A DNA stretch of 64,000 bases. Origin: Nitrospinaceae bacterium. GTDB lineage: Bacteria; Nitrospinota; Nitrospinia; Nitrospinales; Nitrospinaceae. The stretch spans positions 2,112,001 to 2,176,000 of the forward strand of contig OZ245011.1 of the NCBI GenBank assembly GCA_965223665.1, read 5' to 3'. The notes under the pieces were generated by a model. That model saw nothing but the letters and a program-made list of their open reading frames with translations, had not been told where the DNA came from and did not search any database. Within the stretch, counting starts at the first letter, position 1; the number at the start of each line of letters is the position of its first letter. Of the stretch, positions 1 through 64,000 are shown in pieces. The position numbers and the translations under genes were made by a program.

Positions 1-1
1 A

Positions 2-1183
2 TTGAGAGACACTTCTCCCACGCGAAATTATGGGAGCAATCCACTTTTTTTTGCCGATGGGGTGAACCAGGACGGAGACGCCAACGGAGTCTATGGAGAA
101 GTCGTTGCTATCGTAAAATGGGATATTTCCTCCATCCCCGCCAACGCCACCGTGACGGGAGCTTCAATTACCTTTAAATATGCAGACGCCAGTTCGGGTC
201 CCTATTATTTCTATTCACAAAATTCGCCCTGGACCGAAAGTACGGTTACCTGGAATGATATGGATCAAGGCCCGGTCATTTTGGGCTCTGTCGCTCCCTT
301 CACCTTTGGAGTCGGGACCAGTGTGCTCAATGCAGACGGAATCGCCCTGGTACAAAGTTGGGTCGATGGTTCGGTTAATAATAATGGAATTTTAATTCGT
401 AATAGTGATAACAATAACGGTATTTCCATGGAAGCTCACAATCAGGGAGGAATGGCCGGTTCCTTGGAAGTCACTTATACTGTAGATGATCAACCGACCC
501 TGGAAAGCCTGCAGGCGGAAATCAACCGGCTCAATAATATTTTGGCCGGAGTGAAGCGCATTAACGACGACATTTTCTTTGATGGAGTGAATGTTTATAT
601 TCGAAATGGTCTGGGTGCCACTAATGGAAATCCGGACGATCCCATTAATGGTGCACCTGGAATTGCTCAGGTAAATGGACTTGGAAATTTAATTGTGGGA
701 TATAACCTGGAAAATGATGTCATTCCCTCCGATAGATCTGGTTCTCATAATATTGTTTTGGGAGACGCTCACAGTTATACCAACTACGGAGGGATGGTTA
801 CTGGATTTCGAAATCTTGTATCCGCTCCAAATGCTATGGTTATTGGAGGAGTAAACAATATTGCCGATGGACATCATTCATTTATCGGGGGTGGAACCAG
901 CAACAAAACAATGGGCGGTTATTCAAACATTTCCGGGGGTTCTGGAAATACAGCAAATGGAGATATGGCAAGCATTTCAGGCGGATCCGGCAATCAGGCC
1001 AATGGCAACACCTCTTTTATTGGTGGAGGCAGCCAAAATACAACCAATGGATTTAATTCTAATGTAACAGGAGGACGAAGAAACATCGCTGACGGTAACT
1101 ACTCAACTGTCAGTGGCGGGGCGGACCGAACCGCCGCAGGCGAGGATGACTGGGTTGCCGGGAGTTTGTTTGAAGATTTTTAG
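2..1183 (+). CDS. DNRLRE/CBM96-like domain protein with C-terminal Gly/Asn repeat region (5' truncated by window edge)
   Basis: KWDISSIPANATVTGASIT, WTESTVTWND, NNGILIR motifs; short coiled coil; GGxxNxAxGxxSxISGG repeats; paralog of 12899 and 14262. Confidence 0.75.
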   Translation: MRDTSPTRNYGSNPLFFADGVNQDGDANGVYGEVVAIVKWDISSIPANATVTGASITFKYADASSGPYYFYSQNSPWTESTVTWNDMDQGPVILGSVAPFTFGVGTSVLNADGIALVQSWVDGSVNNNGILIRNSDNNNGISMEAHNQGGMAGSLEVTYTVDDQPTLESLQAEINRLNNILAGVKRINDDIFFDGVNVYIRNGLGATNGNPDDPINGAPGIAQVNGLGNLIVGYNLENDVIPSDRSGSHNIVLGDAHSYTNYGGMVTGFRNLVSAPNAMVIGGVNNIADGHHSFIGGGTSNKTMGGYSNISGGSGNTANGDMASISGGSGNQANGNTSFIGGGSQNTTNGFNSNVTGGRRNIADGNYSTVSGGADRTAAGEDDWVAGSLFEDF

Positions 1184-1316
1184 TGTCTTAAATAGATATA
1201 CCACAGACTTAAGAAAATTCTCCGAGTCTGCTGGCTATAAAAAAAGTCTTCGAGAATGAAATGCTGAGTCCAGCGTCACGCTGGTTTGTTTGAAGATAAT
1301 TAGTTTCCCATAACAT

Positions 1317-1340
1317 AGACCCCGGTTGCCGCCGGGGTCT
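1317..1340. terminator. GC-rich hairpin between convergent genes
   Basis: AGACCCCGG..CCGGGGTCT inverted repeat. Confidence 0.5.
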
Positions 1341-1386
1341 GGTTTCAATTTGTACCGATTGTTGTTGAGATACCCGGTAGAAACAA

Positions 1387-3234
1387 TCAACTCTGGCAGT
1401 GGGTGTCTTTAAACTTGGTTAAGTCTTTTTTCAGGGAAAATTGTTTTTTAATCTTTTCGGCTTCCGTTAGAATTTTGCATCCTTGTTCTGAGGATGAATG
1501 ATCAAAAAGATGAATGGAGTACAGGAGTAACATATTCATCAGGTAATTCTTATAGGGTTCGGGATTGGTTTTAATTTCAGTTCGCAGAAGCCCTAAGGTT
1601 TCATCATAGGTTTTATTGACGGCGTCCACCCTATCTAACTTCTCGTAAACCTCTAACATGGCGGTTAAGGTCGTTATGACTTTCGAGGTAAACACCGTCG
1701 GGTTAATTTCCTTCAACTGTTTAAAAATACTTAAGGCTTCCTGATAGTTTTCAACAGCAGGTTCCAGTTTTCCCTGCTCCTGATAAAGAAGACTTAAAGT
1801 TGTTAATGTGCTGGCCAGATAATTGCCGAAAGCCGGGAAGTTTTTCTCGGCCAGGTTTCTATAAATTTCCAGGGACTGTTTATAATACGCTACACTCTTT
1901 TCATATTGTTTCAAGACCTGGTGAAGCAATCCCAGGTTTCTTAACGTGGACGCATACTCCAATCCATACGCCCGGTTCCTCTCGTAGAATTCTTCATAAA
2001 TTTCCAGCGCCTGGTTAAACTTCTTTGCGGCCAGCTCATTTTTTTTATTCTCAATATAAAGGTGCCCCAGGATATTGTTGATCTGACCGCGATTGGCCGA
2101 AGAAATCAATTTATTCTCTACCTCTTCGTTTTCTTTCAAGGCTTGTTTTAATTTTTTTTCTGACGCTTCAAACTGCTTATCATCCTGAAAAGTAATACCT
2201 AAATCCACCAGGGAAGCAACGACAAAAGGTTGAAACTTTTTCTTGTTTTTTGTGACTAGAAACTGTCGCAACTTTAGCGATTGCTCGAACTGAGGTTTTG
2301 CTTCCTCTATTTTTTTTTCTGCACGGTAGAGCTTCCCCAAATTTTCAAGCGTGTTCGAAATAATTCGCTTTTTTTCGATTCCATTGATTTGGAGTTTCTT
2401 TTTTATTTCTAATGCCGCGAGTAAATGGGACTCCGCTTTTTTGAACCGATTGGTATCCCGGTAAACCATGGCAATATTGTTCAAGGCTTTCGCTAGAGGA
2501 TAATTGTAATCTTCAGGTTTAGATTTGGCCCGGTTGCGGTAAGTGAACAACACTTGCTCATAGTTTTCTTCTGCTTTTTTATACTGTTTTTGCTGATAGT
2601 AAACCTTCGCTAAAGAAAACACATAATCCAGCTTGTCGGGATCTAAATTACTGGCCTTTTTATATTCGGTGAGGGCCCGCAAGGGGTTGAACTCCAGCTC
2701 GTGCATTAACCCTCGCGAATAATAAATAGAAGCCAGCTTTTTTTCTTCTTTCAATGCAAGTTCATCTAATATGTGCCGTGCTTTTTTAAATTCTCCCGCT
2801 TCCAGAAACTGGCGGGCTTTCTCCGCCATAGCATCGGACATTCCGGAAATTTGCAATTGATTATTCAGGGAATCAAATTTTTCTTTCCATTTATTGGCTT
2901 CTTCAATTTTTTTCTCCAGGGAAGAAAACTGCTCTTTTAATATTTTATTGAGCTGAACTAAAGCTTTGGGAGGCAACCCGGAGCAGTCGATATTCACATC
3001 GCCTTTGACTTCATTAATAATGGGACTACAGTCCCCATAAGTGGTCTGAGATTGGCTGGCAACTTTTTCAGGGAAATGAAATTGTAGAATTACGAAAAAA
3101 CCAAGCAGCAGGGCACGCGCGAGCGAAAAACCATAGCATTGCCCTGAATGTTTAAGGGCAGGCTCACCAGGTTCAGGAAAATCAATAAACCTTTTAAACT
3201 TTAATCTAATACTTCCCATCCTGCACTCATTCAA
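1387..3234 (-). CDS. Exported/anchored TPR protein
   Basis: Hydrophobic N-terminal segment, coiled coil, then repeated A-x-TLxNLGxLY TPR units; true start may lie downstream. Confidence 0.85.
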   Translation of the reverse strand: MNECRMGSIRLKFKRFIDFPEPGEPALKHSGQCYGFSLARALLLGFFVILQFHFPEKVASQSQTTYGDCSPIINEVKGDVNIDCSGLPPKALVQLNKILKEQFSSLEKKIEEANKWKEKFDSLNNQLQISGMSDAMAEKARQFLEAGEFKKARHILDELALKEEKKLASIYYSRGLMHELEFNPLRALTEYKKASNLDPDKLDYVFSLAKVYYQQKQYKKAEENYEQVLFTYRNRAKSKPEDYNYPLAKALNNIAMVYRDTNRFKKAESHLLAALEIKKKLQINGIEKKRIISNTLENLGKLYRAEKKIEEAKPQFEQSLKLRQFLVTKNKKKFQPFVVASLVDLGITFQDDKQFEASEKKLKQALKENEEVENKLISSANRGQINNILGHLYIENKKNELAAKKFNQALEIYEEFYERNRAYGLEYASTLRNLGLLHQVLKQYEKSVAYYKQSLEIYRNLAEKNFPAFGNYLASTLTTLSLLYQEQGKLEPAVENYQEALSIFKQLKEINPTVFTSKVITTLTAMLEVYEKLDRVDAVNKTYDETLGLLRTEIKTNPEPYKNYLMNMLLLYSIHLFDHSSSEQGCKILTEAEKIKKQFSLKKDLTKFKDTHCQS

Positions 3235-3284
3235 TCAATAATGAGTTTTTTAACGAAACCAATAGGAGAAAGAGTTTTTTTGGG

Positions 3285-3665
3285 TTAATCTTTTGAGTTT
3301 CCGGAGTTCACACTAAAATTAACATCTCCTCCCACCCCTTCAATAATCGGGCTGCTGTCACCATGCGTTTCCTTATTATTGGTTGGGCTGGACACCGGGT
3401 TATTCCCAGCCGGCACACTTCCCGAGTCAGCTGGAGTGGCATTTTGAGTATTGGACGGTTGGGATTTTGCCGCTTCTTTCTGATAAGACAAAGTCATCCC
3501 GCCAAGCAATGCCAGCAACGCCATAAAGTATGCTGCTTTTGGCACCCATCCGGAGCCGCCCGTTTTAACTATCTTGGGCAAAAATATAAAAACCAAAAAC
3601 AGGGCGAACCCCACCAAACCTAAAGGATTGGTAACTATGTCAATCCATTTATCGATACTGGCCAA
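3285..3665 (-). CDS. Small 2-TM protein with low-complexity linker and C-terminal GDSSPII..GDVN motif
   Basis: Two hydrophobic helices; GGAG RBS; motif shared with the neighbouring TPR protein. Confidence 0.8.
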   Translation of the reverse strand: MASIDKWIDIVTNPLGLVGFALFLVFIFLPKIVKTGGSGWVPKAAYFMALLALLGGMTLSYQKEAAKSQPSNTQNATPADSGSVPAGNNPVSSPTNNKETHGDSSPIIEGVGGDVNFSVNSGNSKD

Positions 3666-3741
3666 GAGATATCTCCTTAAAAGATTCTAATAACTTTAAT
3701 ATTGGTCCTTCAGTCAAAAATTACAATGTTATCTCCCACAC

Positions 3742-5265
3742 TTAATAAAGAAACTTTATACCCGCAGTCGCAATATTTTCCTTAAAATCAACAATCGGAA
3801 AATTTGAAATACTATCAATGTGCTTGTAGCTGATTATAAATTCGAAATAGGTGAACATGTATCTGGACCAGCTGACATCAAAGATATGGCGCTTGTCCAG
3901 ACGATCGGTACCTATAAGAGGCGTAATATTTTTATAGTCACGAATGAAATACGAATAACCAAACTCCAGTTTGCCCTTGAAACAAGTGGGCACCTTTCCT
4001 GCGGTGATAAACTTATGGCCCACAAAATCGAACCGGGGCCCTTCGGTATTTTCTATGACCAGTTCGTATCCCACTTTAAAAGAAGCTTTACCATTATTAA
4101 AGTTTACGCTCTGCGAAATTCCTAACGAATATCTCACCCCGTCTCTGATTTGGTTTATATCACGTAAAAAGTTTTTCAACTGTGTGAGAAAATACAGGTT
4201 CAAATAAAAACTGGGATTGGATAAATCCACCCCCAGTAAATTGAGGTCGGATTTTAAATTGCCTACTTCCCTTCCACCGCTCAGCAGGAAACCATTGGTC
4301 TGAAGGAAACCCGATCCGCCTAAAAAGTTATAATAATAAAGATAATCCAACCCAAAATCGTATTTCCCCGCCTTAAAGTTATTGGAGAAAGTGATCGCGT
4401 GGGTTTGCAAATTAAATTCATTCTCGTCCACGTAGATACTCTGGAAAAAGTTATACTCCACCTCGGAGGAATACTTTCGTTTATCCACAATTCGAACCCC
4501 GCCACCGGCTTCAAAAATAAAAGCGACGTCAGACGCTTGCGATACCAAATCCTGTTCTGAACTGATTAAATTGTCATCGTACTGAACGCTGGAACCTGCT
4601 TCGAACCACCATCTTTTTTTCTTGCGCTTGCCGGTGTGCATGTTCTGAAGATAATCATTTGCCTGTTTCGAAATATCCGATTGAGAATCTAATTGAATGG
4701 CATCGCTGAAACTGACTTTCGCCTGCGCCAGATCTCCGTTTCTAAAATGAAAAATTCCCAGATAGTATAGATAGGGTTGGGTAAACCGGTTGTCCAATTG
4801 CGAGGCTTCCTTTAAGAAAACCATCGCCTGTTGGGAGTCGTCGAGTTTTTTTAAAGTCACCCCTTTATAAAACAAGGCAGAAGCATCTTGAGGATGGTTT
4901 TTTAAATAGAGATCAAATTCTTTCAAAGCGTTTTCAAAATGTTGCGCCTGGTAATTTACCAGGCCCTTTTGAAAACTTAAATCTGAAAGAGACTCATCCA
5001 AAGATTGGGCTTTTTCGTAAGCCTCAATCGCAGCATCATACTTTTTTTGGGATTTGTAGACTTGCCCCAGATAAAAATAGGCGAAGGCATTTTGGGGTTC
5101 TGCTTTAATGATTTGATTGAATATCGCTTCTGCTTCGTTGTATTTCTTATTTTTAAAATATTCAATTCCCTTTTGGAAATCAGGGGCAGAGGGTTCTCCA
5201 TAAGAAATGACTGGAGCCAGTAATATGAGGACCGCTATCTGAATCAATAGCCAGTATTTTTTCAT
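3742..5265 (-). CDS. TPR plus outer-membrane beta-barrel protein (Slam/DUF560-like)
   Basis: Signal peptide, N-terminal TPRs, alternating aromatic beta-strands, C-terminal GIKFLY. Confidence 0.7.
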   Translation of the reverse strand: MKKYWLLIQIAVLILLAPVISYGEPSAPDFQKGIEYFKNKKYNEAEAIFNQIIKAEPQNAFAYFYLGQVYKSQKKYDAAIEAYEKAQSLDESLSDLSFQKGLVNYQAQHFENALKEFDLYLKNHPQDASALFYKGVTLKKLDDSQQAMVFLKEASQLDNRFTQPYLYYLGIFHFRNGDLAQAKVSFSDAIQLDSQSDISKQANDYLQNMHTGKRKKKRWWFEAGSSVQYDDNLISSEQDLVSQASDVAFIFEAGGGVRIVDKRKYSSEVEYNFFQSIYVDENEFNLQTHAITFSNNFKAGKYDFGLDYLYYYNFLGGSGFLQTNGFLLSGGREVGNLKSDLNLLGVDLSNPSFYLNLYFLTQLKNFLRDINQIRDGVRYSLGISQSVNFNNGKASFKVGYELVIENTEGPRFDFVGHKFITAGKVPTCFKGKLEFGYSYFIRDYKNITPLIGTDRLDKRHIFDVSWSRYMFTYFEFIISYKHIDSISNFPIVDFKENIATAGIKFLY

Positions 5266-5374
5266 TCCCTATCCTGTAGTTTTCTATCAAAACAAGGAAC
5301 AGGCTTTAAATGCAATTTAATGAAAACTTGAGTTCAAATATTTAAAGCGAGCTGAACCACCTGCGGAAAACAAA

Positions 5375-5785
5375 TTATCTTGCCACCCCTCCACTCCCTG
5401 CAGGTTTGATAGAATCAAAAATATCTTGTCGAATCTGGAGCTTGATATCATTTACAATTTCATTCTTCACATCATCCCGAATACTTTTTTTGATATCATC
5501 CTTGACCGATTCTTTAATGTCCTGATTAATGAGTTCAGGATTTCCCGGTCTGTCTTTTTTTAGAGGTTCTACTTTCTTAATTTCCTCCGGTGCTTGACTG
5601 AACAGCTCAAAGTCTTTTTTTCGAATCGTGTTTCCGGATGATTTGGATATCAACCCATCGTTGGTTTCCAAAAACGAGATATAGTTTTCCGAAGGATTCC
5701 AAACAGGATCGCTTTCTAAAGCAAAGCCGTTTTCAGAGATTCCGAATCCGATAGTACTTATGATGAGCAAAGCGACTATAGGCAT
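5375..5785 (-). CDS. Secreted hypothetical protein with D/I/K repeat helix
   Basis: Signal peptide; FELFSQAPEE and QIRQDIFDSI shared with the adjacent paralog; AGGAG RBS. Confidence 0.75.
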   Translation of the reverse strand: MPIVALLIISTIGFGISENGFALESDPVWNPSENYISFLETNDGLISKSSGNTIRKKDFELFSQAPEEIKKVEPLKKDRPGNPELINQDIKESVKDDIKKSIRDDVKNEIVNDIKLQIRQDIFDSIKPAGSGGVAR

Positions 5786-5898
5786 TTTCCTCTCTCCTTA
5801 TATTTCAATTTAAAATTCTTTAAGCCTGTGCGCCAATTTTCTTTATAGAAATGCCTAAACCCACAAAGGACCTACTCTAAAAATACGGATCAGGAGGA

Positions 5899-6318
5899 TT
5901 AGTTTGTTGAAGGGAGCCCATTACCTCCACCTCCTGAAGGTCTTATTGAATCAAAAATATCCTGGCGAATCTGGTTTTTTAAATCCTTGGCAATATCATC
6001 CTTAATATCTTCACGAATGTTTTTCCGGACATCCTCTTTAACCGAATCTTTGATGTCTCGATTGATGGACTCAAGATGACCCGGTCTCTCCTTTTTTAAG
6101 GATTCAATTTTCTTTACTTCCTCAGGAGCCTGACTGAATAACTCAAAGTCATTATTCCGTTTATACATCTGGGAGAATTTGGAAATCGACACCTGATTGG
6201 GCTCTAAAAGCATAATAAAGTTTTCCGAAAACTGGATTCTATTATCCTCTAAAGCAAAGCTATTCTCAGAGAAGCCTAACCCGATAGTACTTATGAACAG
6301 CAAAGCAACTACAGGCAT
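5899..6318 (-). CDS. Secreted hypothetical protein, tandem paralog of 5375..5785
   Basis: Start placed at MPVVALL by alignment with the paralog and an AGGAG RBS. Confidence 0.75.
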   Translation of the reverse strand: MPVVALLFISTIGLGFSENSFALEDNRIQFSENFIMLLEPNQVSISKFSQMYKRNNDFELFSQAPEEVKKIESLKKERPGHLESINRDIKDSVKEDVRKNIREDIKDDIAKDLKNQIRQDIFDSIRPSGGGGNGLPSTN

Positions 6319-6480
6319 TTCTACTCTCCTATAAATTTTATGGGAAATTCGATGCACTTATTCGGAATCTTAGCTCAATTAGATCAATGCTGTCAACTAT
6401 TTCGGGCTGAATCCTGAACGCAAAACGTGAGCCGGAAAAATTAAAAACAGACTCGGGATCTATGCGAAAAAAGTAGTTTT

Positions 6481-6771
6481 TTAACGACTGCTCGGCGGGG
6501 TTTCCACAAACGGGATTCGAATGTCATGCTCCATCAATACATTTTTATAATGGTTGAGTCGTTCCCGAAGTGCATTTCTCAGTTGGTTCATTTCCCTTAA
6601 AGCTTCATCCGTCTGGTTGTGTTTCAATGCAGTAAAAACTTCATCGGCCATTCGGCATAATTGATATAAATCGTCTCCCTGAATCAAACTGCCGGGAAAT
6701 TTCCGCCCCGGAGATTTAATGACAGAAAAATTAGGCTCTGTAGAATAGATTTCAACGGTTTCTTTGCGCAT
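6481..6771 (-). CDS. Small hypothetical protein (DUF6959-like)
   Basis: VEIYS..N..V...PGRKFPGSLIQGD motif recalled from a conserved small family. Confidence 0.6.
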   Translation of the reverse strand: MRKETVEIYSTEPNFSVIKSPGRKFPGSLIQGDDLYQLCRMADEVFTALKHNQTDEALREMNQLRNALRERLNHYKNVLMEHDIRIPFVETPPSSR

Positions 6772-6882
6772 ATTTTCGTTTCCAATTTAAAAGAAAAGTT
6801 TAATTGAGAAAACTAACCCATATTTTAACGAGGGCTTGGGATAAAAGTCGACAACGAAATCAAAACAAAGTTCTTGAAAAAG

Positions 6883-7078
6883 GATCGATGCGCTCCCTCT
6901 TTCCCAATCTGGCGATTGGAGGCAACTCACTGGCCATGTGGGGCAAACGGGATTTTCGAAAATTTCCGGAGATATAGGATTCTAAGAAACCTAACGAAAA
7001 TAAATGTTACCCGCAGGCGTTAGCCTGCTGAGTGCAGCGTCACGCTGCGGGTGGGGTGATTCACCTTCAGGGATTTTA
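6883..7078 (-). repeat. REP-like intergenic repeat, long form
   Basis: CGATGCGCTCCCTCTTTCCCAATC...GGGTGATTCACCTTCAGGG, inverse of copies at 11841 and 32911. Confidence 0.7.
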
Positions 7079-7280
7079 ATTTGGTGGCGCATCACCAACT
7101 CCTTTTATTAGGTAGATTCTGTTAAAAATAAAAACCCCAATCGGCTCTTCTTATAAAGCATAATTGCCTTGCATCGGAAAAGCGAAAATAGTAGGGTTAA
7201 GGTATAATTCCGATCACTAACCCGAAAACTGGTTTTTATGTAAAACTTTTCTGCATTTAAATATTTTAAGGAGAGGAATC

Positions 7281-7868
7281 ATGCCATATCATCGAACGAT
7301 TTTATGTTTATTGAGCTCTACCTTACTCGCCACACCTCACGCCGTCGCCGATAACCTGGACCAGGCACAAAAAGCTCTTAATATGATTCAGGAATCCGCT
7401 ATTAAAATGTGCGGAGAAACTTCCACCAAACACACATCGTCTTCTTTAGAACTAAGCGGTAAATCGAAAGCCGAATTAAAAAACCTGATCAGTAAATTGA
7501 TGGGGTTGAAAATCCAGGGAGCCGCCAAATACCAAACCTCAGAATCCGAAGGCGTGCTGCAAAAAGACTTAGCCGGTGAACTCAAGGATACTCGCAATTG
7601 CAGACGCGATCTGTTTCAATCCCTGCAAAAGAAGTTAGTGCCCGACTTGTCTTCCCAATCAGGTAGTAACGGGAATGTCAACGTAGGAGGCAATCAAACC
7701 GGGGATATTAAAGGCAATACCGGAAACATTCGTATCGGCGATTCCTTCGGAGGCGATAAAATCGAAGGCGACAAAATTGTGAAAGAAACACATATCAGCG
7801 GCAATCAGGTCAACCACATTGAAACCAACACCGGCACCATCAACATCGGTGGCATTCCAGACAAATGA
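7281..7868 (+). CDS. Secreted protein with C-terminal G/N/D/I-rich motifs
   Basis: Signal peptide, two Cys, tail GNQTGDIKGNTGNIRIGD..GDKIEGDKI..ISGNQVNHIETNTGTINIG. Confidence 0.8.
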   Translation: MPYHRTILCLLSSTLLATPHAVADNLDQAQKALNMIQESAIKMCGETSTKHTSSSLELSGKSKAELKNLISKLMGLKIQGAAKYQTSESEGVLQKDLAGELKDTRNCRRDLFQSLQKKLVPDLSSQSGSNGNVNVGGNQTGDIKGNTGNIRIGDSFGGDKIEGDKIVKETHISGNQVNHIETNTGTINIGGIPDK

Positions 7869-9442
7869 AAAAATCACGGATTGTTTCCTTATATACAAGC
7901 CTGTTCTTCATTAGCCAATGGTTTGGCGGAGTTGCTCCCGTTTTTGCCGTGGAAAATGTCACTCCGGAGAAAAACGAAACTCGGAGTATTTCCGGGAATC
8001 AGGTGAATGTGATTGAAACCAATAAAGGCACCGTTAATATTGGCATTACCCTGGAACAACATCATGCGTACTTGAAAAAACGGGAAAAGGAAATCCGGGC
8101 GGAGTTAGCTCAGGAACGAGGACAGGACAAACAACGCATTCAGGATTTAGAGTTGGAGTTAAAGGGAATTCAGGCGAAGCAGGCCAACCTGGAACAGTCC
8201 TACAAAGAGCGGATTAAACAACTGCAAGCCACCAATAAAGACCTGCAAAAATTCAAAGACCAGTTTTCACCAGAACAAATGGAAAAAGCAGAGGAAGCCT
8301 TAGCCAAAGGTGACTCAACAGAAGCTGAAAAATTATTAAAAGCCGTCACAGAGAACAAAAATAAACTATCGGTGGTCGAAGAGTTGGCATTGGCCCATTA
8401 CCGCTTGGGAAAGATCGCTTATGATGACGTGAAGTACCGTGAAGCCCTGAAAAACTACGAACGCGCCGCACAACTCGCTCCGGAAAGCGGATTATATTTG
8501 AATGAAACTGGAATCCTATACGACACCCTGGGCAACTACGACAAATCCATTGAATATTATCAAAAAGCATTAGAGGTATTGAAAAGTACTTTGGGTGAAG
8601 ATCACCCGAGTGTCGCTACAAGCTGGAACAACCTGGGAGCGGTTTGGCGGGTCAAAGGTAACTATAACAAAGCCATTGAGTATTTTGAGAAATCTTTGGC
8701 AAGCGATCTCAAAACCTTTGGTGAAGACCACCCCAGTGTAGCAATTGGTTGGAACAATATTGCAGATACCTGGCACGCTCAAGGTAACTACGACAAAGCG
8801 ATTAAGTATTTTGAAAAAGCCACCAAAAGTTTAAGTAAATATTATGGTAAGGCTCATCACCAAGTCGCCACCGGTTGGAACAACCTGGGTGAGGTTTGGC
8901 GGAAAAAGGGTGATAACGATAAGGCTTTGAAATTTTTCAAGAAAGCGTTGGCCAGCGATCTAAAAACTTTTGGTGAAAACCATCCCAAAATTGCATATAG
9001 CTGGAACAATCTGGGTGCAGTTTGGCGCGGAAAAGGAAACTTAGAAAAGGCGATTGAATATTTTAATAAAGCATTAACTATTGATATAAATACTTTTGGA
9101 GAAAATCATCCCAATGTTGCACGCGAATGGAACAACCTGGGTCTGACTTATTATTATAAAGGAGACTACGACAAAGCCATTGAGTATTATGAAAAAGCCC
9201 TGGCAAGCGATCTTAAAACCTTTGGCCAAGACCATCCAAGTATCGCCAACATTTGGAACAATCTTGGACAAGCTTGGAATAAAAAAGGTAACAACAACAA
9301 AACTATTTTCTATTATGAAAAAGCGTTGGTGGTTTTAAAGAAATTGTTTGGCAATGATCACTCCAATGTGAAAGTGGTGGAGGACAACATCGCCTTCTCC
9401 CTTGAGCAAATGGAGAAGAAAAATCAATCCACCTCAAAATAA
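7865..9442 (+). CDS. Exported TPR protein (42-aa kinesin-light-chain-type repeats)
   Basis: Repeats HPxVAxxWNNLGxxWxxKGxYDKAIEYxEKAL; ATGA overlap with the upstream gene. Confidence 0.9.
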   Translation: MKKSRIVSLYTSLFFISQWFGGVAPVFAVENVTPEKNETRSISGNQVNVIETNKGTVNIGITLEQHHAYLKKREKEIRAELAQERGQDKQRIQDLELELKGIQAKQANLEQSYKERIKQLQATNKDLQKFKDQFSPEQMEKAEEALAKGDSTEAEKLLKAVTENKNKLSVVEELALAHYRLGKIAYDDVKYREALKNYERAAQLAPESGLYLNETGILYDTLGNYDKSIEYYQKALEVLKSTLGEDHPSVATSWNNLGAVWRVKGNYNKAIEYFEKSLASDLKTFGEDHPSVAIGWNNIADTWHAQGNYDKAIKYFEKATKSLSKYYGKAHHQVATGWNNLGEVWRKKGDNDKALKFFKKALASDLKTFGENHPKIAYSWNNLGAVWRGKGNLEKAIEYFNKALTIDINTFGENHPNVAREWNNLGLTYYYKGDYDKAIEYYEKALASDLKTFGQDHPSIANIWNNLGQAWNKKGNNNKTIFYYEKALVVLKKLFGNDHSNVKVVEDNIAFSLEQMEKKNQSTSK

Positions 9443-9450
9443 TTTTTACC

Positions 9451-11175
9451 ATGAACAGAAACCTCATTAAAAAACCAATCATTTTTTCCATAGCTATAGG
9501 CATGGGGTTCGCCATCATCGGGTGGGGATTGCCCATTCCGGTTCACGCTGAAGATAAAGTCAGCCAAGCGGGAAATCAGGCGGGAAATATTTCCGGAACT
9601 CAGGGTGATGTACATGTCGGAGATAACGTCACCGGCGATAAGGTGATGGGAGATAAAATTGGTATCACTCTCGCCGAGCATAAAGCGGAATTGGAAAAGG
9701 AAGTCCAAAAAGTAAAACAACAATTGGAGGCCGAATTTCAAAAAGGAAAACAAAGCGATCAAAAAGAAATTGGATACTTAAAGAGAATTCTGGTTCTCAC
9801 TGAAGGCCGCCTGCAAGATGTCAAAAACGATCTGGAAAAAACCAAAAAACTACTGGCGGAAACTAAAGAAGCCCTGGCGAAACAACCTTCCATACCTAGG
9901 GAACAACTGGCCGAAGCACAGACAAGCTTGAATGAAGGGAAAACCGAAAAAGCCGAAGCGCTGTTTCAACAAACCCTGGATCAAAGCGCCGATACTATCG
10001 AACAAGCTGCCGAAGCCGCATATCAGATTGGACGGTTAGCGGAAAACAAAATCGATTACCGCAAAGCTCTAGAATATTACGAACGCGCCGCACAACTGGA
10101 GCCAGAGAGTGGGAAATATTTAATTGCATTCGGATTTCTATACCGTGCTCTAGGAAACTATAACAAGGCCATTACCTATTATGAAAAAGCTTTAACTAAC
10201 GATCTAAAGATATTTGGTGCAAATCATCCCAACGTGGCCACCGATTGGAATAACCTGGGAGCGGCCTGGAAAGACAAAGGCAACTACGACAAAGCTATTG
10301 AGTATTTTGAGAAGGCAGTGGAAAGCTGGAAAAATTCCTTTGGAATCGAACATACAAATGTCGCCACTGGGTGGAACAACTTAGGATCAGCTTGGCAAAA
10401 CAAAGGTAATCTTAAACGAGCCATTGAGTTTTATGAGATGGCCTTGTCCAGCGATCTCAAAACTTTTGGCGAGAAACATTCAAATGTTGCTCGCGATTGG
10501 AACAATCTGGGAACAGCTTGGGATAGCAAGGCTAACTACGACAAAGCCATTGAATATTACAAGAAAGCAGTCGATAACTGGAAAAATTCCTTAGGAATTG
10601 AACATCCTTTAGTAGCCACAGGTTGGAACAACCTAGGATTGGCCTATGATAATAAAGGCCATTACGACAAAGCTATTGATTACTATGAAAAAGCCCTGGC
10701 CAGCAATCTCAAAACTTTAGGAGAAAATCATCCAGATGTTGCTACCCGCTGGAACAACCTAGGATTAGCCTGGAGCAATAAAGGCCACTATGACAAAGCC
10801 ATTGAATATTATGAGAAAGCAGTAGATAGCTGGGAAAATTCCTTAGGATTTAAACATTCTTTAGTTGCCACCGGTTGGAGCAATCTGGGAGGAGCTTGGT
10901 TTAGAAAAGGGAATTACGACAAAGCCCTGTTGTATTTAGAAAAAGCATTAGCCAGTGATTTAAATAATTTTGGACAGGACGATCTCAAAGTCGCCATTCG
11001 CTGGAATAACCTGGGAAAGATCTGGAATAGCAAGGGAAATTATGACAAATCCATTACCTATTATGAAAAAGCATTACCAGTTTTTAAAAAAATTTTAGGC
11101 AAGGATCACCCGAATGTGAAAACAGTGGAAAGAAACATCGTTTTCGCGCAAGAACAAAAATCAAAAAATAGATAA
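9451..11175 (+). CDS. Exported TPR protein (42-aa repeats), paralog of 7865
   Basis: Same WNNLG repeat; signal peptide; coiled coil. Confidence 0.9.
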   Translation: MNRNLIKKPIIFSIAIGMGFAIIGWGLPIPVHAEDKVSQAGNQAGNISGTQGDVHVGDNVTGDKVMGDKIGITLAEHKAELEKEVQKVKQQLEAEFQKGKQSDQKEIGYLKRILVLTEGRLQDVKNDLEKTKKLLAETKEALAKQPSIPREQLAEAQTSLNEGKTEKAEALFQQTLDQSADTIEQAAEAAYQIGRLAENKIDYRKALEYYERAAQLEPESGKYLIAFGFLYRALGNYNKAITYYEKALTNDLKIFGANHPNVATDWNNLGAAWKDKGNYDKAIEYFEKAVESWKNSFGIEHTNVATGWNNLGSAWQNKGNLKRAIEFYEMALSSDLKTFGEKHSNVARDWNNLGTAWDSKANYDKAIEYYKKAVDNWKNSLGIEHPLVATGWNNLGLAYDNKGHYDKAIDYYEKALASNLKTLGENHPDVATRWNNLGLAWSNKGHYDKAIEYYEKAVDSWENSLGFKHSLVATGWSNLGGAWFRKGNYDKALLYLEKALASDLNNFGQDDLKVAIRWNNLGKIWNSKGNYDKSITYYEKALPVFKKILGKDHPNVKTVERNIVFAQEQKSKNR

Positions 11176-11269
11176 CCAAATAATCCATGCCTTCTTTAGC
11201 TGTCCATAGGACATCTATTAAAGACAAACGGTTTCCAAAAGTTTAACTGCCACCCTTGTTACCGGAATT

Positions 11270-11722
11270 CTAATCTAAATATTCCTGGTATTTGTCCTGC
11301 TCCCTCGGGAGAGCCATGGCGAGGATGGGGAATGGCGGCATGTCTCGGTTACGGCAAATCCAGTAACTGATGCCATACGAAAGGACATAACCTAAAGCGA
11401 TTCCATATCCTAAAAATCCGATGGCGACGGAAAAGGAACCGGTCGGTCCTAAACGGTGCGCCATGAAAATGGAAAACAGGCAGAGTCCAACGGCAAAAGT
11501 GCTTCCGAGAAACCATCCGGCAAAGGCATACTCTTTGGGAATTCTTTTTTTCCAGATGGGATAGATCGAGGCGAGGATGATCATGTCCGCCATCATCGGT
11601 TCAGAAAACAGAAAGTTGCCGATCCGGTCGACGATCACCGCGGCCAAATGGTTGGCCAGAATGATCACGCCAATTTGTAATGCCAGTCTTAATAAAAATC
11701 CTTTTAATTTTTTCATTTCCAA
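11270..11722 (-). CDS. Membrane protein, paralog of 15861
   Basis: About 4 TM helices; PIWxK..FxGWxxGS..LGxTGSF shared. Confidence 0.7.
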   Translation of the reverse strand: MEMKKLKGFLLRLALQIGVIILANHLAAVIVDRIGNFLFSEPMMADMIILASIYPIWKKRIPKEYAFAGWFLGSTFAVGLCLFSIFMAHRLGPTGSFSVAIGFLGYGIALGYVLSYGISYWICRNRDMPPFPILAMALPREQDKYQEYLD

Positions 11723-11840
11723 TCCCTGGAAGCAGCGTGACGCTGTGGCCCCCGGCCACTGGGAGCATTCATCTTCAATGTGTTTCTTGCTAACCGGACG
11801 CTCAAAAACTTCTCAAATACTTTTCTTTTCGTATAGCCTA

Positions 11841-11897
11841 AAACCCCTGAAGGTCAATCACCCCAGCCCTCTTTAGGAAAGAGGGGGCACATCGGTC
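11841..11897 (+). repeat. REP-like repeat, short form
   Basis: AAACCCCTGAAGGTCAATCACCCCAGCCCTCTTTAGGAAAGAGGGGGCACATCGG with internal hairpin. Confidence 0.75.
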
Positions 11898-12264
11898 ATC
11901 TTTCTAAATTTATTGTAATTTGTTTCATAGTTACTATTAAGTAAAGCTCTCTTTAAAAGGTCTTTACCTTAGGCCAAATGGGCGTGCAAGTCAACGGTTC
12001 GAGCGAAATCAAAACCCTTGGTTTTGGCCCAATTGTTTTTATGCGAAATATTATTAAAATCGGCGACAGGATACCAGTTCAAAAAAGGCGAGTTAAATTT
12101 TCAGGATTTTCACAGGAAATATCCACTTCCCGATAGAAATCGCTTCCGCAAAATCTATTCGGGAAATTCTATTCCAATAAATGCGTTGGGAGGCAGTCCT
12201 CTTATCCGGATTCACCTCCCCGTTCGCTTATTTCAAAATCTGTAAGCCCGGTTCAGAGCTTGAG

Positions 12265-12825
12265 CTATTTGCTTTTAGACCGCTTTTTAAACCTTTTCTT
12301 CTTTTTATGCACATCTGCTTTTACTTTAGAGTTCGATGGTTTCTTTTTGTTCACAGATGAATTAGATTTTACAGATTTATGTTTACGCGGACTTCCTGTC
12401 ACCCCTCTCTTGAACTTATCCCAGAATCCCGCAGTTTGAACTCGCGAAACGATAGCCGCAGTTTCCATCGGCGAAGCGTAGGCTTCAGTGACCAAACTGA
12501 ACGAAGATTGTTGAGGTGCCGCTTCATCCATATTGGGCGGTGGAGCCAGATTGCTGGCATTAATCCAGGAGACAAAAAGAGCCGGTCCGTAAATGCCCAG
12601 TTGAAATATTTTGACTCGGCTTTTTTCTGTGTCATGGAGAAAAGCGATGATTCCACCAATAATACAGAGTACAAATCCCCTGACGCCATAACCCAGCGCA
12701 ACGGCTCCGTCTAAATCCGTCGAAAGATTATTAAAATCGTACGAAACCAGGTTCATCAGGGTGGGAACAAACCCACCCACCATGCCTATCATAATTCTGT
12801 CTTTATCATCGTCGCTGAATTGCAT
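12265..12825 (-). CDS. Membrane protein with basic C-terminal tail
   Basis: Three hydrophobic segments; GAGGAG RBS; Lys-rich tail. Confidence 0.7.
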   Translation of the reverse strand: MQFSDDDKDRIMIGMVGGFVPTLMNLVSYDFNNLSTDLDGAVALGYGVRGFVLCIIGGIIAFLHDTEKSRVKIFQLGIYGPALFVSWINASNLAPPPNMDEAAPQQSSFSLVTEAYASPMETAAIVSRVQTAGFWDKFKRGVTGSPRKHKSVKSNSSVNKKKPSNSKVKADVHKKKKRFKKRSKSK

Positions 12826-12898
12826 AACGTTTCTCCTCTTTTAATTGCTTTGTTTCAAGAAAAACAAGTTTGACTTCATATAAGGAAATACCCTTACA

Positions 12899-13969
12899 CT
12901 AATGGTCTTCAAATAAAGTACCGGCCCGCCAGTCGTCCCTTCCCGTAGCACTGGCACCCCTGCCTCCACTGATGCTGGAGGAGAATCCACTCGCTGTGTT
13001 TTCTTTGCCTCCGGTGATTGTGGCATAGGGACCTGAAATCACATTTTGTTGGCCGACTACAATACCGCCATAGCTGGAATAATTGTTTCCGTTACCCAGG
13101 ATTAAGTTGTGAGAGCCGGATTTATCGGGTTCAGGTGTTGGATCCATGGCATGTCGACCCCAAACAATATCTTCTCCGTAACCTACAATCAGGTTACCCA
13201 ATCCATTGACGGCAGGATTAGGGTCACAGAGTTCAATAAAAGAGGACCGACAATCAGGATCGCCATTCGTTGCTCCCAGGCCGTTCTCAACATGAATATT
13301 GACTCCTGTGAAATGGATGTCATTGCCATCACGTGTCACACCCGCCAATATAGCTTTCAGTTCATCAACTTCAGCCCGCAATTCTTCGATAGTCATCGAA
13401 CTGCTAGAATAAGTCACCTCCAATCTTGGGATCCTTGTCAAAGATTCTCGAGAATTCATATCAATACCATTGGAGGTTCCTGCGGTGCGAATGGTGATGC
13501 CGTTATTGACAAATCCACCGTCAATCCAGCCTTGCACCATATTCACACCATGTTCATTTAAATTAATCGTGATTTTCCCTAAGCTAAATGCAGGAATGAC
13601 TCCACGCACTAAAGCAGAGCCGGACAAATCACTCCAGTCCACCCTATCTTCATTCCATGGGGTGTTCTGTCGAATAATGTTATAAGCACCACTACTCGAA
13701 TCAAACAAATTCAAGGTAATGGACGCAGCGGTCACAATAGCGTCGGAAGGAATTGATGAAACATCCCATTTAATTAAAGCGGCGACTTCTCCACCGGATC
13801 CATCATTTCCATCTGCCAGCAAAAAATTTTCGTTCCCAAAATTACTATTGGGATCAGACTCACTGATATAACTGTCCTCCACGGCAAAGAATTGATCCGT
13901 CACCGCAAACGAATTGCCAGCTACAAACAGAAGAGTTAAAAATACCCACAAAGCCATTACCTTTTTCAT
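12899..13969 (-). CDS. Secreted DNRLRE/CBM96-like domain protein
   Basis: Signal peptide MKKVMAL; EDSYISESDPNSNFG, IKWDVSSIP, PRLEVTY; ends DDWRAGTLFEDH. Confidence 0.8.
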   Translation of the reverse strand: MKKVMALWVFLTLLFVAGNSFAVTDQFFAVEDSYISESDPNSNFGNENFLLADGNDGSGGEVAALIKWDVSSIPSDAIVTAASITLNLFDSSSGAYNIIRQNTPWNEDRVDWSDLSGSALVRGVIPAFSLGKITINLNEHGVNMVQGWIDGGFVNNGITIRTAGTSNGIDMNSRESLTRIPRLEVTYSSSSMTIEELRAEVDELKAILAGVTRDGNDIHFTGVNIHVENGLGATNGDPDCRSSFIELCDPNPAVNGLGNLIVGYGEDIVWGRHAMDPTPEPDKSGSHNLILGNGNNYSSYGGIVVGQQNVISGPYATITGGKENTASGFSSSISGGRGASATGRDDWRAGTLFEDH

Positions 13970-14219
13970 GATCAGTCCCTCCACTTTGATGTTTTAATAC
14001 CAATAGGAAGATAATTAATTCTTCAATTAAAATATACGGTTTAGATGGATAACTTAATATCGTTGGACCTATATTTTTGCTGTCCTATTTTGTTTTACAT
14101 AAGTGAGGCGCAGAAAGGGTAGAAGAGGAATTTGTGGAAGTTATGTATTAATGGTTAAACCGTGGGATGATCTTACCGGAGATCTTGGAAAAACTAATTT
14201 TCCGGTGGAGGCAAAGCGC

Positions 14220-14243
14220 CCGGCCCTGCATAGCAAGGCCGGG
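14220..14243 (-). terminator. Hairpin downstream of 14262..15548
   Basis: CCGGCC..GGCCGG stem. Confidence 0.45.
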
Positions 14244-14261
14244 TTGAATGAGTGATAAAAT

Positions 14262-15548
14262 TTAATTATCTTGAAACAAAGCACCAGCGACCCAGTCATG
14301 GTTTCCTAAAGCTGTTCGACCTAAGCCACCGCTGACATTGGACATTTGACCATTGGCGGTGTTATTTTGGCCTCCACTAACACTGGAGTAAGCTGCATTT
14401 GCTGAGTTACCTAAGCCGCCACTGATGCTTGTGTAATTTGAATAAGCGGAGTTGCGTAAACCACCACTGACATTAGACCAATTTCCATTTGCAAAATTGT
14501 CACGACCACCACTGACGCTATTGGCCAGCGCTCCGCTGGCTCTATTATTTTCTCCCCCATTGATACTTGAGTGGTTTCCACTGACCATGTTATCTCTGCC
14601 GCCACTGACACTGGAATAGCGACCCGATATCGCATTATCTTGGCCTACCACTAATCCACCAAAACTGGCATAGTTAAGCCCATGGCCGACCACAATATTA
14701 TGTGAACCGGATTTATCTGATATCACAGGTTGGCCATAGCCATCGAAAGGATCAATTTTTTCATCATAACCGACAATCAAATTGCCCAGCCCGTTGACAG
14801 TTCCGGTGGTGCTATCCGGGTCTTCCATATTGCCATTGGTAGCACCCAGGCCGTTTACGATTTTCAAATTCATTCCTTCAAACTGAAGCGTCGTCCCATT
14901 TCGGGTGACTCCTGATAAAAGGTCTTCCAAAAACGCCACGCGTTCGAGCAGATTTTGAACGACGGTGTCATAGGTCACTTCCAAAGTGGGGGGCGGTCCT
15001 GCCGATTCCTTAGAATCCATCATGATGCCGTTGTTGGTACCACCGGTTCGAATGATCAACCCGTTATTGGGAATGGAACCATCCACCCAACCCTGCACCA
15101 AAGCGACGCCGCTGGCATGTAAAACATGGGTCCCTAAACCAAACGTTAAAGGAGGCACGGTACCTAATAAGGTTCCTCCCTGATTAAGATCATTCCAGGT
15201 CACGGAGCCTTCGGTCCAGGCCGTGTCTTGTGAATAGATATTGTAAGTTCCCGAACTGGCGTCGGTATAATTGAAGGTCACCGAAACGCTGGTCACGGTT
15301 GAACCGGCTGGGATTGAAGACACGTCCCACTGAACCAACGTGACGACTTCCCCGAATCTACCGTTATCCGGATCTTGCGAAACTCCGTCGGCAAGGAGTT
15401 CCATTTCGGCTCCATAGTTCATAGTGGGAGAAGTGCTTCTCACATAACTGTCTTCAGGATTGGTGAACGTATCGGTCACCGCCAACGACGGTGTGCTGAT
15501 GCATAACGCCCACAATAAAAACATAGATAACGTTTTTACGAATTTCAT
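14262..15548 (-). CDS. Secreted DNRLRE/CBM96-like domain protein with long Gly/Asn repeat
   Basis: Signal peptide; EDSYVRSTSPTMNYG; about 8 SVSGGxxN repeats; ends DWVAGALFQDN. Confidence 0.8.
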   Translation of the reverse strand: MKFVKTLSMFLLWALCISTPSLAVTDTFTNPEDSYVRSTSPTMNYGAEMELLADGVSQDPDNGRFGEVVTLVQWDVSSIPAGSTVTSVSVTFNYTDASSGTYNIYSQDTAWTEGSVTWNDLNQGGTLLGTVPPLTFGLGTHVLHASGVALVQGWVDGSIPNNGLIIRTGGTNNGIMMDSKESAGPPPTLEVTYDTVVQNLLERVAFLEDLLSGVTRNGTTLQFEGMNLKIVNGLGATNGNMEDPDSTTGTVNGLGNLIVGYDEKIDPFDGYGQPVISDKSGSHNIVVGHGLNYASFGGLVVGQDNAISGRYSSVSGGRDNMVSGNHSSINGGENNRASGALANSVSGGRDNFANGNWSNVSGGLRNSAYSNYTSISGGLGNSANAAYSSVSGGQNNTANGQMSNVSGGLGRTALGNHDWVAGALFQDN

Positions 15549-15860
15549 GATCTCTCCTCCTCAAAACTCAGGTTTAAGATTTTCCGAACCGCCCATTTTT
15601 TGGTAGATGCCTAATCTGACATAGCCTAAATTGGTTGTCAACGGAAGAGAGCCATAAAACCTCTTATTTCTACCGGGTCAGTTTTGAGTATAAATAAATT
15701 TTGCTCGACAACGATTGTGCGAACTGGAAAGAAACCATCAGGTGGGTAGGAAAAGCATTGTTAAAGGTGCTTTTACCAATTTTGAAGAATCGGTTTTTAA
15801 TGAAAAGGTGTTTGCGGGGAGAATTGCCGAAGGTGGGGTGCATCGTCTCGGGAGAGGATT

Positions 15861-16280
15861 TTAATGTTTTTTTATTTCATCAGGTAATACGGAATACACA
15901 GAGGGGAGTGTGGATAGATTGGGCTGAGTTTTTCGGCGGCATACCAGATAGCTGACCCACAGAGGTAAAAGGAAACCCAAAAGAATTCCAAATCCCAAAA
16001 GTCCCATAGCCAAATTAAAGGAGCCGGTTTTTCCCAAACTGAACGCATAAATCCTTGAACCAAGAAAAACGACCAAGCCAACGGAACTTCCAAAAAGCCA
16101 ACCCAGGAATCGATTTCCTGTAGAAACATTCTTCATCCAGATGGGGAATAGAGAGCCAATGACGACGATATAAACCAGGGTCGGTCCGGAGAAACGAAAA
16201 TCACCGAGGTTGGTACTGACCAGGGCGGCGATTCCAATCGCAATTGCCGTCGCTCCAATTTGCAGTAACAAATTAATCAT
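15861..16280 (-). CDS. Membrane protein, paralog of 11270
   Basis: About 4 TM helices, shared motifs. Confidence 0.7.
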   Translation of the reverse strand: MINLLLQIGATAIAIGIAALVSTNLGDFRFSGPTLVYIVVIGSLFPIWMKNVSTGNRFLGWLFGSSVGLVVFLGSRIYAFSLGKTGSFNLAMGLLGFGILLGFLLPLWVSYLVCRRKTQPNLSTLPSVYSVLPDEIKKH

Positions 16281-16694
16281 TCTTTTCTCTCGAGTGTTTC
16301 TTAACTGTTTGCGAGAACAAACCCTTGGGATTCGCCTCGTTAAAATGGATTGGGCATAAATTAACCCAAAAAGGGTAACTTGTCAATAGAAGGATCCTAC
16401 ATTTATCACTCAACGGATGTCTTCAGGGAATGGGGATTTATGGTGAGTCTGGGTAAATAAAATAACTCCAATAAAATTAATTATTTAGCAAACATCGTCC
16501 GTTCCAAAAAATAAACTGAAGGAAAAGTGGCTGTCACTTTTCATCCTCCACCCCTCCTGCCAGTGGTTTTAGAACCGGGAATCTGGTATTCCATGATCCG
16601 AAACCCCCAGGGGAGTTATATCCTTTAAAGGTTTTGAGCGGATATTTTTTTAAACAAACTCGAGAGGAATTTATAATAGGGGAAAGCCAAACCG

Positions 16695-17438
16695 CTAAAG
16701 TTCCGTGGTTTCATTTTGTCCCGGCGTCGAGGAGGGTGCAGATAAAGAGGGGATGGAATTCGGCAAATCTTTGTCCAGTACCATAATGAAACTAACGATC
16801 GCTGCAAAAAATAATCCACACACCATGGCCAGGTAAGTCGTCCAATTGTAGTCGGGTAGAGGGAGAGTTCCACTATTATATAGAGATTGCGTCAATAGAG
16901 AGGTGACAAAATAAAAGCCTCCTCCCCCAACACTTGAAAAAGCCCAGGCATTCCATTTTTTTTTAAGACTCATTTCATCGGCCCAGACGGGATTGATGGA
17001 AGCAATGACCAGGATGGCGGCGATCACAATTATGTTTTTCCAGGCAAATTGACCGGATTCTCCCACCAGGGGAGTTGCTAAATAAAAGCCCATCATTAAA
17101 ACGGCCATTTGCAATAAATATTTCAGGGCAAAAGCATCCATCATTAGAATGAACGGATTCTCAATCGGCTTGGAGTAAATCAAGATGGATTTAATTAAAA
17201 ATGACACTAAAGCATACAACCCCGTAACCAAGGGGACCCAATAACCTAATTCCAGGTCGGCCAGACTCTCCAATTTGGATTCCCAAACCAAGAGCCCGAT
17301 CCCCCAGAGACTTCCCAAAAACATTGCAATCTTCCGGGACATTGCTAAAAACCCTGTGGCAACGCAACCGAAAATGGCCAGAATGTTAAAAGTAAAATCG
17401 AAGGCAAAGCCAATGTTCTCTCCAAGAGAAACTCCCAT
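16695..17438 (-). CDS. Multi-pass membrane protein
   Basis: About 7 hydrophobic segments; GGAG RBS. Confidence 0.7.
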   Translation of the reverse strand: MGVSLGENIGFAFDFTFNILAIFGCVATGFLAMSRKIAMFLGSLWGIGLLVWESKLESLADLELGYWVPLVTGLYALVSFLIKSILIYSKPIENPFILMMDAFALKYLLQMAVLMMGFYLATPLVGESGQFAWKNIIVIAAILVIASINPVWADEMSLKKKWNAWAFSSVGGGGFYFVTSLLTQSLYNSGTLPLPDYNWTTYLAMVCGLFFAAIVSFIMVLDKDLPNSIPSLSAPSSTPGQNETTEL

Positions 17439-17989
17439 CGTTCAATTTCTCCCTTCGGCTTTAAAAACTTGGGTCGGATACTGTTTCATTTTCGCTTTCA
17501 TAATGTCAGAATTTTTAATATCAAATCGCGAAGTCTGCGCTGAGGTTTGATGACTGGAATGCAATTTCAACTTACTTTCTATTCTACCAAAGTCGCCAGG
17601 GATTAGATATGCGAGATATACAAAAGCTTCTACTTAAGGGGTGGGCTTCATTCAAACACACATGAAGGAGGTTTTGTGGTCTTCTCTTATAAAAATACCT
17701 GAGCCTTTAGCGAAAATATTCTCAATTCCATCCTGCAAAAAACAAAAAACTCTCAAAAAAAAATAGTGGGCACTCTCCTTCCAAAGCCGCTCGCTGGAAG
17801 TCTTTTTGAGGTAAAACAACACACATTAATTAAGTAATAGCTTCCTTCTTTTAGGTGAAATAAAGAAAAAAAGATTATCAGAGAAACTTTTTTCCAAAGT
17901 TTGTTCTATAAAAAATATTGTTTTAGAGTACAATACTCGCAGACAAAGATGAGAGACAAACCTTAGACTTTTCATCCAAAAAAGGGGCA

Positions 17990-19603
17990 ATGGATAAACG
18001 AATCGAGGGTTTAATTACCAATGCCAAAATGTTGGCATCTACCGGATCCTACCAGGAAGCGATTTCTGTATTCAATCAGGCTATAGAAATTGATCCTACT
18101 AACATCGCCCTTTGGGTCAGCAAAGGCAACACCTTAATCAAAGCGGCCTTATACGAAGAAGCGCTCATTGTTTTCGAAACGATCTTCGTATTGAACCCAA
18201 ATTTCCATCTTCTCTGGAATCCATATCAAAATGAGTTTGTCGAATCTCTTATAGGTATCGATCCTAATGTATCTATTCACTTTCACGAAATAAAAGCCGA
18301 ATCCCTGACTTTAGACAGCTTATTGGAGCTGGTGATCATCAACAAGGTCAAGGAGGACTCGGAAGAAAGTGAGAACGAAGAATCTTCTCCTCCACCGGAA
18401 GACACAAAGGACACACCTGAAGAAAGTGACGACTTGCCAATAATTCCCAAGGAAGATCCTTCCGTTCCCCCTCTATATGTCAACGTCACTAAAGGACCGG
18501 GAAATAAAATAGGCGGCGACAAATTAATGGATGATAAGGTAGGCGAAGATAAGCTGGCCGATGAAAAAAAATTCAGTGGCAATAAACGACCCATCATCAC
18601 TGAAACCGATTCCGACATGAACTACAAAGTCGTTCGCACTTTTTTTGCCACCGATCGCAACCGTACCGAGAAGGACTCACCCAAAGACATGTTTGGGACG
18701 GAACGGTCCAGTCTCACCTACGGCGTGTGCGATGTCAGCATTCCCCGCAATCATACCATCGGAGAGTTGGAGTCACCTTCCATTTTACGGCTGGAGTTTC
18801 GCGAGGATCCGGAAAAACATGTGGTGTTACTAAAAACGGAGGTTAAAGAAAAGGAAGGGTTCTTTGGAGAAATTGCTCAATGCATTCAGGAAGGTAAAAC
18901 CAAAAATGCCTTTCTGTTTGTGCATGGTTACAATGTAACGTTTGAAGATGCCGCAAGAAGAACCGGGCAAATGGCTGCCGACCTCGATTTCGATGGCGCG
19001 CCGGTGTTTTACAGTTGGCCGTCACAGGGGAACTTTCCGTCCTATCTTATCGATTCACAAAACATCGAGTGGGCACAAACCAATCTAAAAAACTTTTTGC
19101 TGGAGTTTTTTGCGGACTCTACCGCTGACAATATTTATCTCATCGCCCACAGTATGGGCAACCGCGGGTTGACACGGGCCTTGATTGCGCTGCTTAAAGA
19201 AAAGCCGGAGTACAAGGAAAAATTAAAGGAAGTGATCCTGACCGCACCGGACATCGACGCCGATGTGTTCAAGCGGGATATTGCCCCCGCGCTTAGCCAA
19301 TCGGGAAAACCCATCACGCTTTACGCCTCTTCCAAGGACAAAGCGTTGATCGCCTCCAAAAAAGTCAACGGCCACCCCCGCGCCGGGGACTCAGGTGAAG
19401 GATTGTTGATCCTTCCCGGAATGGAAACCATCGATGCCACCGGGGTCGATACCGGTTTCCTCAAACACTCCTATTTCGCCGAGAGAAAATCCGTTTTGTC
19501 AGACATTTATTATATTGTCCAAAAAGGAATCCGCGCCGACGACCGCTTCGGCCTCGAACGCAAAGACACCCCCACCGGCCCCTACTGGGAATTTAGAGTT
19601 TGA
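17990..19603 (+). CDS. TPR plus alpha/beta hydrolase (DUF900-type esterase)
   Basis: FFATDR, LFVHGYN, YSWPS, IAHSMG nucleophile elbow, APDID, terminal HSYF. Confidence 0.85.
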   Translation: MDKRIEGLITNAKMLASTGSYQEAISVFNQAIEIDPTNIALWVSKGNTLIKAALYEEALIVFETIFVLNPNFHLLWNPYQNEFVESLIGIDPNVSIHFHEIKAESLTLDSLLELVIINKVKEDSEESENEESSPPPEDTKDTPEESDDLPIIPKEDPSVPPLYVNVTKGPGNKIGGDKLMDDKVGEDKLADEKKFSGNKRPIITETDSDMNYKVVRTFFATDRNRTEKDSPKDMFGTERSSLTYGVCDVSIPRNHTIGELESPSILRLEFREDPEKHVVLLKTEVKEKEGFFGEIAQCIQEGKTKNAFLFVHGYNVTFEDAARRTGQMAADLDFDGAPVFYSWPSQGNFPSYLIDSQNIEWAQTNLKNFLLEFFADSTADNIYLIAHSMGNRGLTRALIALLKEKPEYKEKLKEVILTAPDIDADVFKRDIAPALSQSGKPITLYASSKDKALIASKKVNGHPRAGDSGEGLLILPGMETIDATGVDTGFLKHSYFAERKSVLSDIYYIVQKGIRADDRFGLERKDTPTGPYWEFRV

Positions 19604-19610
19604 GATTAAG

Positions 19611-19985
19611 CTAAGATTCTTTTTTGAGGATTTGGAGGATTTGGTCCCACTGTTTGCGAAACTCGGCATCAAGGCGTGCATGTTCGTTGTCCAGGTGACG
19701 CTGTTGAAAAAATTCCACCTGATTTTTGAGCGCAGCCATTTTTTCCGAATTCTTCTGCACAATCTCAGAATTCTTGCGGGTCAATTCCTGCAACGTTCGC
19801 ACCTGCTCTTTCACACCGCTGATAATGACCTGCGACGTGATCAGTGTCGACCCGCCCCAACCCACTAATCCCAAAAATGCAATTGTAAGAATTTCTCCAA
19901 TCTTTCGACTGCTGATTCCGCCACCGTTACCATTTGGTGCAGCAACTCCACGATCACATGATACATCATTGATCCTGTCTCCCAT
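19611..19985 (-). CDS. Small single-TM coiled-coil protein after the tail fibre (possible phage lysis/accessory gene)
   Basis: One TM helix plus coiled coil; position at the end of the structural module. Confidence 0.55.
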   Translation of the reverse strand: MGDRINDVSCDRGVAAPNGNGGGISSRKIGEILTIAFLGLVGWGGSTLITSQVIISGVKEQVRTLQELTRKNSEIVQKNSEKMAALKNQVEFFQQRHLDNEHARLDAEFRKQWDQILQILKKES

Positions 19986-20081
19986 GAACCATCCTACTCC
20001 CAGTTAAAAATGATTCGCTATGATTCGAGAATCTTTTCCTGTTTTAACTTCCAGCATGGTTCGAGATTCCTTCCTTCTCCG

Positions 20082-23021
20082 TTAAGAAACTATCGCTCTA
20101 TCTTGAACGCGCAACCAATTCGTCCCATCACTGAATGCTACGGTTGCTCCACCCGTTTCATCCGAAACATAAATAAGCCCCGAAGTGGTAGAGGCTGAAG
20201 GTAATGTGGCCACGGTATACTCGGGCAAATCGACATACTGCGAGGAGTAAGAGGTTCCTATTATTCCTCGATCGGTTACCCGTCGCCAATTGGTCCCGTC
20301 GCTGAATGCCACAGTTGCCCCTCCGACATCGTCAGAAACATGGATATAACGTCCAGCTGTTTTGGACATCGCATTCGCGCTGGATACTGTATGAACCGGC
20401 ATGGTTAGGTATTGATCCTGATTGGGTTCATTAATGACAGGAACTGTTTTTCGGCCTCCATCAGTTTGAGAAAAGGCAATGGCTCCCTTACCACCATCGG
20501 CGTCATCGAGAAACCAGCACATGCCCTCCATTAGAGATGCCCACGGAAGGACCGAATCTGTAGTGGTTTCATCATTATGGGTTCTGGTTTTCCAAAATAA
20601 ATGAGTTAAACCATAAAACGTTCGTCTTGCCTCGGTATTGGATTCATTTGTGATTCCCAGCCCATTGCCCCAATGAAGTTTTCCGCGGTTAGAATCCACC
20701 GAACCTTCATTATGTCGCATCCCAAAAATACCTACATTTGCGCAAGTTTGAAAATCGACATAACAACTGCTGTCTTCTGCAACGTAACCATAAATCATGT
20801 TATTAATATTAACCTGGTTTGATTCCGGGCCGAATTTACTTTTTATATAAATCCCTGTATCACGGGTGAATGCATAATTGATATCTTCGTCTCCTGAAAC
20901 GGTAATAACCGTTTCGGGTGTAATGCTTCCGGAAACCACCGTAAAGTTACAGGAACCCGATCCAACACTGGTCAATTGAACTCTGACATTCGCGTTCAAA
21001 CCCAAATTAATTGTAAGGTGATCGCCCACTCCCAATTGAGTTGTGTCAAAGTCGGCTCCATTGGAATCAATGCTGGAAGCATTTACATCCACAGAAGTGG
21101 GTTCAGCTAAAAACAAAGGATTGGCCGGTGAGGACCCTGAGATAATACCTTCCGTCATGTGGTCGGCAGAATACCCAATGATTTGAAGAGTGTCGGCCTG
21201 ATGAACCACAATCCCTAAATGGCCCCATCGACTGGTGCAACCAATTAACCGGTGCCGGGTCGAACCTTTGTGCCGGCTGGGATCGGTGCTTCCCCAACTT
21301 GGATCATAAAAGAAAAATCCAACAGCAACCTCAATGGTTTTCACGTTTTCAATGTAATCCCAATAACTTCCCTCGGTGGTTCCCGCGACCACTACACCCA
21401 CGCTGGCATTAACAACCAGGATGTCTCTCAGAGTGTTGTGCACTCCATAGCTTGTAGAATTTTCACCGGATACTGTTAAGCTGTTCCAGGCTATGGTTTC
21501 ATTAGCCGCTACATTTGCTACCGTGAGGGTTCTACGATCTGAAGAAAGAGCCGTCGAAACATAAGCGAGATCATTCGTTCCACCAGCAGTCCCGGAAATA
21601 TCGTAAGTGTCTCCAATTTCTCCTAACCAATAACTTCCGGAAGGCAGGGTGATAGTATTTGCCGTGCTGTCAAAAGTGACATTCGGGTTTTGCCCCGGAG
21701 TAATCGCGGCGGGCCAGAAATCTCCATTGGTTTGAAGGCTGGGAGGAACCAGACCCACACCAATCATATTTTTTGCATAATCCCGTCGATCGGTTTCCAT
21801 ATCAATCCCAATTCCCTGAACCGTCGTCTGGGCGGTGTTGATCCGAATCATCATCATATCCGAGGTCGGGTCTTTGGGTTTTAATATCGTATTGTGTTCT
21901 CCACCTCCCACAATACGAACAAATTTACTGGTGACTTGGGCAATGGTTTCAAAATTCATTTCATCTACATGAATCCCAACCTTTAAGATAGTACCGTTTG
22001 CATCCGGCCACTTATCGATCCAGGTCACCCCATCCAGATAATAGGTTCCGGGTGGTATGTAAACCACGCCGCCGGTTAACATACAGTCATTGATCGCCTG
22101 CTGAATTCCAACTGTAGCATCATGTGCTGGGTTATTAATTTGGACATTATAGGGAGCTTCCGTCACGTTATAGAACTGAGCGCCCAAACTTCCACCGCCT
22201 CCCCCGCCGCTGGCGTTGATGGTGATGTCGTCCGCATTATTATCGATGGTGACGTTACTCCCTCCGATGATGCTTTTAATCGGCGTGTCCGATCCGACTT
22301 TGGACTTCACCAGCCCGGCACCTGACCCGCTATTGGAGTTTGTGTTGATCTCAGCGGTCGTATTGACCGTCACCTCGCTGGTGTCGTCACTGACGTTGAT
22401 CAGGTTACCGCCCTGAATGGTTTTCATCTCAAAATCGACACCCGATTTTTGTTTAAAGACCTGACCCGTTCCGGTTCCCACATTGGACATGGTGTTTTGC
22501 TCTCCCACCTCAACATCACTCGCCACAGCAGGATCTCCGTTCGAATCAAACATGAGAAACTTATCCGCACGCAGCGTTTTTGTCGGAAGCTCGGTATTGG
22601 AACTTCCATCGGACACCGGTATCGTGACGGAACGTCCTGCTTTTTCAAAAGCGCGTCGTGCCAGTTGTGTGTTTTTGTCCAATGCGTTTTCGACGACCTG
22701 CGGATTGAAACCGCCACCGATGGTCAGGTCTTCCTGCTGAGTGAACGGCGGTTGATAAATGAGGTTCAACTTTTCGCCGCTGGGTAAAGGCGATCCTATG
22801 ACGGGATAGGTGAGAGTGCCTCCGGGATTCTGATCCTGGTCGGGATTCAACGTCAGCGAAAAATCCGAATCCAGCACTAACGTGTCATCATCGATACCCG
22901 CCGCGTTGGTATGAATGACCTGCGCTTTGGTTTTATCGACAATTTTTGTGGTGATGGGCCAGGACGTGGTAACCCCGTTGCCTAAAAAAGGACCGTCCTT
23001 AATATTCTCATTGGTGATCAT
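20082..23021 (-). CDS. Phage tail fibre/tailspike
   Basis: N-terminal adaptor (GPFLGNGVTTSWP...QQEDL..GGGF.P...E.ALDK); beta-helix entry DATVGIQQAIN..GGVVYIPPGTY; C-terminal SDxxGGATVAFSDGTNW repeats; start set at ATG 23021. Confidence 0.85.
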   Translation of the reverse strand: MITNENIKDGPFLGNGVTTSWPITTKIVDKTKAQVIHTNAAGIDDDTLVLDSDFSLTLNPDQDQNPGGTLTYPVIGSPLPSGEKLNLIYQPPFTQQEDLTIGGGFNPQVVENALDKNTQLARRAFEKAGRSVTIPVSDGSSNTELPTKTLRADKFLMFDSNGDPAVASDVEVGEQNTMSNVGTGTGQVFKQKSGVDFEMKTIQGGNLINVSDDTSEVTVNTTAEINTNSNSGSGAGLVKSKVGSDTPIKSIIGGSNVTIDNNADDITINASGGGGGGSLGAQFYNVTEAPYNVQINNPAHDATVGIQQAINDCMLTGGVVYIPPGTYYLDGVTWIDKWPDANGTILKVGIHVDEMNFETIAQVTSKFVRIVGGGEHNTILKPKDPTSDMMMIRINTAQTTVQGIGIDMETDRRDYAKNMIGVGLVPPSLQTNGDFWPAAITPGQNPNVTFDSTANTITLPSGSYWLGEIGDTYDISGTAGGTNDLAYVSTALSSDRRTLTVANVAANETIAWNSLTVSGENSTSYGVHNTLRDILVVNASVGVVVAGTTEGSYWDYIENVKTIEVAVGFFFYDPSWGSTDPSRHKGSTRHRLIGCTSRWGHLGIVVHQADTLQIIGYSADHMTEGIISGSSPANPLFLAEPTSVDVNASSIDSNGADFDTTQLGVGDHLTINLGLNANVRVQLTSVGSGSCNFTVVSGSITPETVITVSGDEDINYAFTRDTGIYIKSKFGPESNQVNINNMIYGYVAEDSSCYVDFQTCANVGIFGMRHNEGSVDSNRGKLHWGNGLGITNESNTEARRTFYGLTHLFWKTRTHNDETTTDSVLPWASLMEGMCWFLDDADGGKGAIAFSQTDGGRKTVPVINEPNQDQYLTMPVHTVSSANAMSKTAGRYIHVSDDVGGATVAFSDGTNWRRVTDRGIIGTSYSSQYVDLPEYTVATLPSASTTSGLIYVSDETGGATVAFSDGTNWLRVQDRAIVS

Positions 23022-23037
23022 GTTCGACTCCACAAAC

Positions 23038-23162
23038 AAAAAAGCCCCGCTGCCACAGGTCCCTCCTGTGGAGCCGGGCGTCGCGTTTGCGGTGGTCCCA
23101 ACCAAGGCAATTATTTAGTTTTCATTCCTTATTATTATACCAAGTCCGGCCCCATTCGTCTG
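23038..23162 (-). promoter_or_regulatory. Promoter plus conserved attenuator-like leader, copy 1
   Basis: CAGACG-N17-TATAAT (extended TG), then GGGACCAC-CGC/GCG hairpin-GCCCGG..CGGGGC-T6. Confidence 0.7.
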
Positions 23163-23262
23163 CATAAATATTGTTCCACACTCAATTTTTCCAACCTGCG
23201 ATTGGGAGAGGAGAAACACATCAACTATCCTTTCACATATAATTTTGATACAATCGGTAGTT

Positions 23263-23742
23263 ATGAAACGAATCTTGTTTACATTGTTAATGGCTGTGGT
23301 TCTGTGGGGTGGGATTGCGGTGGAAGGTGTTCTGGCCGCGGATCGGAATTATATGGTGGAAAATTGCGAGCGGTCGGTCGCCTGGCCGGAGATATTACGG
23401 ATTATCCGTTGGCACGCTCCTGAGCTCAAAGAATTCATTGAAAAAAATGTCAAGCCGACGCAAGAGAATCCTAAACTCACTGAAGAGGATCATAAGCAAG
23501 TCGAACAATTTGACAAAAACATTCAGTGGTACGTCTCCGAGTGCATTCTCTTGATGAAAGAGATCAATGTTTTGGTGAAAGCCGTGCATGATATAGACCC
23601 CGAGGAAACTTTTATAATTGGTTTTAACATTAAAAGGTCTTTAGTAATGTTAGATATTCCCTTTATTTACCATTACAATAAGAAATATGATTTCGTATTT
23701 TCCGTTAATTTTGCGCCGTTAACACCGGATAAAACTTTCTAA
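23263..23742 (+). CDS. ~160-aa exported protein family, copy 1 (putative immunity protein)
   Basis: Signal peptide, AADRNYxxENC, WYxSECxLLMKEIN; 38-nt convergent overlap with 23705. Confidence 0.85.
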   Translation: MKRILFTLLMAVVLWGGIAVEGVLAADRNYMVENCERSVAWPEILRIIRWHAPELKEFIEKNVKPTQENPKLTEEDHKQVEQFDKNIQWYVSECILLMKEINVLVKAVHDIDPEETFIIGFNIKRSLVMLDIPFIYHYNKKYDFVFSVNFAPLTPDKTF

Positions 23743-26700
23743 CAAAAACCATAACTTCTTTGGGCAAATATTTAATTACTTCAACAAAATGATCTTCTAA
23801 ACCCATTTTGTTATTATTAAATGCCGCTTTCCTTTGAGCTTTTTCAATTGCTTCTGGTTTAGAAACATAAGCAGCTAGAGCAAATAACAACGGATTCTTT
23901 GTGTCCTTGAACTGTGGCATTATATTTTTAAACAACCACCACATCCCAGCCTGAATGTTGGTTTCCTGATCCGTCAGGATTTTTTCCGGAGTCCAACCCA
24001 GTTTTTTATTCTCCTCATTCTCCGCAATCAACTTAGCGGTGGCCCGTGTAATTCCCATCGGGCCCATCCGCTTTGCTTCCGGTTTATCATTCGGATCGGT
24101 TGGGAACCCATTCTTCACCATGATGTTCATCACCTGCGCCATCTGATCGGTAGACATCGACACCGACTCCTGAAACCGCTCGGCAATTTGTAACACACTC
24201 GCCTGCCGCGCCTGCTCCGTCGAAAAGTCCAAAGGCGTCGCCTCGGCTATTTGCCCCGATTCAGTTCTCTGCTGATCCTGCCGCTTGCGCCGGATCAACG
24301 CATCGATCAATCGTTCCATATGAGGCTGAATCTTTTTATTAAACTTTTTCACGAGTCCTTCTTTATTTTTTTCCAACTCCTCCAGAGAAAATTCAGCATC
24401 CACCCGTTCGAGCACCCGAGTCACATTCTCCGGTTTGACGCCCGGCGCATACAGCATGGAATCCCCAATCTGATAATCCATCGCCAACCGCGGATTATTT
24501 TTCCACAGTTCCCGCATGTCTTCTGCATTGAGTCGTGTGAGTCCTGCAGCAAAACTATTTGAGGAAGCTTGTTCCACTTTGGGGTTTTGAATCGATTCTT
24601 GATCCGCCAGCATTTCCTCATTAAAACCCTTATGAATTTTTTCTCGGACTTTCTCGTTATAAAACCCGGGTTCTCTTAAATTTTTATAGATAAGTTCATG
24701 ATTCGCTTGCGCATTTTTATGCGACCCCGGTCGGCGCATGTTGACCAGCACCTCTGCCATTTGAGTCCACCCCGGGTCCTTTCCGGTTTCCCTTAAGATT
24801 TTACCGATAATGTCGAATGTCGTTTGCGGTAACCCGATCAGTTGATCTAAAGTAATTGTATAGAATTTGGATGCATCTTCATCTTTCTTAGTCGGATTAT
24901 GCAACGCCGTGGGAAGCCCAACCAAAACATAAATTTCTTTCGGATCTTTCCCTTCCAGATCATCCGCCGAAACCCATTTGCCTCGGTAATGGAGCTTATC
25001 TTTCATCCGACCTCGGATCAGGGAGTTTTCTATTTTCGGACTCGGTGTGGTTCCCTTGAACAATTTAAATTTCAGGATATCTTTGTTATATGCCGATACC
25101 ATGGTATTCAGACTTTTATCATTTATTTTGAGGTTTTCATTTTTCCTGAGAGCTTTAAACTTTTCCAGGTTTTGTAATTGAGCTTCCTCCAGGGGCGGCG
25201 TGTCTAAAGGAACCACGATGCCGGGACCGGAGGAAGAAGAGGAAGAGGAAACAGAGGGACGTTTTCGAGGATCCGGTGTTTGAGCGGCCAGGATACTTCT
25301 GTCCCACAATATCTCCCGTTGGGGCGTGTTTGCTTTAACTCCAATATCGGCAATTTCTTCGCCAGTTAACCTTCTTCCCAACTCCTTTTCCTTTTTCATG
25401 ATATCTTCAATGACCGCAAACACATAGAAATCCTGGTAATCCGCTTCAATCTCTTCCGACTTTATCTGCTGCAAAATGGTAGACACTTCCTCTTTTTCTT
25501 GTTCATACGAGGCACGGAGTTCGTCGATATTAGGAACCTCTTCTGTCTTTGATAGTTTTTCTGCTTTATAAAGGTCGTTGGCCGCTTTTCCAAAACGTGA
25601 TAAAAAAGTGACAATGGAAGGAGGGGCCCCGCGTTCCTCTAAATGGAAATTCGTGTTGGCCAGCCTTTCAAAGCCCAAAGGGTTGGAGGAAACCGCTCCT
25701 CTCAGAAGATCCGCCCAACTTTTGCTGCGATTAAGTTCGATTAAACCGCCGGTGAGGTCTTCTTCCGACGGTTCCCTCGAAGCAAATGGGGAAAACGAAC
25801 CATCGTCCACCGTTAATTTAAATTGACCTTCCTGAGAAGATTCCTCCCCAAACCGATAGCCCGCTCTATCCTCCCATCTTTGGATTAACAATTCCTGTGT
25901 TTTACTGTCCAGAGCCAGCCATTGATCCAGTTTGGTAATTTCCGGTAATGGCACTGGAGTTTCCCCCTTATCAATGAATTGCCGGATATAAACAGAATTT
26001 TCATATTGCGTTTCCATTTTTTTCAGGGTTTCTTCTCGATCTTTATAGGCCATAAAACTTTGCGCCGCTTGCCGTATGTTAGTATTCGGCTCATCGGTCA
26101 ATGCCCGAATTTGCAAATCTTTCGGCAACGAAAAAATCTCGTTGGCCAACGCCTCCCCCGCTTCCAATTCATATTGTCGTTCGATCCTTGCTTCTAATAC
26201 CGCAGTGTCCGTTTCCCCAAACTCCTTTTGATGTGTCGTGAAATACTCCCGTGCCTCCCTGGCATGGCCGGTCTTTAACAGACGATCGATCACCGTCAGG
26301 TTCACCGTACTTAACACATGCTGCCATTCCCGGTTTTCACGTTCCTCCGTCCAACCGAGCAGTCCGGCAAAATGTTCCACCGACAAAAACTCATCGTTTC
26401 AATCTGCTCCTCACCCAACCGGGCCACCAGGGGAGCTACCGCTTCCGATCCCTTACCGGGAATGACTGTGGGATTGCTCTTTAAGTTATCTAAAATTTTC
26501 TGAAACTTTTCTTGGGCCGAGAAACTATATTCATTGTTACTGTCCGGAAAGACTTTTAAAATCATCGGATCGGTTTTTCGTCGCAACTTGAGCGAATCCA
26601 GTCGCGGCATTTTCAGGTGCTGTTCCATAATATTGCGGAGGGTGATGGGTTGATCCATTTCCCGCAATTGTTTTCCGAAATGCCAGAGGCGCGGGCCATG

Positions 26701-26837
26701 AGACTTCCTTCCTGTTTTAAACTTTCTACCGTTTCGTTTTCTGTGTTGGCTTTCAGGGTGGATTCATCCACCGGATTGTCCTGCGATAGCTTGGCACTGT
26801 TTTGACCGGTTTGTTGTTTTCTTATTTTTATTCCCAT
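23705..26837 (-). pseudogene. Internal virion (ejection)-like protein with SLT-like C-terminus; 5' part split by two frameshifts
   Basis: ORFs 26613-26837 (MGIKIRKQ, like the start at 52280), 26311-26667 and 23705-26386 (similar to the 44393 protein); tip GPMGIT..NIQAG.WWL..ALAAY. The 893-aa part may still be expressed. Confidence 0.65.
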
Positions 26838-27139
26838 AAGGTTTCAGTTCTCAATTGGTTTTTGGTTTGAAAATATGAAGAGATTGGGAGTTTTCTTCCC
26901 TGAAGAATGGTGTAAAATCCGATTGGATCCCTTATTTTTTTGCTGGAGGTCAATTACCCCGGCCCGGCCCCTGGCCGGCGGAACCATAATATTCGGGACT
27001 CTCTTTTTACCGGAAAAATTTCCCGTTTCAAATGGCCTATATATATAATGAACAAACTCGTGATTTTTTTCTGGTTTAGCGGCAAATTGAGTCGTTTTCT
27101 GCCTCTTTCCGACGCCAAATTCGGGTAAAAAATCGAGTT

Positions 27140-27631
27140 TTAAGCTGATTTTTCCAGGAAGAGATGCTCTGCACCAGAAGCTGGGATTTCTTTTGTGGTT
27201 ATATACCCCTTCGTGGCGTACCCCAGTTTCTCGTAAATTCCCAGGGTACGCTTCGCTTCCACTTCGGTACTGATTCCCAATGTGATGACGCGTGCCCCGT
27301 TGTCTTCGGCCCACTGTTCAAATACTTTGATCAGTCGAACGCCCAGCGATCCGCCGCGGTGCTCCGGCACAACGTACACTGCCAAATCGGAGGCCATCAA
27401 ATCGTATCCGAAATAATGTTCGGTTATAAAACCAATCATCATCCCCACCGCTTCACCTTCCTTTTCAGCAATAAAGATACTGCCGGAGGGAATCAAAGCT
27501 TCTCCCAACTGTCTGCACTTGTCCTCACTGAAATCCATCATGCGAAAACGCGGACTTTCCTGATGCATGCGTTTGCCCATTTCCATGAGCATCGGAATGT
27601 CGTCCAACGTCGCCTGCCGTATATTAGCCAC
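27140..27631 (-). CDS. GNAT acetyltransferase of the phage structural module
   Basis: IRQATLDDIP, YVVPEHRGG, YEKLGY; GTG start overlaps the tail tubular B stop. Confidence 0.85.
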   Translation of the reverse strand: MANIRQATLDDIPMLMEMGKRMHQESPRFRMMDFSEDKCRQLGEALIPSGSIFIAEKEGEAVGMMIGFITEHYFGYDLMASDLAVYVVPEHRGGSLGVRLIKVFEQWAEDNGARVITLGISTEVEAKRTLGIYEKLGYATKGYITTKEIPASGAEHLFLEKSA

Positions 27632-30404
27632 CGAGTTGTACCTCCAAAGCCATTGATAAAATTGTGGTCGGCACCGGGTCGCGTTGGCGAATGAACGTTT
27701 GCCCCGCGCGATTCCATCCCGGGGTGAGCGCCACTTCAATTTCACTGGTAATCATTTCCGTGGGAAAGCCGTAAGGTTCGGTGGTTCGCTGAATGTAAGG
27801 AGACAGGTGATCGAAGTCCGGCCCCACTAAAAGTCCACGACTGTCTTTCACACGAAAGTACGCATGCGTGACCGATTTCATAAACCCCTGACCAAACGCT
27901 TCGATTTGCATCGCCATCGGCAACGTCACCAGATCTGCTTCAATAGGCAGTCCCACATGCACACGGCCACCGGGTAAATTAAACTGTACCTCACCGTCCG
28001 TCACCACTTCCTGCGAATCGACGCGACCGTCAGAAAAAATCGATACCGTTTGCCCCTCTAAATGATGCAGGTTGTTCACTTTCGATATCTTCTTTCGCAC
28101 CACGCCACCTTCTTCGTAAACATTGTATCCGGTTCCATCCACATCTTCCGGAGTGGTCACCGGCGTTTGCAGTTCAAAGCTGTTCGCATCTGAGTTGTTG
28201 ATCTTAAAGGTATGTCCGTTGAGTTCAGTCATTCCTTCAACATTGGCGATGATCACTTCGTCCCCGTCATTGAATCCATGACTGTTGGCGGTGATCACTA
28301 TGGGATTAGCCTTTGTGGCACCGCTGATGGGTTTGGGATCATCGTAAGTCAACCCGCTGTCCACAAAGAATGCGTCTTCCACTTCGTAAAATCGTCGCGA
28401 ATGCAACCGCTCGATGTAACGACGCTCGACACCGTTAATGGTACGTTTCACCAGACAGTACAACATGTTCTCGCCATTGTTCTCAGGAACTACGGCGGTC
28501 GACTCGAATGCACCTTCTAAAGTGTCGTGGCGGTGCCAGCCGAGAATGATCGGCTGTTGGTCCGGCAAGTAAGTACAGCCCAACAACTTGCCATCGGACC
28601 GCACACACCATACGGTCGAATTGGGATAACGCGAGTAATCCCAATCGAGAACCTTAAACCCGTCGATCAAATGCGGCGCGACCAGTGAAATGTCATCCGG
28701 TTTATACTTGTCCCGTTCAAAGGAGAAGTTAAACGTGTGCACATGATTCCCCTTGTCGGCAATGAACAAAGTGGAATCCCCTACCACCAATGGACGCACG
28801 TCGGCACTGCCAATGTGACTTTGCACCTTGATATTGACGGTGGTGGGAGTGAGCGCGTCTGAGTTTCCAGTGGAAAGTCGCCACTCGTTATTATTGGTGA
28901 AGACCATGAGATCGTTGAGTGAGACCAGGTGACGCACGCTGTTGTGTTGGCGAGATTTCAAACGCACCGTAATCGCGTTGTCGTCCTGCGAAGGAATCGA
29001 TTTGGTTAAATTGGATTCGGTTCCCGAGCGCGTCATCCAGATTGCCTGAGGTAAATCATTGGATGAAGCCAAACAACGGCGCTGGTCGTGATACGCTACG
29101 GTTCCCGGGTAATGGTTCGCCGCATAAAAGGGATCCGGATCAAACGGCGGCGTTTGCAAAACATCCGGTGTGATATTGTCATCAACAAATTCTAAATCGG
29201 AGGTTTGTCCGATGTACCCGTACAAACCTTTTTCCAGTTTGTAAACATTGTAACGGATAGCATTAGTTACCGGCTCCCAACCAATGGTATTATTAGCGCC
29301 ACTTTTTGATAAATCGTTTATGCAAACAGCTTCGCTGACAAATCCTCCAGATACATAGTTGGTGAAATTGGAAGAATCAGTTCCCGACAACTCAAAGGTA
29401 TCAGTATTCGGATTCAAAACGTCGTAAAATTGCCCGTTAATCCCTGAGGTCCCATTCAGTCCTGTCATTCCCTCTACTTCAGTAATTCGAATACGATCAC
29501 CATTGGAGAAAGTATGACCAACTGCTGTAACTAATAAGGGACTACTTCCACTTTTAGTAATGGTTCCGATTGCAATTCCTCTTGCAGGTAGGGATTCCTC
29601 CTGAATATCCTCGTCGATTGCTGTGACCTGATAATCGTAATCAATACTATCTCCTCCACCGGCCCCAACATCTGCAACCGAAGCGACGGTGATTGGTGGC
29701 TCAATCGATGGCTTCCAATCGATGATATTGAATGCCCAGTTGGTGGCGCCCATGCGGCGCAGTTCCCGGGGAGCGTAGGATTTATGAGTGATGGTGACTA
29801 CGTCAGCGCTTTGTTCGAATTTGAGTTGAAATAAATCCGCGGCAGGGTAAGGCGTGGCTAAGGTATACACACAAGCCGAGGTTCCCCCCGAAGTGTAGGG
29901 AGTATAACTCAGGCCATTAATATTGTTGCCTTGTAGATCGGTGAGTTCAAACGTATCGGTGAGTGGATTTTTGATTTTAAAGAACCGGCCGTTGAGTTCA
30001 GTCATTCCACCGACCCCGTTAATAAACACTTCATCGCCTGCCGCATAACCATGCCCGGTAACCGTAACCATTACCGGGTCGGCATTGGTGGCGGCGGTAA
30101 TATTTTGAGCCGTTTCCAATATCGTTGCGCCTTCGGTATGAACGCGCATGTAAAAATCGCCGAACTCCAGAATGTACGCCTGATCTGTATTAAAGATAAA
30201 CGGCAACAAACGCACAGGATTGGGGCCGCCGTCTTTCGCTTCTTTTATAAACTCGAACCCCGAGCGGTTCTCGGCAGGACCGGAAGGTCGTGTGATAAAG
30301 TTTCGACACCTCTCAACTCCAATCTGAAAGTGATGGAGATCGATGCGGCCAAACATTTCAGGAGCCACTTCGGCTCCGCCAAACGAACGTTGATGCGTAC
30401 GCAT
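27624..30404 (-). CDS. Tail tubular protein B (nozzle) with three inserted FCCH-like repeats
   Basis: QRSFGGAEVAPEMFGR, PFIFNTDQAYILEFG, YPGTVAYHDQR, GWHRH, FFVDSGLTY. Confidence 0.9.
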   Translation of the reverse strand: MRTHQRSFGGAEVAPEMFGRIDLHHFQIGVERCRNFITRPSGPAENRSGFEFIKEAKDGGPNPVRLLPFIFNTDQAYILEFGDFYMRVHTEGATILETAQNITAATNADPVMVTVTGHGYAAGDEVFINGVGGMTELNGRFFKIKNPLTDTFELTDLQGNNINGLSYTPYTSGGTSACVYTLATPYPAADLFQLKFEQSADVVTITHKSYAPRELRRMGATNWAFNIIDWKPSIEPPITVASVADVGAGGGDSIDYDYQVTAIDEDIQEESLPARGIAIGTITKSGSSPLLVTAVGHTFSNGDRIRITEVEGMTGLNGTSGINGQFYDVLNPNTDTFELSGTDSSNFTNYVSGGFVSEAVCINDLSKSGANNTIGWEPVTNAIRYNVYKLEKGLYGYIGQTSDLEFVDDNITPDVLQTPPFDPDPFYAANHYPGTVAYHDQRRCLASSNDLPQAIWMTRSGTESNLTKSIPSQDDNAITVRLKSRQHNSVRHLVSLNDLMVFTNNNEWRLSTGNSDALTPTTVNIKVQSHIGSADVRPLVVGDSTLFIADKGNHVHTFNFSFERDKYKPDDISLVAPHLIDGFKVLDWDYSRYPNSTVWCVRSDGKLLGCTYLPDQQPIILGWHRHDTLEGAFESTAVVPENNGENMLYCLVKRTINGVERRYIERLHSRRFYEVEDAFFVDSGLTYDDPKPISGATKANPIVITANSHGFNDGDEVIIANVEGMTELNGHTFKINNSDANSFELQTPVTTPEDVDGTGYNVYEEGGVVRKKISKVNNLHHLEGQTVSIFSDGRVDSQEVVTDGEVQFNLPGGRVHVGLPIEADLVTLPMAMQIEAFGQGFMKSVTHAYFRVKDSRGLLVGPDFDHLSPYIQRTTEPYGFPTEMITSEIEVALTPGWNRAGQTFIRQRDPVPTTILSMALEVQLGG

Positions 30405-30405
30405 G

Positions 30406-31023
30406 TCAAGACCTCCTTGCTAACATCGACGGCGGCATATAGTTTTTCAATCGCTGCTCCGGTTGGCGTGTCGCCTGTTGCGAGTTCGCGTCTTCCATGA
30501 TCGCTTTTGGCAAAGCCACCGCTTCGTAACGTTCCAGCGCCATCTGCGCGATCTGCGGTTTGCGGGTGATGGGTCCCGAAAGATACGATGCCAACAACCA
30601 GGATAATGCGGTGACAAACTTCGGACGGAATACTGTGGTGTCTTCGACCAAAGAGGTGAACGTCAGTACCGCCTGGTAGGCGTCGGTTAAAATGACGCGG
30701 CCGTGAATGTCGTCTCCTGCTTCTTTCCATGGGATGGGAATCTCGTTTCCAACTTCATTGACCTCGATTCCTTTAATGTAAAGGTTAGGAATTTTATACC
30801 GGAACAACCAACCGGAGGGCGGGTCGCCGACATCGGCCAACGCCAAAGTGCGCTCGGCGAATCCCCAATGATGCGCCTCCAGCAATTCTTTCAGAGCAAT
30901 CGGGTAAAACCGTGCACAATGTGCCGCTTGGGAGGTTCCGTCGGGAGGACTGATTCCCGTCACCTCGGCCTTATCGCCAAAATGACCTAACGCTAAATTA
31001 CAAATATCCACAACTGAAGGCAT
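30406..31023 (-). CDS. Tail tubular protein A (adaptor)
   Basis: SVVDICNLALGHFG, C.RFYP.A...LLE.H.W.FA, F..ALSW.LA. Confidence 0.88.
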   Translation of the reverse strand: MPSVVDICNLALGHFGDKAEVTGISPPDGTSQAAHCARFYPIALKELLEAHHWGFAERTLALADVGDPPSGWLFRYKIPNLYIKGIEVNEVGNEIPIPWKEAGDDIHGRVILTDAYQAVLTFTSLVEDTTVFRPKFVTALSWLLASYLSGPITRKPQIAQMALERYEAVALPKAIMEDANSQQATRQPEQRLKNYMPPSMLARRS

Positions 31024-31228
31024 AATGGGGTTCCTTTATGAAAAGTGTCTCTTTAACAATGCGAGAGTTCAGATTTTATACGGATACTTCCCGTTGGATG
31101 GATCAATGTTTTCATTCACAGGAAGTGGATGCCTGCTTTTGATTCAAGGGTCGTGGACTGTTTTGTGGTGGGTGAATTAAAAGGATGGATATGCTCTATT
31201 TCTGGAAAATCATTCCAAATCCACACAC

Positions 31229-31351
31229 AAAAAAGCCCCGCTGCCGTAGATAACTTCTACAGAGCCGGGCGTCGCATTGCGGTGGTCCCAGAGAAACCAG
31301 AAATTAGTTTCCATTCCTAATTATTATACCAAGTCAGAACGCATTCGTCTG
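31229..31351 (-). promoter_or_regulatory. Promoter plus conserved attenuator-like leader, copy 2
   Basis: Closely similar to 23038-23162 with a different inner hairpin. Confidence 0.7.
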
Positions 31352-31372
31352 CAAAAAAATTTTAATCACTAA

Positions 31373-32869
31373 TTATTTTTTTTGCGGGACGGCCTGGTAT
31401 TCCAGAATATATTTCTTGGCAGTGCGACGGTCGAGTTGAGTGTGTTTGGCGACTTCTTCATAAGTACCGAAGCGATTGTAGATTAAAGTGCAGTAATATC
31501 CCAAAAGGTCATTCGCACTAATAGACTTGCTTTTTATTTTATCGATGAGTTCCTCTTCCAGGGTTCCCGCGCTTCGGACCCAATCTCCTTGATAAGTTTT
31601 TGTGAGCAAAACACGCCGGACCGCCTGCTCCAGTTCACGAACGTTACCGGGCCAGGGATAGTCAGACGCAATTTCGTTTTGCAGGGTCTGCAAAACCATG
31701 TCTGCTAATGCTTCGTTCTCGTTCCCTGTGATTCGCGTGATCAGTGAAACCACCAACTGATCCAGTTCGTCCGGCAACTCCTGAATCCGCTGCCGAAGCG
31801 TGGGCAGAACGATAACATCCGAGCACAACCTGTAGAAAAAATCATCCCGGAAGTCACCCCTCTTTCTTAAGGTCTCCATGGAATGATGCGTCGCGGCGAT
31901 CACTCTTCCTTTAAAATTTTTCTGAAAGTGACCTCCTACCGGAGAAAATATTCTTTCCTCTAAAACTTTGAGCAGTTTGATTTGAATGGGAATGCTGACA
32001 TCCCCAATCTCATCCAGAAACAAAGAACCCTGCGCACTACAGCGTTCGAACAGTCCGGTATAATCCGCCACCGCACCGGTAAAGGCTCCTTTACAATGAC
32101 CGAACAGTTCCGATTCAATCAAGGTTTCCGGAAATTGCGACAGGTTGATGGCCATAAAAGTATCATTAAAGTTATGAGTAAAAACTCCTTTTTTCGGATC
32201 GTACGGAATGTAAGCGGAACGGCCAATGGCAGAGGCGGCGGCCCCTTTCCCTGTTCCGGTTTCCCCTAACAGCATGGTTGAAAAGTCATCCATTCGATTC
32301 CACAGATGGTTTTCATAAATGCGCACGTCATGGGTGAATACATTATTCCATAAAGACCATCGGAGCTTTTTCATGGAGGGACTGTTTCCCGTCAGCGTCC
32401 TAGAAATAAAATGAAATGCCCGGCGAAATTGGTAGAAAATGCCGATGTATCGAATCGCCGTCTCCTCCTCAAAGCCCCGCTCTATTAATTCCCGCAGCAT
32501 GGATTTGGCAAACCGGGTATATTGCCGGAAAGTGGAAGGATTGGATACGGACTGAATCAGCTTTTCAATGTCCGGTACGTACCGCCTATAAATATGGAAC
32601 AGAAACGCATACTCCAACAGTTGGCGGTCTTCTTCGGAATAACTTGCCAGAACCACCTTCCCCTGTTTTTCCAAACGCGTTAACCGGTCATTCAAAGGTT
32701 CAAAAAACGCCTCCATGAAATGCATGGGTTGTCGTTTTTTGGGAGGCTTCTCGTTAAAAAAATTATTCTTCAGAACATTCCATTCATCACTGAAGGGATT
32801 GGTGAATATGATTTCCGCCGCAAGGGTAAAGAATTTTTTATCTTCCGCTTTAAGCTGATTTCTTTTCAT
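31373..32869 (-). CDS. Sigma54-dependent transcriptional activator (bEBP)
   Basis: GETGTGK Walker A, ESELFGH.KGAFTGA, LFLDEIG, WPGNVREL. Confidence 0.93.
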   Translation of the reverse strand: MKRNQLKAEDKKFFTLAAEIIFTNPFSDEWNVLKNNFFNEKPPKKRQPMHFMEAFFEPLNDRLTRLEKQGKVVLASYSEEDRQLLEYAFLFHIYRRYVPDIEKLIQSVSNPSTFRQYTRFAKSMLRELIERGFEEETAIRYIGIFYQFRRAFHFISRTLTGNSPSMKKLRWSLWNNVFTHDVRIYENHLWNRMDDFSTMLLGETGTGKGAAASAIGRSAYIPYDPKKGVFTHNFNDTFMAINLSQFPETLIESELFGHCKGAFTGAVADYTGLFERCSAQGSLFLDEIGDVSIPIQIKLLKVLEERIFSPVGGHFQKNFKGRVIAATHHSMETLRKRGDFRDDFFYRLCSDVIVLPTLRQRIQELPDELDQLVVSLITRITGNENEALADMVLQTLQNEIASDYPWPGNVRELEQAVRRVLLTKTYQGDWVRSAGTLEEELIDKIKSKSISANDLLGYYCTLIYNRFGTYEEVAKHTQLDRRTAKKYILEYQAVPQKK

Positions 32870-32910
32870 TATTTCTTCCTATTGAGATCTTTGCGTCAGT
32901 TAGAAAAAAT

Positions 32911-33062
32911 AAAACCCCTGAAGGTGAATCCCCCCAGCCGCGGCCCCCGGCCGCTGGGAAATTAATTTTCTTAAGGTAACTTTTAGTGCTTATGGTCTTT
33001 CAATTTTTGAAAATCTTTATTGCTTCCAATCGCTAGATTGGAAAAGAGGGAGCACATCGGTC
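32911..33062 (+). repeat. REP-like repeat, long form
   Basis: AAAACCCCTGAAGGTGAATC...CCAATCGCTAGATTGGAAAAGAGGGAGCACATCGG. Confidence 0.7.
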
Positions 33063-33246
33063 TCCGTCTTTATCTCTATTGTATTTGGTTAAATAATCTA
33101 ACTTAGGCAAAGATTTCCTTCCTGCACAACACTATACAAATAATGCATATATTATATACAATTTTTGCATATATTGCCATTCAACCTCTTCTGCTCCCAG
33201 TGTGCCAACTCCTTAGTTTTATGGAGCTTTTAAGGTTTACGCGTCT

Positions 33247-33261
33247 TGGCACAGTCTTTGC
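33247..33261 (+). promoter_or_regulatory. Sigma54 -24/-12 promoter
   Basis: TGGCAC-AGTCT-TTGC about 40 nt upstream of the operon, divergent from the bEBP gene. Confidence 0.85.
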
Positions 33262-33302
33262 CTAGTGTTCTATGAGTATCGTTATTATTTTTTTCATGGA
33301 CT

Positions 33303-34271
33303 ATGATGGCAAGGAACTTACATCCCAGTAAACAGGCAACTCCTTACAGTACGCAGAAGTCTGCTTTTGGTTGGGGTTTTTATTTGTTACTGACTTGCCT
33401 GATCTCTACAGCAGTGGGATTGAGTTTATCCGTTTCTGAAAACTTACTGCTCTGGTTTCCGGGGCAATTGATTTTAGCGGTGGCTTTGCTGCAGTGGTTC
33501 ATTCTTTTGCACGAGTCCGGTCATTACACTTTGTTCCCTGAAAAAATCTGGAACCACGTGACCGGTCATCTCGCTTCCCTGTTTTCTGCAATCCCTTTTT
33601 ATTCCTGGAGTCAGGTTCATCATCTTCATCATGTATGGACCGGTTGGCAGGACCTCGATCCCACGACTGAAACGTTGGTTCCAAAAAACCTTTCAGCGTG
33701 GAAGCGAAGTTTCATCAATGTCTGCTGGAAATTTCACATCCCTGTATTCGCAATTATTTATCGATTTCAAAACTTCTGGAATTTGCGTCGCCTTGAAAAA
33801 TTCATGGGTTCTTCCAAACGCTTAAAGAAAATGCGATGGAATTCTTTAGCGCTGCTTTTGATTTACGGATTGCTGGGCTATCAATTGGAGCCGGAAAAAA
33901 TTTTGCAGCTTGTCGGACTGGCCCTGCCGCTCACTTTATTACTGCAGGAAACCATTTTACTCAGTCAGCACACGCACATTCCTATGCAACTGAGCCATGG
34001 AAAAGAGGTCGCACCGTTTTCTCATAGCCAGCAAGTGCAGTTTACTCGATCGCTGTTGTTTCCCAAATGGGTATCCCAATGGATTCTGTTTTCATTTGAT
34101 CAACATGAATTGCATCACAAGTATGTTCACGTTCCGGGCTACCGATTACAACAAGTGGCAGACAGACAGACTCAATCCATGAAATGGTATCCGTGGGTAA
34201 AAGAGGTTCGGAAAATTCCCGGTGAAATTTTCCTTTTTAAAAATCGTCAACAATCACAAATAAACTTATGA
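33303..34271 (+). CDS. Fatty acid desaturase family protein
   Basis: His boxes HESGH, HHLHH, HELHH; TM segments. Confidence 0.9.
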   Translation: MMARNLHPSKQATPYSTQKSAFGWGFYLLLTCLISTAVGLSLSVSENLLLWFPGQLILAVALLQWFILLHESGHYTLFPEKIWNHVTGHLASLFSAIPFYSWSQVHHLHHVWTGWQDLDPTTETLVPKNLSAWKRSFINVCWKFHIPVFAIIYRFQNFWNLRRLEKFMGSSKRLKKMRWNSLALLLIYGLLGYQLEPEKILQLVGLALPLTLLLQETILLSQHTHIPMQLSHGKEVAPFSHSQQVQFTRSLLFPKWVSQWILFSFDQHELHHKYVHVPGYRLQQVADRQTQSMKWYPWVKEVRKIPGEIFLFKNRQQSQINL

Positions 34272-34882
34272 GTTCACTATTTAATTCCAGCACATTAGCA
34301 AATCCCGATCCTAACGTGGTGACACTGTTTCTGCTGATCACGTTCATCGCTTCGGGAGTTTTATATTCTGCATGGATGCTGAGCCCACTTTCCAAACCAT
34401 TTAACACTCCTGTGGATGGAGGAAGAACCTTCCGCGGTAAAAGAATTTTCGGAGACAATAAAACCTATCGCGGTTTTACAGGAATGGCTTTGGCAGTGGG
34501 GTTGATGTTTTTACTTTTCGGTTGGTTTCAAGAAAGAATTCCCGGATTAGCCTCCCTCGGCATGTGGCCTTTAAGTCCATTCGCTTATGCTGCGCTCGGC
34601 ATTTGGGTCGGGCTTGGTTTCATGGCCGGAGAGTTGCCCAACTCCTTCTGCAAACGGCAACTCAACATTCCTCCGGGATATGCCGCCGCATCCCCGGGAT
34701 GGCGCGTTCTCTTCCTCTTTACAGATCGTGTGGATTCCATCCTGGGAATGATGGTGGCATTAAGCATGATGGTTCCGGTTCCCGTGCAAACCTGGTGGAC
34801 CGTTCTTATTGTAGGACCGGCAATTCACCTGGGTTTCAGTGCGCTGCTGTTTCTCTTAAAAGTCAAAAGGCGGTTCGCATGA
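34268..34882 (+). CDS. CDP-archaeol synthase-like (CarS/DUF46) cytidylyltransferase
   Basis: PVDGG....GKRIFGDNKTYRG, GELPNSFxKRQL, DRVDS. Confidence 0.8.
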   Translation: MSSLFNSSTLANPDPNVVTLFLLITFIASGVLYSAWMLSPLSKPFNTPVDGGRTFRGKRIFGDNKTYRGFTGMALAVGLMFLLFGWFQERIPGLASLGMWPLSPFAYAALGIWVGLGFMAGELPNSFCKRQLNIPPGYAAASPGWRVLFLFTDRVDSILGMMVALSMMVPVPVQTWWTVLIVGPAIHLGFSALLFLLKVKRRFA

Positions 34883-37595
34883 ATTTAGCAATTTTTAAAT
34901 CTCCGACTATAGACAAAGCGCTTTCATCTTTCATTGATTTGTCACAAGCGGATCAATTGAAAAATGCAGGAGGAAAAGCTGAAGGATTGTATCAAGCCAT
35001 GCAACTGGGTCTCACTGTACCCAAAGGGTTTGTTATTCCCAACGAAGTGTTTCTGGATTTTTTAGAAACTCACCGATTGAACGACTTTATTCAGAATACG
35101 CTGAAACATTTGGATTGGCAGAATCTTCAGGAAGTCAAACAGGCCAGCGAAAGAATACGGAATCACATTCTGCAAACTGGATTGGATGCCGAACTTGAAG
35201 CACAGTTGAATCACTGGCAGGAAACCCGTTTACCTCAGTTTCCTCTGGTAGTGCGCAGTTCTGCAGTTGGTGAAGATTCCGGGCAAAACTCGTTCGCCGG
35301 TCAACTCGATTCTTTTTTAAATATTCACTGTCAAACGGATCTGCATCAGGGATTGCTCAAATGCTGGGCGTCTTACTGGTCGGAGCGGGCTTTGTTGTAT
35401 CAACATCATAAGCAAGTCTCGTTAAAGGGAATGGCCGTAGTGGTTCAGGAACAGGTCGACTCTCAAATTTCAGGTGTTCTTTTCACTAAAGATCCGGAGC
35501 AAGCGGAAGCACATGATGCGCCCATGCGACTGGAGTACTGCTTCGGGTTAGCAGATCAATTGGTTTCCGGAGATATTCATCCGGGACATATCTCGATTGC
35601 TTCTTCGAAACCGAAGTGGGAAGAACTGGAATCACCGGAGCAGAGTCAAGAGAACGGCAATTCCCAAAAACTATCTGCAAAAACTATTCTGAAGTTACGC
35701 CAGATTGGAAAAACACTGGAGCAGGAAAAACAATGCCCGCAGGACATCGAGTGGACTCTTGGTAAGGATGGGCAAATTTATGTCCTGCAGTCGCGGCCGA
35801 TAACGCACTTCCCCGGTCAAACCAAAACTGCTGAGCAAGTTCATTGGTCGAATGCCAATATTAACGAAAACTTTCCGGAGCCGGTCACTCCCTTTGTGTA
35901 CTCGTTTGTCACGGAAGGATACTACCACTACTTTAAAAATTTAGCGCTGTGCCTGGGAGTGACTCCGCAAAAAGTAGAAGCCATGGAGTTTCCCTTGCAG
36001 AACTTAATCGGAGCGCATGGCGGCCGGTTGTATTACAACCTGACTCATATTCATCAGGTTTTAAAGCTGGCTCCTTTTGGAAACAGAATGGTGGAAGCGT
36101 TTGACCAGTTTGTGGGAGCCGAGTCTCTGAATAAAAATAAAACTTCGCAATCTATCTTATCCAGTTTCAAGAAAAGAACGGCCGATTACCTGGAAGTGGT
36201 TCGCATTGTTTCTAAAGTCATTCGACAATACGCATTCATTTCCCGCCGTGTGAATACTTTTGAAACCAGAGTGGATGTTTTTTCCAGCAACACCACTCCG
36301 GAATCTTTAAAAGAAAAAACACTTGATCAGTTGAAGGATGACTTAGCGGCGTTTCTAAATATCCGCTTCCATGAATGGAAAAACGCTTCTCTGGCCGATA
36401 CGGCGGCGATGGTCTGTTACTGGACCTTGCAGAAAATTCTTTCAAAAGAATTTCCAGGAGATCATCAGGCGAGTCTTCACAATTCGCTGCTAAAAGGTCT
36501 TCCCGATTTGGTCAGCAATCAACCGATCATTGAATTATGGAAACTATCAAAAGTGATCACTGACGATTCCAGGCTTTTAAATTTATTTCAGAAAAAAAAC
36601 TCAGAGGATCTGCTGATAGCAATCGAAACTGATCCGGAGCTTTCTAACTTCAAATACCGGTTTCACAAGTTTCTCAATGATTGGGATTTCGTAAATCCGG
36701 TGAACTGATGCTCACCATCCCCAGCTTTCAGGAACAACCGATAGAGGTTATCGACCTGTTGAAAGTTTATCTCGATGTAAAAGGAGACTCTCCCCTGGAA
36801 AAGCTGCATCAACTGGAAAAAGATCGCATTCAAAAAACTGAAGAAGTGTTAGCCGCGATCGCCGGGAAAAAAGGTTTGGGAAAGGTTTTTGGAAAATTGA
36901 AAGCACGAGCGGTTCGGTTGTTAGTGAAAGCCACTCATGGATCGATTGCCTTTCGGGAACGGGTTCGATTAAAACAAGCGCTGCTATATAACCGACTTCG
37001 CGGTGTTCTCCTCGCCATGGGTCAACAACTGGTTGCTGAAGGCTGCTTCAAACATCAAACGGATATTTTTTTCCTGACTTACAGAGAGATCCTAGACTTT
37101 ATTTCAGGAAAAACTTTTTTACCGAACGGGATTCAATCACTGGTCGACCTGAGAAAAAAAGACCACGCAACGCAATCGCAATTCAATCCGCCAGACGATT
37201 TTACACTTCCCCGCGGTCACTATTATTCCAACAATTCTATTTGCGAACAACCCTGCGACTCGACCCATTCACAGAATTCTTTAAAAGGTACCGGTGCTTG
37301 CGGTGGAACCATTATTTCCAGGGCCACCCTTCTCGACAACTCCGGACAGGCGCATCTTATTTCTTCCGGAGACATTTTAGTCACTCAACAAACGGATCCG
37401 GGTTGGGGACCTATTTTTTATTTGATTAAAGGTTTGGTGATTCAACGAGGCGGGATGCTTTCTCACGGCGCTATTTTGGCGAGAGAATTTGGCATTCCCA
37501 CGGTGGTAGGCATTCAGGATGCCATGCAGCGCATTCCAAACCATTGCCAACTTTCAGTAGATGGAGATCAGGGCATTGTTAAGATCATCGATTGA
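34879..37595 (+). pseudogene. PEP synthase/rifampicin-phosphotransferase-like protein, frameshifted near 36690
   Basis: GGKA, VP.GF, VVRSSAVGED..SFAGQ, QDIEW, LQSRPIT in frame 1; TDPGW..GGMLSHGAILAREFGIP in frame 2; join at TGGGATTTCGT. Confidence 0.8.
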
Positions 37596-38403
37596 AACCT
37601 TGCATCAGTACAGGAAAGAACGCCTGTCCCTTCTGCCTTGGGGGTGGGTGGTGTCATTCCTCGCCATGGCGGGCATTGGAATTCATCATCCCCCTCAAGC
37701 TCCTCAATTTTTACTTCAGGTGTTCACACTCATCGGTCTCATTTTTCAATTCCGATTGTGGGATGATTTGAGCGACTTGAGTCCGGACCGCCTGAACCAT
37801 CCTTACCGCGTCTTATGCCAGTCCTCTACACTCACTCCTTTTTATTTTGCGTGGGCCGTTTTGTTTGCCGCCAATTTAACGGCCATCGGGATTCTAACAA
37901 ACAGTCTCATTAACCTGTCTCTGTTTCTATTACTGAATATTTTCTTTTATGGATGGTATAGGATTCGCGGCCATTTTAATTTTTCTCCCTTGGTCCGCTC
38001 GCAAATCATTCTGCTGAAATACCCGGTATTTTTATTATTGATCACACCCCTTGCTTCGACCGCCTGGAGCCCCTCATTTATTCTATCGAGCCTGCTGGTT
38101 TTGATTTGCTTTTCTGTTTTTGAAATTCTGCACGACCCCAAGTTAACAGCGCAAAAAAACGCCGGAAACTTTTTGATAAGTGATTTGAGTTTATTTTGTT
38201 CGGTTCTTTTTTTTATGGGATTCCATTTCTTCAACGAAACCCCACTGGTGAGTTGGTCGATATGGAGTCTTGCAATTATCAGCGGTCTATTGTTTATCAA
38301 TCACGGCATTCGAAAATGGGATCAACCGTTAACCCTGGGATACGGAGTTTTTGTATTCGGTTTTTTAACTTTGTGTGCCTGTTATATAGGAAATTTATCA
38401 TGA
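37561..38403 (+). CDS. UbiA-like prenyltransferase superfamily membrane protein
   Basis: RLWDDLSDLSPDRLNHPYRVL Asp-rich motif; many TM helices. Confidence 0.7.
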   Translation: MEIRALLRSSIETLHQYRKERLSLLPWGWVVSFLAMAGIGIHHPPQAPQFLLQVFTLIGLIFQFRLWDDLSDLSPDRLNHPYRVLCQSSTLTPFYFAWAVLFAANLTAIGILTNSLINLSLFLLLNIFFYGWYRIRGHFNFSPLVRSQIILLKYPVFLLLITPLASTAWSPSFILSSLLVLICFSVFEILHDPKLTAQKNAGNFLISDLSLFCSVLFFMGFHFFNETPLVSWSIWSLAIISGLLFINHGIRKWDQPLTLGYGVFVFGFLTLCACYIGNLS

Positions 38404-39359
38404 GCCAATATGAAGCCTTACTGCCTTCCACTCAATTTGAAAATATAAATTGTTACCTTTGCGGGGAAGCCGCCTGCCGACACCTCACTTATGCAGAAGA
38501 CGATTTAACCGGAAAGGAAGGTCGCTTCCAGTTTGTGGTTTGTGATGGCTGCGGGCTGGCTTACCAAAAACCCCGCGTGAAGTTGGAACACATTGGAGAA
38601 TTTTATGATGACGAGTACATTGCGCATCAGAAACAAACAGACTGGGGAGTTTTAACACCCCTGTACAACTACGCGATGGGAAAACTTGACCGCGACAAAT
38701 TTAAAATTGTCGAATCCTATGTTTCCCTCAATCCATCGAGCGAGGTATTGGATGTCGGCTGCGGGGCAGCAACTTTTTTACAAAAACTAAAATCGCAGAC
38801 CGGCAGTTCCGTCACTGGGGTCGACTTCAAGGATCTGTCGCATCTGCCGGGAATGAAGGGGGTCGACTTTCGAAAGGGACTTTTCTATGAGCAGGAGTTT
38901 GCCGAGAACCAATTCGATCTCATTACCCTTTGGCATTTTTTAGAACACGATTATGATCCCCTTCGTTCCCTCCAGTTTGCCCGCAACATTTTAAAACCGT
39001 CCGGCAGCCTGGTCATTGAAGTTCCGCGGCTGGACAGCCTGTCTTTCCATTTGTTCAAAGAGCGTTGGCCGGGGTTGCAGGCGCCACAGCATACCGTGTT
39101 GTTTGACCGGGCGACTTTTATACAAACTGTGAAACAGGCGGGATGGGAGGTTCTGGACTATCTACCCTACGGCGCGTTTCCCGCCTATTTCTATTTGTTT
39201 TCCGGGTTGGCATTTAAATTTTTGAAAGGCAAAGGACTCAATCTTTCCAAAGCGATGTTGCCCTACTTTCTGGGACAGGTACTCCTCAGCCCCATTATGT
39301 TGTTTGAAAAACATTTAAACCTGTCTATGCAAACCCTGATCTGCAGGAAACCATCATGA
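38400..39359 (+). CDS. Class I SAM-dependent methyltransferase with N-terminal CxxC pairs
   Basis: CYLC, CDGC, VLDVGCG, FDLITLWHFLEH; ATGA coupling. Confidence 0.9.
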   Translation: MSQYEALLPSTQFENINCYLCGEAACRHLTYAEDDLTGKEGRFQFVVCDGCGLAYQKPRVKLEHIGEFYDDEYIAHQKQTDWGVLTPLYNYAMGKLDRDKFKIVESYVSLNPSSEVLDVGCGAATFLQKLKSQTGSSVTGVDFKDLSHLPGMKGVDFRKGLFYEQEFAENQFDLITLWHFLEHDYDPLRSLQFARNILKPSGSLVIEVPRLDSLSFHLFKERWPGLQAPQHTVLFDRATFIQTVKQAGWEVLDYLPYGAFPAYFYLFSGLAFKFLKGKGLNLSKAMLPYFLGQVLLSPIMLFEKHLNLSMQTLICRKPS

Positions 39360-40135
39360 CCGCAAAACAAACGACACTACAGAATTCCATATCAGCACCA
39401 AGCTTTGGGTACCAGTTGTACAACTGGTTCCGTATCGCTATAACATTTTTAATCATGACCATCGGGTGTCTGGCCATGCTGTTGGTGGCACTGGTCACAG
39501 GCTTTCAGGCAAGAAGATTTTATTCGGAGAAAATGGCTCGCCACCTGGGCCTGATGGTTCTATGGGTTTGGGGAGTTCGACTCCGTATTCACAAACCTTA
39601 TGAAGGTCCCGCGGGACAGGTCGTTTATATTTCAAATCATACCTCCTCACTTGATGTATTTGCCTTGATCTCGCTGGGGCTGCCCAATAGCCGATTTTTT
39701 CTCAGCGGCTTTCTTAGAAGATACATTCCCATGGGAATCATGGGCTATTTGATAGGCATCTTTTATACCTGCCCGCAATCCCAACCTGAGAAAAGAAAAA
39801 AAATTTTTCAGCGCGCGCATCGCATTTTAAAGAAAACGAAAGAGTCGGTTTATCTGAGTCCGGAAGGCCGAGTGGTGACCAATGGAGAAATCGGCCACTT
39901 TAATAAAGGCAGTTTCCACCTGGCCACCAGTCTGCAAGCGCCTCTGGTTCCTTTTTTTATAAAGATACCTGAAGAAATGAATTTTGGAAGGGAATGGCGG
40001 ATTGGTTCGGGAACGGCGGACATATATTTTGAACCGCCTATTCCCACCCGCGATTGGAAACTGGAAGACCTGGAACAAAACCGAGACACGGTAAGAAATT
40101 TATTTATTGAATTGAACCAGAAATATAGAGGGTGA
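39356..40135 (+). CDS. Lysophospholipid acyltransferase (PlsC family)
   Basis: NHTSSLD and SPEG motifs. Confidence 0.88.
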   Translation: MTAKQTTLQNSISAPSFGYQLYNWFRIAITFLIMTIGCLAMLLVALVTGFQARRFYSEKMARHLGLMVLWVWGVRLRIHKPYEGPAGQVVYISNHTSSLDVFALISLGLPNSRFFLSGFLRRYIPMGIMGYLIGIFYTCPQSQPEKRKKIFQRAHRILKKTKESVYLSPEGRVVTNGEIGHFNKGSFHLATSLQAPLVPFFIKIPEEMNFGREWRIGSGTADIYFEPPIPTRDWKLEDLEQNRDTVRNLFIELNQKYRG

Positions 40136-42615
40136 ACATCATGCAGCAAAATACTTTACGGAAGGAAAACCCAGTTTTGCAAACACCGGTAACCGTGGAA
40201 AATTCTCTCACCATAGGGAACGCACTCATGTGGAAAGATTTAATGTTACCCGATGATATCCAACCGCATCCCGGAAAACCACACGCCACCATAAAATCAA
40301 TTCTTCTGACCGGTGCTACAGGTTTTTTGGGTTCGCATTTGCTGCATACGTTAGCAAAGGCCACCACCGCCAAAATCTATTGCCTGGTGCGTCCGCGAAA
40401 AAATCAATCTCCTTTAGAGCGCATCGAAGCTTCCTTAAAAGATTATGGGCTATACGTTGAACAACTTATGAAGCGGGTGATTCCCGTCGCAGGGGATATA
40501 CGCCGTGAAAACCTGGGGCTTTCTCCGTTTTTATATGAAAGATTGTCTACAGAAGTGGATCGAATTTACCATACTGCCGCCACGGTGAACTGGGTGTTTC
40601 CTTACCGCGGTTTAAGGGAGAGCAATGTGCAGGCAACGAAGCGGCTTCTTCATCTGGCGTGCAGAAACAAAACCAAGAATTTTTATTTCATTTCCTCCAT
40701 CGGCGTTTGTTATACGGCGAGCGGCCCAAACCATATAACGGAAAATGAAAATATGATTCCGTACTTGAATGAAATTCCTTTGGCCTATGCACAAACCAAA
40801 TGTGTCTCGGAAGCTTTAGTTCGTCAGGCCGGCGAACGCGGACTGCCTGTTTCCATTTTTCGTCCGGGGCTCATTTCCGGAAACACTCAATCCGGGAAGT
40901 CCAACACCGATGATATTTTTTCCAGAATATTAAAAGCCTGCATCGAAATGGGGTCCGCTCCGGATTTGGACTGGACGCTGGATTATTGTCCGGTGGATTT
41001 TGTTGCGGATACCGTAGTGCAATGCTCTTTAGATAAAAACTCCCAAAACAAAACGTTTCACTTAATCAACCGAGAGTGCAGCCATTGGGGGGAACTCATC
41101 CTCTGGTTGAATTGTAATGGCTACCCGGTGCGGCTGGTTTCTTATTCAGAGTGGGAAGCGCAATTAAAGAAAAGCATGAAATCCTCAGAACATATTTTGT
41201 ATCCGCTGCGGAGCTTTTTCTTCGAAAAACCGGAGCTGCTTAAGGGGATGACTCTGCCTGAGTTTTATCAGAAAAAAAATTTGGAGAAAGTGAGTAGTAA
41301 CAACACCGAGCAAACCTTGAATACTCTGGGTCTCACCTGCCCTCCCCTGAATACAGTTTTAATGAATTCTTACCTGGCAACCTTTGTCGAAAACGACTTC
41401 ATACAAAAACAAGGACAACATGAAATGGAATCACAAATAAATATTTCAGAAACTTCCAATAACGAAATTTTTCAAAAGTACCTGAGGCATCATTTTCGAG
41501 ACGGCTCTTTAAGAATTCAAAGCATCGATTCCCCCAAGGAGGAACCCAGGTACAGCATCCTCTCCGAGTTGGTTTCAATGAAAACGGGGAAGTCGGTGGG
41601 ATTGCAAAAATACCATTTAAAATTGAAAAGTATTTTCAAGCAAACTCCAGGCCAACTGAATCTCTTCGTTAAGAGTAAGGCAGAAGATAAAGTCGTGCTT
41701 GCCACCGCTCAGAAAATTGCTTCGGTCTGCGGCGAACCCATGGGCGATCTATTCGCAAAATATCATGACCGGCTGGGGTTCACGCAAACGCATCAACGGG
41801 AGTTACACATTTACCAGCAGGACGATCCGAGATTCCGCAAACACACTCCCACCATTTACGGAATTTTGAACGATGACAAAACGAAAAGTTGGAAACTGCT
41901 CATGGAAGACCTGCAGGGTCTTGCCATGATGAATTCCGTAGAGAACAATACCGTCTGGCTGCCCCTCCATTTACAAGCCGTGGTTCAAGGGTTAGCGCAA
42001 CTGCATTCTATTTGGTGGAGACGAGAAGAGGAACTGAAGCGGCAACCCTGGCTGGAAGCTCCTCTCACCTCCATGGAAAGAATTCAAATGAATGACCTTT
42101 GGAAAGGTTTAGCGCATCACGCCCATCCGTTTTTTAAAACGTGGGGTGGAGAAAGTTTAACCGCCACCCACAAACATTTAATCAAAACCTTACCTCAGTG
42201 GTCCGGATTTCTGAACCAGTCGCCACAAACTTTAATTCATAACGATTTTAATCCGCGCAATCTGGCACTTCGCATCACACCGGAAGGATTTAAATTATGT
42301 GCGTACGATTGGGAACTGGCTGGATTGGGAATTCCACAACATGATCTTGCCGAATTTCTGTGTTATGTGTTGCCACCGGATTGTCAAAAGAAGGAAGTTC
42401 TAAAATGGATCCACCTGCATCAGGAATGTTTAGAGACCCTCACCGGTGAGTCTATCAATTTTTCCACGTGGCTCAAGGGATTTCAGGTTTCTTTATTCGA
42501 TTTATTAATTCATCGCTTCTCGGTTTACACCCTGGTGCACCGGTTCCATCCCCAACCCTACTTACCTCGAATCTTAAATACCTGGCAAAGGCTCCATGAT
42601 TTATTACTTAATTAA
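40132..42615 (+). CDS. Thioester/fatty-acyl reductase (extended SDR) fused to an APH/choline-kinase-like phosphotransferase
   Basis: LLTGATGFLG, YAQTK, FRPG; C-terminal LIHNDFNPRN, YDWELA. Confidence 0.85.
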   Translation: MNIMQQNTLRKENPVLQTPVTVENSLTIGNALMWKDLMLPDDIQPHPGKPHATIKSILLTGATGFLGSHLLHTLAKATTAKIYCLVRPRKNQSPLERIEASLKDYGLYVEQLMKRVIPVAGDIRRENLGLSPFLYERLSTEVDRIYHTAATVNWVFPYRGLRESNVQATKRLLHLACRNKTKNFYFISSIGVCYTASGPNHITENENMIPYLNEIPLAYAQTKCVSEALVRQAGERGLPVSIFRPGLISGNTQSGKSNTDDIFSRILKACIEMGSAPDLDWTLDYCPVDFVADTVVQCSLDKNSQNKTFHLINRECSHWGELILWLNCNGYPVRLVSYSEWEAQLKKSMKSSEHILYPLRSFFFEKPELLKGMTLPEFYQKKNLEKVSSNNTEQTLNTLGLTCPPLNTVLMNSYLATFVENDFIQKQGQHEMESQINISETSNNEIFQKYLRHHFRDGSLRIQSIDSPKEEPRYSILSELVSMKTGKSVGLQKYHLKLKSIFKQTPGQLNLFVKSKAEDKVVLATAQKIASVCGEPMGDLFAKYHDRLGFTQTHQRELHIYQQDDPRFRKHTPTIYGILNDDKTKSWKLLMEDLQGLAMMNSVENNTVWLPLHLQAVVQGLAQLHSIWWRREEELKRQPWLEAPLTSMERIQMNDLWKGLAHHAHPFFKTWGGESLTATHKHLIKTLPQWSGFLNQSPQTLIHNDFNPRNLALRITPEGFKLCAYDWELAGLGIPQHDLAEFLCYVLPPDCQKKEVLKWIHLHQECLETLTGESINFSTWLKGFQVSLFDLLIHRFSVYTLVHRFHPQPYLPRILNTWQRLHDLLLN

Positions 42616-42665
42616 GAAGCACAATTAATTTCAAATCTGATTTATTTTTGATAGAATGACTGGTT

Positions 42666-43148
42666 ATGAAACGAATCTTGTTTACATTGCTATTGGCTGT
42701 GGTTCTTTGGGGTGGGATTGTGGCGGAGGGTGCGCTCGCGGCGGACCGGAATTACACGATCACAAACTGCAACCGTAAAAAACTGTGGGAGGATGTATCT
42801 AGCCGCATCCAGGTTCACAAACCCGAATTGATTGAGTACCTTAAAGAAAACATTAAATCCGATAAAGAAAGACCCCAATTAAGCGAATCCGATTACAAAG
42901 TTATTGAGGAATTTGACAAAAGTATTCAATGGCACGTCTCGGAATGTATTTTATTTATGAGAGAAGCCAATCAATTAATCGATTCCATTTATAAAGTTAA
43001 TTCTGAAAATGCCGACAATATTTCTTGGTATTTTATTGATTTATTTTCACGAAAAGATATCCCTTACATAAGACTTTGGAATAGGAATACTGAAAAAAGA
43101 TCCTTTTCCTTTAACTTTTCTCCTTTAGAACCTGAAAAAATTTATTAA
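42666..43148 (+). CDS. ~160-aa exported protein family, copy 2
   Basis: Same motifs as copy 1; 38-nt overlap with the remnant at 43111. Confidence 0.85.
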   Translation: MKRILFTLLLAVVLWGGIVAEGALAADRNYTITNCNRKKLWEDVSSRIQVHKPELIEYLKENIKSDKERPQLSESDYKVIEEFDKSIQWHVSECILFMREANQLIDSIYKVNSENADNISWYFIDLFSRKDIPYIRLWNRNTEKRSFSFNFSPLEPEKIY

Positions 43149-43368
43149 TCTTGACTTTCAAGGGCTTTGATAAATATTTTTTAAAAATTTCATATTTTTT
43201 ATCCATCCCTTCCCCTTCATTTTTCACAGCCATCTTCCTAACATCGTTCATCATTTTTTTCCCGAGCATAAATTCACTGATCACAAATGCGAATCGATTG
43301 TTGGTTTTGTCATAATCATCCCAAAGATACTTGAATAAATATGCTTCCACCAACTTGATTTGCTCAAC
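43111..43368 (-). pseudogene. Orphan 3' fragment of an SLT-like ejection-protein tip
   Basis: VEQIKLVEAYLF..W..Y.KT.N..AFVI.EF matches the C-terminus of the 44393 protein. Confidence 0.75.
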
Positions 43369-43403
43369 AATTCCAAATTTCCCTTATTAAACTTTTGAGA
43401 GAG

Positions 43404-43910
43404 GACCGATGTGCTCCCTCTTTTCTAAAGAGGGCTGGGGTGATTCACATTTTCATGGGTTTTCTATAAAATTGTTTTATGAACACCTCAAGAAATCCGA
43501 AACCTAGAGTTCCCTATAAAACTTCTTTAAAAGAAAAAGCACGACACTTACGCAACAACCCGACTCCCGCTGAGAAATTATTCTGGAACACTCTTCGTAA
43601 AATGCCCTTTTATTAAAAGAGAATTTTTAATCGGCAAAAACCCATCGGCCCTTACATTGTTGACTTTTTCTGCTATCAGCACAATCTTATCATCGAAATT
43701 GATGGCAACACTCATGCTCCCGATGGAAAAAGCTCTCTTGATATTAAGCGAACCCAATACCTGAAATCTTTAGGATATCGGGTTATTCGATTTTACAACC
43801 AGGATGTTTTAAACAATATCGATGGTGTCATGTTAGTTTTAGAGAAAGAACTCAAAACCCCTGGAGGTGAATCACCCTAGCCCTCTTTAGAAAAGAGGGA
43901 ACGCATCGGC
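43404..43910 (+). mobile_element. DUF559-like endonuclease pseudogene (43479..43880) flanked by inverted REP-like repeats
   Basis: ARHLRNNPTPAEKLFW..(TAA)..RQKPIGPYIVDFFC..IEIDG..H; ~60-bp inverted repeats at about 43404-43463 and 43854-43910. Confidence 0.75.
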
Positions 43911-43947
43911 TTCCCAATCAGAATTATTTTTGATACAATTGGTAGTT

Positions 43948-44430
43948 ATGAAACGAATCTTGTTTACATTGCTATTGGCTGTGGTTCTTTGGGGTGGGAT
44001 TGTAGTGGAATCTGCGCTGGCGGCAGACCGGAACTACAAAATCGAAAACTGCGATCGCAAAAAACTATGGGAAGGTTTTTCAATTGAACTGCAAATTGAA
44101 AAACCGGAACTGATCGAATTTTTAGATAAATATGTTAAACCTACAAAAGAAGCTCCTAAATTAAACGAATCCGACTACAAAGATATTGAACAGTTTGACC
44201 AAAAATTTCAATGGAATGTTTCTGAGTGTATATTATTTTTTAAAGAAGCAAATCAATTAATAAATTCTGTCTATGAATTGGACAATAAGCAAGCTACTAA
44301 TATTTCTTGGGTGTTTACTTATTTATTTTCAAGAATGGACATCCCCTATGTCGACTTTTACAATAGAACTACGGACAAATGGTCTTTTACCTTTAACTTT
44401 GCGCCTTTAAGGCAAGGAAAAACTTATTGA
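43948..44430 (+). CDS. ~160-aa exported protein family, copy 3
   Basis: Same motifs; 38-nt overlap with 44393. Confidence 0.85.
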   Translation: MKRILFTLLLAVVLWGGIVVESALAADRNYKIENCDRKKLWEGFSIELQIEKPELIEFLDKYVKPTKEAPKLNESDYKDIEQFDQKFQWNVSECILFFKEANQLINSVYELDNKQATNISWVFTYLFSRMDIPYVDFYNRTTDKWSFTFNFAPLRQGKTY

Positions 44431-47400
44431 TACCCTTTTGCTTGTCCCCATCTAAATACTTACTAACAATTTCATATTTTTCGTGATCTCCTTTTTTCTT
44501 AATTTTTTTTGCCTGTTCCCTAGCTCTTTCTATCGCAGACTTTCCGTATAAAAACTCTCCAATCACAAAGGCCAAAGGATTTTTGGTTTTGTTGTATTTC
44601 TTCCACAACCGACCAAACAAATACGCTTCCACCAACTTGATTTGCTCAACCGGGTTTTTCATGACATCGTCAACGTTAAAGTTCAATCCCTCCACCTTCA
44701 ACAGGTTCACCGCATCCACCATGGTCTGCACCTTCGGTCGGGTCAGTTGGAACAAGCCTTTCTCTCCAGTTGACTTCACCAACTTCGGGTTGAGTCCCGA
44801 TAACATCTGCCCCAATGCACCCAACGTCCTATTGATCTGCCGGTCCGCCACCTCATATTCAAAGGGCGCGGTCTTGGTGACTTGATCAAAACTTTGAATG
44901 ATCTCCCGCTCACTATTAAAACTCACAGCACCCACTTTCCAATCCCCTTGCTGCGCGAACAATTCCGGAGCGCGGCCTTGTTTATCGCGGATAATTCCAT
45001 CGATCAAATTCCCCACCGGTGCGCGAGCCCCTTGTGGAAGGCTGTTTAACATTTCATCTTTTCCGTCCTTTAAGGTTTCCCCGGTCATTCGATACGCATT
45101 TTCGGCCAATACCGTCAGATTATATACCGTACCCTCCGTAAACATCAGGTAATCTCCCAGGCGCACTTTACCTTCTTCCCCTTCCATTTCCTCTTTGAAA
45201 ACTTCCAAAGATTCTTCATCCATTCGCATGACCTTCGGAGCTTTCTTATGAGCCAACGCCTTGTGGACCACCGTCGGCGGCTTGTTTCCATCCGCTATTA
45301 TTTGTTGAACTCCTCCGGCGGGCGTCAGGGCATCCAGCGGAAAAAATTTCGATACACTTTTACCGATCACATCGGCGACGTGTTCATTTTGCACAAGTTC
45401 TCCCTTACCGTTCCAAACCATGATCGCTTTCCGGTCCTGCTGCAAACGTGCTTCATAAACTTCGGCAATGTTTTGCATGGTCAGTTCTTTGTTTTCCCGT
45501 TTGAGTTTTTCCCCAATGGCATTACGCATACTCTCCGGAAGAGCGATCAGGTCCTTCACAAACACCTTCTTGTCCCCTACATTGACATAGGAAGAAAGAA
45601 TCTCCTTGTTCGTCAACTCAACTATCCGGCGGCTGACACCATTTATAAATACTTTGTCATGAAACAGACTATTCATGTAATAAGACATTTCTTTTTCACT
45701 GGGTTCCCGACCTAATTTTTCCTTAAAGTTTTTAAACTTAATTCCTAAAAAAGCATTGGCTCTATCGAAAACATTTTTACGAGTTTCCCGACCCAGGCCA
45801 TTGGCTTTAGCAATGCCCGACAACTTGTTTTGAAAGTTCGCCTTTTTTTCAAGAGAGCTTTCGGACTGAACCGTCTTTTGCCATTGTTTAAAGTTATCCA
45901 CCGTCCAATGTTTTTGAATCAGTTCGTTCAGTCGGGTCTCATCAAACACTTCTTCAAAGGAGCCGCCCTCTGACAATACTTTTTGTAAAACGTCCGTCAA
46001 GACCACGTTTCTAAACTCCGGGTCAAAGTTCACCGACTCCACTTTTTGGCTTAGCGTTCGCAACAGATTCAGTTTATTTTGCAACCGCGTTTTCACCACA
46101 TTGATATCCCCAACCTGCTGTACCTCTCCCTGTTCCGAGTTTTGAACGATTCGTTGATCTTCCTGAATCCCTCCTATAAATTCGTATAGCTTCGAGCGAA
46201 ACTTTCCTTTTTCGTAATGATTCACATCGAATTGATACGCGAAGTTTTTCGCGGGATCCCGGTCACTTAACAAAATGTTATCCACCCATCCCCCAACGGT
46301 TCGGGATTCCTGCTTCAACACGTAATGAGAATTTTCTTCTTTCGCCGATTCCTTAACTTGACCCTGAGACGCAATATCATTTTGGGTAGAGACCAATGTG
46401 GCGGCAGTTCCATCTGCACTGTCTTCTTCAAGGTTCACATCCAGCGAAGTTTTAAACGGCCGTCCGTCATCCACCGCCAATACCGCCTTCCCCGTGAATT
46501 GAGGGGGTTGAAACTCCGGGTCACCCTGCGTGCGCTCTTTGAGTTGCGCCTTCATTACCTGCTTCGTTTTTTCATCTAAAGAATTAAAATCCGGATGGTA
46601 ATGCAAATCCACCAGCGTGGGACTCGTCGGACTGTCCCAAATAAACTTGAAAACCTTCTCACTGTTATCATAGTTCAGTTTTAATTGTTTTCGCTTCTCC
46701 TCCAGATTCCGATGCACCAGTAACTGCCGGGTCATCTCCAACTCTTCCGGATCATCAATATGCCGGAGTTCCTCCTGTTGCTCTTCTTCCGGCAAGGACT
46801 CCAGCACCACCACATTGTGCTGAGCTTTTTCCAGAGTCACCCTTTCCTTAATCCGCGCTTCCAGTTGCGCTTTGTCGGTTTTGACAAACTTGTTTTGATT
46901 CTCCTTAAAAAATTGCTCCGCCTCTTCCCCTTGCTGGCGGTCCAGTAAGCCGTTAACCACACTCAGGGCCACCGCTTCTTCAATATTGGCGGTTTCCGCC
47001 TGGTCCCGTTCCTCACTCCACTCCATCGCCACTTTCATTTGACCCATGGTTCGGTACAAACTCACAATGTGTTTTTCTCTTCCATCAACATCGAGCGGAT
47101 TATCACGTATCGCTTTCAGCAAAGCGGCACGCGTGTGCTGGTAATCCTGAATCAGAGCCCGTTTCCGCTGAGTTTCTTCATACACTCCAGCCCGTTGAAA
47201 CAAATCTGCAAATTTTTGTTTTAAAATGGGCTCATACTCTTTCCGCACATACGACCGCATACCCCCTAACGCATTTTGGAGAGCCTGAAATTTTTCCGAG
47301 GCCGTATCCAATCCGTACTTTTCCATGAGTTCCGGATCCGTCGTGACGGTGGCACTTTCACTTGTAGTCGTATCAGCCGGTTCGAACAAAGGTTTTACGA

Positions 47401-47701
47401 TCTTAACAAGCGCATCCGTGTAGCCAAAACTCCTCTCTCCTTTCAAGGGAGCCAACGTTTTCATTACACTTTCTACATACTCGGTCGTCGCTTTATCTGC
47501 TTTCATTACGGATTGACCATCCGACCTGCGTCTTTGCACGTCCATGAATACAGCCGCTTCGCCTAAAGTGTCACTGAGTGCGGCCAGATTGCGCACTTTC
47601 GCTCCACCGACCAGTTCCGGCGTGACATTCAAACGCAACTGGCCGCCCCCAAGGGATTGGGGATTCACGGTGGGGTTATTTAACGCGGGGATTTTGGGCA
47701 T
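44393..47701 (-). CDS. Internal virion (ejection)-like protein with degenerate SLT-like C-terminal domain
   Basis: MPKIP start, long helical body, position in the structural cluster; tip KGLFQLT..PVEQIKLVEAYL..PLAFVIGEF. Confidence 0.75.
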   Translation of the reverse strand: MPKIPALNNPTVNPQSLGGGQLRLNVTPELVGGAKVRNLAALSDTLGEAAVFMDVQRRRSDGQSVMKADKATTEYVESVMKTLAPLKGERSFGYTDALVKIVKPLFEPADTTTSESATVTTDPELMEKYGLDTASEKFQALQNALGGMRSYVRKEYEPILKQKFADLFQRAGVYEETQRKRALIQDYQHTRAALLKAIRDNPLDVDGREKHIVSLYRTMGQMKVAMEWSEERDQAETANIEEAVALSVVNGLLDRQQGEEAEQFFKENQNKFVKTDKAQLEARIKERVTLEKAQHNVVVLESLPEEEQQEELRHIDDPEELEMTRQLLVHRNLEEKRKQLKLNYDNSEKVFKFIWDSPTSPTLVDLHYHPDFNSLDEKTKQVMKAQLKERTQGDPEFQPPQFTGKAVLAVDDGRPFKTSLDVNLEEDSADGTAATLVSTQNDIASQGQVKESAKEENSHYVLKQESRTVGGWVDNILLSDRDPAKNFAYQFDVNHYEKGKFRSKLYEFIGGIQEDQRIVQNSEQGEVQQVGDINVVKTRLQNKLNLLRTLSQKVESVNFDPEFRNVVLTDVLQKVLSEGGSFEEVFDETRLNELIQKHWTVDNFKQWQKTVQSESSLEKKANFQNKLSGIAKANGLGRETRKNVFDRANAFLGIKFKNFKEKLGREPSEKEMSYYMNSLFHDKVFINGVSRRIVELTNKEILSSYVNVGDKKVFVKDLIALPESMRNAIGEKLKRENKELTMQNIAEVYEARLQQDRKAIMVWNGKGELVQNEHVADVIGKSVSKFFPLDALTPAGGVQQIIADGNKPPTVVHKALAHKKAPKVMRMDEESLEVFKEEMEGEEGKVRLGDYLMFTEGTVYNLTVLAENAYRMTGETLKDGKDEMLNSLPQGARAPVGNLIDGIIRDKQGRAPELFAQQGDWKVGAVSFNSEREIIQSFDQVTKTAPFEYEVADRQINRTLGALGQMLSGLNPKLVKSTGEKGLFQLTRPKVQTMVDAVNLLKVEGLNFNVDDVMKNPVEQIKLVEAYLFGRLWKKYNKTKNPLAFVIGEFLYGKSAIERAREQAKKIKKKGDHEKYEIVSKYLDGDKQKGINKFFLALKAQS

Positions 47702-47815
47702 AAAGTTCACCTGAGTTGAGTGTTACACGGTTTGTTTGAAATTTCCTAAAAAAAGTTTCGATTACAATGTTTATTCCATTGACATCATTTTCAAAGAGTC
47801 CTATATTATTCACAT

Positions 47816-47942
47816 GCCGCCTCGTGCTCATCCCTCCTCTGCAGTCTCACTGGATGTGATTTAGTTTGGGATTGCTTATGAAGCAGGGATGTCAGGTCCA
47901 GGGACATCTAAGGCGTTTGTGGGGGCGCTTTCGCGAGGCGGC
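47816..47942 (+). ncRNA. Structured RNA unit 1 (type A)
   Basis: TTGACA(47779)-N17-TATATT; closing stem GCCGCCTCGTG/CGCGAGGCGGC; three internal hairpins. Confidence 0.8.
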
Positions 47943-48102
47943 TCCGGATTCTCTCCTTCCCCATTTATTCTAATTTTGATTCTTACAATCATTTAGAAAA
48001 CTCGGGGTTACCTGCTGGTAGATTTTCGGAAAGTGGTTCCATTTTCGTTTTCCGAACAGTTAGTATTGACACGATCATTGAATAATCCTATAGTAATCAT
48101 AA

Positions 48103-48228
48103 GCCGCTTCGTGCTCTGCCATCAAGAGCATGCTGACTAGGTTATTTTTTTCAGTATAGCTTTGGAAAGTAGGGGCATCCAGTCTAGGGGTGCCTGAAGT
48201 GTTTGTGGGGGCACTTCCTTGGAGCGGT
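48103..48228 (+). ncRNA. Structured RNA unit 2 (type B)
   Basis: TTGACA(48066)-N17-TATAGT; same fold with divergent sequence. Confidence 0.75.
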
Positions 48229-48293
48229 TTAAATTTCGTTTTCCGAATATTTAGTATTGACACGATCATTTAAAAATCATATATTATTAACAT

Positions 48294-48419
48294 GCCGCTT
48301 CGTGCTCATCCCTCCTGGATAATCTCACTGGACGCGTTATCATTGGGGTTATCTACCAAGCAGGGGTGTCAGGTCCAGGGACATCTAAGGCGTTTGTGGG
48401 GGCGCTTTCGCGAGGCGGC
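48294..48419 (+). ncRNA. Structured RNA unit 3 (type A)
   Basis: TTGACA(48257)-N17-TATATT; same fold. Confidence 0.8.
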
Positions 48420-48582
48420 TCCAGATTCCCTCCTTCCCCATTTATTCTAATTTTGATTCTTACTATCATTTAGAAAACTCTGAATTCCCTGCAGGTGGAA
48501 TTTCAAAAAGTGGCTCAAATTTCGTCTTCCAAAAAAAAAATGGTATTGACACGATCATTGTAAAATCATATATTATTCATAA

Positions 48583-48704
48583 GCCGCTTCGGACTCTAAC
48601 GCCAGGGACTTTACTGACTAGGCCTTAATTCAGTATTAGTTTCGACAGGAGGGACATCAGGCCTAGGGATGTCCAAAAGTGTTCGGGACACTTTACGAAG
48701 CGGT
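48583..48704 (+). ncRNA. Structured RNA unit 4 (type B)
   Basis: TTGACA(48546)-N17-TATATT; loops CTAGGCCT/AGGCCTAG perfectly complementary. Confidence 0.75.
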
Positions 48705-48769
48705 TGATATATTTCTTCTTCCGAATTTCTTGTTGACACGATCATTTAAAAATCATATATTATTCACAT

Positions 48770-48896
48770 GCCGCCTCGTGCTCATCCCTCCTGGGTAATC
48801 TCACTGGACGCGTTATCTTTGGGGTTACTTGTGAAGCAGGGATGTCAGGTCCAGGGACATCTAAGGCGTTTGGTGGGGGCGCTTTCGCGAGGCGGC
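48770..48896 (+). ncRNA. Structured RNA unit 5 (type A), adjacent to the nuclease-tipped gene
   Basis: TTGACA(48733)-N17-TATATT; same fold. Confidence 0.8.
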
Positions 48897-48941
48897 TCCG
48901 GATTCTCTCCATCCCCTTTTATCTAATTTTTATTCTTACAC

Positions 48942-51900
48942 TCAATTAGAAATCTCGGAATTTCCTGCTGGTGGGTTTTCAGAAAGTGGTTCCATTTTTC
49001 CCTTCTTCACTTTATTTTTTATGTAGTTTCCGGACTCAGGAAAACTACTTCTAACTGTATAAAATGTCTCCTTTTCTTCTATAAGTTCTAGAACGGCTAT
49101 TTTTCCCTTACCATTTCTTTTAACTATAATCACGGCTCCATTAGATTTTTGATAAAGCGCTTCAGTATAATTTTTTGTAATATCATAAACAAATTCAGTA
49201 AGGTTTTTGTACTCTGGAAAGTCCCTAAGAATCTTTTCAACTCTGTTAGGGGTTGCCTCAATATGGATACGACCAAAATCATTATCACCTACTTGAAATC
49301 TAATTTTATGTGCCGGAACTTTTCTTCCAGACGGAGTATACATTTCTTTCATTTCCCCAAAGTCGATTCCCCCATCCGGTGATTCCACAAAAGCCTTCGG
49401 GCCCATTCGGATGGAGCCTCTTTCGGAGCGGAGCCACTCGGGAACGGCTTCTACAAAACCGGAACGTTTGACTTCTTTTATGAACTCGACCAGGTGTTTT
49501 ACCCCTTTGCCGGTCAGTTCAAACGCTTCGCCCATGGCTCCGCCTTCGACCACGTTCTTCAGGGCTTTTTCCAGTTCGCTGTCGTCGATTTTCGAGGCCA
49601 GGAAATCGGTAAGAGGATTACGCAGTTCGGGGGCCATTTCGTTGAACAGGTTGGAAAGGTTCTGATCCCGATCCACCGTCAGCAAGTCCGCCGCGATGCC
49701 CGCGATCACGTTCCCGGAACTAAAAAATTCTTTCGACAACACCGCATTTCCCTTGGCAAAGATTCTACGACTGACCAGAAATCCCAACGCAAACGAAAAC
49801 AGTCCGCGAGCCATTTGCACGCCGGGGTTGCTGGAGGCTTCCATCCGCTCCATTTCTATGGGCATGCGTCCGCCGATTCCCCAGTCGTCCAGCCATTCCT
49901 GAACTGTGGTGTTACCGATTTTCAAATCCCGCAGGTCCTGTCCCAGCTCCGTCACCAGAGTCAACAAATTGATCGCCGCATCTTTCGTTCCACCGACGAC
50001 AATGTTCTCGGCCTGGCTCAATAAGCTTTCTTCCCGCCGAAGTTCGGTGTTATCCATACCTGCCAATCGAATTTTAAAATCTCCTCCAAGGGCAACGCCA
50101 TTCGCAAGAGTGACCTGCTTCCCCTGAGACTGAAGTTCTTTTACAAAGATTTCTTTTTTCTCCGGCGGCAATTGCAATAGATTCACGTATTCCTCAAAAC
50201 TGATGTCCTGTTTATTAAACCGGGCATTTTCTCTCAGGGTTTTGTTCTGACTCAAATGGGTCGCAAAATCAGGGATCGATAACTCGATGTCCGTTCCGGG
50301 ATTTAGTGAATTCAATTGCGAGGCAAGGTCGGGAACATTTTGAATAAGATCTTTAAGGTCCAATCCTTCAGTCTCCAGAGCCTGTTGAAACGTTTCCCGA
50401 TTAATAAACACTTTTGGCGTTTGGCTCCCGAAAACCTCAGGATGGTTTTCAACCACTTCTCCTATGTACTGCTTCACTCTTGCGCGGGCGACTCCCTCCG
50501 GCGGCACATCTTTGACCGCTTCATGAATATCCTCCAACATTCTTTTCGTGAGAATAGGCTGATTCGGGTTCGGCTCTGTTCGCTGAGGCAGTCTCAATGG
50601 GGAATTGCCTGTGGAGACCCGGGTCCCTTCGATGAGCGCATTTTCCGGAGAATTATTTTTTATACTATTCCTGGGTAATGGTGGACTTATGGTTTTACTG
50701 GTCCCCTTTGAAGATTTTGGCATCACTTTTTTCAATATCAATTGGGGAACTCCTTCGGCAAATGCTTTATACACCGCATCCGTGGCTTTATCCAATACCT
50801 GTTGTAACCGCTGGGTCGGCGATAACAAAGATCCGGGTTTTTGGGGATCGGATTCCACCGCCATTTCTTTACCCAATTCACTGAAAAATGACTGTAAAAC
50901 ATTTTTTTCCATTTCTTCCGTGATCCCCTGGCTGGTCTGATTGATAGCCTTCAGTAATTTTTTTCCTTTTTTACTGGTCAAAAATGTTTTGATTCCATCC
51001 GAGATATATTTTTTGGAAGCTTTGGAGAGCGGTTTGGTAAAAATCTTCCCGCCAAAAAATTCTACCGCCGCATTGATGGTAGCCACATTGAAGGCAATCG
51101 GTTTGGCCAATTCCATAGAGGTTCCATTCATTACCAGTTCAGCAATCGTCGTTCCATATTGGGTTTTCCAGGTATCGTACGCATCACCGCCTCTGATTCC
51201 CAACCCAAACCCCGTCAAACCGAAAGCCGGTAACGTGACGGCTTCTTCGGGAAGAAAATTGAGTCCCGGAAAATTTCCCAGAATCAGGGATAACTCCACA
51301 CCCGCCAGTGCTCCCGTAAAACCGCCTGTCAACAATTCAGGAGATTTGTGTGCGATATTTGTAAATACTTCCGCGACATTAAAAACCGTTCCGGTCCCCT
51401 TGTTTTGACCCATTAACCGTTCCAAATTTTTAATTTTGTTGAGTGCGGCATCAAATTCTTCCTGGGTGCGACCAGGCTGACTCATGTAATTGCCAATTTC
51501 TGCCCGCTTTCGAAAATAGCCAACAAACTTCATCGCTTTGCCCACATCAATCACGCCTTTTTCAAACACACCTAATTTCCCGACCCTGCCAAAGTCCATT
51601 GAAAAATAATTGAAGTCTTCGGTCATCTTCTTCTGCAATACAGTAGTATCTTTGAAAACCTCTGCGGTCCTTTGGTGATTCCATTCCTTTTGGGCATTTT
51701 GGAAATCGTTTTTTATGATTTCAACCGGTATATCCAGTTTGCGCGATAGAAACTGGATTTGCGCCGCATGTTCCGGAGACACTGAAGAAGAAACCAAAGT
51801 GAATGGGTTTTCCGGCTGTTCATTACGAATAGAACGTTTCAATCCCATAGCGCCATCATAGAACGCGCCAAGTCCTAATCCTCTATCTTCGGATTGTTTG

Positions 51901-52280
51901 TCAAAAACAACTTCTTCCAGAACAGTGGGTGGCCCCACTTGGGCATGCACCTCCCCCTGAGACGGGTTGGACGGAAGATCGCTTTCACCGGTCCCCGGTT
52001 CATTGACATTCAGTCGATTTCCCTGATTACCAAAGTCACCTTTCATTCCTGCATCAAATGGCTCGGTTGAAGACGAGCTATTCGAGCGGCCTAAAGAAGC
52101 CAATTGAACGGGGTCCCCTTCAGAGGGTTCTGTGGAAGGTTCGTTGCCCTCGAATCTCTGTCCAGGATTCGGTGGGTTTAATGGAGATTCTAAAGTATCA
52201 GTATCTTCATCGATGGAGTCCGCTTCTACTGAAACGGAGGATGCCCGTGAAGTGGGTTGTTTTTTAATTTTGATGCCCAT
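48942..52280 (-). CDS. Large internal virion-like protein with C-terminal BECR/PBECR-like nuclease domain
   Basis: Follows the small internal virion gene; Gly/Ala hydrophobic segments; tip DGGIDFGE..IRFQVGDNDFGRIHIE..FVYDITKNY..YTVRSSFP. Confidence 0.7.
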   Translation of the reverse strand: MGIKIKKQPTSRASSVSVEADSIDEDTDTLESPLNPPNPGQRFEGNEPSTEPSEGDPVQLASLGRSNSSSSTEPFDAGMKGDFGNQGNRLNVNEPGTGESDLPSNPSQGEVHAQVGPPTVLEEVVFDKQSEDRGLGLGAFYDGAMGLKRSIRNEQPENPFTLVSSSVSPEHAAQIQFLSRKLDIPVEIIKNDFQNAQKEWNHQRTAEVFKDTTVLQKKMTEDFNYFSMDFGRVGKLGVFEKGVIDVGKAMKFVGYFRKRAEIGNYMSQPGRTQEEFDAALNKIKNLERLMGQNKGTGTVFNVAEVFTNIAHKSPELLTGGFTGALAGVELSLILGNFPGLNFLPEEAVTLPAFGLTGFGLGIRGGDAYDTWKTQYGTTIAELVMNGTSMELAKPIAFNVATINAAVEFFGGKIFTKPLSKASKKYISDGIKTFLTSKKGKKLLKAINQTSQGITEEMEKNVLQSFFSELGKEMAVESDPQKPGSLLSPTQRLQQVLDKATDAVYKAFAEGVPQLILKKVMPKSSKGTSKTISPPLPRNSIKNNSPENALIEGTRVSTGNSPLRLPQRTEPNPNQPILTKRMLEDIHEAVKDVPPEGVARARVKQYIGEVVENHPEVFGSQTPKVFINRETFQQALETEGLDLKDLIQNVPDLASQLNSLNPGTDIELSIPDFATHLSQNKTLRENARFNKQDISFEEYVNLLQLPPEKKEIFVKELQSQGKQVTLANGVALGGDFKIRLAGMDNTELRREESLLSQAENIVVGGTKDAAINLLTLVTELGQDLRDLKIGNTTVQEWLDDWGIGGRMPIEMERMEASSNPGVQMARGLFSFALGFLVSRRIFAKGNAVLSKEFFSSGNVIAGIAADLLTVDRDQNLSNLFNEMAPELRNPLTDFLASKIDDSELEKALKNVVEGGAMGEAFELTGKGVKHLVEFIKEVKRSGFVEAVPEWLRSERGSIRMGPKAFVESPDGGIDFGEMKEMYTPSGRKVPAHKIRFQVGDNDFGRIHIEATPNRVEKILRDFPEYKNLTEFVYDITKNYTEALYQKSNGAVIIVKRNGKGKIAVLELIEEKETFYTVRSSFPESGNYIKNKVKKGKMEPLSENPPAGNSEISN

Positions 52281-52343
52281 AATATTTTGATTCCAAATTT
52301 GTATTGATTTAATTATCTCGACGTGGCAAAAAGATTTTTATTT

Positions 52344-52871
52344 TTAACTGGAACCCATCTTTTTGACCAGGTCCATAAAATTGTTATTAGATCCCAATCT
52401 GGCGGCGCTTCCCAACAACGTATTGGCGAAGGCAAAGTCCGGCCGTTCTTGATCTGAACTGAACTGCAATAGTTGCGCATTGGCCCGGGCGTTATACTCG
52501 CTGATCTGATGCTCGAACACGCGGCGCTTGGTGTTGTCGCGAATCGTTCCCACATCGAATTCGCCGATGATACCGGTATCGGACATCAACTCCGCCGGTG
52601 TGCCGAAAGTCATGTCTATTCCCTGCGAGGCCAGTGCCGCTTTTTGGGCTCCCACGGTTTGTTTGATTTTTCGTCGATGGTCAAACTCTGCCTGTTTGCC
52701 GACACGTCGAGTATCTTTAATCCGCTCTTGCGCAATCTGTTGATTGTGTCTGGCGATTTGTGCCTGCATGGCCAGGCTGTCTTTTTTCGCCTGACTGGCG
52801 GCCCGATTGCCAAACGCGTTGCTCAATGCGCTTCCCACTGTCGTTGCAACAATCATTGCCGGGTGACACAT
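52344..52871 (-). CDS. Small internal virion protein (T7 gp14-like position)
   Basis: MCHP start, Ala/Gln-rich helix, GAQKAALASQGID..FGTP. Confidence 0.8.
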   Translation of the reverse strand: MCHPAMIVATTVGSALSNAFGNRAASQAKKDSLAMQAQIARHNQQIAQERIKDTRRVGKQAEFDHRRKIKQTVGAQKAALASQGIDMTFGTPAELMSDTGIIGEFDVGTIRDNTKRRVFEHQISEYNARANAQLLQFSSDQERPDFAFANTLLGSAARLGSNNNFMDLVKKMGSS

Positions 52872-52942
52872 ATGATTTACTCCTTTGTTATAAAATCTCT
52901 TTTATTCGCAATTGGCTTTTATCCACCGCGAATTCAACTTTC

Positions 52943-52984
52943 AAAAAAACGTGGGCCAACCTTGCACAATGCAGGCCAGCCCAC
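52943..52984 (-). terminator. Intrinsic terminator after the head genes
   Basis: GTGGGCTGGCCTGCA..TGCAAGGTTGGCCCAC followed by T7 on the minus strand. Confidence 0.7.
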
Positions 52985-52989
52985 TTGTA

Positions 52990-53151
52990 TCAAAACAGCT
53001 TGCGCAAAGGTTTTACTTTATTCACGCTGTCTTTGGATTTTTCAACGGGCTTCATCCATGAACCCAATTGCTTTTCATTCTTGATGGTAAACACGTCGCC
53101 TACTTCGCGAAGCTTCCCGAAGTAGCCGCGTTGCACTGCTTTCACTTTCAT
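52990..53151 (-). CDS. Small phage protein (53 aa) not in the ORF track
   Basis: MKVKAVQRGYFGKLREVGDVF...GSWMKPV; AAGGAG RBS; follows the cement gene. Confidence 0.7.
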   Translation of the reverse strand: MKVKAVQRGYFGKLREVGDVFTIKNEKQLGSWMKPVEKSKDSVNKVKPLRKLF

Positions 53152-53200
53152 ACAATCACTCCTTATTATTAATGAGGTTTATGAATGATAAACGCAGTGA

Positions 53201-53590
53201 TTAATAACTGTTCTGGTTACCACCGGTGATACCCGCGGTTACGGTATAGGTCGGACTGGTGCCGCCGAGGGTATAGTTCAAGCGGACGTAGCGTTCATCG
53301 GTACCATGGGGCACATAGTTCATACTCAATCGGTCCCCGGCAACTCCACCCGACACGCTGGTCGATTCCACAACGGTGGCTGAAGAAAATGAATCGTTGT
53401 CATCAACTTCCAAATCTACTTGCAGGGTTGGGGAAGTTCCACCAGCATCCACCGTCAGCTGAATCACAATAGGAATGGGTACACCGACGCCGATATCCCG
53501 GGCTACACCTAAATCCAATACATTTGCAGAGGCACCGCTAACGGTTAACGCCTGGTCCTCTGAAAAGATCGCTTCTTTGTCTAATATCAT
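53201..53590 (-). CDS. Capsid cement/decoration protein (Bbp16-like)
   Basis: MILDKEAIFSEDQAL..S.NVLDLG..RYVRLNYT..TVTAGI. Confidence 0.85.
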   Translation of the reverse strand: MILDKEAIFSEDQALTVSGASANVLDLGVARDIGVGVPIPIVIQLTVDAGGTSPTLQVDLEVDDNDSFSSATVVESTSVSGGVAGDRLSMNYVPHGTDERYVRLNYTLGGTSPTYTVTAGITGGNQNSY

Positions 53591-53644
53591 TTTTAAATCT
53601 CCTAATATTTATTTCGTTTTGTTATTTTTTATCACGCGATGGAG

Positions 53645-54652
53645 TTAAACAATTTGCGCTTCAGTGTTAAGAATCGCTTCACACTCGCGAACCGGCATAC
53701 CGCGGTAGGTCATGACTTCGCGTCCGCCAACTTCCATCGGACGCAATCGCGCAAAACTACTGGTGGTCGAAGCGGTTGGAGTAGAGGCAGCATCCAAAGC
53801 TTCCAGCACATCTTTGTTACAATAGATAGCCGCACGGCCGTTAGTGACGGTGCGCTGATATAACGCATAGTAGGCCTGCCGCATGAATTTATAGATGTCG
53901 ACGTTACCCGCCTGCAGTTCAGACACATCAATATTGGCAATGCGCGCGATGTAACGGTAATCACGAACCGACAATCCTAAATCCCAACAGAATTTTTCCC
54001 GGTGCACATCGTACACGGTTCCATCCGGATTAGTTTTAGTCACCTTTCCTTTATCCTCACGATCCAACCCGGCTTTGGTGCCTTTGGGGTAGATGCCATG
54101 ACAGGTGCGTTCGCCCCAAACCACAAACCACACGCTGGTGTTGTCCGATCCGGTTCCACCGGCATCGATGATCTGACCGGAAGTTTCGTTACCGCTGAGC
54201 GCACTGAAGCGAGGGGCAAAGCCCATAAACTTTTCAGGGTCAGTTCCAGTGTCACCATAAAACACGGTGCTGGCCATGGTGTTGTTCATGCCTTCGATAA
54301 ATCCGGAAGATTCATTGAGGCGGAACTGTCCCGGATTTTTTGCCAACTTAACAAGTTTTGAGTCAATCTCACTCCACGCTTCCAGCATTCCGGTGGTATC
54401 TTCCACCTGCTTGTTGGTGGTTTTGGTGGGTTGCACACCCTGGTACAACAACCGCCACACGCCGGCAGGAATACCGGTACGCACGGTGGTTAAATGCTTG
54501 GTGCCGTTGTTGCATTCCATCACAATCATATCTTCCAGGATCGGATTGGTTTGGCTCATCTGTTCGATGATCGCTGCGGTGATGCCGCCCATGCCGTCCT
54601 GTTGTTTATACAAATCCATCAGGGTTAAATAGGTATTTCCTAATGTTGCCAT
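53645..54652 (-). CDS. Major capsid protein (BPP-1/epsilon15-like)
   Basis: LSQTN-like MSQTNPILED, HLTTVRTGIP..WR, FYGD...PEKFMG, IIDAGGTGSDNTS, RDYRYIARIANID. Confidence 0.93.
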   Translation of the reverse strand: MATLGNTYLTLMDLYKQQDGMGGITAAIIEQMSQTNPILEDMIVMECNNGTKHLTTVRTGIPAGVWRLLYQGVQPTKTTNKQVEDTTGMLEAWSEIDSKLVKLAKNPGQFRLNESSGFIEGMNNTMASTVFYGDTGTDPEKFMGFAPRFSALSGNETSGQIIDAGGTGSDNTSVWFVVWGERTCHGIYPKGTKAGLDREDKGKVTKTNPDGTVYDVHREKFCWDLGLSVRDYRYIARIANIDVSELQAGNVDIYKFMRQAYYALYQRTVTNGRAAIYCNKDVLEALDAASTPTASTTSSFARLRPMEVGGREVMTYRGMPVRECEAILNTEAQIV

Positions 54653-54672
54653 GTTCTTTTTCTCCTATGAAC

Positions 54673-54735
54673 AAAAAAGCCCGGCCCTTGAGCGCGAACG
54701 CATCAAGAACCGGGCATCGTGGTTACGGTGGTCCC
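54673..54735 (-). promoter_or_regulatory. Conserved attenuator-like leader, copy 3, directly before the capsid gene
   Basis: GGGACCAC-CGT/ACG hairpin-GCCCGG..CCGGGC-T6. Confidence 0.65.
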
Positions 54736-54888
54736 GTTCAGTTAATGAGTATTCCTACTCGGCTAAATTTTCTACCTTTTCAATTTTCACCTTGCGGGAA
54801 ATCGACCCAACGTGAAAATCCACGCGAATGGAACCGGTGAACTTTTTTAACATCAGGTCGCGTATTAACTGAACCAGTTGATGAAACA

Positions 54889-55629
54889 TTAATAGGTGTT
54901 TCCTTTTTCGTTAGGGTAAAGGATTTCGGCGGGACTTTTCGCCTGGTTGCCCGTGCGGGAACCGGATACATATCCATCCTCGCTGAGACCTTTACCGACA
55001 CGATACAGAAAGCGAATGAACTCCGGATGGTCACCTATGCCTAACTCCTCAGACAGCACTTGCAGTTGAGACCACGGTCGGCCTCTTTCATCCACATAGG
55101 GTTTGCCATGAGGACTCATCAAGGGCTTGCCGTTTTTATCCAAGGCGGGCGGGCTGAACCGGTCCATCGCTTGCTTAGCGACTCCCAGCTTTCCCGATAA
55201 ATTATCGCCGCCGATTTCGCTATCGGCTTTGACGGTATCTATCCACTGAGTTCGCTCCTGTTCAAAAGCATGATCTTCCATTTCCATCAAACGGTCCTGG
55301 ACATTGAAAAAATAATCAACGCCCGCTTGCGTTTGCTGTTGCGTTAAGCCATAACTGTTGGCCAACTCGGAAATTTCATTAAAATGCTCCTGATTCATTT
55401 CCACCCCTTCGGGAATATTAAACGGCTCGTAATAATCGAGCGTTCCTTCTTTTCCATGAAAGTCTTCCTTCTCCCGGGGGGAATTGTCTCCGGCGGGTTG
55501 AGTGTCGCCGGTGTCGTGGCTGCCTCCATCTTCTTTGTACAAGATAGAAGCGGCCGTTTCATCACCTACCGATTGAGTGTTATTTTGTTCGGTCGGATAC
55601 AGTATTTCGGCTGTCATAAAATTCTCCAT
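54889..55629 (-). CDS. Capsid scaffolding protein
   Basis: Acidic; LTQQQTQ, D.EIGG, G.HPEFIRFLYRVGKGLSED, C-terminal AEILYP. Confidence 0.8.
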   Translation of the reverse strand: MENFMTAEILYPTEQNNTQSVGDETAASILYKEDGGSHDTGDTQPAGDNSPREKEDFHGKEGTLDYYEPFNIPEGVEMNQEHFNEISELANSYGLTQQQTQAGVDYFFNVQDRLMEMEDHAFEQERTQWIDTVKADSEIGGDNLSGKLGVAKQAMDRFSPPALDKNGKPLMSPHGKPYVDERGRPWSQLQVLSEELGIGDHPEFIRFLYRVGKGLSEDGYVSGSRTGNQAKSPAEILYPNEKGNTY

Positions 55630-55909
55630 ACAATTTAAATAATTCCATCGGATCTACTTCCGAGATTTCATCTTGTATTTTCAAACCGACATTGCGCATG
55701 CCCTCGTTCAGGTACGTGGTGGAATTGCCGGTGAACGTGGTTTTGAACATGTAGCAACTTTCTAAAATTCTTAGAAGGAAGCGCCGGCCCGCAGGCAATT
55801 TCAACAGTTCCTTGATGTCTTCCTGAGCTCGGGCCTTCCGTAGCGCGGATTGTTTTTCTTCTTCCCGCCGCAGTCGTTCCCGTTCTTCCATGTAACTTTT
55901 GTTGGGCAT
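55580..55909 (-). CDS. Bbp19-like phage protein
   Basis: D...L...AGRRFL.RIL..C......F.GNS...NEG.RNVGL. Confidence 0.8.
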   Translation of the reverse strand: MPNKSYMEERERLRREEEKQSALRKARAQEDIKELLKLPAGRRFLLRILESCYMFKTTFTGNSTTYLNEGMRNVGLKIQDEISEVDPMELFKLYGEFYDSRNTVSDRTK

Positions 55910-55910
55910 A

Positions 55911-57569
55911 CTAATTTCCGGTTAACATTTGTTTAATATCGGTCAACGCATTGGCACCTCCGGTGTCGGTCTCCGAAAGTGTCTTCGCTGCGTCGGCCGT
56001 TTCCATCATGCCCTGCATCTGCTGCATCATGGCTTGTTGTTGATCTTCTTTCTTACGAATGAGCGCGACTTGTTCATTGGCGACGATCACATGGGAAGGC
56101 ACCCCATACATATCCGCCAATTCGTCGACCAGAACATCAAAATTAACTTTGCCGGTTGCACGTGGAAAAAGCTGACTGATAGAACCCACGGAACCCAGCA
56201 AACGCTCAATCCCGTTGATGCCTACCGACTTCTGCGCCTGGGCCAACATGCCGACGAACTCAACGGTTAGATCCATGCCGGACATTTCCTGCGGAATCGG
56301 TGGGAACAAATCATTCTCCATGGCCAACTCAAAAGCGATGTCTATGAGCGGACCACCGATTTCGTTCTGCCCGCGCTCCAGCACCGGTCCCAGGATCAGC
56401 AACTTCTCGGAATGTTTTTCCTCGATTTCACGAGCCGTGACTTGACGCCGATCCGACAGCGCGATCATTTGAAACAAATCGGTAAAGAAAGTCGTTCGGA
56501 TTCGATCCCGAATATCCTGAATGTCCAGGAGGATAGGATTCAGATCAACGTTCACTTCGAACGCGGTTCGAATCCCACCTGCCGGATGGTTCTGGTCATA
56601 AAAGGTTTTACCACCGGGCAGGACATCGCTCGAATCCTTCAACGAAGAAGGTATCTGCAACGGCGGATCGGTTTTATAATCGATGGCATTGCTTTTCTTC
56701 AACTGGTCGAACTGCAACTGTTGAATACTGCCCAACGCCTGCATGCCGGGACCGTGGCCGTAAATATCCTGACCTCGGGTGACCCATCGGGGAACCAGAC
56801 CGGGAAAATTACGATACCCGCTCTCCCGCAAAAACTTGTCCTTCTCGTTGGTCTTGGCTTCATAGTGCACCGACATGAAGGGCATGTTTTTATTGTCATG
56901 CTTTTTATGATCGCGTTCTCGACGCGGCTCGATGGCATGGATCACCGTCACCCAATCGTCATAGCGACCGTTGTTGTAACGATCCTTGACGCGCTGGCTG
57001 ACGTTTTCCAATCCATATTCCTGAACCAACGCCGCCACCTGCATATCAAACTCGCGGTAGAGCGTATCCACTTCGCCGCGATTATTGTTGGCGATGTAAT
57101 ACTCTCCCACGGTTTGAGGATGGAGGCGGATGACATCTTTAAAGTCGCGTGTCACCACGGCGCTGGCGGTGCCGAACGCACCGCGCTCTTCATACATTCC
57201 ATGAAGAACGCGATACGTATTGGATCCGTTGAATATGGCCATCAAAACGTCGCGAGCCGCATCCATCCATTGACGGATGGGCCCGAACTTTGCACGATCT
57301 TTGTCCGGAGAACCCAGGCGGAACCAATTCTTTGCAGGGCTGGTTTCTCCGGCCATTTCCCCCGCAGCCAACACTCCTAACGCATGACTCGCAGTTTCAT
57401 CGATAATCTCGTTGAAGTCCCGTTTCTTGTTCCGTTCGGTGGTTAAGAACCGACCGCTCACCGGAAGAAGGTGCGAGCTGATACTGCGGTACACACTGTC
57501 GAAGGTCGACCGTTCCGTCTTCATCGATTTCAATCGTCTGTTATGGTACTCTCGTTTTGATTCTGCCAT
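55911..57569 (-). CDS. Portal / head-to-tail connector
   Basis: TSPAKNWFRL, VDTLYREF, PRW....YG.GPGM.AL, TAREIEEK..EKL.ILGPVLER. Confidence 0.93.
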   Translation of the reverse strand: MAESKREYHNRRLKSMKTERSTFDSVYRSISSHLLPVSGRFLTTERNKKRDFNEIIDETASHALGVLAAGEMAGETSPAKNWFRLGSPDKDRAKFGPIRQWMDAARDVLMAIFNGSNTYRVLHGMYEERGAFGTASAVVTRDFKDVIRLHPQTVGEYYIANNNRGEVDTLYREFDMQVAALVQEYGLENVSQRVKDRYNNGRYDDWVTVIHAIEPRRERDHKKHDNKNMPFMSVHYEAKTNEKDKFLRESGYRNFPGLVPRWVTRGQDIYGHGPGMQALGSIQQLQFDQLKKSNAIDYKTDPPLQIPSSLKDSSDVLPGGKTFYDQNHPAGGIRTAFEVNVDLNPILLDIQDIRDRIRTTFFTDLFQMIALSDRRQVTAREIEEKHSEKLLILGPVLERGQNEIGGPLIDIAFELAMENDLFPPIPQEMSGMDLTVEFVGMLAQAQKSVGINGIERLLGSVGSISQLFPRATGKVNFDVLVDELADMYGVPSHVIVANEQVALIRKKEDQQQAMMQQMQGMMETADAAKTLSETDTGGANALTDIKQMLTGN

Positions 57570-57772
57570 TAGGGTGCCAATATACTTTTTCCCGTATTGA
57601 GTGAACTGTCATCAATACCGGAAGTTCCGGTTAATAAAGTGGATCGTTGTCCCTTTCCGACTCTTCCGCGTCGCCTTCTTCGTAACGAAGTGCCCAACTC
57701 ACTGGAGGGAGCCTTGGCCAACTGCGGCGGAGGTGGAGGGGGAGGAGGAGGGGGAGGAGCGCCACCACACAT
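57569..57772 (-). CDS. Small Pro-rich phage protein upstream of the portal
   Basis: MCGG-polyPro, Arg-rich, STLLTG; stop overlaps the portal start. Confidence 0.75.
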   Translation of the reverse strand: MCGGAPPPPPPPPPPPQLAKAPSSELGTSLRRRRRGRVGKGQRSTLLTGTSGIDDSSLNTGKSILAP

Positions 57773-57776
57773 AATG

Positions 57777-58136
57777 TTATCTCCTTGATTTTAAGAGCGA
57801 GGAATCGCTCGGGTTAGTATTGGGATTATCCATCCCGGTAGGACTACTGAGTAACGTGGGCCGAGGCGTTGCCAGAGACCGGGCCCGCGCTTTACGTTTC
57901 TTTAATACGGCTTGCACATCCGGATTCGGAGTTTTATTTTGATTTTGGGTCGCACCGACAATATTTTGAAACGATGAATTATTTCCGATTTGAGGACCTC
58001 TTACCACATCGACAACGCTTTTCACCTGAGAAAACGGGTCCAAAGGCATTCCTGTTGCGCGGCTGACTTCGGAAAGCCCACCCGTGGCGATTCCTGCGCC
58101 CACTCTAAAAATTGTTCCAAACGTGCCACCACACAT
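57777..58136 (-). CDS. Paralog of the MCGG small protein
   Basis: MCGG start, basic patch plus RPTLLS; AGGAG RBS. Confidence 0.7.
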   Translation of the reverse strand: MCGGTFGTIFRVGAGIATGGLSEVSRATGMPLDPFSQVKSVVDVVRGPQIGNNSSFQNIVGATQNQNKTPNPDVQAVLKKRKARARSLATPRPTLLSSPTGMDNPNTNPSDSSLLKSRR

Positions 58137-58251
58137 AATTTTTCTCCTATGGTTTAAAAGCGTTATTGCCCCATTCGGTTTAAATTTAAGAGGATAAAAC
58201 TATTTTGAATTTACCGTTGCTTCCCGCCGCCAATTATTATAAAAAGTAGTT

Positions 58252-58731
58252 ATGAGACCGATCTTGATGACATTTGTAGTTGTTGGCTTGCTATTAGGCA
58301 GCGCCTCTTTGGGAAGTGCCGCTGATCAGAATTACATTATCGAGAACTGCGATCGCGAACAACTTTGGGCGGAAATTTTGAAGGATATTCGTTGGCGCGC
58401 CCCGGAAGAAACCAAGTTCATTGAAGAACATATTCAACCAACCAAAAATCGCCCCAAGCTGAGTGAAAAAGATTACCAAGACATCGAGAAAATGGATAAA
58501 GACATTCGCTGGTATGCCTCCGAATGCATTTTGCTAATGAAAGAAATCAATAAATTTTTGGGGGCGATTCATTCTAAAAACCCCAATATGGGTTCGCGGT
58601 TAGCCTTTACAATTGATGGGACCTTAGTTAAATTTGAAATCCCATTTGATAGATCCTTCAATCGACAAAATAACCTTAAACCTTTCTTTGAATTTAAATA
58701 TTACCTTTATATGCCTTTCGGAAAGCTTTAA
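58252..58731 (+). CDS. ~160-aa exported protein family, copy 4
   Basis: AADQNYIIENC, WYASECILLMKEIN. Confidence 0.85.
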   Translation: MRPILMTFVVVGLLLGSASLGSAADQNYIIENCDREQLWAEILKDIRWRAPEETKFIEEHIQPTKNRPKLSEKDYQDIEKMDKDIRWYASECILLMKEINKFLGAIHSKNPNMGSRLAFTIDGTLVKFEIPFDRSFNRQNNLKPFFEFKYYLYMPFGKL

Positions 58732-58808
58732 GATATTCTGCCGGGGATAAGTTATTCAGGCCTGGTTATTTAGTCTTGATTGATATCTGTGTGATATAAA
58801 ATTTGGTT

Positions 58809-59288
58809 ATGAGACCGATCTTAATTTTATTAATAGTTACCGGCTTACTTATGAGTGTGCCACAAACCGGAAACGCTGCCGATCAGAATTACATTATTGA
58901 AAACTGCGACCGGGAATGGCTTTGGGCTGAAATTTTGAAAGACATTCGCTGGCGAGCACCGGAAGAATCTAAGTTTATTGAGGAACATATTAAACCCACC
59001 AAAAATCGCCCAAAGCTTACAGAAAAGGACTTCCGGGATATCGATAAAATGGACAAAGAAATCCGTTGGTATGCCTCCGAATGTATTTTACTGATGAAAG
59101 AAATTAATGAATTTTTGGGGGCTATTCATTCTAAAAATTCCCGAATGGGATCACGATTAGCATTTACAATTGATGGCACTTTAAATAAGTACGATATTCC
59201 TTTTTTCAGGGATTTTAATAGAGAAAACAATCTAAAACCATTTTTCAATTTTAGGTATTATCTTTATAAGCCTTTCGGAAAGCTTTGA
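58809..59288 (+). CDS. ~160-aa exported protein family, copy 5
   Basis: Close paralog of copy 4. Confidence 0.85.
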   Translation: MRPILILLIVTGLLMSVPQTGNAADQNYIIENCDREWLWAEILKDIRWRAPEESKFIEEHIKPTKNRPKLTEKDFRDIDKMDKEIRWYASECILLMKEINEFLGAIHSKNSRMGSRLAFTIDGTLNKYDIPFFRDFNRENNLKPFFNFRYYLYKPFGKL

Positions 59289-60187
59289 GATATTCTGCCG
59301 GGGATAAATCGTTCTTATTTGGTCGTGTATTCATGAATGTAAGCTTTTAAACTTCATTAATTTTATCTCCTGCTCCCTTACCCAGAGTATTTTCGGCTTC
59401 CTCTCTCGCTTTTTCTACATCATTCGCCCCTATTTTGTACTCCAATACCATGAACCCGATCCGATCATCCACATATTTATAACGTTTCCAACCATCAAAA
59501 AATAATGCTTGTCCTGCAATGATATTGGCTTCATTTTTATCGCGAATTTCTTTGGAGGTGAAACCCGTATTTAGATTTTTGGCGATTAAATCTGCTGTTT
59601 TTTTAACTATTTGCATCAATCCGGAAGCTGTGGAATTTGGATTTTTTACTTTTTGCCTGAAACTGGATTCAATTTGAATTAACGATTTTGTGATTCGACT
59701 CGCTTCTTGAATAGGAACCGGATAACTAAATTTCTTATGAGTTTTAGCGGTAATTAAATCCCACCGAATGTTTGACCTCCTTCACCGTACCGAATTTATA
59801 ATTGGGATTAAATTTTCCCTGCTGAACGGGTGGCTGGCTCGGACCTTTCGGTGCATTGACGATGGCCTGCTGCATTGCCCAGTCCATTTGCGGGTTGCCG
59901 GTGGCCAAGGAGTCCGGACTGCCGGGTAGCGGTTTGTTGGGATCCTCGGTGTTGTATAAAATACCGGGATCAATCGATCTCTCCGAGGCTGGTAGACTTT
60001 CCTTAGCCGTGAAGTCTTGACTCAATAAAGTCGGTCTTCGATTTCTTCGTCTTCCTTTTTTAGTGCCAACCCGGCGGTCATCCTTTTTTCCGGAGCCATC
60101 TCCGTAAAGGATTTCCGCCATCTCTTCCCATCTTTCCCGCTCTTGCAGATTGGATCTGCCATATCCGCTTAAATTAATTCTTCCCAT
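59251..60187 (-). pseudogene. Lytic transglycosylase (SLT)-tipped protein with a frameshift (~59760) and an in-frame stop (59347)
   Basis: Reconstructed LIQIESSFRQKVKNPNSTASGLMQI..NIIAG; frame continues past TAA to ..EYLKAFRKAYKDNT* at 59251. Confidence 0.8.
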
Positions 60188-60258
60188 TTATTTCCTCATG
60201 TCAGCGATAATTTTTAGCCAATTCTTTAAGGTCAATTGATGTGATTGAATATTTAGTT

Positions 60259-60470
60259 GTGAGACCGATACTGATGATATTTGTAGTTGCCTATTTAATT
60301 ATGGGTGAGCCGCACATCAGGCACGCTGCCGACCAGAATTATATTATTGAACACTGCGACCGGGATGGGCTTTGGATTGAGATTTAAAAGACATTCGCTG
60401 ATGCGATAATGTTTCTGGCTGACGAAAGAAATCAATAAAATGATCTTGGATATTCATAAAAAGAATACAG
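60259..60470 (+). pseudogene. Decayed copy of the ~160-aa family
   Basis: RPILMIFVV..AADQNYIIEHCDR..LW.EI* and KEINK remnants. Confidence 0.7.
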
Positions 60471-60672
60471 GAATATCAATTGTAACCGGTCTTGTTATTA
60501 AAAGGTTCCGGAGCCTAAGGCTGTTATTTTTCGCAGAGGATGCGGTAGAGCCGGCCCCGCCTCAACTCCAGTTGGCCACAAAATCTCATTTTCGAGATTA
60601 TAGGAGATCGATTCTACTGAGCCGAACATAAAGTTTTAGGTTGCCCGAACTATTTAGTTTTTATACCTTATC

Positions 60673-60701
60673 ATTATACCAAGACTTACCCCGTTTGTCT
60701 G
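60673..60701 (-). promoter_or_regulatory. Third copy of the structural-module promoter
   Basis: CAGACA-N17-TATAAT with CTTGGTATAAT as at 23134 and 31323. Confidence 0.6.
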
Positions 60702-60929
60702 ATTTTTTTTAAAGTTTAAATTAAATTCGAGGCGGGTTTTAAATTAGAAAACCACCGCTTTTTTTAAAGCCAATGGTGGGAGATAACTCCCTCTAGCGAA
60801 AGAGGCAGCATTCATTCTCGATGGCAGCGTGACGCTGCACTCAAATTTTATTAGCGATGTGTTGTCTTGCAAACTGGATCCTCAGAAACTTTTCATCATT
60901 TGATGCTTCCTCCAGATTATAATTTTGAA

Positions 60930-61144
60930 CGATGGCCCATGTATTCCCTCTTTTTTAAAGAGGGTCAGGGTGATTCACCGCCTGGGGTTTTAAGAATAAG
61001 GAAAAATCCCCCCAGCCCGCAGGCCAACGCCTGCCAGTAAAATTCATTTTCGGAAATGTTTTGCCATCAAGATATCTCCAGAAACTTTACGAATATTCCT
61101 GTTGCACCCAATCGCTGGATTGGGAAAGAGGGAACGCATTGATC
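60930..61144. repeat. Two REP-like repeats in opposite orientation
   Basis: CCCTCTTTTTTAAAGAGGGTCAGGGTGATTCACC and AATCCCCCCAGCC...GGAAAGAGGGAACGCAT. Confidence 0.65.
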
Positions 61145-61269
61145 TTCGTCCATTATTTTTCTCTAAAGGTCAACTTAACTTACGGAATTGTTCTGTGGAT
61201 TCGGCATTCGCAACCGATCATCGCGAATTAAATTTGCCTCCAATCGCTAGATTGGTATAATCATTAGTT

Positions 61270-61752
61270 ATGAAGCGAATCTTGTTTACATTGTTAATGG
61301 CTGTGGTTCTAATTGGTGGGATTGTGGTGGATGGTGTGCTGGCAGCCGACCGGGACTACAAAATCAAAAACTGCCAACGCACTAAAGTGTGGCCGGAGAT
61401 ATTGGATCATATTCGTTTAGGCAATCCAGAGTTAAAAGATTTTATTGAAAAAAACATCAAACCGACTCGGGAAGATCCATTATTGAGCAAGGACGACTTT
61501 CAAGAAATTGAACGGTTGGATAAAAACATTCAGTGGTATGCCGCCGAGTGTGTCCTTCTAATGAAGGAAATAAATATCTTAGTCAAAGCAGTTCATGAAG
61601 TAGATCCTGAAGAAACATTTTTTATTGCCAATCCAATTTATAGAATACTTGGAAAACTTAAAATTCCTGTTATAGTAAACTCCAAGGGAGTTAATGATCT
61701 TGCTGTTTTCTCTTTTAACTTCTCTCCTTTTTCTCCGGAAGAAACTTATTAA
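61270..61752 (+). CDS. ~160-aa exported protein family, copy 6
   Basis: Same motifs; 38-nt overlap with 61715. Confidence 0.85.
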   Translation: MKRILFTLLMAVVLIGGIVVDGVLAADRDYKIKNCQRTKVWPEILDHIRLGNPELKDFIEKNIKPTREDPLLSKDDFQEIERLDKNIQWYAAECVLLMKEINILVKAVHEVDPEETFFIANPIYRILGKLKIPVIVNSKGVNDLAVFSFNFSPFSPEETY

Positions 61753-62448
61753 CCATTTCTTTAATTTCATTTGGTATTTTTTGCAGGACCAATTCAAAGT
61801 TTATTTTTTTTCCTACATTTTGTCCATTTACATTCTTTAAAATCCGGTCCATGGGTTTTTCTCCAAGAAAAAAATTAATTAAAGCAAACCCAAAAGGATT
61901 GTCCGTATTGTTATTATATAGAGGCTTATAATATTTGGTTAACAACCAAACCGCTCCCTCGATGTTTTCGAAGTTGTTGTTGAGGATGTCTTTCTCTGAA
62001 TAGCCCAGGTCACTTTTGGTGGCGATGATCTTCGCCTGCCGTGGCGTGAGCGCCATCGGCCCACGAGGAATCTCCTTATCCCGCACTTTCCATTTCACTT
62101 CCGACCGGTCCATCGCTAACTGCTCGAACAATTTCCGCCTTTCTCGAGTGACGGGTTTCGATTGATATGAACTCCCACCCAAAGACACATCCACCGCCTC
62201 GGCCCCTGCGAAAACCCTGCTTCTATTGCTTTGAACACCGAATCGAGATCGGTATTTTTTGAAGAAGAGAAAGCAAACACGTTTTGGATCGCTTCTGAGG
62301 TTTTACTTTTCCATTTTGCCGACCCGGTTCGCGGCAGGGTATAGCGCATCTCCATTATATTTTGATAGGTGATCGATTTGCCCTGCTCCATTAATCGGAA
62401 ACCGATGGCTTCCAAACCATCCTCCGAAAGGTGCAGCCCTTCACCCAC
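61715..62448 (-). pseudogene. Orphan C-terminal cassette of an ejection protein (SLT-like tip), frameshifted
   Basis: 62116-62448 AIGFRL...ITYQNIME aligns to AIGEKL...LTMQNIAE of 44393; 61715-62194 GPMALT..NIEGAVWLL..FAL. Confidence 0.7.
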
Positions 62449-62563
62449 TGCATTTATATTTTTTTCTATAGATCGAATTTCATTTTGCCGCCGATTCGAT
62501 ATTTTAAATAAATGAAAGAAAATTAATTTACCTCCAATCGTTAGATTGATATAATTACTGGTT

Positions 62564-63046
62564 ATGAAACGAATCTTTATTACAATTATAATGGCTGTGG
62601 TTCTATACGGTGGGATTGCGGTGGAATGTGCGGTGGCGGCAGACCGGAACTACAAAATCGAAAACTGCAACCGCAAAAAAGTCTGGACGGAGGTTTTTGA
62701 TTATATTAATTGGAATAATCAGAATCTTAAAGTATTTATAGAAAAGAATATAAAACCTACCAAAGAGGATCCAAAATTAACTGAAGATGACTACAAGCAA
62801 ATTGAACAACTGGATAAAAATATTCAGTGGTTTGCATCTGAATGCGTTCTATTAATGAAGGAAATCAATGTTTTGATAAAGGCAGTACATGAAGTTGATC
62901 CAGAACAAACTTTTTATATTGCTAATATAATTGAAAAAAATCTAAATAAGGAACAAATTCCATCATTGTGGAACTCTAAAGGTGTAAATGATCTAGCGGT
63001 TTTCTCTTTTAACTTTGCTCCCTTTTCTCCGGAAAAAAATTTTTAA
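62564..63046 (+). CDS. ~160-aa exported protein family, copy 7
   Basis: Same motifs; 38-nt overlap with 63009. Confidence 0.85.
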   Translation: MKRIFITIIMAVVLYGGIAVECAVAADRNYKIENCNRKKVWTEVFDYINWNNQNLKVFIEKNIKPTKEDPKLTEDDYKQIEQLDKNIQWFASECVLLMKEINVLIKAVHEVDPEQTFYIANIIEKNLNKEQIPSLWNSKGVNDLAVFSFNFAPFSPEKNF

Positions 63047-64000
63047 TTAATCTTTTATAGTTTTCTGGTGCTGTCTCGATAACTAAATCTAGTTTTAATT
63101 TTGTTCCTTTTGCACTTCCTTCCACCTTTTTCTGAGCTTCACTCATTAATTTATCCCCAACCAAATAATGCATTAACGCAAAGCCCATTGGATTATCGGT
63201 TACATCCCTGTAAAAAAGTAAATAATAATTTACCAATAGCCACGTGGCTCCTGCAATATTTTTTCTCGGGTCCGTTAAAATATCATCTACCGAATAATTC
63301 AAACCACTTTCTTTAGCAATTATTTCAGCCTGCCTTCGTGTCAAGCCCATTACTCCCTGTGGAATTTGTTCGTCTCGGACTCCCCATTTTATACGGGAAG
63401 ATTCGTTGGCCATTTTTAAGAGTACAGTTTTCCATGGCCCAAGGTTCACTCCCGTATTGTCTTTATTGCGACTCAATCCTTCGTTGATGACTGCCGCCAC
63501 AGAATTCGCATCTCTCAAATCAAACTTGGCAGGTTGCGGCTGCGCCTTGTTTCCTCGCTGCGCGAACAGTTCCGGAGCGCGGCCTTGTTGTTTATCGCGG
63601 AGGATGTTATCGAGTAAACTTTCTACTTTCCGGACCGCCTTCTCGGAAACTTGTTTTCTTACATCCTTCAGAATCTCACTTTTACTCTGTTTCAATTGTT
63701 CTGCCGACATGCGAAAAGCGCTTTCTACCGGGAACGTTATGTTCTTCAACTGATTGCCGTCAATCATCACATAATCGTTCCGCGCAAACTTCCCCTGCTT
63801 TTCATCAAACACATCACGGAACCCGGCCCAGGCCGCTGCATCCAACTTCCCTATGATCACTTCCGAGTTCTGTTGTGTTCGTGGATCACCGGGATTCAAA
63901 TTACGCTGCTTTCCCTGCTCAATGAGCTTCTTAAGTTTCTGCGAAAATCCCTGACCGCGCACAATCCCCTGTGGAGTGTATGTTTCATCGATAACTTCGC
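63009..64000 (-). CDS. Ejection-protein-like gene with SLT-like tip (probably runs off the window)
   Basis: RDKQQGRAPELFAQ shared with 44393; MANESS..GVMGLT..NIAGATWLL. Confidence 0.75.
   Translation of the reverse strand, partial: EVIDETYTPQGIVRGQGFSQKLKKLIEQGKQRNLNPGDPRTQQNSEVIIGKLDAAAWAGFRDVFDEKQGKFARNDYVMIDGNQLKNITFPVESAFRMSAEQLKQSKSEILKDVRKQVSEKAVRKVESLLDNILRDKQQGRAPELFAQRGNKAQPQPAKFDLRDANSVAAVINEGLSRNKDNTGVNLGPWKTVLLKMANESSRIKWGVRDEQIPQGVMGLTRRQAEIIAKESGLNYSVDDILTDPRKNIAGATWLLVNYYLLFYRDVTDNPMGFALMHYLVGDKLMSEAQKKVEGSAKGTKLKLDLVIETAPENYKRLIKNFFPEKREQS

Follow-up and report, generated by a model that had tools for sequence, protein, structure and literature searches.

The stretch of DNA analysed here (the window, 64,000 nucleotides from a Nitrospinaceae bacterium, genome G000) raises the question of whether the podovirus genes it carries belong to a phage, to the ruins of one, or to a particle that the host has kept for its own use. 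An intact virion module of BPP-1/epsilon15 type occupies the minus strand of positions 19611 to 64000, and all podovirus gene classes were found where a preceding sequence-only reading had placed them (Table 1). That reading had also noted multiplied ejection genes, which were recovered as A, A' and A'' and as B and B', the last being a 708-aa paralogue of B beyond the window. Multiplication concerned the ejection genes, the SLT cassettes and a set of immunity-like (imm) genes, with portal, capsid, terminase, tail and fibre in single copy (one PF12236 portal in G000). Simple tandem prophages were rejected on the same grounds, the structural core not being repeated.

Table 1. Features of the element in the window and across its right end (L002 coordinates count onward from the window end)
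Feature	Position	Strand	Remarks
124-aa protein, one hydrophobic segment and coiled-coil tail	19611-19985	-	left-most conserved gene of the element
Tail fibre	20082-23105	-	phrog_1640/5510 match residues 38-160
imm	23245-23742	+	convergent with A'', 38-nt overlap
A'', class II orphan cassette, 893 aa, SLT-like end	23705-26386	-	without the conserved N-terminal ~216 aa
Class II cassette fragment, 118 aa	26311-26667	-	55% identical to G001 A' residues 767-873
GNAT acetyltransferase	27140-27745	-	PF00583 4e-12, phrog_1249 1e-35
Tail tubular B / nozzle, three E1_FCCH insert domains	27624-30404	-	phrog_376 8e-196, profile positions 6-711/712
Tail tubular A / adaptor	30406-31023	-	phrog_394 1e-39; 41% identical to BPP-1 bbp14
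Sigma-54 enhancer-binding protein	31373-32869	-	divergent from operon
Lipid-type operon, 9.3 kb	33303-42615	+	
imm, orphan	42666-43148	+	partner left only as SLT remnant 43111-43353 (-)
SLT C-terminal remnant, 80 aa	43111-43353	-	50% identical to A residues 1026-1105
imm	43930-44430	+	convergent with A, 38-nt overlap
A, class II ejection-type, 1105 aa	44393-47710	-	sole intact full-length class II in G000
Non-coding 477-bp tandem repeat, 2.5 copies	47802-48989		between B and A; conserved in G001
B, internal virion (ejection) protein, 1112 aa	48942-52280	-	phrog_6651, phrog_9880
T7 gp14-like internal virion protein	52344-52871	-	PF24072, phrog_418; dN/dS 0.06
Cement (Bbp16 type)	53201-53590	-	PF21190; dN/dS 0.020
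Major capsid protein (GP7-type)	53645-54652	-	PF20911 6e-130; dN/dS 0.037
Scaffold/protease-like	54889-55629	-	phrog_458; dN/dS 0.097
Bbp19-like	55580-55909	-	dN/dS 0.095
Portal	55911-57569	-	PF12236 E 4e-152; dN/dS 0.002
119-aa low-complexity basic protein	57777-58136	-	upstream of portal; 90% identical to G001
imm, two tandem genes	58252-58731 and 58803-59288	+	
Class I SLT effector gene, broken into pieces of 147 and 90 aa	59347-60187	-	intact, 309 aa, same place in G001
imm	61270-61752	+	faces SLT fragments 61715-62448 (-)
SLT C-terminal fragments	61715-62448	-	cassette unit with imm 61270-61752
imm	62564-63046	+	second cassette unit
A', second class II gene	63009 to L002:2302	-	two in-frame stops: codons 320 TAA, 513 TAG

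The element was found to extend from about 19.6 to 81.4 kb, that is about 61.8 kb in G000 or 50.6 kb without the insert described below, and 50.6 kb in the sister species G001. No terminase, integrase or replication gene lies inside the window, as the sequence-only reading had reported, but the terminase turned out to be displaced and not absent: TerL (L002:4649-6214) and TerS (L002:6123-6647; Pfam Terminase_2, 2e-33) are located 4.6-6.6 kb past the window end. TerL shared 52.5-54.7% identity with the 15 listed phage records, seven of which have a large terminase annotated at the match, and was recovered only through PHROGs and tblastn, a Terminase_6N family search of the genome giving zero matches. 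Integrase, replication, repressor and lysis modules were not found in the 20 kb on either side, which hold host-type genes only. Integrase-family searches of the genome returned 13 matches, the nearest of them weak (C1:2234267 and C1:2236573) and none within about 40 kb. Of 20 queries taken from BPP-1 and Carin1, chiefly repressor genes and genes for replication, recombination and lysis, 17 had zero matches in the assembly, the other three giving weak integrase or SLT-domain matches only. Neither a lysis cassette nor a regulator was identified, and tRNA genes were absent from the window and from the flanking 20 kb on its left and 40 kb on its right. The short repeats at 32.9, 43.4, 43.9, 60.9, 76.1-76.4 and 81.7 kb were rejected as att sites, being genome-wide REP-like hairpins, and no att repeat could be defined for the element. 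Beyond 64 kb the element continues with a terminase but with no recognised replication genes.

Sheath, tube, tape measure and baseplate proteins had no matches in family and profile searches of the window and of the DNA past its end. Together with the presence of capsid and terminase, this agrees with the earlier separation of the locus from tailocins and eCIS. Other searches added little: Rfam had no family in the window, NCBIfam had nothing for the proteins of unassigned function, PADLOC gave weak matches that are likely due to chance (Cas2d at 21.7 bits for one of three imm proteins, LeoC at 18.4 bits), and ESM Atlas scores of just 0.77-0.83 were uninformative. Logan contigs from one study, aligned to the locus, confirmed the assembly across 24001-43970; contig joints had short sides (22-47 nt), fell at REP-like repeats or at a 140-nt repeat, and were read as repeat artefacts and not as evidence on excision, deletion variants or depth.

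Counterparts of the virion genes occur in Bordetella phage BPP-1 and Cobetia phage Carin1, with respective identities of 47% and 42% for the portal, 44% and 65% for the capsid and about 40% and 37% for the nozzle. Cement, gp14-like protein and fibre N-terminus also match (the latter 38% identical to that of BPP-1 bbp9), and the ejection protein bbp11 likewise contains an SLT domain. These phages differ from the present element in their size (40.5-42.5 kb), their single ejection gene copies, a terminase beside the portal, tail genes directly following the head genes, and complete modules for replication, integration and lysis; the BPP-1 retroelement is absent here. On the BPP-1 map the GNAT gene sits between TerL and portal, and the tail block of G000 is displaced from its canonical position. 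An origin of this block in a second, unrelated phage was rejected, since its best matches are the same phages as for the portal (35-42% identity for tail tubular B). The core genes have a foreign, phage-like composition (47-52% GC and GC3 of 0.55-0.61, against 38.3% for the genome), which is not what full amelioration would give. At the left end, the 124-aa protein had no family match, is 83% identical to its G001 orthologue (dN/dS 0.14) and may possibly be holin- or spanin-like, as judged from its sequence.

The interruption of the virion module by a host-type operon was borne out as an 11.2-kb sigma-54-regulated lipid unit (31373-42615), which lies outside the particle and comprises an enhancer-binding protein gene and a plus-strand operon. 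The latter encodes a fatty-acid desaturase, a CarS-like protein, PPDK_N, a PEP-utiliser domain protein, a methyltransferase, an acyltransferase and an NAD_binding_4+APH protein. A consensus -24/-12 promoter was located at 33247, one of 54 such sites in 4.24 Mb. Regulation of the particle genes by the sigma-54 activator was rejected, because the sole consensus site in the 15-90 kb interval is oriented towards the lipid operon. The final, 827-aa operon gene has no counterpart in G001 and just one short, 27%-identical match elsewhere in the genome.

The distribution of the locus was narrow: among 41 genomes searched, it was present in G000 and G001 only. The G001 copy has the same flanks and a colinear order, so that the synteny and dN/dS comparison across relatives proposed by the sequence-only reading could be carried out. 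Eight core genes (TerS, TerL, portal, Bbp19-like, scaffold, capsid, cement and gp14-like) were full length in both species and under strong purifying selection, with dN/dS of 0.002-0.10 at dS of 0.35-0.87. The portal was the extreme case, 551 of 552 residues (99.8%) being identical at a dS of 0.35, and TerL and TerS gave dN/dS of 0.044 and 0.068. Twelve flank genes had dS of 0.34-1.1; the element median, about 0.44, was somewhat below most of them, and a later exchange between the two species is therefore possible. Host REP-like repeats (66 BLAST hits genome-wide) were found inside both copies, at partly different positions. Given the shared flanks, the purifying selection and these differently placed repeats, this comparison of sequences indicates that the locus is neither strain-specific nor decaying. 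Purifying selection since before the species split also suggests that particles are probably still made. Close portal relatives numbered zero in IMG/VR, and the JGI metagenomes provided one portal fragment at 46% identity.

The tail is the exception to this conservation. Protein and family searches of the 98%-complete, 10-contig assembly of G001 found no tail tubular A or B, so that only one of the two genomes encodes a working short tail; selection on the tail block, which has no G001 orthologue, is unmeasurable by this comparison. Capsid, terminase, ejection proteins and fibre are all retained in G001. At least this copy cannot build a standard podovirus tail, a point against the explanation favoured below. 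The proposed host-maintained capsid with a short tail accordingly stands as regards residence at the same site in a second species and selection on capsid and packaging genes, but not as regards the tail of G001. The fibre could be aligned between the two species over residues 1-382 only (80.5% identity), its attachment part being kept and its C-terminal part replaced.

Variability was concentrated in two classes of SLT-bearing proteins, some of whose cassettes are situated upstream of the portal, where the sequence-only reading had seen them. In class I proteins (300-345 aa), an N-terminal region of 115 aa that hardly varies is combined with a variable lytic-transglycosylase domain of canonical type. 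Among the nine aligned, the SLT parts fall to 27-45% identity, E171 is invariant, Pfam SLT scores are 34.8-47.8 bits (cut-off 21.3), and profile matches to MltC and Slt70 align the IESSF catalytic motif. The N-terminal region shares an RPTLL-type basic motif with the 119-aa basic protein and would act as a virion-incorporation signal. Class II proteins, of about 1100 aa and gp16-like, have a conserved N-terminal third (52-79% identity at the N-terminus) and a variable, SLT-derived C-terminus (20-30%). Protein A, in which the conserved part spans the N-terminal ~320-400 aa, has no evident Glu-Ser catalytic motif in its SLT-like C-terminus and scores 17.5 bits against Pfam SLT, under the 21.3-bit cut-off; hhalign matched it to class I SLT (99.6%, E 1e-23), making class II homologous to class I. 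The only intact class II protein of G000 is thus without an evident catalytic Glu, which also counts against the favoured explanation.

Such a combination of conserved N-terminal parts with variable C-terminal domains is a property of polymorphic toxins, and orphan cassettes were found as well. A'' aligns at 40% with residues 217-1111 of a 1111-aa A-type protein of G001, and the C-terminus of full-length A' has a 90%-identical counterpart in a 490-aa orphan of G001, where A' is intact (1151 aa). The C-terminal 366 aa of B are 71% identical to G001 B. That disruptions spare the core, as had been claimed, was upheld: only cassettes are hit (A', the broken class I gene and the fragments and remnant of Table 1), and G000 retains four intact deliverable effectors.

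The cassettes are accompanied by 12 intact imm paralogues of 160 aa with a signal-peptide-like N-terminus (by inspection) and invariant C35 and C94. Eight of them are convergent with an SLT-type C-terminal cassette or its remnant, whose 3' end they overlap by 38-44 nt, and the other four are extra copies. All G000 copies lie inside the locus, and the family is nearly restricted to this genus. Genes of this kind adjoining toxin C-termini, together with orphan cassette-immunity arrays, are again as expected of polymorphic toxins, here in convergent orientation. Identity matrices of SLT domains and neighbouring imm proteins were correlated (Mantel r 0.81; none of 5000 permutations as high), in part because SLT and imm duplicate as units. 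Three fold-model runs on one SLT/imm pair gave ipSAE values of 0.84, 0.00 and 0.86 (median 0.84; best of three controls 0.00), the mark used being one that 58 of 80 solved complexes attain, as do 2 of 110 mismatched pairs. Agreement of contacts over the runs was at least 0% and partner pLDDT at least 76. The run that scored 0.00 is to be counted against the favoured explanation, as is the absence of the catalytic Glu171 from the modelled interface. Binding of the imm protein to its cognate SLT domain is a prediction that the model supports. A fold search of the imm model in the PDB gave no informative match, the best Foldseek E being 1.8 and the best VIA Z, 5.8, belonging to generic helical bundles.

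Taken together, these data are best explained, in our opinion with somewhat better than even chances, by a particle locus that derives from a podovirus, has been domesticated and carries immunity genes along with polymorphic effectors acting on peptidoglycan. The locus would be the chromosomally fixed remnant, in a Nitrospinaceae genus, of a temperate podovirus of BPP-1/epsilon15 type that kept only the genes for assembling and packaging a virion (TerS, TerL, portal, scaffold, capsid, cement, adaptor, nozzle, ejection proteins and fibres) and lost those for integration, replication and lysogeny along with any recognisable lysis genes. Its envelope-targeted ejected proteins would have diversified into two classes of polymorphic effectors, each variant C-terminus forming a cassette with a convergent, separately transcribed imm gene. 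Periplasmic inhibitors would be made by every cell and particles released by a lysing subpopulation. In a target without the cognate inhibitor, the ejected SLT domain would open the peptidoglycan and an ejection channel would form, so that effectors and DNA are delivered or the target is killed; in kin, the inhibitor would stop wall penetration. Orphan cassettes and extra imm genes may then serve as a stock for recombination and bear the traces of an arms race. Besides the points named above, this explanation has against it the failure to find a lysis cassette or regulator, the foreign composition of the core genes, the somewhat low dS of the element and its presence in two genomes only. The presence and conservation of TerS and TerL suggest that the particle most likely still packages DNA. 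Effector delivery, as previously proposed, is thus retained insofar as the cassettes behave as a polymorphic effector set with imm-like neighbours, but a protein-only device is less likely than a DNA-filled one. A bolder form of this explanation, plausible although we place it below even chances, is that of a host-owned short-tailed capsid, the first domesticated podovirus, whose ejected proteins are a polymorphic peptidoglycan-cutting arsenal and whose new periplasmic inhibitors choose the penetrable neighbours, resulting in contact-independent kin discrimination or killing by a mechanism distinct from tailocins, eCIS, T6SS and GTAs.

It is conceivable, though unlikely, that the imm array itself is what selection maintains. 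In a defective prophage kept for superinfection exclusion, Spackle-like inhibitors would block the wall-cutting ejection proteins with which related phages arrive, and the virion genes would persist without useful particles. The SLT cassettes would in that case be left over from the phage side of this arms race, or form a reservoir of it. In G000 the 12 imm-like genes outnumber the intact deliverable effectors, orphan imm genes persist next to decayed SLT sequences (e.g. at 42666, with 43111-43353), and G001 lacks the tail genes. A precedent exists in T4 Spackle, a periplasmic inhibitor of the virion lysozyme gp5 (PMC7677548). Both cases involve a small periplasmic protein blocking the wall-cutting enzyme of an incoming virion, which for the imm proteins is a prediction; unlike Spackle, they would target a lytic transglycosylase on a podovirus ejected protein, and they occur as 12 diversified copies paired with cassettes. 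Unused virion genes, however, should decay: at dS of 0.35-0.87 drift would have broken genes of 1-1.7 kb, and the eight compared ones are full length with dN/dS not exceeding 0.10. Moreover, no close circulating target phage was found, although this phage group is poorly sampled.

A strict gene transfer agent, moving random host DNA between kin, with SLT diversity tuning wall penetration and inhibitors limiting re-entry into producers, appears less probable still. The locus resembles GTAs of RcGTA type in its chromosome-fixed, virion-only genes under purifying selection in two species, in its terminase, itself under selection, and in the lack of self-replication. The element (50.6-61.8 kb), larger than the genomes of the portal, capsid and tail relatives listed (38.7-47.6 kb), may also exceed head capacity. 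Inhibitors present in kin would, however, block the very recipients that a GTA is thought to serve, and effector-immunity arrays with orphan cassettes are a signature of antagonism and not of sharing; such arrays are a feature that GTAs are not known to have. Neither competence-type uptake genes nor a host regulator were linked to the locus. The known sequenced GTAs are siphovirus-like.

We give little credit to an autonomous temperate phage with unrecognisable integration, replication and regulatory genes. Candidates for such genes would be seven small conserved ORFs without assigned function (L002:14768-17427) and a 705-aa protein, all upstream of cassettes, and the phage-like composition of the core genes is in keeping with this possibility. 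Yet the largest of these products, the 705-aa protein, is fibre-like with repeated beta-rich units (its homologues are hypothetical proteins, discoidin-type domains being present in two of them), and the others are 75-142 aa long; no recombinase of any searched family was found nearby, the element contains host REP-like repeats and the inserted 11-kb operon, and its canonical gene order is broken twice in comparison with both related phages inspected. A satellite-like capsid-forming island borrowing helper-phage tails, at least in G001, where capsid, terminase, ejection proteins and fibre occur with neither adaptor nor nozzle, is the least credible alternative, as integrase, primase or replication genes (expected for PICI-type satellites) and helper-sensing genes were not found, neither genome contains a helper podovirus (a single PF12236 portal in G000, no tail genes in G001), and G000 has tail genes of its own.

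The favoured explanation, a domesticated particle locus with effectors and immunity genes, has several partial counterparts. According to Zhang et al. 2012 (PMC3482391) and Jamet et al. 2017 (PMC5576092), MuF toxins are polymorphic, lie beside portal and terminase genes of prophages or their remnants, are predicted to be packed in heads and injected, and occur in temperate phages of Firmicutes. The likeness consists of variable C-terminal toxin domains with immunity genes, and the differences are that podovirus ejection proteins and a new N-terminal region of 115 aa serve as carriers here, that the toxin domain is a lytic transglycosylase with predicted periplasmic action, that the immunity proteins are predicted to be exported and their genes convergent, and that the element is non-autonomous and conserved between species. 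Pfam scans at E <= 0.01 of the window and the DNA past its end did not find the MuF domain. The locus looks like a capsid-borne polymorphic toxin system in a form not matched in the literature searched.

Cell-wall effectors and cassette arrays are familiar from other systems. Peptidoglycan effectors of the T6SS are periplasm-acting wall hydrolases with cognate exported immunity proteins, and Rhs and CdiA systems have arrays of orphan C-terminal cassettes downstream of the full-length gene. In the present case, delivery would instead be by a short-tailed capsid, and the imm genes run convergently into the 3' end of the toxin gene, which they overlap. Tailocins of R and F type and eCIS/PVC are similarly phage-derived, host-maintained and aimed at neighbours, but they are headless long tails, whereas capsid, portal and terminase are present here. 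Known phage-derived weapons derive from long tails, and the literature searched contained nothing matching a podovirus-derived GTA or tailocin or ejection-protein/immunity cassettes.

If the favoured explanation is true, a host-maintained podovirus particle would constitute a third architecture beside long-tail weapons and siphovirus-like GTAs. The ejected proteins with which podoviruses cross the envelope could then evolve as exchangeable effectors with periplasmic immunity, and the SLT domain and the 160-aa putative inhibitor of unassigned fold family form a directly testable pair. The idea of capsid-borne polymorphic toxins, purely computational for MuF, would be extended to a Gram-negative lineage of marine nitrite oxidisers, in which social and antagonistic interactions are essentially unstudied.

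Pfam and PHROGs profiles bore out all gene classes that the sequence-only reading had named in this assembly (4.35 Mb, 98.6% complete). The closest phages to the podovirus-derived element were BPP-1, Carin1 and similar podoviruses, with identities of 42-48% for the portal, at most 65% for the capsid and 35-42% for the tail nozzle. IMG/VR held no close relative of the portal, and the JGI metagenomes one 46%-identical fragment only. The lack of a terminase, also part of that reading, was true of the window but not of the element, which carries TerS and TerL past position 64000; a large terminase was annotated at the TerL match in seven of the 15 phage records listed. TerL is separated from the portal by 10.5 kb containing cassettes and a second B-A pair, made of B' (708 aa) and A' (two in-frame stops). 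Three intact class I SLT genes and five immunity-like genes lie on the upstream side of TerS, followed by a fibre-like 705-aa protein and seven small conserved ORFs, to about L002:17427. Conservation extends from 19611 to about 81430, a block of 61.8 kb, or 50.6 kb minus its insert.

Features of the element in the source genome (L002, sequence past the right window end; add 64000 for the continued window coordinate). dN/dS values compare the source genome with its sister species G001.
Feature	Position	Strand	dN/dS	Remarks
Fibre	20082-23105	-		Pfam/PHROGs
GNAT	27140-27745	-		Pfam/PHROGs
Tail nozzle	27624-30404	-		Pfam/PHROGs
Tail adaptor	30406-31023	-		Pfam/PHROGs
A, 1105 aa	44393-47710	-		Pfam/PHROGs; C-terminus SLT-like
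B, internal virion protein, 1112 aa	48942-52280	-		Pfam/PHROGs
gp14-like	52344-52871	-	0.062	Pfam/PHROGs
Bbp16 cement	53201-53590	-	0.020	Pfam/PHROGs
GP7-type capsid	53645-54652	-	0.037	Pfam/PHROGs
Scaffold	54889-55629	-	0.097	Pfam/PHROGs
Bbp19-like	55580-55909	-	0.095	Pfam/PHROGs
Portal	55911-57569	-	0.002	Pfam/PHROGs; 551/552 aa identical, dS 0.35
TerL	L002:4649-6214		0.044	52.5-54.7% identity to the 15 phage records listed
TerS	L002:6123-6647		0.068	Terminase_2, 2e-33
705-aa protein			0.074	
Class I SLT, 300-345 aa				3 intact and 1 broken; at least 5 in G001
Truncated (N-terminal) or fragmentary cassette copies	23705-26386, 26311-26667, 43111-43353, 61715-62448			
Intergenic REP-like repeats	32880-33065, 43395-43470, 43840-43920, 60930-61000, L002:12060-12460, L002:17640-17740			

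A non-coding tandem repeat of 477 bp (2.5 copies, 82% matches, no ORF longer than 64 aa) occupies 47802-48989 between B and A, and is kept at 78-80% in the sister species (g1-coordinates 54988-56009). A 140-nt sequence present at 23029-23172 and 31220-31361 (80% identical), upstream of the fibre and tail adaptor genes, bears, on its minus strand, a terminator-like GC hairpin with a T-run; it may be a regulatory element common to both genes or a scar left by recombination.

Of the 41 genomes searched, two had the capsid protein, namely the source genome and its congener G001; 19 others from the same family and 20 from the same order did not. The G001 locus is colinear and has the same neighbouring genes on both sides. 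The comparison of synteny and dN/dS across related genomes, proposed earlier as a check, covered these two species, and all eight compared core genes were full length. Twelve flank genes had dS of 0.34-1.1 and dN/dS of 0.05-0.29. Unusual losses and rearrangements are common to both copies, suggesting that the loss of autonomy is older than the species split; the selection seen would then have acted on a non-autonomous element. REP-like palindromic hairpin repeats of the host (66 BLAST matches genome-wide in the source genome) lie within both copies, partly at different sites, and one between the cement and gp14-like genes occurs in G001 only.

A family search of the genome for integrases returned 13 matches, the nearest being weak and about 40 kb past the right element end. 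Host-type ORFs (an MbnB-like enzyme, CBM96 paralogues, a GGDEF protein, a two-component system and superoxide dismutase) fill the flanking 20 kb at each end of the element, and no tRNA was found in the window, in the 40 kb past the window's right end or in the 20 kb before its left end. Seventeen of 20 BPP-1 and Carin1 queries had no match in the assembly; the other three gave weak integrase or SLT matches elsewhere. By contrast, both related phages inspected carry full early and lysis modules, and have the terminase beside the portal, tail genes straight after the head genes and single ejection genes.

At the left element end, a TPR and DUF900 alpha/beta-hydrolase protein (17990-19603) is reduced in G001 to its N-terminal 148 aa, and an ImmA/IrrE-type peptidase-HTH gene and a DUF4411 gene (G001 locus L009:607-2333) mark this border in G001 only. 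Large TPR-repeat proteins (507-615 aa) are encoded on both flanks (window 1387-11175, L002:17871-19712). About ten paralogous 360-480-aa proteins with N-terminal CBM96 lie to the left (window 2-1183 and 12899-15548; L004:10557-19415, a further locus of the source genome), close to an MbnB/TglH-type RiPP enzyme (L004:7915-9360). Some 17 kb to the right, DUF6869, DUF4304 and HTH_3 proteins in a row (L003:14288-16374, same genome) may be another immunity-type gene set.

Several sequence traits speak against simple domestication. Protein and family searches found neither tail adaptor nor nozzle gene in G001, where GNAT and the operon insertion are missing too. GC in the core genes is 47-52% and GC3 0.55-0.61, equal in both species, versus 38.3% GC for the genome, the cassette arrays being host-like (39-42% GC, tetranucleotide correlation 0.94-0.97), and element dS falls toward the low side of the flank-gene range.

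The segment 31373-42615 is a self-contained sigma-54 regulon, with an enhancer-binding protein and a divergent lipid-type operon preceded by a consensus -24/-12 promoter at 33247, the sole such site within 15-90 kb (54 in the chromosome). The segment is an insertion and does not regulate the particle genes. The operon encodes a desaturase, a CarS-like protein, a split PPDK-like protein, a methyltransferase, an acyltransferase and a reductase-kinase fusion; G001 has no counterpart of its last gene, which encodes 827 aa. With 45% GC against 38% for the genome, the segment looks like a horizontally acquired island placed in the element.

Class I SLT proteins join a near-invariant basic N-terminal region of 115 aa to a variable domain. 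The latter is a canonical lytic transglycosylase, scoring 34.8-47.8 bits for Pfam SLT, with invariant Glu171 and an IESSF motif aligning to MltC and Slt70. Class II proteins (A type, about 1100 aa) are 52-79% identical over their N-terminal 320-400 aa and just 20-30% over the remainder; at the C-terminus they show homology to class I (hhalign 99.6%, E 1e-23), and alignments revealed no conserved catalytic Glu there. G001 has a 490-aa orphan that matches the tail of full-length A' at 90% identity, and its cassette-immunity units and a protein B fragment also occur outside the main locus, at L019 (contig_9) and L020 (G001:C13:179616-200074). The former is an unplaced contig on which TPR genes are joined to SLT/immunity cassettes; the latter, a satellite cassette locus, adjoins a further CBM96 cluster.

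Twelve intact plus-strand genes for immunity-like proteins of about 160 aa (imm) were found in the locus and none elsewhere in the source genome, plus one remnant near 60.0-60.4 kb. All 12 have a signal-peptide-like start that is basic at first, then hydrophobic and then Ala-x-Ala, and share invariant Cys35 and Cys94. Eight run toward an SLT-type C-terminus or its remnant in convergent orientation, overlapping it by 38-44 nt, and the other four are additional tandem copies. The family is nearly restricted to the genus: 5.8 billion clusters contained 21 such proteins, which all come from the two species and three short contigs; a profile search of 1.84 billion representatives gave six members and two weak matches in giant proteins, and 50,697 phage records gave none. 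The AlphaFold model (pLDDT 83.9), a helical bundle with a hairpin, had no informative fold match in the PDB. For 17 SLT C-termini and the imm proteins next to them, the two identity matrices correlate (r 0.81, a value reached by 0 of 5000 permutations), which reflects co-inheritance and does not prove co-evolution, since both duplicate as units. Binding was predicted for one class I pair (L002:9689-10591, residues 118-300, with L002:9247-9726, residues 27-159), with scores of 0.84, 0.00 and 0.86 (median 0.84; best of three controls 0.00), contact agreement of at least 0% and partner pLDDT of at least 76; 58 of 80 solved complexes reached the binding mark, as did two of 110 mismatched pairs. 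The predicted contact surface falls on variable parts of the SLT domain (residues 229-236 and 252-271) and does not include Glu171. For this pair, the fold model supports SLT-imm binding.

The domesticated particle of the sequence-only reading thus stands in part, on two-species conservation, purifying selection and missing integration and replication genes, but has to accommodate a terminase and a tail-less G001 copy. The locus is, on balance, somewhat likely to encode a host-fixed podovirus particle whose ejected wall-cutting proteins have turned into polymorphic effectors, each class having cognate inhibitors that are exported. The convergent gene order would permit constitutive inhibitor expression while virion genes are silent, a layout resembling that of pore-forming colicin immunity genes. 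Literature searches yielded no description of a podovirus-derived GTA or bacteriocin or of ejection-protein/immunity cassettes. Among published concepts, the MuF 'phage-capsid-like' polymorphic toxin system (PMC3482391, PMC5576092) comes closest, and the nearest functional analogue of the 160-aa inhibitor is T4 Spackle (PMC7677548). Retention of the terminase argues for DNA-filled heads, and the particle may serve to kill, to exclude related particles or to deliver DNA selectively.

Follow-up and report, generated by a model that had tools for sequence, protein, structure and literature searches.

Small exported proteins encoded tail to tail with diversified SLT tips in a prophage-like island of a Nitrospinaceae bacterium: candidate periplasmic blockers of phage wall penetration

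Analysis of the window, a 64,000-nucleotide stretch from the genome of a Nitrospinaceae bacterium related to marine-type nitrite oxidizers, revealed seven genes for small, apparently exported proteins, each of which runs convergently into a gene, or the remains of a gene, for a phage protein with a C-terminal SLT domain. Judging from the sequences, we place at about 45% the probability that the small proteins serve superinfection exclusion or immunity as periplasmic blockers of the phage SLT tips cognate to them, the orphan copies being retained. According to this proposal, the SLT/GH23 domain of virion or ejection-type proteins, which would bind or cleave peptidoglycan, diversified jointly with the convergent small helical protein. 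The small protein would be expressed from an extended -10 promoter of its own, without dependence on the late operon of the opposite strand, and be exported to the periplasm. When a related phage or particle comes in, it would there bind the SLT variant that matches it. Such binding would block wall penetration, resulting in superinfection exclusion or immunity, and the extra orphan copies would broaden the range of variants that are blocked.

The island that houses these genes is prophage-like and of the BPP-1-like podovirus type, with a portal 47% identical to BPP-1 Bbp21. It also holds pseudogenes and host-like cargo and may be partly decayed. Small gene copy 1 (23263..23742, plus strand) has a conserved ATG at 23263, the listed open reading frame starting at a TTG at 23245, and faces the gene for an ejection-protein homologue of 893 aa whose C-terminus forms an SLT-like tip (23705..26386, minus strand). 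This protein is shorter by about 230 N-terminal residues than the 1105-aa ejection-type protein (44393..47710, minus) that faces copy 3 (43948..44430, plus) and occupies the same position as the SLT-bearing and giant internal proteins of phage BPP-1. Beside this full pair lies an orphan tip-plus-partner module, in which the intact copy 2 (42666..43148, plus) is matched only by an 80-aa C-terminal SLT-tip fragment (43111..43353, minus), and the same pattern recurs at copies 4, 5 and 6: the orphan copy 4 (58252..58731, plus) faces a 20-codon remnant of an SLT-protein C-terminus (58694..58753, minus; ending in NNLSPAEYLKAFRKAYKGNI and a stop), copy 5 (58809..59288, plus) a pseudogene of a ~309-aa SLT protein (59251..60187, minus) disrupted by a frameshift near 59760 and by a TAA in frame at 59347-59349, and copy 6 (61270..61752, plus) a 159-aa SLT-tip fragment (61715..62194, minus). 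A further small gene is represented by an N-terminal fragment of 44 residues at 60259..60390 (plus). The partner of copy 7 (62564..63046, plus) is a gene for a homologue, ~1100 aa long, of the 1105-aa protein. Its 3' part (63009..64000, minus) lies in the window, and it runs on to L001:2302, where it has two in-frame stops (TAA, TAG); its tip keeps the E-S motif. Hence, two of the seven window partners are full open genes and five are fragments or pseudogenes.

In each of the seven pairs the minus-strand SLT frame stops 37 nt before the end of the small open reading frame, giving the seven 38-nt tail-to-tail overlaps that the initial annotation had described, all of which we found with an SLT domain in the minus-strand frame. 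Among 28 copies in this genome and a same-genus genome, the minus-strand stop lies in the 38-nt register in 25 (6 of them holding only a ghost or remnant of the partner), in a 44-nt register in two, and without overlap in one. The 38 nt also form an identity peak, with a mean of 63% against 35-44% in the flanks (136 pairs), and within clades 82% against 54-62% (28 pairs). The constant length reflects shared descent together with a double coding constraint rather than convergent reinvention. The further suggestion that the overlap locks the two genes against separation by recombination is weakened, since two copies in the related genome have separated neighbors: at L040:11322-11795 the old overlapping tail survives as a ghost and the present SLT neighbor ends 43 nt downstream, and at L040:6366-6848 there is a 66-nt gap. 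The lock is therefore not absolute.

The seven small proteins belong to a single family of 159-166 aa, with 41-62% identity to copy 1. As initially noted, all seven combine a signal-peptide-like N-terminus with two conserved cysteines, and the latter are invariant in all 24 sequences of the family. The N-terminus is basic, then hydrophobic over ~17-20 residues, and ends in ..AAD(R/Q)NY, with an A-x-A-like ..(L/N)AA|D site apparent in the alignment, so that the proteins look exported, probably to the periplasm. A structural model (pLDDT 83, pTM 0.75) is mostly helical, with a globular bundle and one hairpin. Foldseek searches with this model gave no match at E <= 0.001 (best E 2.1), and the best VIA-align score among the matches listed (Z 5.9) was to unrelated helical proteins. 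Database searches likewise recovered no family match and no relative of known function. All seven small genes in the window are intact and all 12 in the genome are open, with dN/dS values of 0.05-0.30 (19 computable pairs, dS reaching saturation) and no segment of the gene with dN/dS >1. Thus, the small genes are under purifying selection, and this holds also where the SLT partner has decayed: for 7 of the 12 small genes in the genome the partner is fragmentary, broken or missing. Intact, selected small genes beside decayed SLT partners are what would be expected of immunity or exclusion genes.

The SLT domain is found in two carriers, namely internal-virion-type proteins of ~1100 aa and proteins of ~300 aa whose N-terminal module is near-invariant; neither the 1105-aa nor the 309-aa protein has a phage match in INPHARED. 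Using Pfam PF01464 with a cut-off of 21.3 bits, the ~300-aa proteins score 34.8-47.8 bits (37-49 bits in a six-frame genome search) and the 59347-59619 piece of the copy 5 partner passes with 25.5 bits. The 1105-aa protein is borderline (17.5 bits as protein, 22.0 bits in the six-frame search), tip 7 is under the cut-off (17.8 bits) and the 893-aa protein has no PF01464 match. A profile built from all 20 tips matches Slt70 (1qsa) with E 2e-8. Further, the one tip modeled with AF2, comprising the C-terminal 160 residues of the 1105-aa protein (pLDDT 89.3), retrieved MltE, MltF, MltC and Slt70 in Foldseek with TMq 0.63-0.69, probability 1.00 and a best E of 6.5e-4. The tips are accordingly predicted to adopt the SLT/GH23 lysozyme-like (lytic transglycosylase) fold. 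In an alignment at ~20% identity, the column of the catalytic glutamate, which belongs to the E-S motif closing the first helix, holds Leu in the 1105-aa protein, Asn in the 893-aa protein and Asp/Arg in the 61715 fragment, and the glutamate is retained in tip 7 and in all 11 ~300-aa proteins (E171 invariant). The ~300-aa proteins are therefore plausible enzymes, but activity is doubtful for the two large proteins of the window that are intact, whose tips may leave peptidoglycan uncut and perhaps present nothing to neutralize enzymatically. The initial proposal of peptidoglycan-attacking effectors with adjacent immunity or exclusion proteins hence stands in part: the SLT fold, the export-like partners, the agreeing trees, the exclusive occurrence with SLT genes and the selected orphans favor it, and the Leu and Asn in the catalytic column of the two intact large proteins count against the peptidoglycan-attacking part.

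The initial observation that similar tips go with similar partners was borne out quantitatively by a correlation of tip and small-protein distances (Mantel r 0.85, p 1e-4, 21 pairs) and by the congruence of the two trees, in which every starred clade of the small proteins is found again among the tips and no well-supported conflict is seen. Tight physical linkage would by itself yield such co-phylogeny and a shared cassette. Comparison of units of different type within one genome gives 23-65% DNA identity over the small gene and the SLT C-terminal domain, and identity climbs to 86-100% across the first ~400 nt of the SLT gene; at the protein level, residues 1 to ~115 are nearly invariant in all 11 ~300-aa proteins and the remainder is variable. 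The variable unit thus comprises the small gene together with the C-terminal domain of the SLT gene, and it adjoins a conserved SLT 5' module. An acidic small protein is combined with a basic tip in 16 of 21 pairs, but this complementarity does not go beyond a tendency: the correlation of charges is -0.40 by Pearson (p 0.07) and -0.20 by Spearman (p 0.39), and of the sister contrasts 5 are opposite, 3 the same and 1 zero. The array of small genes runs on past the window, with all 12 full copies of the genome lying within C1:2135245-2187142, and ~16 copies are present in the same-genus genome. Beyond these two genomes the family, with 24 full-length homologues known, has almost no occurrence, and in this genome and the others searched it was never found away from SLT genes or their remnants, in agreement with the expectation that it should not occur mostly without SLT neighbors. 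It is also absent from the places outside the island that hold 4 of the 10 genomic Pfam SLT matches. In the two-genome comparison the head genes are 93-99.8% identical at the protein level and the ejection, SLT and small genes 32-88%, which suggests an arms-race-like pattern.

In most of the small genes, an extended -10 promoter-like element lies 8 nt ahead of the ATG and would serve that gene alone. In copy 1 this element (TGATACAAT) lies at 23246..23265 on the plus strand and recurs at 42649, 43931, 61253 and 62547. The pattern TGnTAnAAT-N8-ATG is matched by 19 of 23 small-gene copies, and in the window it occurs 7 times against 0.23 expected, 5 of these 7 at small genes. Expression in the lysogen is predicted from the sequence. 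An own promoter and an orientation opposite to the neighbors are also typical of morons, and the small genes could thus encode lysogen-expressed envelope proteins with a job unrelated to SLT, such as exclusion at another target or a surface change, which co-vary with the tips only through their position at the variable end of the cassette. Linkage alone would predict the congruent trees, and the partner tips that lack the catalytic glutamate fit this explanation as well. It nevertheless seems less likely than blocking, given that the association spans both carriers and all clades, that the limit of the variable block coincides exactly with the end of the SLT domain, and that the family is confined to SLT surroundings.

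It is improbable that the small protein instead helps the phage's own SLT protein as a periplasmic regulator of lysis or ejection, for instance an anti-endolysin timer, a docking factor or a spanin-like protein. The ~300-aa SLT genes are preceded by the gene for a 705-aa protein without a family match (L001:12658-14775) and closely followed by the small terminase gene (L001:6123-6647), and lysis genes are often found just upstream of terminase genes; the size and the N-terminal hydrophobic helix are also i-spanin-like. However, seven small genes persist intact without a working partner, the genes are on the opposite strand with a promoter of their own, twelve paralogues are hard to explain for a helper, and the model shows a hairpin-bearing globular bundle instead of an extended coiled coil. 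An Rz-like i-spanin is encoded on the same strand as the rest of its lysis cassette, its periplasmic domain is an extended coiled coil, and it is paired with an o-spanin. This identity was rejected on the grounds of strand and of the globular helical model, and no lipoprotein (o-spanin) open reading frame was seen in the listed frames of the window.

We give still less credence to the possibility that the island is a domesticated, tailocin- or GTA-like particle with SLT tips rather than an infectious phage, with the small proteins shielding sister cells. Two species show synteny in the layout of the island, and their portals share 99.8% identity at the protein level and 93.7% at the DNA level, compared with 89.0% DNA identity of the rpoB region. 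The annotated parts of the island showed neither integrase nor replication genes, and its pseudogenes and host-like cargo would also fit domestication. On the other hand, terminase genes are present, and the related-genome element may simply be defective, as no tail-tube genes were found in its fetched loci. Finally, that the small open reading frames are chance or antisense frames next to SLT genes, as the missing database match might suggest, is already refuted by the selection pattern (low dN/dS with dS up to saturation) and is further contradicted by the 24 full-length homologues, the confident predicted fold, the conserved promoter and start, and the fact that only 38 nt of each gene overlap another frame.

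Returning to the proposal that the small proteins block SLT tips, its closest parallel in design is Spackle (gp61.3) of T4, described in PMC7677548 as a small periplasmic phage protein that loses its signal by cleavage, folds into a helical bundle and contains a disulfide, and that binds the gp5 tail lysozyme of the incoming virion away from the catalytic residues and thereby causes superinfection exclusion. The predicted signal, the helical model and the two invariant cysteines of the small family resemble this description. Sequence similarity to Spackle was not found, nor was a Spackle fold among the matches listed. The putative target here is the SLT/GH23 domain of podovirus ejection-type proteins rather than a T4-type lysozyme, and the genes are convergent, overlapping, multi-copy and polymorphic, with orphan copies. 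Further, the function of Spackle is proven, whereas that of the small family is a proposal.

The cassette structure is in turn reminiscent of the polymorphic toxin-immunity loci. In CDI, Rhs and T6SS (Tse/Tsi) systems a conserved N-terminal module precedes a C-terminal domain that is variable and that changes in step with a small protein encoded next to it, and the loci accumulate truncated orphan tips with intact partners as well as stockpiled partner genes. The island shares with them the conserved N-terminal part, the variable C-terminal domain and the orphan modules. It differs in that the immunity gene of those systems normally lies downstream on the same strand rather than opposite, convergent and overlapping, and in that the carriers are phage structural or ejection-type proteins, with no secretion system and with some tips devoid of the catalytic glutamate. 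By extension, we tentatively consider it possible that the island represents a phage-borne, polymorphic "tip and blocker" system, by which related temperate podoviruses fight at the step of wall penetration. Each SLT-tip variant and its own exported blocker would then form one recombination cassette, bounded by the conserved 5' SLT module and the conserved promoter, and resident elements would stockpile orphan blockers with leaderless-type promoters to exclude rivals with other tips. Such a system would be the phage counterpart of the orphan immunity arrays of interbacterial warfare. If the small proteins are indeed blockers, they would constitute the second known phage way, after T4 Spackle, of disabling the wall-cutting tip of rivals, and the first such exclusion organized as polymorphic cassettes with orphan stockpiles. 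They would also offer ~20 natural enzyme-inhibitor pairs for the specificity of lytic transglycosylase inhibition, and a first view of phage-phage conflict in Nitrospinota, for which we know of almost no phage biology. Should they not be blockers, the family would still be a well-defined, lineage-restricted exported protein without an assigned role.

Some colicin immunity genes are also read convergently from their own promoter. Pim, the immunity protein to pesticin, is periplasmic and specific to the sequence of the lysozyme-fold activity domain of this bacteriocin, and it gives no protection from a T4-lysozyme chimera (PMC3390615). Unlike the island proteins, pesticin and the colicins are bacteriocins imported through receptors rather than phage virion proteins, and they have neither arrays nor a 38-nt overlap; homology of the small family to Pim or colicin-type immunity proteins was not found. 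The inhibitors Ivy, MliC, PliC and PliG resemble the proposed blockers in being periplasmic inhibitors of muramidase-fold enzymes, but they are described as mainly beta-sheet proteins with a loop inserted into the active site (PMC7677548), whereas the small-protein model is helical. The record of BPP-1 annotates bbp11 with a soluble transglycosylase inside the structural cassette, though with no convergent small exported gene annotated beside it. In gp16 of T7 the SLT domain is N-terminal, whereas in the island proteins it is C-terminal.

Seven small genes for putatively exported proteins (copies 1-7) lie on the plus strand of the window, ending at positions 23742, 43148, 44430, 58731, 59288, 61752 and 63046, and each converges on a minus-strand frame that carries a C-terminal SLT/GH23 lytic transglycosylase domain (the tip) or a relic of it. 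Their ORFs of 159-166 aa form a single family (41-62% identity to copy 1), with a basic and then hydrophobic N-terminus ending in AAD(R/Q)NY and two Cys that are invariant in the alignment; this bears out the initial annotation, which had described all seven as signal-peptide-like proteins of about 160 aa with two conserved Cys. The tail-to-tail overlaps of 38 nt that it had listed are equally exact, the minus-strand stop lying 37 nt short of the plus-strand end in 7/7. The partners, all on the minus strand, vary in integrity: 1) those of copy 1 (23705-26386, 893 aa) and copy 3 (44393-47710, 1105 aa) are open, the former lacking about 230 N-terminal residues relative to the latter; 2) copy 2 faces a C-terminal fragment of 80 aa (43111-43353), copy 6 a fragment of 159 aa (61715-62194) and copy 4 a remnant of 20 codons (58694-58753); 3) the partner of copy 5 (59251-60187) has a frameshift near 59760 and an in-frame TAA at 59347-59349, and that of copy 7 extends from 63009 to position 2302 of L001, the genomic sequence beginning at the right window edge, in a single frame that contains a TAA and a TAG stop. 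As the in-frame stops of the broken partners are a mixture of TAA and TAG, stop-codon recoding was ruled out. An eighth small gene is represented by a fragment of 44 residues (60259-60390, plus strand), and a 45-aa plus-strand ORF between cassettes 2 and 3 (43479-43616) resembles part of a DUF559-type endonuclease gene and may derive from one.

When the source genome and a genome of the same genus (G018) are taken together, the minus-strand stop keeps the 38-nt register in 25 of 28 copies, not all of which are independent because C9 of G018 is in part a duplicate of contig C13. Nineteen of the 25 retain an open partner frame of at least 80 codons and six only a ghost or remnant; the other three comprise two overlaps of 44 nt and one gap of 66 nt. 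The overlap is a local conservation peak, in line with the prediction for dual coding, and its constant length reflects inheritance rather than convergence. The suggestion that it acts as a lock against recombination is weakened by the G018 copy at L040:11322-11795, where a ghost tail is kept although the SLT gene now adjoining it ends 43 nt farther downstream, implying that the junction of small gene and SLT gene can be remodelled.

The small ORFs are real genes, with a dN/dS of 0.05-0.30 in 19 computable pairs, every orphan copy (partner fragmentary, broken or missing) included; for the tips it is 0.12-0.39 in 13 computable pairs. Windowed over the largest clade, dN/dS of the small gene exceeds 1 nowhere, its maximum of 0.82 falling in the signal peptide, against 0.42 for the mature part. 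TGnTAnAAT, separated by exactly 8 nt from the following ATG and with no Shine-Dalgarno-like sequence in this spacer, is present in 19/23 small-gene copies, and the window holds seven TGnTAnAAT-N8-ATG sites against 0.23 expected, five of them at small genes. This arrangement predicts independent, probably leaderless small-gene transcripts that would converge on the SLT 3' ends. The combination of extended -10, 8 nt and ATG is also found on the minus strand at 23123-23142 and 31312-31331, one site just 5' of the tail-fibre gene and one 5' of the tail-tube module, and leaderless-type starts may be general in the island. The AF2 model of the small protein (pLDDT 83, pTM 0.75) consists of a low-confidence N-terminal helix followed by a helical bundle plus hairpin. 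Neither Foldseek against the PDB (nothing at E <= 0.001) nor a wide VIA-align search (best Z 5.9, to unrelated helical proteins) uncovered a convincing likeness among solved structures; the best ESM Atlas score, 0.80, is a lead only.

A profile built from 20 tips matches Slt70 (E 2e-8) and places their IESS opposite the RQES that holds the catalytic Glu. The ~300-aa proteins pass the Pfam SLT cut-off, and the C-terminal 160 aa of the 1105-aa protein yield a confident model (pLDDT 89) matching MltE, MltF, MltC and Slt70; single-sequence searches of the PDB with two window tips found no transglycosylase, and the 309-aa and 1105-aa proteins were without match in the INPHARED phage collection. The catalytic-Glu column is occupied by Glu in 11/11 ~300-aa proteins and in tip 7; elsewhere in the window, the 1105-aa protein has Leu there, the 893-aa protein has Asn and the fragment at 61715 has Asp/Arg. 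Thus, the earlier designation SLT tip is right as to the fold, but the two intact large window proteins lack the catalytic Glu, which makes enzymatic attack by the tips of the 1105-aa and 893-aa proteins doubtful. Directly upstream of the portal gene (57569-58136, minus strand) are two small ORFs that both begin MCGG, one with a run of 11 prolines; like the conserved N-terminal module of the ~300-aa SLT proteins, both contain (S/P)TLL preceded by an Arg-rich stretch. BLASTP detected no significant similarity; comparing this module with the 119-aa ORF that lies upstream of the portal revealed none.

Over 21 pairs, a set that leaves out copies with a tip of fewer than 120 residues, small-protein and tip distances are correlated (Mantel r 0.85, p 1e-4), confirming that similar tips go with similar partners, and in maximum-likelihood trees of the same pairs the well-supported clades are all common to both, the sole difference being an unresolved tip at the G018 locus L042. 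DNA of different cassette types within the same genome is 23-65% identical across the small gene and SLT C-terminal domain, and identity climbs steeply to 86-100% in the initial ~400 nt of the SLT gene, corresponding to the near-invariant N-terminal ~115 residues of its protein; this step indicates that small gene and SLT domain together form the variable unit. Charge complementarity between small protein and tip is no more than a non-significant tendency. Most pairs combine an acidic small protein with a basic tip, and at L042 (G018:C13:189550-190522), a separate site, the charges are reversed (small protein net +5, tip net -6), a single, anecdotal case suggestive of an electrostatic interface. 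Complex prediction run without controls, using mature L001:10666-11145 and residues 135-309 of its SLT partner, scored 0.00, which speaks neither for nor against binding.

The best-fitting reading, to which we assign a probability of about 45%, is that the small proteins are cognate periplasmic blockers of the SLT tips. It is favored by: 1) the predicted export of the partner, its strict adjacency and its co-diversification with the tip; 2) the coincidence of the cassette boundary with a domain edge; 3) selection on the orphans and 4) the small gene's own putative promoter on the opposite strand. Polymorphic toxin-immunity loci also have orphan modules, an organisation akin to that of the cassettes. 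Linkage alone could yield the co-phylogeny, as would be the case were the small gene a linked moron with a function unrelated to SLT; we consider this possible but rather unlikely, and the absence of the catalytic residue from some tips, which we count as a caveat on the blocker reading, is in its favor. A role as helper of the phage's own SLT appears improbable; the least probable of these proposals is that the small proteins confer kin immunity in connection with a domesticated particle. For a periplasmic blocker, T4 Spackle (PMC7677548) and pesticin/Pim (PMC3390615) are known analogues. Judged by titles and abstract beginnings, the literature searched on superinfection exclusion and on Nitrospina prophages yielded no description of such cassettes.

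In the source genome, where the window spans C1:2112001-2176000, the small family is restricted to C1:2135245-2187142, as are all tip-like sequences, with five further full small-gene copies in L001 directly past the window edge. In L001:1-12037 (C1:2176001-2188037) three intact SLT proteins of ~300-345 aa, near-invariant over their N-terminal ~115 residues, are encoded by tandem genes that precede those for the terminase, and two of the three genes are preceded by small-gene doublets, an orphan and then the cognate copy. Among 120 genomes of the phylum, real matches occur in only the source genome (13 match rows) and G018 (18), with one additional weak, broken match (E 6.4e-4). A word-index search across 5.8 billion proteins recovered 24 family members, three of them (P0008, P0010 and P0011) from other assemblies, and a full HMMER scan of 1.84 billion representatives recovered 6 family clusters and one weak unrelated match; scans of viral contigs and of metagenome contigs gave no match. 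Pfam, PHROGs, NCBIfam and PADLOC offered no credible family for the small proteins, the matches to phrog_7900 (E 0.0085, 1/4 scanned copies) and Cas2d/Cas2b (21.7 bits, 1/6 scanned copies) being taken as chance.

The window has a G+C content of ~45% against 38% for the chromosome and encodes podovirus structural proteins: portal, protease/scaffold, major head protein, Bbp16-like and T7 gp14-like proteins, large internal proteins, both tail-tube proteins (A and B) and a tail fibre, the terminase lying past the window in L001. With BPP-1 Bbp21 the portal shares 47% identity. BPP-1 likewise encodes a structural protein with an SLT domain, bbp11, though its record annotates no convergent small gene beside it. 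The island is syntenic in G018, with head genes 93-99.8% identical in protein and ejection, SLT and small genes 32-88% identical; DNA identity between the two genomes is 93.7% in the portal versus 89.0% in the rpoB region. Rfam and tRNA scans found nothing, and contigs from four runs of a single study, probably including the source sample, contained short-sided joints at paralogous repeats only and no usable structural variant. Between the 1105-aa and 1112-aa genes, a ~477-nt unit is repeated in tandem ~2.6 times (47753-48998). In each unit a TTGACA-17-TATATT-like site is followed after a few bases by a plus-strand ATG, antisense to the late genes; G018 has a 711-aa gene in place of the repeat. 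Host-like cargo inside the island (31373-42615), absent from the G018 loci examined, consists of a sigma-54-type activator that also matches the PADLOC RtcR/PspF CARF-AAA-HTH models, a fatty-acid desaturase, a CDP-archaeol-synthase-like protein, PEP-utilising enzyme domains, a methyltransferase, an acyltransferase and an 827-aa acyl-reductase/kinase fusion. Three stretches that match the ubiquitin-E1 FCCH domain (PF16190, 116 bits) occur in the homologue of tail-tube protein B (27624-30404, minus strand; phrog_376, E 8e-196). The left flank of the island (locus L043 and window positions 2-15548) harbors an array of paralogous ~400-aa CBM96 carbohydrate-binding-module proteins accompanied by several TPR proteins.

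What the first reader, a model, noticed from the sequence alone, without database searches (positions are those of the whole stretch)
47779..48896. Array of five individually promoted ~125-nt structured RNAs with covarying stems and kissing loops
Seen: five units in A-B-A-B-A order (period 476-480 bp). Each has TTGACA-N17-TATATT/TATAGT followed 8 nt later by GCCGCYTCG, which pairs with the unit's 3' end (CGAGGCGGC, TGGAGCGGT, CGAAGCGGT). Each contains three hairpins. Stems change sequence but keep pairing: arm 2 is GATGTC/GACATC in type A, GACATC/GATGTC in unit 4 and GGCATCC/GGGTGCC in unit 2; arm 3 is AAGGCG/CGCTTT versus AAAGTGT/ACACTTT. The arm-1 and arm-2 loops are complementary and covary: CTGGAC/GTCCAG (type A), CTAGGCCT/AGGCCTAG (unit 4), CTAGGT/GTCTAG (unit 2). 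Inference: a conserved multi-way-junction RNA with a loop-loop pseudoknot. I do not recognise the family. No credible ORF covers the region.
Basis: partly seen in the sequence, partly recalled or inferred. Interest (0 to 1): 0.95.

Follow-up and report, generated by a model that had tools for sequence, protein, structure and literature searches.

The report
Prophage array of five structured RNA genes
A prophage-like element in a Nitrospinaceae genome carries five tandem small-RNA genes, each with its own strong promoter, whose RNA folds into a multi-helix junction with two matching loops; it fits no known RNA family and its function is unknown.

Summary
Five units lie at 47779-48896 (+). Each has a near-consensus sigma-70-type promoter and, exactly 8 nt later, a ~122-127-nt RNA closed by a 9-11-bp terminal stem. 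The RNA has three arms, and the arm-1 and arm-2 loops can pair over 6-8 bp.

Six more copies exist in the one other species of the genus: a syntenic 5-unit array and a solo copy on a small integrative island. Across all 11 copies, 90-91% of pair cells are standard pairs, 19 of 44 pairs carry compensatory changes, and the loop-loop helix pairs in 11 of 11 with two covarying positions. G.U pairs mark the + strand as the structured one.

There is no Rfam, tRNA or ORF match.

The array is accessory cargo. It lies antisense between an internal-virion-protein-D-like gene and the next virion gene of an epsilon15/BPP-1-like prophage. Cultured relatives have no such gap.

Function is inferred only. My best guess is a high-dosage, tertiary-locked trans-acting RNA that binds a partner. 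Rivals are sibling base-pairing sRNAs, a pRNA-like self-assembling ring, an RNA antitoxin mimic, and transcriptional interference. No expression data were available.

The parts
47779..47807 (+). Promoter of unit 1 (TTGACA-17-TATATT)
   Evidence: 11 of 12 consensus positions; 8 nt to P1
47816..47942 (+). Unit 1 RNA core, type A, from P1 5' strand to P1 3' strand (127 nt)
47943..48065 (+). Long spacer after unit 1. Its sequence is conserved and its structure is weak. It is a possible 3' extension of type-A transcripts and holds a CU-rich stretch and an imperfect inverted repeat.
   Evidence: (family D1)
48066..48094 (+). Promoter of unit 2 (TTGACA-17-TATAGT)
48103..48228 (+). Unit 2 RNA core, type B. 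P1 is followed by a U-rich tail.
48257..48285 (+). Promoter of unit 3
48294..48419 (+). Unit 3 RNA core, type A
48420..48545 (+). Long spacer after unit 3
48546..48574 (+). Promoter of unit 4
48583..48704 (+). Unit 4 RNA core, type B. Its loops CUAGGCCU and AGGCCUAG can form 8 pairs.
48733..48761 (+). Promoter of unit 5
48770..48896 (+). Unit 5 RNA core, type A
48897..49010 (+). Long spacer after unit 5. It overlaps the 3' end of the convergent 1112-aa gene.
48942..52280 (-). Flanking gene, 1112 aa. Residues ~750-960 are an internal-virion-protein-D-like domain. Homologues of this domain lie beside all three RNA loci.
44393..47710 (-). Flanking gene, 1105 aa, with a weak C-terminal SLT match. 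Its start is back-to-back with the unit 1 promoter, 68 nt away.

Best explanation
This is a new family of autonomous small-RNA genes carried as accessory ('moron') cargo by podovirus-like mobile elements of one Nitrospinaceae genus.

Each unit is a complete gene. A near-consensus host sigma-70-type promoter starts transcription 1-2 nt before a 9-11-bp terminal stem, P1. P1 encloses a long arm P2 and two 7-9-bp hairpins, P3 and P4. The P2 and P3 loops carry 6-8 complementary bases. Type B units end in a U-rich tail directly after P1. Type A units probably run on through a conserved ~120-nt spacer.

Most likely working (inferred): host RNA polymerase makes these RNAs in large amounts in the lysogen or early in infection. 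Five strong promoters give the dosage. The loop-loop helix locks each RNA into a compact, nuclease-resistant fold. The RNA then acts in trans by binding and titrating a partner, a protein or another factor, rather than by pairing with mRNAs.

Shown: the sequence anatomy, the covariation, the strand, the mobile-element context, and the absence of any known-family match.
Inferred: transcription, RNA ends, intramolecular rather than intermolecular loop pairing, and the partner.
For: Gene-like anatomy. 10 of 10 array copies in two species keep TTGAnn-17-TATAkT with a fixed 8-nt distance to P1.

Selection on RNA structure. P1, P3, P4 and the loop-loop helix are 93-100% paired over 11 copies and carry compensatory changes.

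Strand. 438 of 480 pair cells are standard on the + strand, 103 of them G.U. Only 345 of 480 would pair on the - strand.

Loop matching. Every copy's own loops pair over 6-8 contiguous positions, 11 of 11.

Against a base-pairing role:
- The 5' and 3' ends are sealed in P1.
- Conserved bases sit mostly in helices and at junctions.
- There is no simple terminator hairpin.
- No antisense match in the host genome exceeds 14 perfect nt, or 18 nt with one mismatch.

Cargo status. The array lies antisense inside the virion module. It is absent from a distant IMG/VR relative and from 4 cultured relatives, whose modules have no gap. A solo copy sits on a different integrative island, which carries an integrase, a primase-helicase and a protein with the gp16-like domain.

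Dosage. There are five promoters in tandem.
Against: No transcript evidence exists. No RNA run holds the locus, and the laid runs were contigs only.

No partner is identified.

The family is known from only 2 genomes, so covariation rests on about 4-5 sequence types among paralogues that can exchange by gene conversion.

The P2 base is ambiguous.

Type A has C/U-rich single-stranded stretches (CAUCCCUCCU, and UCUCUCCUUCCCC in the spacer) that look like anti-Shine-Dalgarno seeds, which would suit a base-pairing sRNA.

Arm lengths in the four-way model (P2 ~16-18 bp against P3 7-8 bp) do not obviously favour an intramolecular kiss.
Confidence: 0.4

Rival explanations
1. Sibling base-pairing sRNAs. 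The five copies are redundant trans-acting regulators that use exposed C/U-rich segments or loops to pair with Shine-Dalgarno regions of host or phage mRNAs.
For: Tandem homologous sRNA genes with individual promoters are a known arrangement (recalled: LhrC1-4, NsiR1, CcsR1-4). Type A has CAUCCCUCCU between P1 and P2, and UCUCUCCUUCCCC in the 3' spacer. In the alternative fold, a 7-nt C-rich loop is displayed on a small hairpin.
Against: The C-rich stretch is not conserved between types A and B; only CUC is invariant. No extended antisense target was found in the genome. There are no classic terminator hairpins. The elaborate junction and the loop-loop covariation are not needed for seed pairing.
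Confidence: 0.2
2. Self-assembling RNA. This would give rings or chains, with types A and B forming largely separate assemblies that scaffold or decorate a phage or host machine.
For: The loops are complementary and covary in 11 of 11 copies. B-type L2 cannot pair with A-type L3 (2 contiguous pairs), so two specificity classes exist. In the four-way model the two arms differ by ~9 bp in length, which disfavours an intramolecular kiss. Size and layout recall pRNA: a closing helix plus two loop-bearing arms. pRNA multimerises by kissing between identical molecules (PMC4201828, abstract seen in the listing). Prophage-borne ROOL and GOLLD form RNA-only oligomers (10.1101/2024.12.08.627333, abstract seen in the listing).
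Against: The Rfam scans returned no match at gathering score, and the three sub-threshold rows were SNORA38 and Cobalamin, not pRNA. The element has a small terminase, and a 521-aa ORF with no family match sits where the large subunit would be, so packaging needs no pRNA. In the alternative five-way fold P2 and P3 are both ~7 bp, which suits an intramolecular kiss. A-type L2 can still pair with some B-type L3 (6 pairs including wobbles).
Confidence: 0.12
3. RNA antitoxin or antitoxin mimic. The solo copy neutralises the HEPN protein encoded 135 nt downstream, in a type III-like arrangement. The promoter-rich arrays without a toxin are a prophage counter-measure that titrates such toxins.
For: In G001 the solo RNA and a 187-aa HEPN ORF are co-oriented as one cassette inserted against the flanking genes. 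A prophage ncRNA that neutralises an Abi_2/AbiF toxin by direct binding is described in 10.1101/2025.04.15.648962 (abstract read). Phage escape by expanding a pseudo-antitoxin RNA repeat is described in PMC3475682 (abstract start seen).
Against: Only 1 of 3 RNA loci has the HEPN gene, and G000 has no homologue. The two other Nitrospinota genomes with HEPN homologues gave no credible CM match, and the one upstream region I read, in G008, has no room for such an RNA. The HEPN ORF matches no PADLOC model, and I saw no Rx4-6H motif in its sequence. The solo locus has no abiF-motif match in Rfam. Units are 130 nt and individually promoted, unlike 34-45-nt processed repeats.
Confidence: 0.1
4. Cis-acting block. 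Five strong promoters fire head-on into the late operon, and their structured antisense RNAs pair with the long intercistronic leader. Together they stop leaky expression of the downstream virion genes in the lysogen.
For: The array is convergent with the 1112-aa gene and lies between it and the next - strand gene, in both species. The RNAs are fully complementary to any read-through late transcript. Structured antisense RNAs that start pairing through loops are classic (recalled: RNA I, CopA, P22 sar).
Against: Interference needs promoters only. It does not explain selection for P1 closure, the G.U-rich + strand helices or the complementary loops. The solo copy is not placed between two co-directional virion genes in the same way. 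The downstream gene differs between the species, 1105 aa against 711 aa and unrelated.
Confidence: 0.13
5. Non-functional or DNA-level repeat, for example a recombination scar, protein-binding iterons or an origin, whose RNA-like features are incidental.
For: The family has a very narrow distribution: 2 of 120 genomes of the phylum. The spacers are conserved about as well as the RNA cores, which fits recent duplication or gene conversion.
Against: Compensatory changes keep four helices and the loop-loop helix paired while sequences diverge by 20-35%. Pairing is strand-asymmetric. Promoter geometry is conserved exactly.
Confidence: 0.05

Closest known systems
phi29-family prohead/packaging RNA (pRNA)
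   Same: Both are phage-borne RNAs of ~120-130 nt. In both, the 5' and 3' ends pair in a closing helix, a multi-helix junction follows, and two loops are complementary to each other and covary between variants.
   Different: - pRNA is a three-way junction with 4-nt loop pairing, one gene per phage, in protein-primed phi29-like phages that lack a classic terminase.
- Here the junction is four- or five-way, the loop pairing is 6-8 bp, and there are five genes.
- The host element is an epsilon15/BPP-1-like prophage with a small terminase.
- The Rfam scans returned no pRNA row.
Tandem 'sibling' sRNA genes (LhrC1-4 of Listeria, NsiR1 of Nostoc, CcsR1-4 of Rhodobacter; recalled, not looked up)
   Same: Several homologous small-RNA genes lie head to tail, each with its own promoter. 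Dosage or redundancy comes from duplication.
   Different: Those are one or two simple hairpins with a terminator and a conserved single-stranded seed. Here the RNA is a P1-closed junction with a tertiary loop-loop helix, has no terminator hairpin and no conserved seed, and sits inside a virion gene module.
RNA antitoxins of type III toxin-antitoxin / AbiF systems (ToxI, RCd22)
   Same: Both are structured RNAs on mobile elements, often repeated, that act by binding a protein. The solo copy precedes a HEPN ORF in the same orientation, as such antitoxins precede their toxins.
   Different: Known antitoxin repeats are 34-45 nt, are cut out of one transcript by the toxin, and always have the toxin gene next to them. 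Here the units are ~130 nt and individually promoted, and 10 of 11 have no adjacent toxin candidate.
Loop-loop-locked riboswitch aptamers (purine, lysine; recalled)
   Same: The fold logic is shared: a closing P1 helix, a junction, and neighbouring hairpins whose loops pair.
   Different: These RNAs match no riboswitch model. 10 of 11 copies have no downstream ORF in the same orientation, and none has an evident expression platform.
ROOL / GOLLD ornate prophage RNAs
   Same: Both are prophage-associated, elaborately folded RNAs of unknown function. ROOL and GOLLD form homo-oligomers by intermolecular contacts (10.1101/2024.12.08.627333, abstract only).
   Different: Those are ~600-800 nt single genes, usually near tRNAs (sizes and tRNA linkage recalled). 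Here the RNAs are ~130 nt, arrayed, individually promoted, and give no Rfam match.

Membership tests
Any Rfam 15 family | Covariance-model score at or above the family's gathering score | tested here: not met
   There are 0 matches over the whole window at gathering score. With the E-value threshold on 47700-49050 there are only 3 hits, at E 2.9-9.1 and 12-14 bits, all on the - strand. The solo locus gives only hits at E > 2.9.
phi29-type pRNA | Match to the pRNA covariance model or three-way-junction consensus | tested here: not met
   No pRNA row appears. The fold has three arms inside P1, not two.
phi29-type pRNA | Two loops of the same RNA are complementary and covary | tested here: met
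   11 of 11 copies have 6-8 contiguous pairs, and two positions covary.
phi29-type pRNA | The loop pairing is intermolecular and builds a ring on the portal | not testable with these tools
   This needs native gels or cryo-EM. Arm-length arguments point either way depending on the P2 model.
phi29-type pRNA | Host phage of the protein-primed phi29 type, without a TerS/TerL terminase | tested here: not met
   The capsid, portal and Bbp16 are of epsilon15/BPP-1 type. A small terminase lies at L029:6123-6647.
tRNA / tRNA-like / tmRNA | Cloverleaf recognised by ARAGORN | tested here: not met
   0 genes in the window.
Bacterial Y RNA (Rsr/Ro partner) | Genome encodes a TROVE-domain Ro/Rsr protein | tested here: not met
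   PF05731 gives no match in G000 (98.6% complete), while the controls ring. No Y RNA row appears in the Rfam scans.
Type III toxin-antitoxin RNA antitoxin | Short (34-45 nt) tandem repeats under one promoter, directly upstream of an endoribonuclease toxin gene | tested here: not met
   Units are ~130 nt, each with its own promoter. No co-oriented ORF follows either array. Only the solo copy precedes a HEPN ORF.
Retron / DGR / DRT non-coding RNA | A reverse transcriptase encoded nearby | tested here: not met
   PF00078 gives no match anywhere in G000.
CRISPR array or RNA anti-CRISPR mimic | Short direct repeats separated by unique spacers | tested here: not met
   The repeat families are 118-191 nt with 187-289-nt spacing and have no unique spacers.
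Riboswitch (cis-regulatory aptamer) | Aptamer followed by an expression platform and a regulated ORF on the same strand | tested here: not met
   10 of 11 copies have no downstream co-oriented ORF. No riboswitch model reaches threshold.
Tandem sibling sRNA genes | Several homologous small-RNA genes in tandem, each with its own promoter | tested here: met
   5 + 5 units carry conserved promoters. Transcription itself was not tested.
Tandem sibling sRNA genes | Conserved single-stranded seed and an intrinsic terminator | tested here: inconclusive
   No terminator hairpins were found. Type B has a U-rich tail after P1. The C-rich stretch is not conserved between the types.
CsrA/RsmA-sponge RNA | Many GGA motifs displayed in hairpin loops, and CsrA present | tested here: inconclusive
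   CsrA is encoded. AGGGA occurs twice in most copies, but at the base of P3 rather than in loops, and GGA in L2 is not conserved.

The most novel reading that the evidence does not exclude
The ~130-nt RNAs are natural self-assembling building blocks. The L2 loop of one molecule pairs with the L3 loop of the next, giving closed homo-oligomeric rings as in phi29 prohead RNA. Types A and B would then be two largely orthogonal assemblies encoded side by side. This would be the first pRNA-like quaternary RNA outside the phi29 group, in a terminase-using podovirus-like prophage of a nitrite-oxidiser lineage.
Probability: 0.12. Interest if true: 0.9.

Novelty: new variant of a known kind. Interest (0 to 1): 0.72.

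Why it matters
Phage genomes are mined mostly for proteins, and elaborately folded phage RNAs are rare: pRNA, ROOL, GOLLD and RNA antitoxins. Each of those has opened new biology or technology.

This is a compact, well-supported new fold. It is present in 11 natural variants that already include loop-specificity alleles. It is driven by promoters that should work in E. coli, so it is cheap to test.

Whichever reading is right, it would be a new way for a temperate phage-like element to use RNA: a protein decoy, an antitoxin mimic, a self-assembling ring or an unusual regulator. It would also be a first functional handle on mobile elements of the poorly studied Nitrospinota.

Tried and rejected
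Known RNA families: Rfam at gathering score and at E <= 10 and ARAGORN found nothing.

Coding: no conserved ORF.

Y RNA: no Ro/TROVE gene. Retron/DGR: no reverse transcriptase.

More homologues, all blank or chance-level:
- DNA similarity to 50,697 phage records found no match.
- A P3/loop pattern found 0 in viral contigs and 0 in metagenome contigs. In genome contigs it found only the three G001 places.
- A promoter+P1 pattern in viral contigs gave 1 hit, a false positive by CM.
- The CM over 101 relatives matched 2 genomes including G000.
- The CM over all 120 genomes of the phylum gave the same 2, plus three chance-level hits at E 0.46-0.93.
- Protein-guided locus searches found nothing in viral contigs or metagenome contigs. 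Two searches gave one locus each: a 37-residue capsid fragment and a distant IMG/VR relative, which has no array.

Expression: no RNA holder is listed for the locus. The four laid runs were contigs only, so they say nothing on transcripts.

Targets: blastn-short of the five units plus spacers against the whole genome gave only chance-level antisense matches. One was a 16-nt, one-mismatch match of unit 5's L2 to a coding 36-nt tandem repeat; it is not shared by other units.

Extra tertiary pairs: a scan of all column pairs found no further convincing covarying helix.

Flanking proteins: no hit among solved structures, and no PADLOC hit.

Full report
**What is there**

Between 47779 and 48896 the + strand holds five head-to-tail units. 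Each begins with TTGACA, a 17-nt spacer and TATATT (TATAGT in unit 2). That is 11 of 12 consensus positions. The 1.9-kb region has 8 promoter-like sites against 3.5 +/- 1.8 in shuffles, and the five strong ones sit in register with the repeats.

Exactly 8 nt after each -10 hexamer comes GCCGCYTCG. This pairs with CGRRGCGGY at the unit's 3' end, so that each unit measures 122-127 nt from the first to the last base of the stem. Units 1, 3 and 5 (type A) are followed by a conserved ~120-nt spacer. Units 2 and 4 (type B) are followed by a short U-rich tail. This gives the 287/191/289/187-nt spacing.

No ORF is shared by the units. The ATG at the 5' end of type A is AAG in type B.

**The fold**

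Single-sequence folding gives, for the type B units, a terminal stem P1 enclosing a long interrupted arm P2 and two hairpins, P3 and P4. For type A a competing pairing of CAUCCCU with AGGGAUG appears. Z-scores are -1.9 to -3.8. RNAalifold on the five units predicts P1, P2, P3 and P4, with 13 of 38 pairs changed on both sides.

A covariance model built from them finds six more copies, all in the one other species of the genus:
- a five-unit array at the same place of a syntenic element (L017:9054-10128);
- a solo copy (L018:9328-9462).

I counted pairs on the CM-fitted 11-copy alignment and on an independent MAFFT alignment:

| Measure | CM-fitted | MAFFT |
|---|---|---|
| Cells forming standard pairs | 91.3% | 89.9% |
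| Same, with 3' partners slid 1-3 columns | 35-49% | 36-49% |
| Pairs with both-side changes | 19 of 44 | 19 of 44 |
| Shuffles reaching that number | 0 of 500 | 0 of 500 |
| P1 paired | 95% | 95% |
| P3 paired | 100% | 100% |
| P4 paired | 93% | 96% |
| P2 paired | 76% | 69% |

The weak point is the base of P2. Columns 25-29 can pair with 64-68, giving a four-way junction. They can also pair with 13-17, giving a small hairpin with a C-rich loop and a five-way junction. The first option is more stable in 8 of 11 copies and the second in 3 of 11.

The structured strand is the + strand. 438 of 480 pair cells are standard there, 103 of them G.U. Only 345 of 480 would pair on the complement.

**The loops**

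The 5' part of the P2 loop and the P3 loop are complementary in every copy:
- CUGGAC/GUCCAG (type A);
- CUAGGCCU/AGGCCUAG;
- CUAGGU/GUCUAG;
- CUAGACC/GGUCUAG (solo).

The six core pairs are standard in 11 of 11 copies. Two of them covary: A-U 7 against G-C 4, and A-U 5 against G-C 3 against G-U 3.

A cross-table shows two specificity classes. B-type L2 forms only 2 contiguous pairs with A-type L3. A-type L2 can still form 6 pairs, with wobbles, with some B-type L3.

The data cannot say whether the loops pair within one molecule or between molecules. With the long-P2 model the two arms differ by about 9 bp, which is awkward for an intramolecular kiss. With the alternative model both arms are ~7 bp, which is favourable.

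**Context**

The window's genus belongs to the Nitrospinaceae. This comes from the title of the record that holds the three G001 places.

The array lies antisense inside a virion gene module on the - strand. The order is portal, Bbp19-like, scaffold-sized ORF, GP7-type capsid, Bbp16, T7-gp14-like, a 1112-aa protein, the array, then a 1105-aa protein with a weak SLT match. A small terminase lies further right.

The capsid is 65% identical to that of Cobetia phage Carin1 and 48-55% identical to those of Vibrio, Microcystis, Nostoc, Salmonella and Enterobacter podoviruses. Residues ~760-930 of the 1112-aa protein match 'internal virion protein D' of six phage records.

In Carin1 and three other cultured relatives the corresponding genes are packed without gaps. 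The model finds nothing in those four or in a distant IMG/VR relative. The array is therefore an insertion, that is, accessory cargo.

The solo copy sits on a different element. This is a ~15-kb island with a tyrosine integrase, a Toprim/DnaB-like primase-helicase, an SLT protein and a 1252-aa protein. The 1252-aa protein shares the same ~200-aa domain at 54% identity.

On that island the RNA precedes a co-oriented 187-aa HEPN ORF and lies next to a 2727-aa RHS toxin gene. Its promoter hexamers, TTGACA and TATAAT, are 15 nt apart, not 17, so it fails the promoter scan.

So 3 of 3 loci are on mobile elements, next to a gene with the internal-virion-protein-D-like domain.

**Distribution**

Credible matches occur in 2 of 120 genomes of the phylum, G000 included. 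Three further hits at E 0.46-0.93 are chance-level. The capsid is found in the same two genomes.

Pattern scans of viral, genome and metagenome collections added nothing.

Contigs of four DNA runs from one study hold the array. Their loose ends include G001-like copies, at least one further 3' flank, and a copy of the promoter in another context. More variants therefore exist in that habitat.

**What it is not**

It matches no Rfam family and no tRNA or tmRNA. The genome has no Ro/TROVE protein for a Y RNA and no reverse transcriptase for a retron, DGR or DRT RNA. The repeats have no CRISPR-like layout. 10 of 11 copies have no downstream ORF that a riboswitch could regulate.

**How it probably works**

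The fixed promoter geometry, the sealed ends, the strand-specific covariation and the five-fold dosage point to stable, abundant, trans-acting RNAs. They would be made by host polymerase in the lysogen or early in infection. Because the conserved features are helices, junction bases and a tertiary contact rather than a single-stranded seed, I favour a partner-binding (decoy or titrating) RNA over an mRNA-pairing one. This step is inference, and no partner is known.

The rivals are:
- Sibling base-pairing sRNAs. Type A has anti-Shine-Dalgarno-like stretches, but they are not conserved in type B, and no target stood out.
- An RNA antitoxin, or a mimic of one, for HEPN-type toxins. Precedents are RCd22/AbiF and pseudo-ToxI. 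Against this, the HEPN gene accompanies only 1 of 3 loci and is absent from G000. The other two genomes with HEPN homologues gave no credible CM match, and the G008 upstream region I read has no room for an RNA.
- Head-on transcriptional or antisense blocking of the late operon. This does not explain the RNA-level selection.

**Limits**

No expression data exist. The 11 copies are paralogues from two genomes, about four or five sequence types, so the shuffle statistics overstate independence. One closer relative could not be fetched. Supplementary files of papers were not consulted. The papers are cited from abstracts or search listings only, as marked.

Noticed in passing
window 42666-43148, 43930-44430, 61270-61752, 62564-63046 (+); L029 6686-12037: At least eight ~160-aa (+) ORFs each converge on, and overlap by ~37 nt, the 3' end of a (-) ORF. 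Several of those (-) ORFs carry an SLT lytic-transglycosylase domain (for example 63009-63962, L029:7644-8681 and L029:9689-10591). The layout looks like an array of polymorphic C-terminal cassettes with partner genes. One 160-aa ORF gave a weak PADLOC Cas2 hit, E 5e-5.
   Followed up: partly
window 43406-43448 / 43867-43909 and 43851-43910 / 60935-60994: These are long inverted repeats, 43 nt at 93% and 60 nt at 85%, built around CCCTCTTT..AAAGAGGG. One pair spans 17 kb and brackets the virion module. They might be element boundaries or recombination sites.
   Followed up: no
L018 675-8858 (-): A 2727-aa RHS/teneurin-like YD-shell protein with a C-terminal colicin-E3-type 'Cytotoxic' domain lies directly beside the solo RNA copy in G001.
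   Followed up: no
L018 10429-18405 and L041 1-6421 (G001): This is a small integrative island. It has a tyrosine integrase, a Toprim/DnaB-like primase-helicase, an SLT protein and a 1252-aa protein sharing the internal-virion-protein-D-like domain with the prophage. It has no capsid of the prophage type. The layout is satellite-like.
   Followed up: partly
window 20082-30404: Further large (-) ORFs of 1007, 893 and 926 aa lie here, with a 165-aa (+) ORF. Parts of the region are 77-87% identical to DNA that flanks the G001 array locus, so the region is rearranged between the two species.
   Followed up: no
G000:C1:1428700-1429460: A coding tandem repeat of 36 nt (reading ...ITRPVTRP...) has about 20 copies. 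It came up only as a chance 16-nt antisense match to one unit's loop.
   Followed up: partly
window 48732-48767 (promoter of unit 5): In all four DNA runs a contig carries this 36-nt promoter segment flanked on both sides by sequence found neither in G000 nor in the fetched G001 loci. The same promoter therefore seems to be used in another context or organism of that habitat.
   Followed up: partly

Follow-up and report, generated by a model that had tools for sequence, protein, structure and literature searches.

The window analysed here, a 64,000-nucleotide stretch of a 4.35 Mb Nitrospinaceae genome (G000 below), carries on its minus strand a prophage head and ejection-protein module, recognized by PHROG and domain searches. 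Its features are collected in table 1. The span between the genes of the two largest proteins, P0001 and P0002 (47711–48941), holds only five RNA units with their promoters, all on the plus strand, and no protein immunity gene lies in it directly 3' of the toxin domain of P0001. Small open reading frames inside this array (for example 48075–48269) were considered as possible immunity proteins and rejected, since the units show RNA covariation and their promoters are on the opposite strand. No tRNA or tmRNA gene was found in the 64,000-nt window.

Table 1. Features of the prophage module, the RNA array and the nuclease-gene tips (positions in the window)
Feature	Position	Strand	Remarks
Portal	55911–57569	-	Head module
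Protease	54889–55629	-	Head module
Major head protein	53645–54652	-	Head module
Internal virion protein	52344–52871	-	Head module
P0001, 1112 AAs	48942–52280	-	Internal-virion (ejection) type with probable C-terminal BECR-fold nuclease domain; ORF and translation; PHROG phrog_6651, E 1.4e-8
Nuclease domain of P0001	48942–49430	-	C-terminal, residues 951–1112, variable part of the gene
Live tip	48942–48998	-	End of P0001: last 18 codons and TGA, ending KMEPLSENPPAGNSEISN then stop
RNA unit A3, type A	48766–48900	+	Adjoins live tip; promoter 48733–48761; R1 model 136.7 bits
RNA unit B2, type B	48579–48708	+	Promoter 48546–48574; R1 model 101.5 bits
Relic tip 2	48466–48522	-	After RNA unit A2; KFEPLFEIPPAGNSEFSK then stop; translation of 48466–48543(-)
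RNA unit A2, type A	48290–48423	+	Promoter 48257–48285; R1 model 134.5 bits
RNA unit B1, type B	48099–48232	+	Promoter 48066–48094; R1 model 137.2 bits
Relic tip 1	47989–48045	-	After RNA unit A1; KMEPLSENLPAGNPEFSK then stop; translation of 47989–48063(-)
Conserved spacer	47947–47988		RNA A1 to relic tip 1; equivalents 48424–48465 and 48901–48941
RNA unit A1, type A	47812–47946	+	Promoter 47779–47807; R1 model 128.6 bits
P0002, 1105 AAs	44393–47710	-	Gene after the array; SLT-like C-terminus (weak SLT match)

The five units are each about 133 nt long and alternate in the order A-B-A-B-A, the odd-numbered ones being type A and the even-numbered ones type B. Each has a promoter of the form TTGACA-17-TATATT or TTGACA-17-TATAGT that agrees with the consensus at 11 of 12 positions, and the array region contains 8 promoter-like sites where chance would give 2.9. 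An alignment of ten units, drawn from G000 and from the related genome G001 of the same genus, shows a shared long terminal helix plus several hairpins; 94.5% of its cells are paired, compared to 40–45% when the partner is slid, two-sided changes occur at 8 pairs (in 26 cells), and the covariation score was reached by none of 500 shuffles. A search of 47000–49500 against Rfam at E≤10 returned three chance-level matches (best E 0.085), none of which falls on an RNA unit in the strand of that unit. The units are real structured RNAs of an undescribed family, with 15 copies in four genomes. The type A units are 84–91% identical to one another, whereas B1 and B2 are 64% identical. Unit A2 of the window is 94% identical to unit 1 of G001 and 84% identical to A1 of its own array, and B1 is 95% identical to unit 3 of G001 over alignment columns 1–99; judged by these identities, the unit variants predate the split between G000 and G001 or were exchanged.

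The DNA identity of the P0001 gene to G001 falls from about position 49380 downward. A search of 1.84 billion representative sequences with the last 162 residues of P0001 yielded 193 homologues at E≤1e-3, many of them embedded in proteins of 2000–5000 AAs. Neither P0001 nor its C-terminal piece matches a Pfam PBECR model, and three of 32 aligned homologues match PBECR3 (PF18812) below the cut-off (best E 1.7e-6, 28.4 bits vs 30). An AlphaFold (AF2) model of the domain made from 32 sequences has a pLDDT of 90.3, with a strand at its residues 146–148 and low confidence in the rest of the tail. Its top structural matches are nearly all BECR/RelE-type RNase toxins at middling Z values below 8, led by the CdiA-CT structure 7m5f_C (Z 7.3, rmsd 4.2, 102 aligned) and colicin D 5znm_B (Z 5.8), with CdiA-CT 8ey4_A (Z 5.4), colicin D 1tfk_A (Z 5.3) and BrnT (Z 5.0) also among them. 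Because the Z values are middling and the best Foldseek E value for the model is 0.04, a BECR-fold, PBECR3-like predicted RNase is the probable, not the proven, identity of the domain. The histidine of the G-R-I-H-I-E motif in P0001, a candidate for the catalytic one of BECR-fold RNases, is nearly invariant in the domain alignment. In the copies of two other genomes, G025 (L011 4600–4700) and G034 (L012 5150–5250), this column is a lysine and a K-H pair is present a few residues further on; these two copies may have a different active site or may be inactive RNA binders.

The domain is present in four of 61 related genomes searched by protein (G000, G001, G025 and G034), and the covariance model found the RNA in the same four among 120 Nitrospinota genomes, in 5, 6, 3 and 1 copies, respectively. 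The G025 units were first found by a model built from G000 and G001 only, and the G034 unit by a model that excluded it. Of the 15 units, 14 come immediately 3' of a gene that ends in the nuclease domain and are convergent to it; in G001, G025 and G034 the terminal helix of the RNA touches or overlaps the stop codon of the live gene. The Nitrospinaceae prophage carriers of the domain are ejection proteins of 1016–1112 AAs; the carriers in G025 and G034 are proteins of 480 and 464 AAs that are unrelated to them. Since domain and RNA co-occur on unrelated carriers, the two form a module, and within the four genomes of two genera from which the system is known (few cases, and related ones) sequence comparison shows nuclease domain and adjacent RNA gene to behave as a co-inherited, exchangeable cassette.

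Searches farther afield returned little. A scan of genome contigs for relatives found G001 alone, and among 50,697 phage records tblastn found nothing that matches the domain. The 5' pattern of the RNA picked out 119 metagenome stretches, of which the 80 that were checked with the covariance model (all single pattern matches) included none that was confirmed; two weak rows among these 80, L092 (E 0.025) and L055 (E 0.16), are taken as chance. Among viral contigs the RNA pattern found one stretch, which the covariance model did not confirm, the spacer pattern found none, and the conserved pre-toxin protein region found no relatives.

Two of the type A units in the window are followed on the minus strand by copies of the last 18 codons and stop of the P0001 gene. 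A sequence-only reading of this DNA had pointed to these fragments after units 1 and 3, in frame with the live end and with synonymous changes, and translation confirms both peptides and their placement, with the correction that the unit boundaries also overlap an element upstream of the next promoter. The relics retain about 18–21 codons only and do not amount to a nuclease domain. All three tips lie inside a 191-nt direct repeat whose three copies are spaced 477 and 476 nt apart (87% and 73% identical to the reference copy), there is no indel over the 57 nt of the tip, and the TGA is at the identical place in every copy, so the likeness of the tips is far beyond chance; a frame kept over 57 nt is, taken alone, unremarkable. 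Compared with the live tip, the two relics have 8 and 11 changed bases out of 57, of which 4 and 5, respectively, are synonymous. Frame and stop are retained in all five tip copies of the window's family (the N-family), which are of one tip type, and pairwise pN/pS among them is about 0.3, relic-versus-relic pairs included.

The tips line up with the final conserved strand of the domain family (a G-R-K-L-L-W-like stretch, of which a G025 relic keeps GRYIPLW). In the longer tails of the G001 protein and of P0008, a third allele that differs again from both P0001 and the G001 protein, an internal segment is collinear with the G000-type tip. Parsimony places 5, 4 and 13 changes at codon positions 1, 2 and 3 of the five N-family tips (P=0.012 against one third) and 1, 1 and 7 in the live and relic pair of G025 (P=0.008); together 20 of 31 fall at position 3 (P=0.0004), and 25 of 48 do so (P=0.006) when a decayed relic, the one after unit 2 of G025, is added, which by itself has no codon bias (6, 6 and 5). 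The 9 base differences of the G025 pair change only 2 of 12 residues (simulation P=0.00035). The excess is also present between relics, with 4, 4 and 10 changes in relic-versus-relic comparisons (P=0.043) and 11 of 20 differences at third positions between positionally matched relics of G000 and G001 (P=0.038). As the differences among tips are mostly at third codon positions, the relics derive from coding sequence. The earlier view of the fragments as vestiges of the coding 3' end of the nuclease gene thus holds, since the last conserved strand of the domain is kept and variation is mostly at third codon positions.

The array of G001 also has five units and is collinear with that of the window. 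Its relics after units 1 and 3 read KPLFENPPTGNSEFSK and KPLFENPPAGNPEFSK, each with its stop, and its live gene ends in SKFKKKLSESGKK and a stop about 40 residues further on, an end so different that the G001 relics resemble the live tip of G000 and not that of G001 itself. G025 likewise has two relics, as do the window and G001. The stretch after its first unit reads ...KCGRYIPLWSS and stop, compared to ...KSGRYIPLWSK and stop in its live gene; that after its second unit contains a premature stop, and it matches the G034 live tip with a local score of 46, where null comparisons reach at most 37. The RNA of this second unit is 80% identical to that of G034 and 64–68% identical to the other units of G025, so tip and RNA type travel together.

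Between residues 746 and 975 P0001 is nearly identical to the G001 protein, and from there on the two diverge sharply. At the DNA level the two genomes are 87–97% identical before the domain, 33–62% identical across the domain and the adjacent RNA, and 68–97% identical and collinear over the rest of the array, both relics included. By this comparison, the difference between G000 and G001 is a cassette swap of the nuclease domain plus its adjacent RNA. The swap, the only one open to reconstruction, left no new relic behind, as both arrays keep five units and two relics. The sequence-only reading had set its proposal of other alleles against simple duplication with no allelic variation of the tip in relatives, and such variation is present: the C-terminal domain and tip vary among relatives, and G001 holds G000-type relics. 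The five tips of the window's family are, on the other hand, a single type. A relic and RNA of G025 are live in another species, G034, in line with the check proposed in that reading, but no full-length allele that ends exactly in the relic peptides of the window is present in the best 150 of the 193 representative matches. The same is true of the close homologues, of which searches found three for the end of P0001 and two for that of G025; none of them ends in a relic peptide.

We think it probable that the relics are vestigial 3' ends of the nuclease gene that were kept together with their RNA, and that cassettes were stacked by recombination, some of them from diverged alleles. The nuclease domain of a virion-packaged ejection protein would be exchanged as a cassette with the adjacent RNA gene, and recombination between cassettes would stack units of tip plus RNA downstream of the live gene, each vestigial end (about 18 codons, the stop and the 3' spacer) staying joined to the convergent RNA that once abutted the live copy. 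Some cassettes appear to have been imported from diverged alleles in related prophages; for the window's own family we infer such import. The first codons of each relic overlap the short element that precedes every promoter, and a similar element is present in the live gene about 20 codons before its stop. A putative crossover at this element, common to the last codons of the gene and the region upstream of each RNA promoter, would yield exactly the junctions seen. Our conclusion, drawn from the arrays of G025/G034 and G001, is that the arrays are likely to have grown by unequal recombination between cassettes of tip plus RNA, some from diverged alleles, and block duplication inside the lineage may have contributed in the window itself. 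The proposal that the array records serial replacement of the toxin tip, each event leaving the old RNA behind, therefore has partial support, in the reality of the relics and the existence of other alleles; the G000/G001 swap is relic-free and the 477-nt A-B-A-B-A period fits block duplication, which leaves strictly serial replacement a conjecture.

The chief competing explanation is in-situ tandem duplication, in which a 477-nt block of tip, RNA A and RNA B was duplicated twice by unequal crossing-over in one prophage lineage, with the live tip under purifying selection and the copies drifting. The regular 477/476-nt period and the A-B-A-B-A order are what it predicts, and the single tip type of the window's family, the swap without a relic and the plain decay of one relic agree with it. 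With constraint on the live copy alone and drifting relics, about 46–50% of differences are expected at third positions, so that the observed 20 of 31 rejects such a model weakly (P=0.03–0.07) and the third-position test alone is compatible with duplication in situ. The third-position excess between relics (P=0.043) speaks against it, as do the units that are closer between genomes than inside one genome, the heterogeneous G025 array with a cassette that is live in G034, and the G001 relics that are unlike the live tail of G001; the 64% identity of B1 and B2 beside 84–91% among the A units is left unexplained by one block history. We regard duplication alone as rather unlikely. The third-position bias between matched relics and the conservation of the spacer may be due to gene conversion by live alleles or to some function of the stretch itself.

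That the tip-like stretches are not relics at all, and are instead part of the type A RNA transcription unit (a 3' tail, a terminator or an antisense arm) into one copy of which the nuclease gene reads, is improbable. The 43-column spacer beside the tip changes at 0.26 substitutions per site, close to the first and second codon positions of the tip and below the 0.68 of the third (five copies, two genomes); no intrinsic terminator was found after the type A units; and the first codons of the tip overlap the element upstream of the next promoter, all of which such a tail would accommodate. Yet the tip has its counterpart in the final conserved strand of the domain family and inside the G001 and P0008 tails, its variation is codon-like, the likeness of spacer plus tip to the RNA units is insignificant (scores 19–26, null 95% level 25–26), the stretch has no conserved fold (-8.8 kcal/mol, covariation term +0.6), and in G001, G025 and G034 the live stop meets an RNA that has no such tail. 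The spacer and its equivalents, taken by themselves, have no predicted conserved fold and no ORF. Least probable are silent cassettes, kept in frame and periodically recombined into the live gene to switch its tail as in antigenic-variation loci, for although frame and stop are intact in five of five copies and most differences between the matched G000 and G001 relics are at third positions, the numbers are small, the relics are 18 codons only and mostly predicted to be disordered, one G025 relic has an internal stop, and no recombinase or inverted repeats were seen apart from one weak inverted pair.

Effector displacement in the warfare loci of bacteria leaves as its signature vestigial toxin ends next to partner genes that were kept, and in Rhs and CDI loci displaced effector 3' ends and orphan immunity genes stack. 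PMC5361080 describes effector displacement with orphan immunity arrays in the type VI secretion effector-immunity clusters of Vibrio cholerae, together with a "shifting back" of the 3' end of the old effector, and names C-terminal displacement in Rhs/CDI. The prophage locus is like these in its conserved delivery part followed across a sharp boundary by a variable C-terminal toxin domain, in its downstream orphan modules with vestigial toxin 3' fragments, and in new toxin and partner modules that would enter by recombination while old partner genes are kept downstream. It differs in that the partners are opposite-strand structured RNA genes with their own promoters rather than protein immunity genes, in that the carrier is a phage ejection protein rather than a secretion-system effector, and in relics that keep about 12–20 codons. 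Here the signature marks small RNA genes beside a phage-delivered predicted RNase domain.

The PBECR domains, as Iyer et al. 2017 (PMC5512222) present them, are predicted RNases of phage polyvalent proteins that are packaged in virions. The P0001 domain resembles them as a predicted BECR-fold RNase that ends large virion-associated proteins encoded among head genes, and in its mosaic, fast-changing domain architectures, although P0001 itself reaches no Pfam PBECR model. The main text of that paper contains "noncoding RNA" 0 times, and in none of 12 out of 27 passages is an associated RNA gene or an immunity factor for PBECR brought up.

The arrangement of the RNAs suggests possible roles for them. 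It is possible, if short of probable, that the RNA neutralises the nuclease and so would shield the lysogen from leaky expression or from nuclease injected by superinfecting relatives; this would fit because the promoters look constitutive and face the nuclease gene, the linkage holds across carriers, the RNA is swapped together with the domain, and old units are retained. A more specific and somewhat more doubtful proposal is that the RNAs are allele-specific immunity factors against an injected phage RNase, transcribed in the lysogen from constitutive promoters and binding or decoying the BECR domain of superinfecting phages, with the old tip and RNA arrays widening the protection. The main alternative is antisense control or transcriptional interference, since the RNA genes point into the 3' end of the nuclease gene. 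If the RNAs do neutralise the nuclease, they would be an RNA-based counterpart of immunity proteins and the locus a new class of phage–phage or phage–host conflict module; if they are allele-specific, this would be the first orphan-immunity array made of RNA genes. Even without immunity, the RNAs are a new structured family, with no Rfam match, that is tightly linked to PBECR-like nucleases.

By its layout the locus is neither a type III nor a type I toxin-antitoxin system. Type I pairs such as txpA/RatA and bsrG/SR4 have a convergent antisense RNA that overlaps the 3' end of the toxin gene. The window likewise has, in a prophage, an RNA gene that converges on the end of a putative toxin gene, but its toxin is a domain of a 1112-AA protein where theirs is a small membrane peptide, and its RNA has its own conserved fold with covariation; transcript overlap is only putative here. 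Type III systems (ToxIN and others) pair an endoribonuclease toxin with a tandemly repeated structured RNA, whose repeats lie upstream of a ToxN/AbiQ-type toxin gene on the same strand and in one transcript. A nuclease paired with tandem structured RNAs is common to both, but the units of the window are about 133 nt long, have five separate promoters and are convergent to the nuclease gene, and its fold matches are BECR toxins rather than ToxN-like proteins.

Several smaller observations may be added. The first 390 or so residues of the nuclease-bearing protein of G001 are homologous to the N-terminus of P0002 (36% identity, E 2e-70; window 46538–47710(-) and L009 9999–11171(-)), and the P0001 N-terminus is without homology to the N-terminus of that protein, so the nuclease module is on different carriers in the two prophages. 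Unit 3 of G001 (L009 7525–7774) is a chimera, its first two thirds 95% identical to B1 and its 3' end, following spacer and tip type A-like, which indicates recombination inside RNA units. Metagenome contigs contain similar B/A joints, from 48201 to 48397 and to 48874. DNA contigs from four public runs of one study have variant units and joints (e.g. 48201 to 48397) that probably stem from co-occurring relatives and were left out of the evidence. In two of these four runs contigs join 47640 to 48756, skipping 1115 nt, which could reflect a relative whose array is much shorter or whose genes are in another order. Finally, the sixth RNA copy of G001 stands alone in a second prophage (L010 1290–2160, equal to G001:C13:184290–185160) with a TTGACA-17-TATAAT promoter. 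About 140 nt further downstream, in the same orientation, follows a 187-AA ORF with a HEPN domain (PF05168, E 3.4e-6), and a gene nearby encodes a protein of 1252 AAs in which the conserved pre-toxin region is all that is shared. This RNA upstream of a HEPN gene has the type III order, and the pair is, as judged from the domain match, a second link to an RNase-type toxin.
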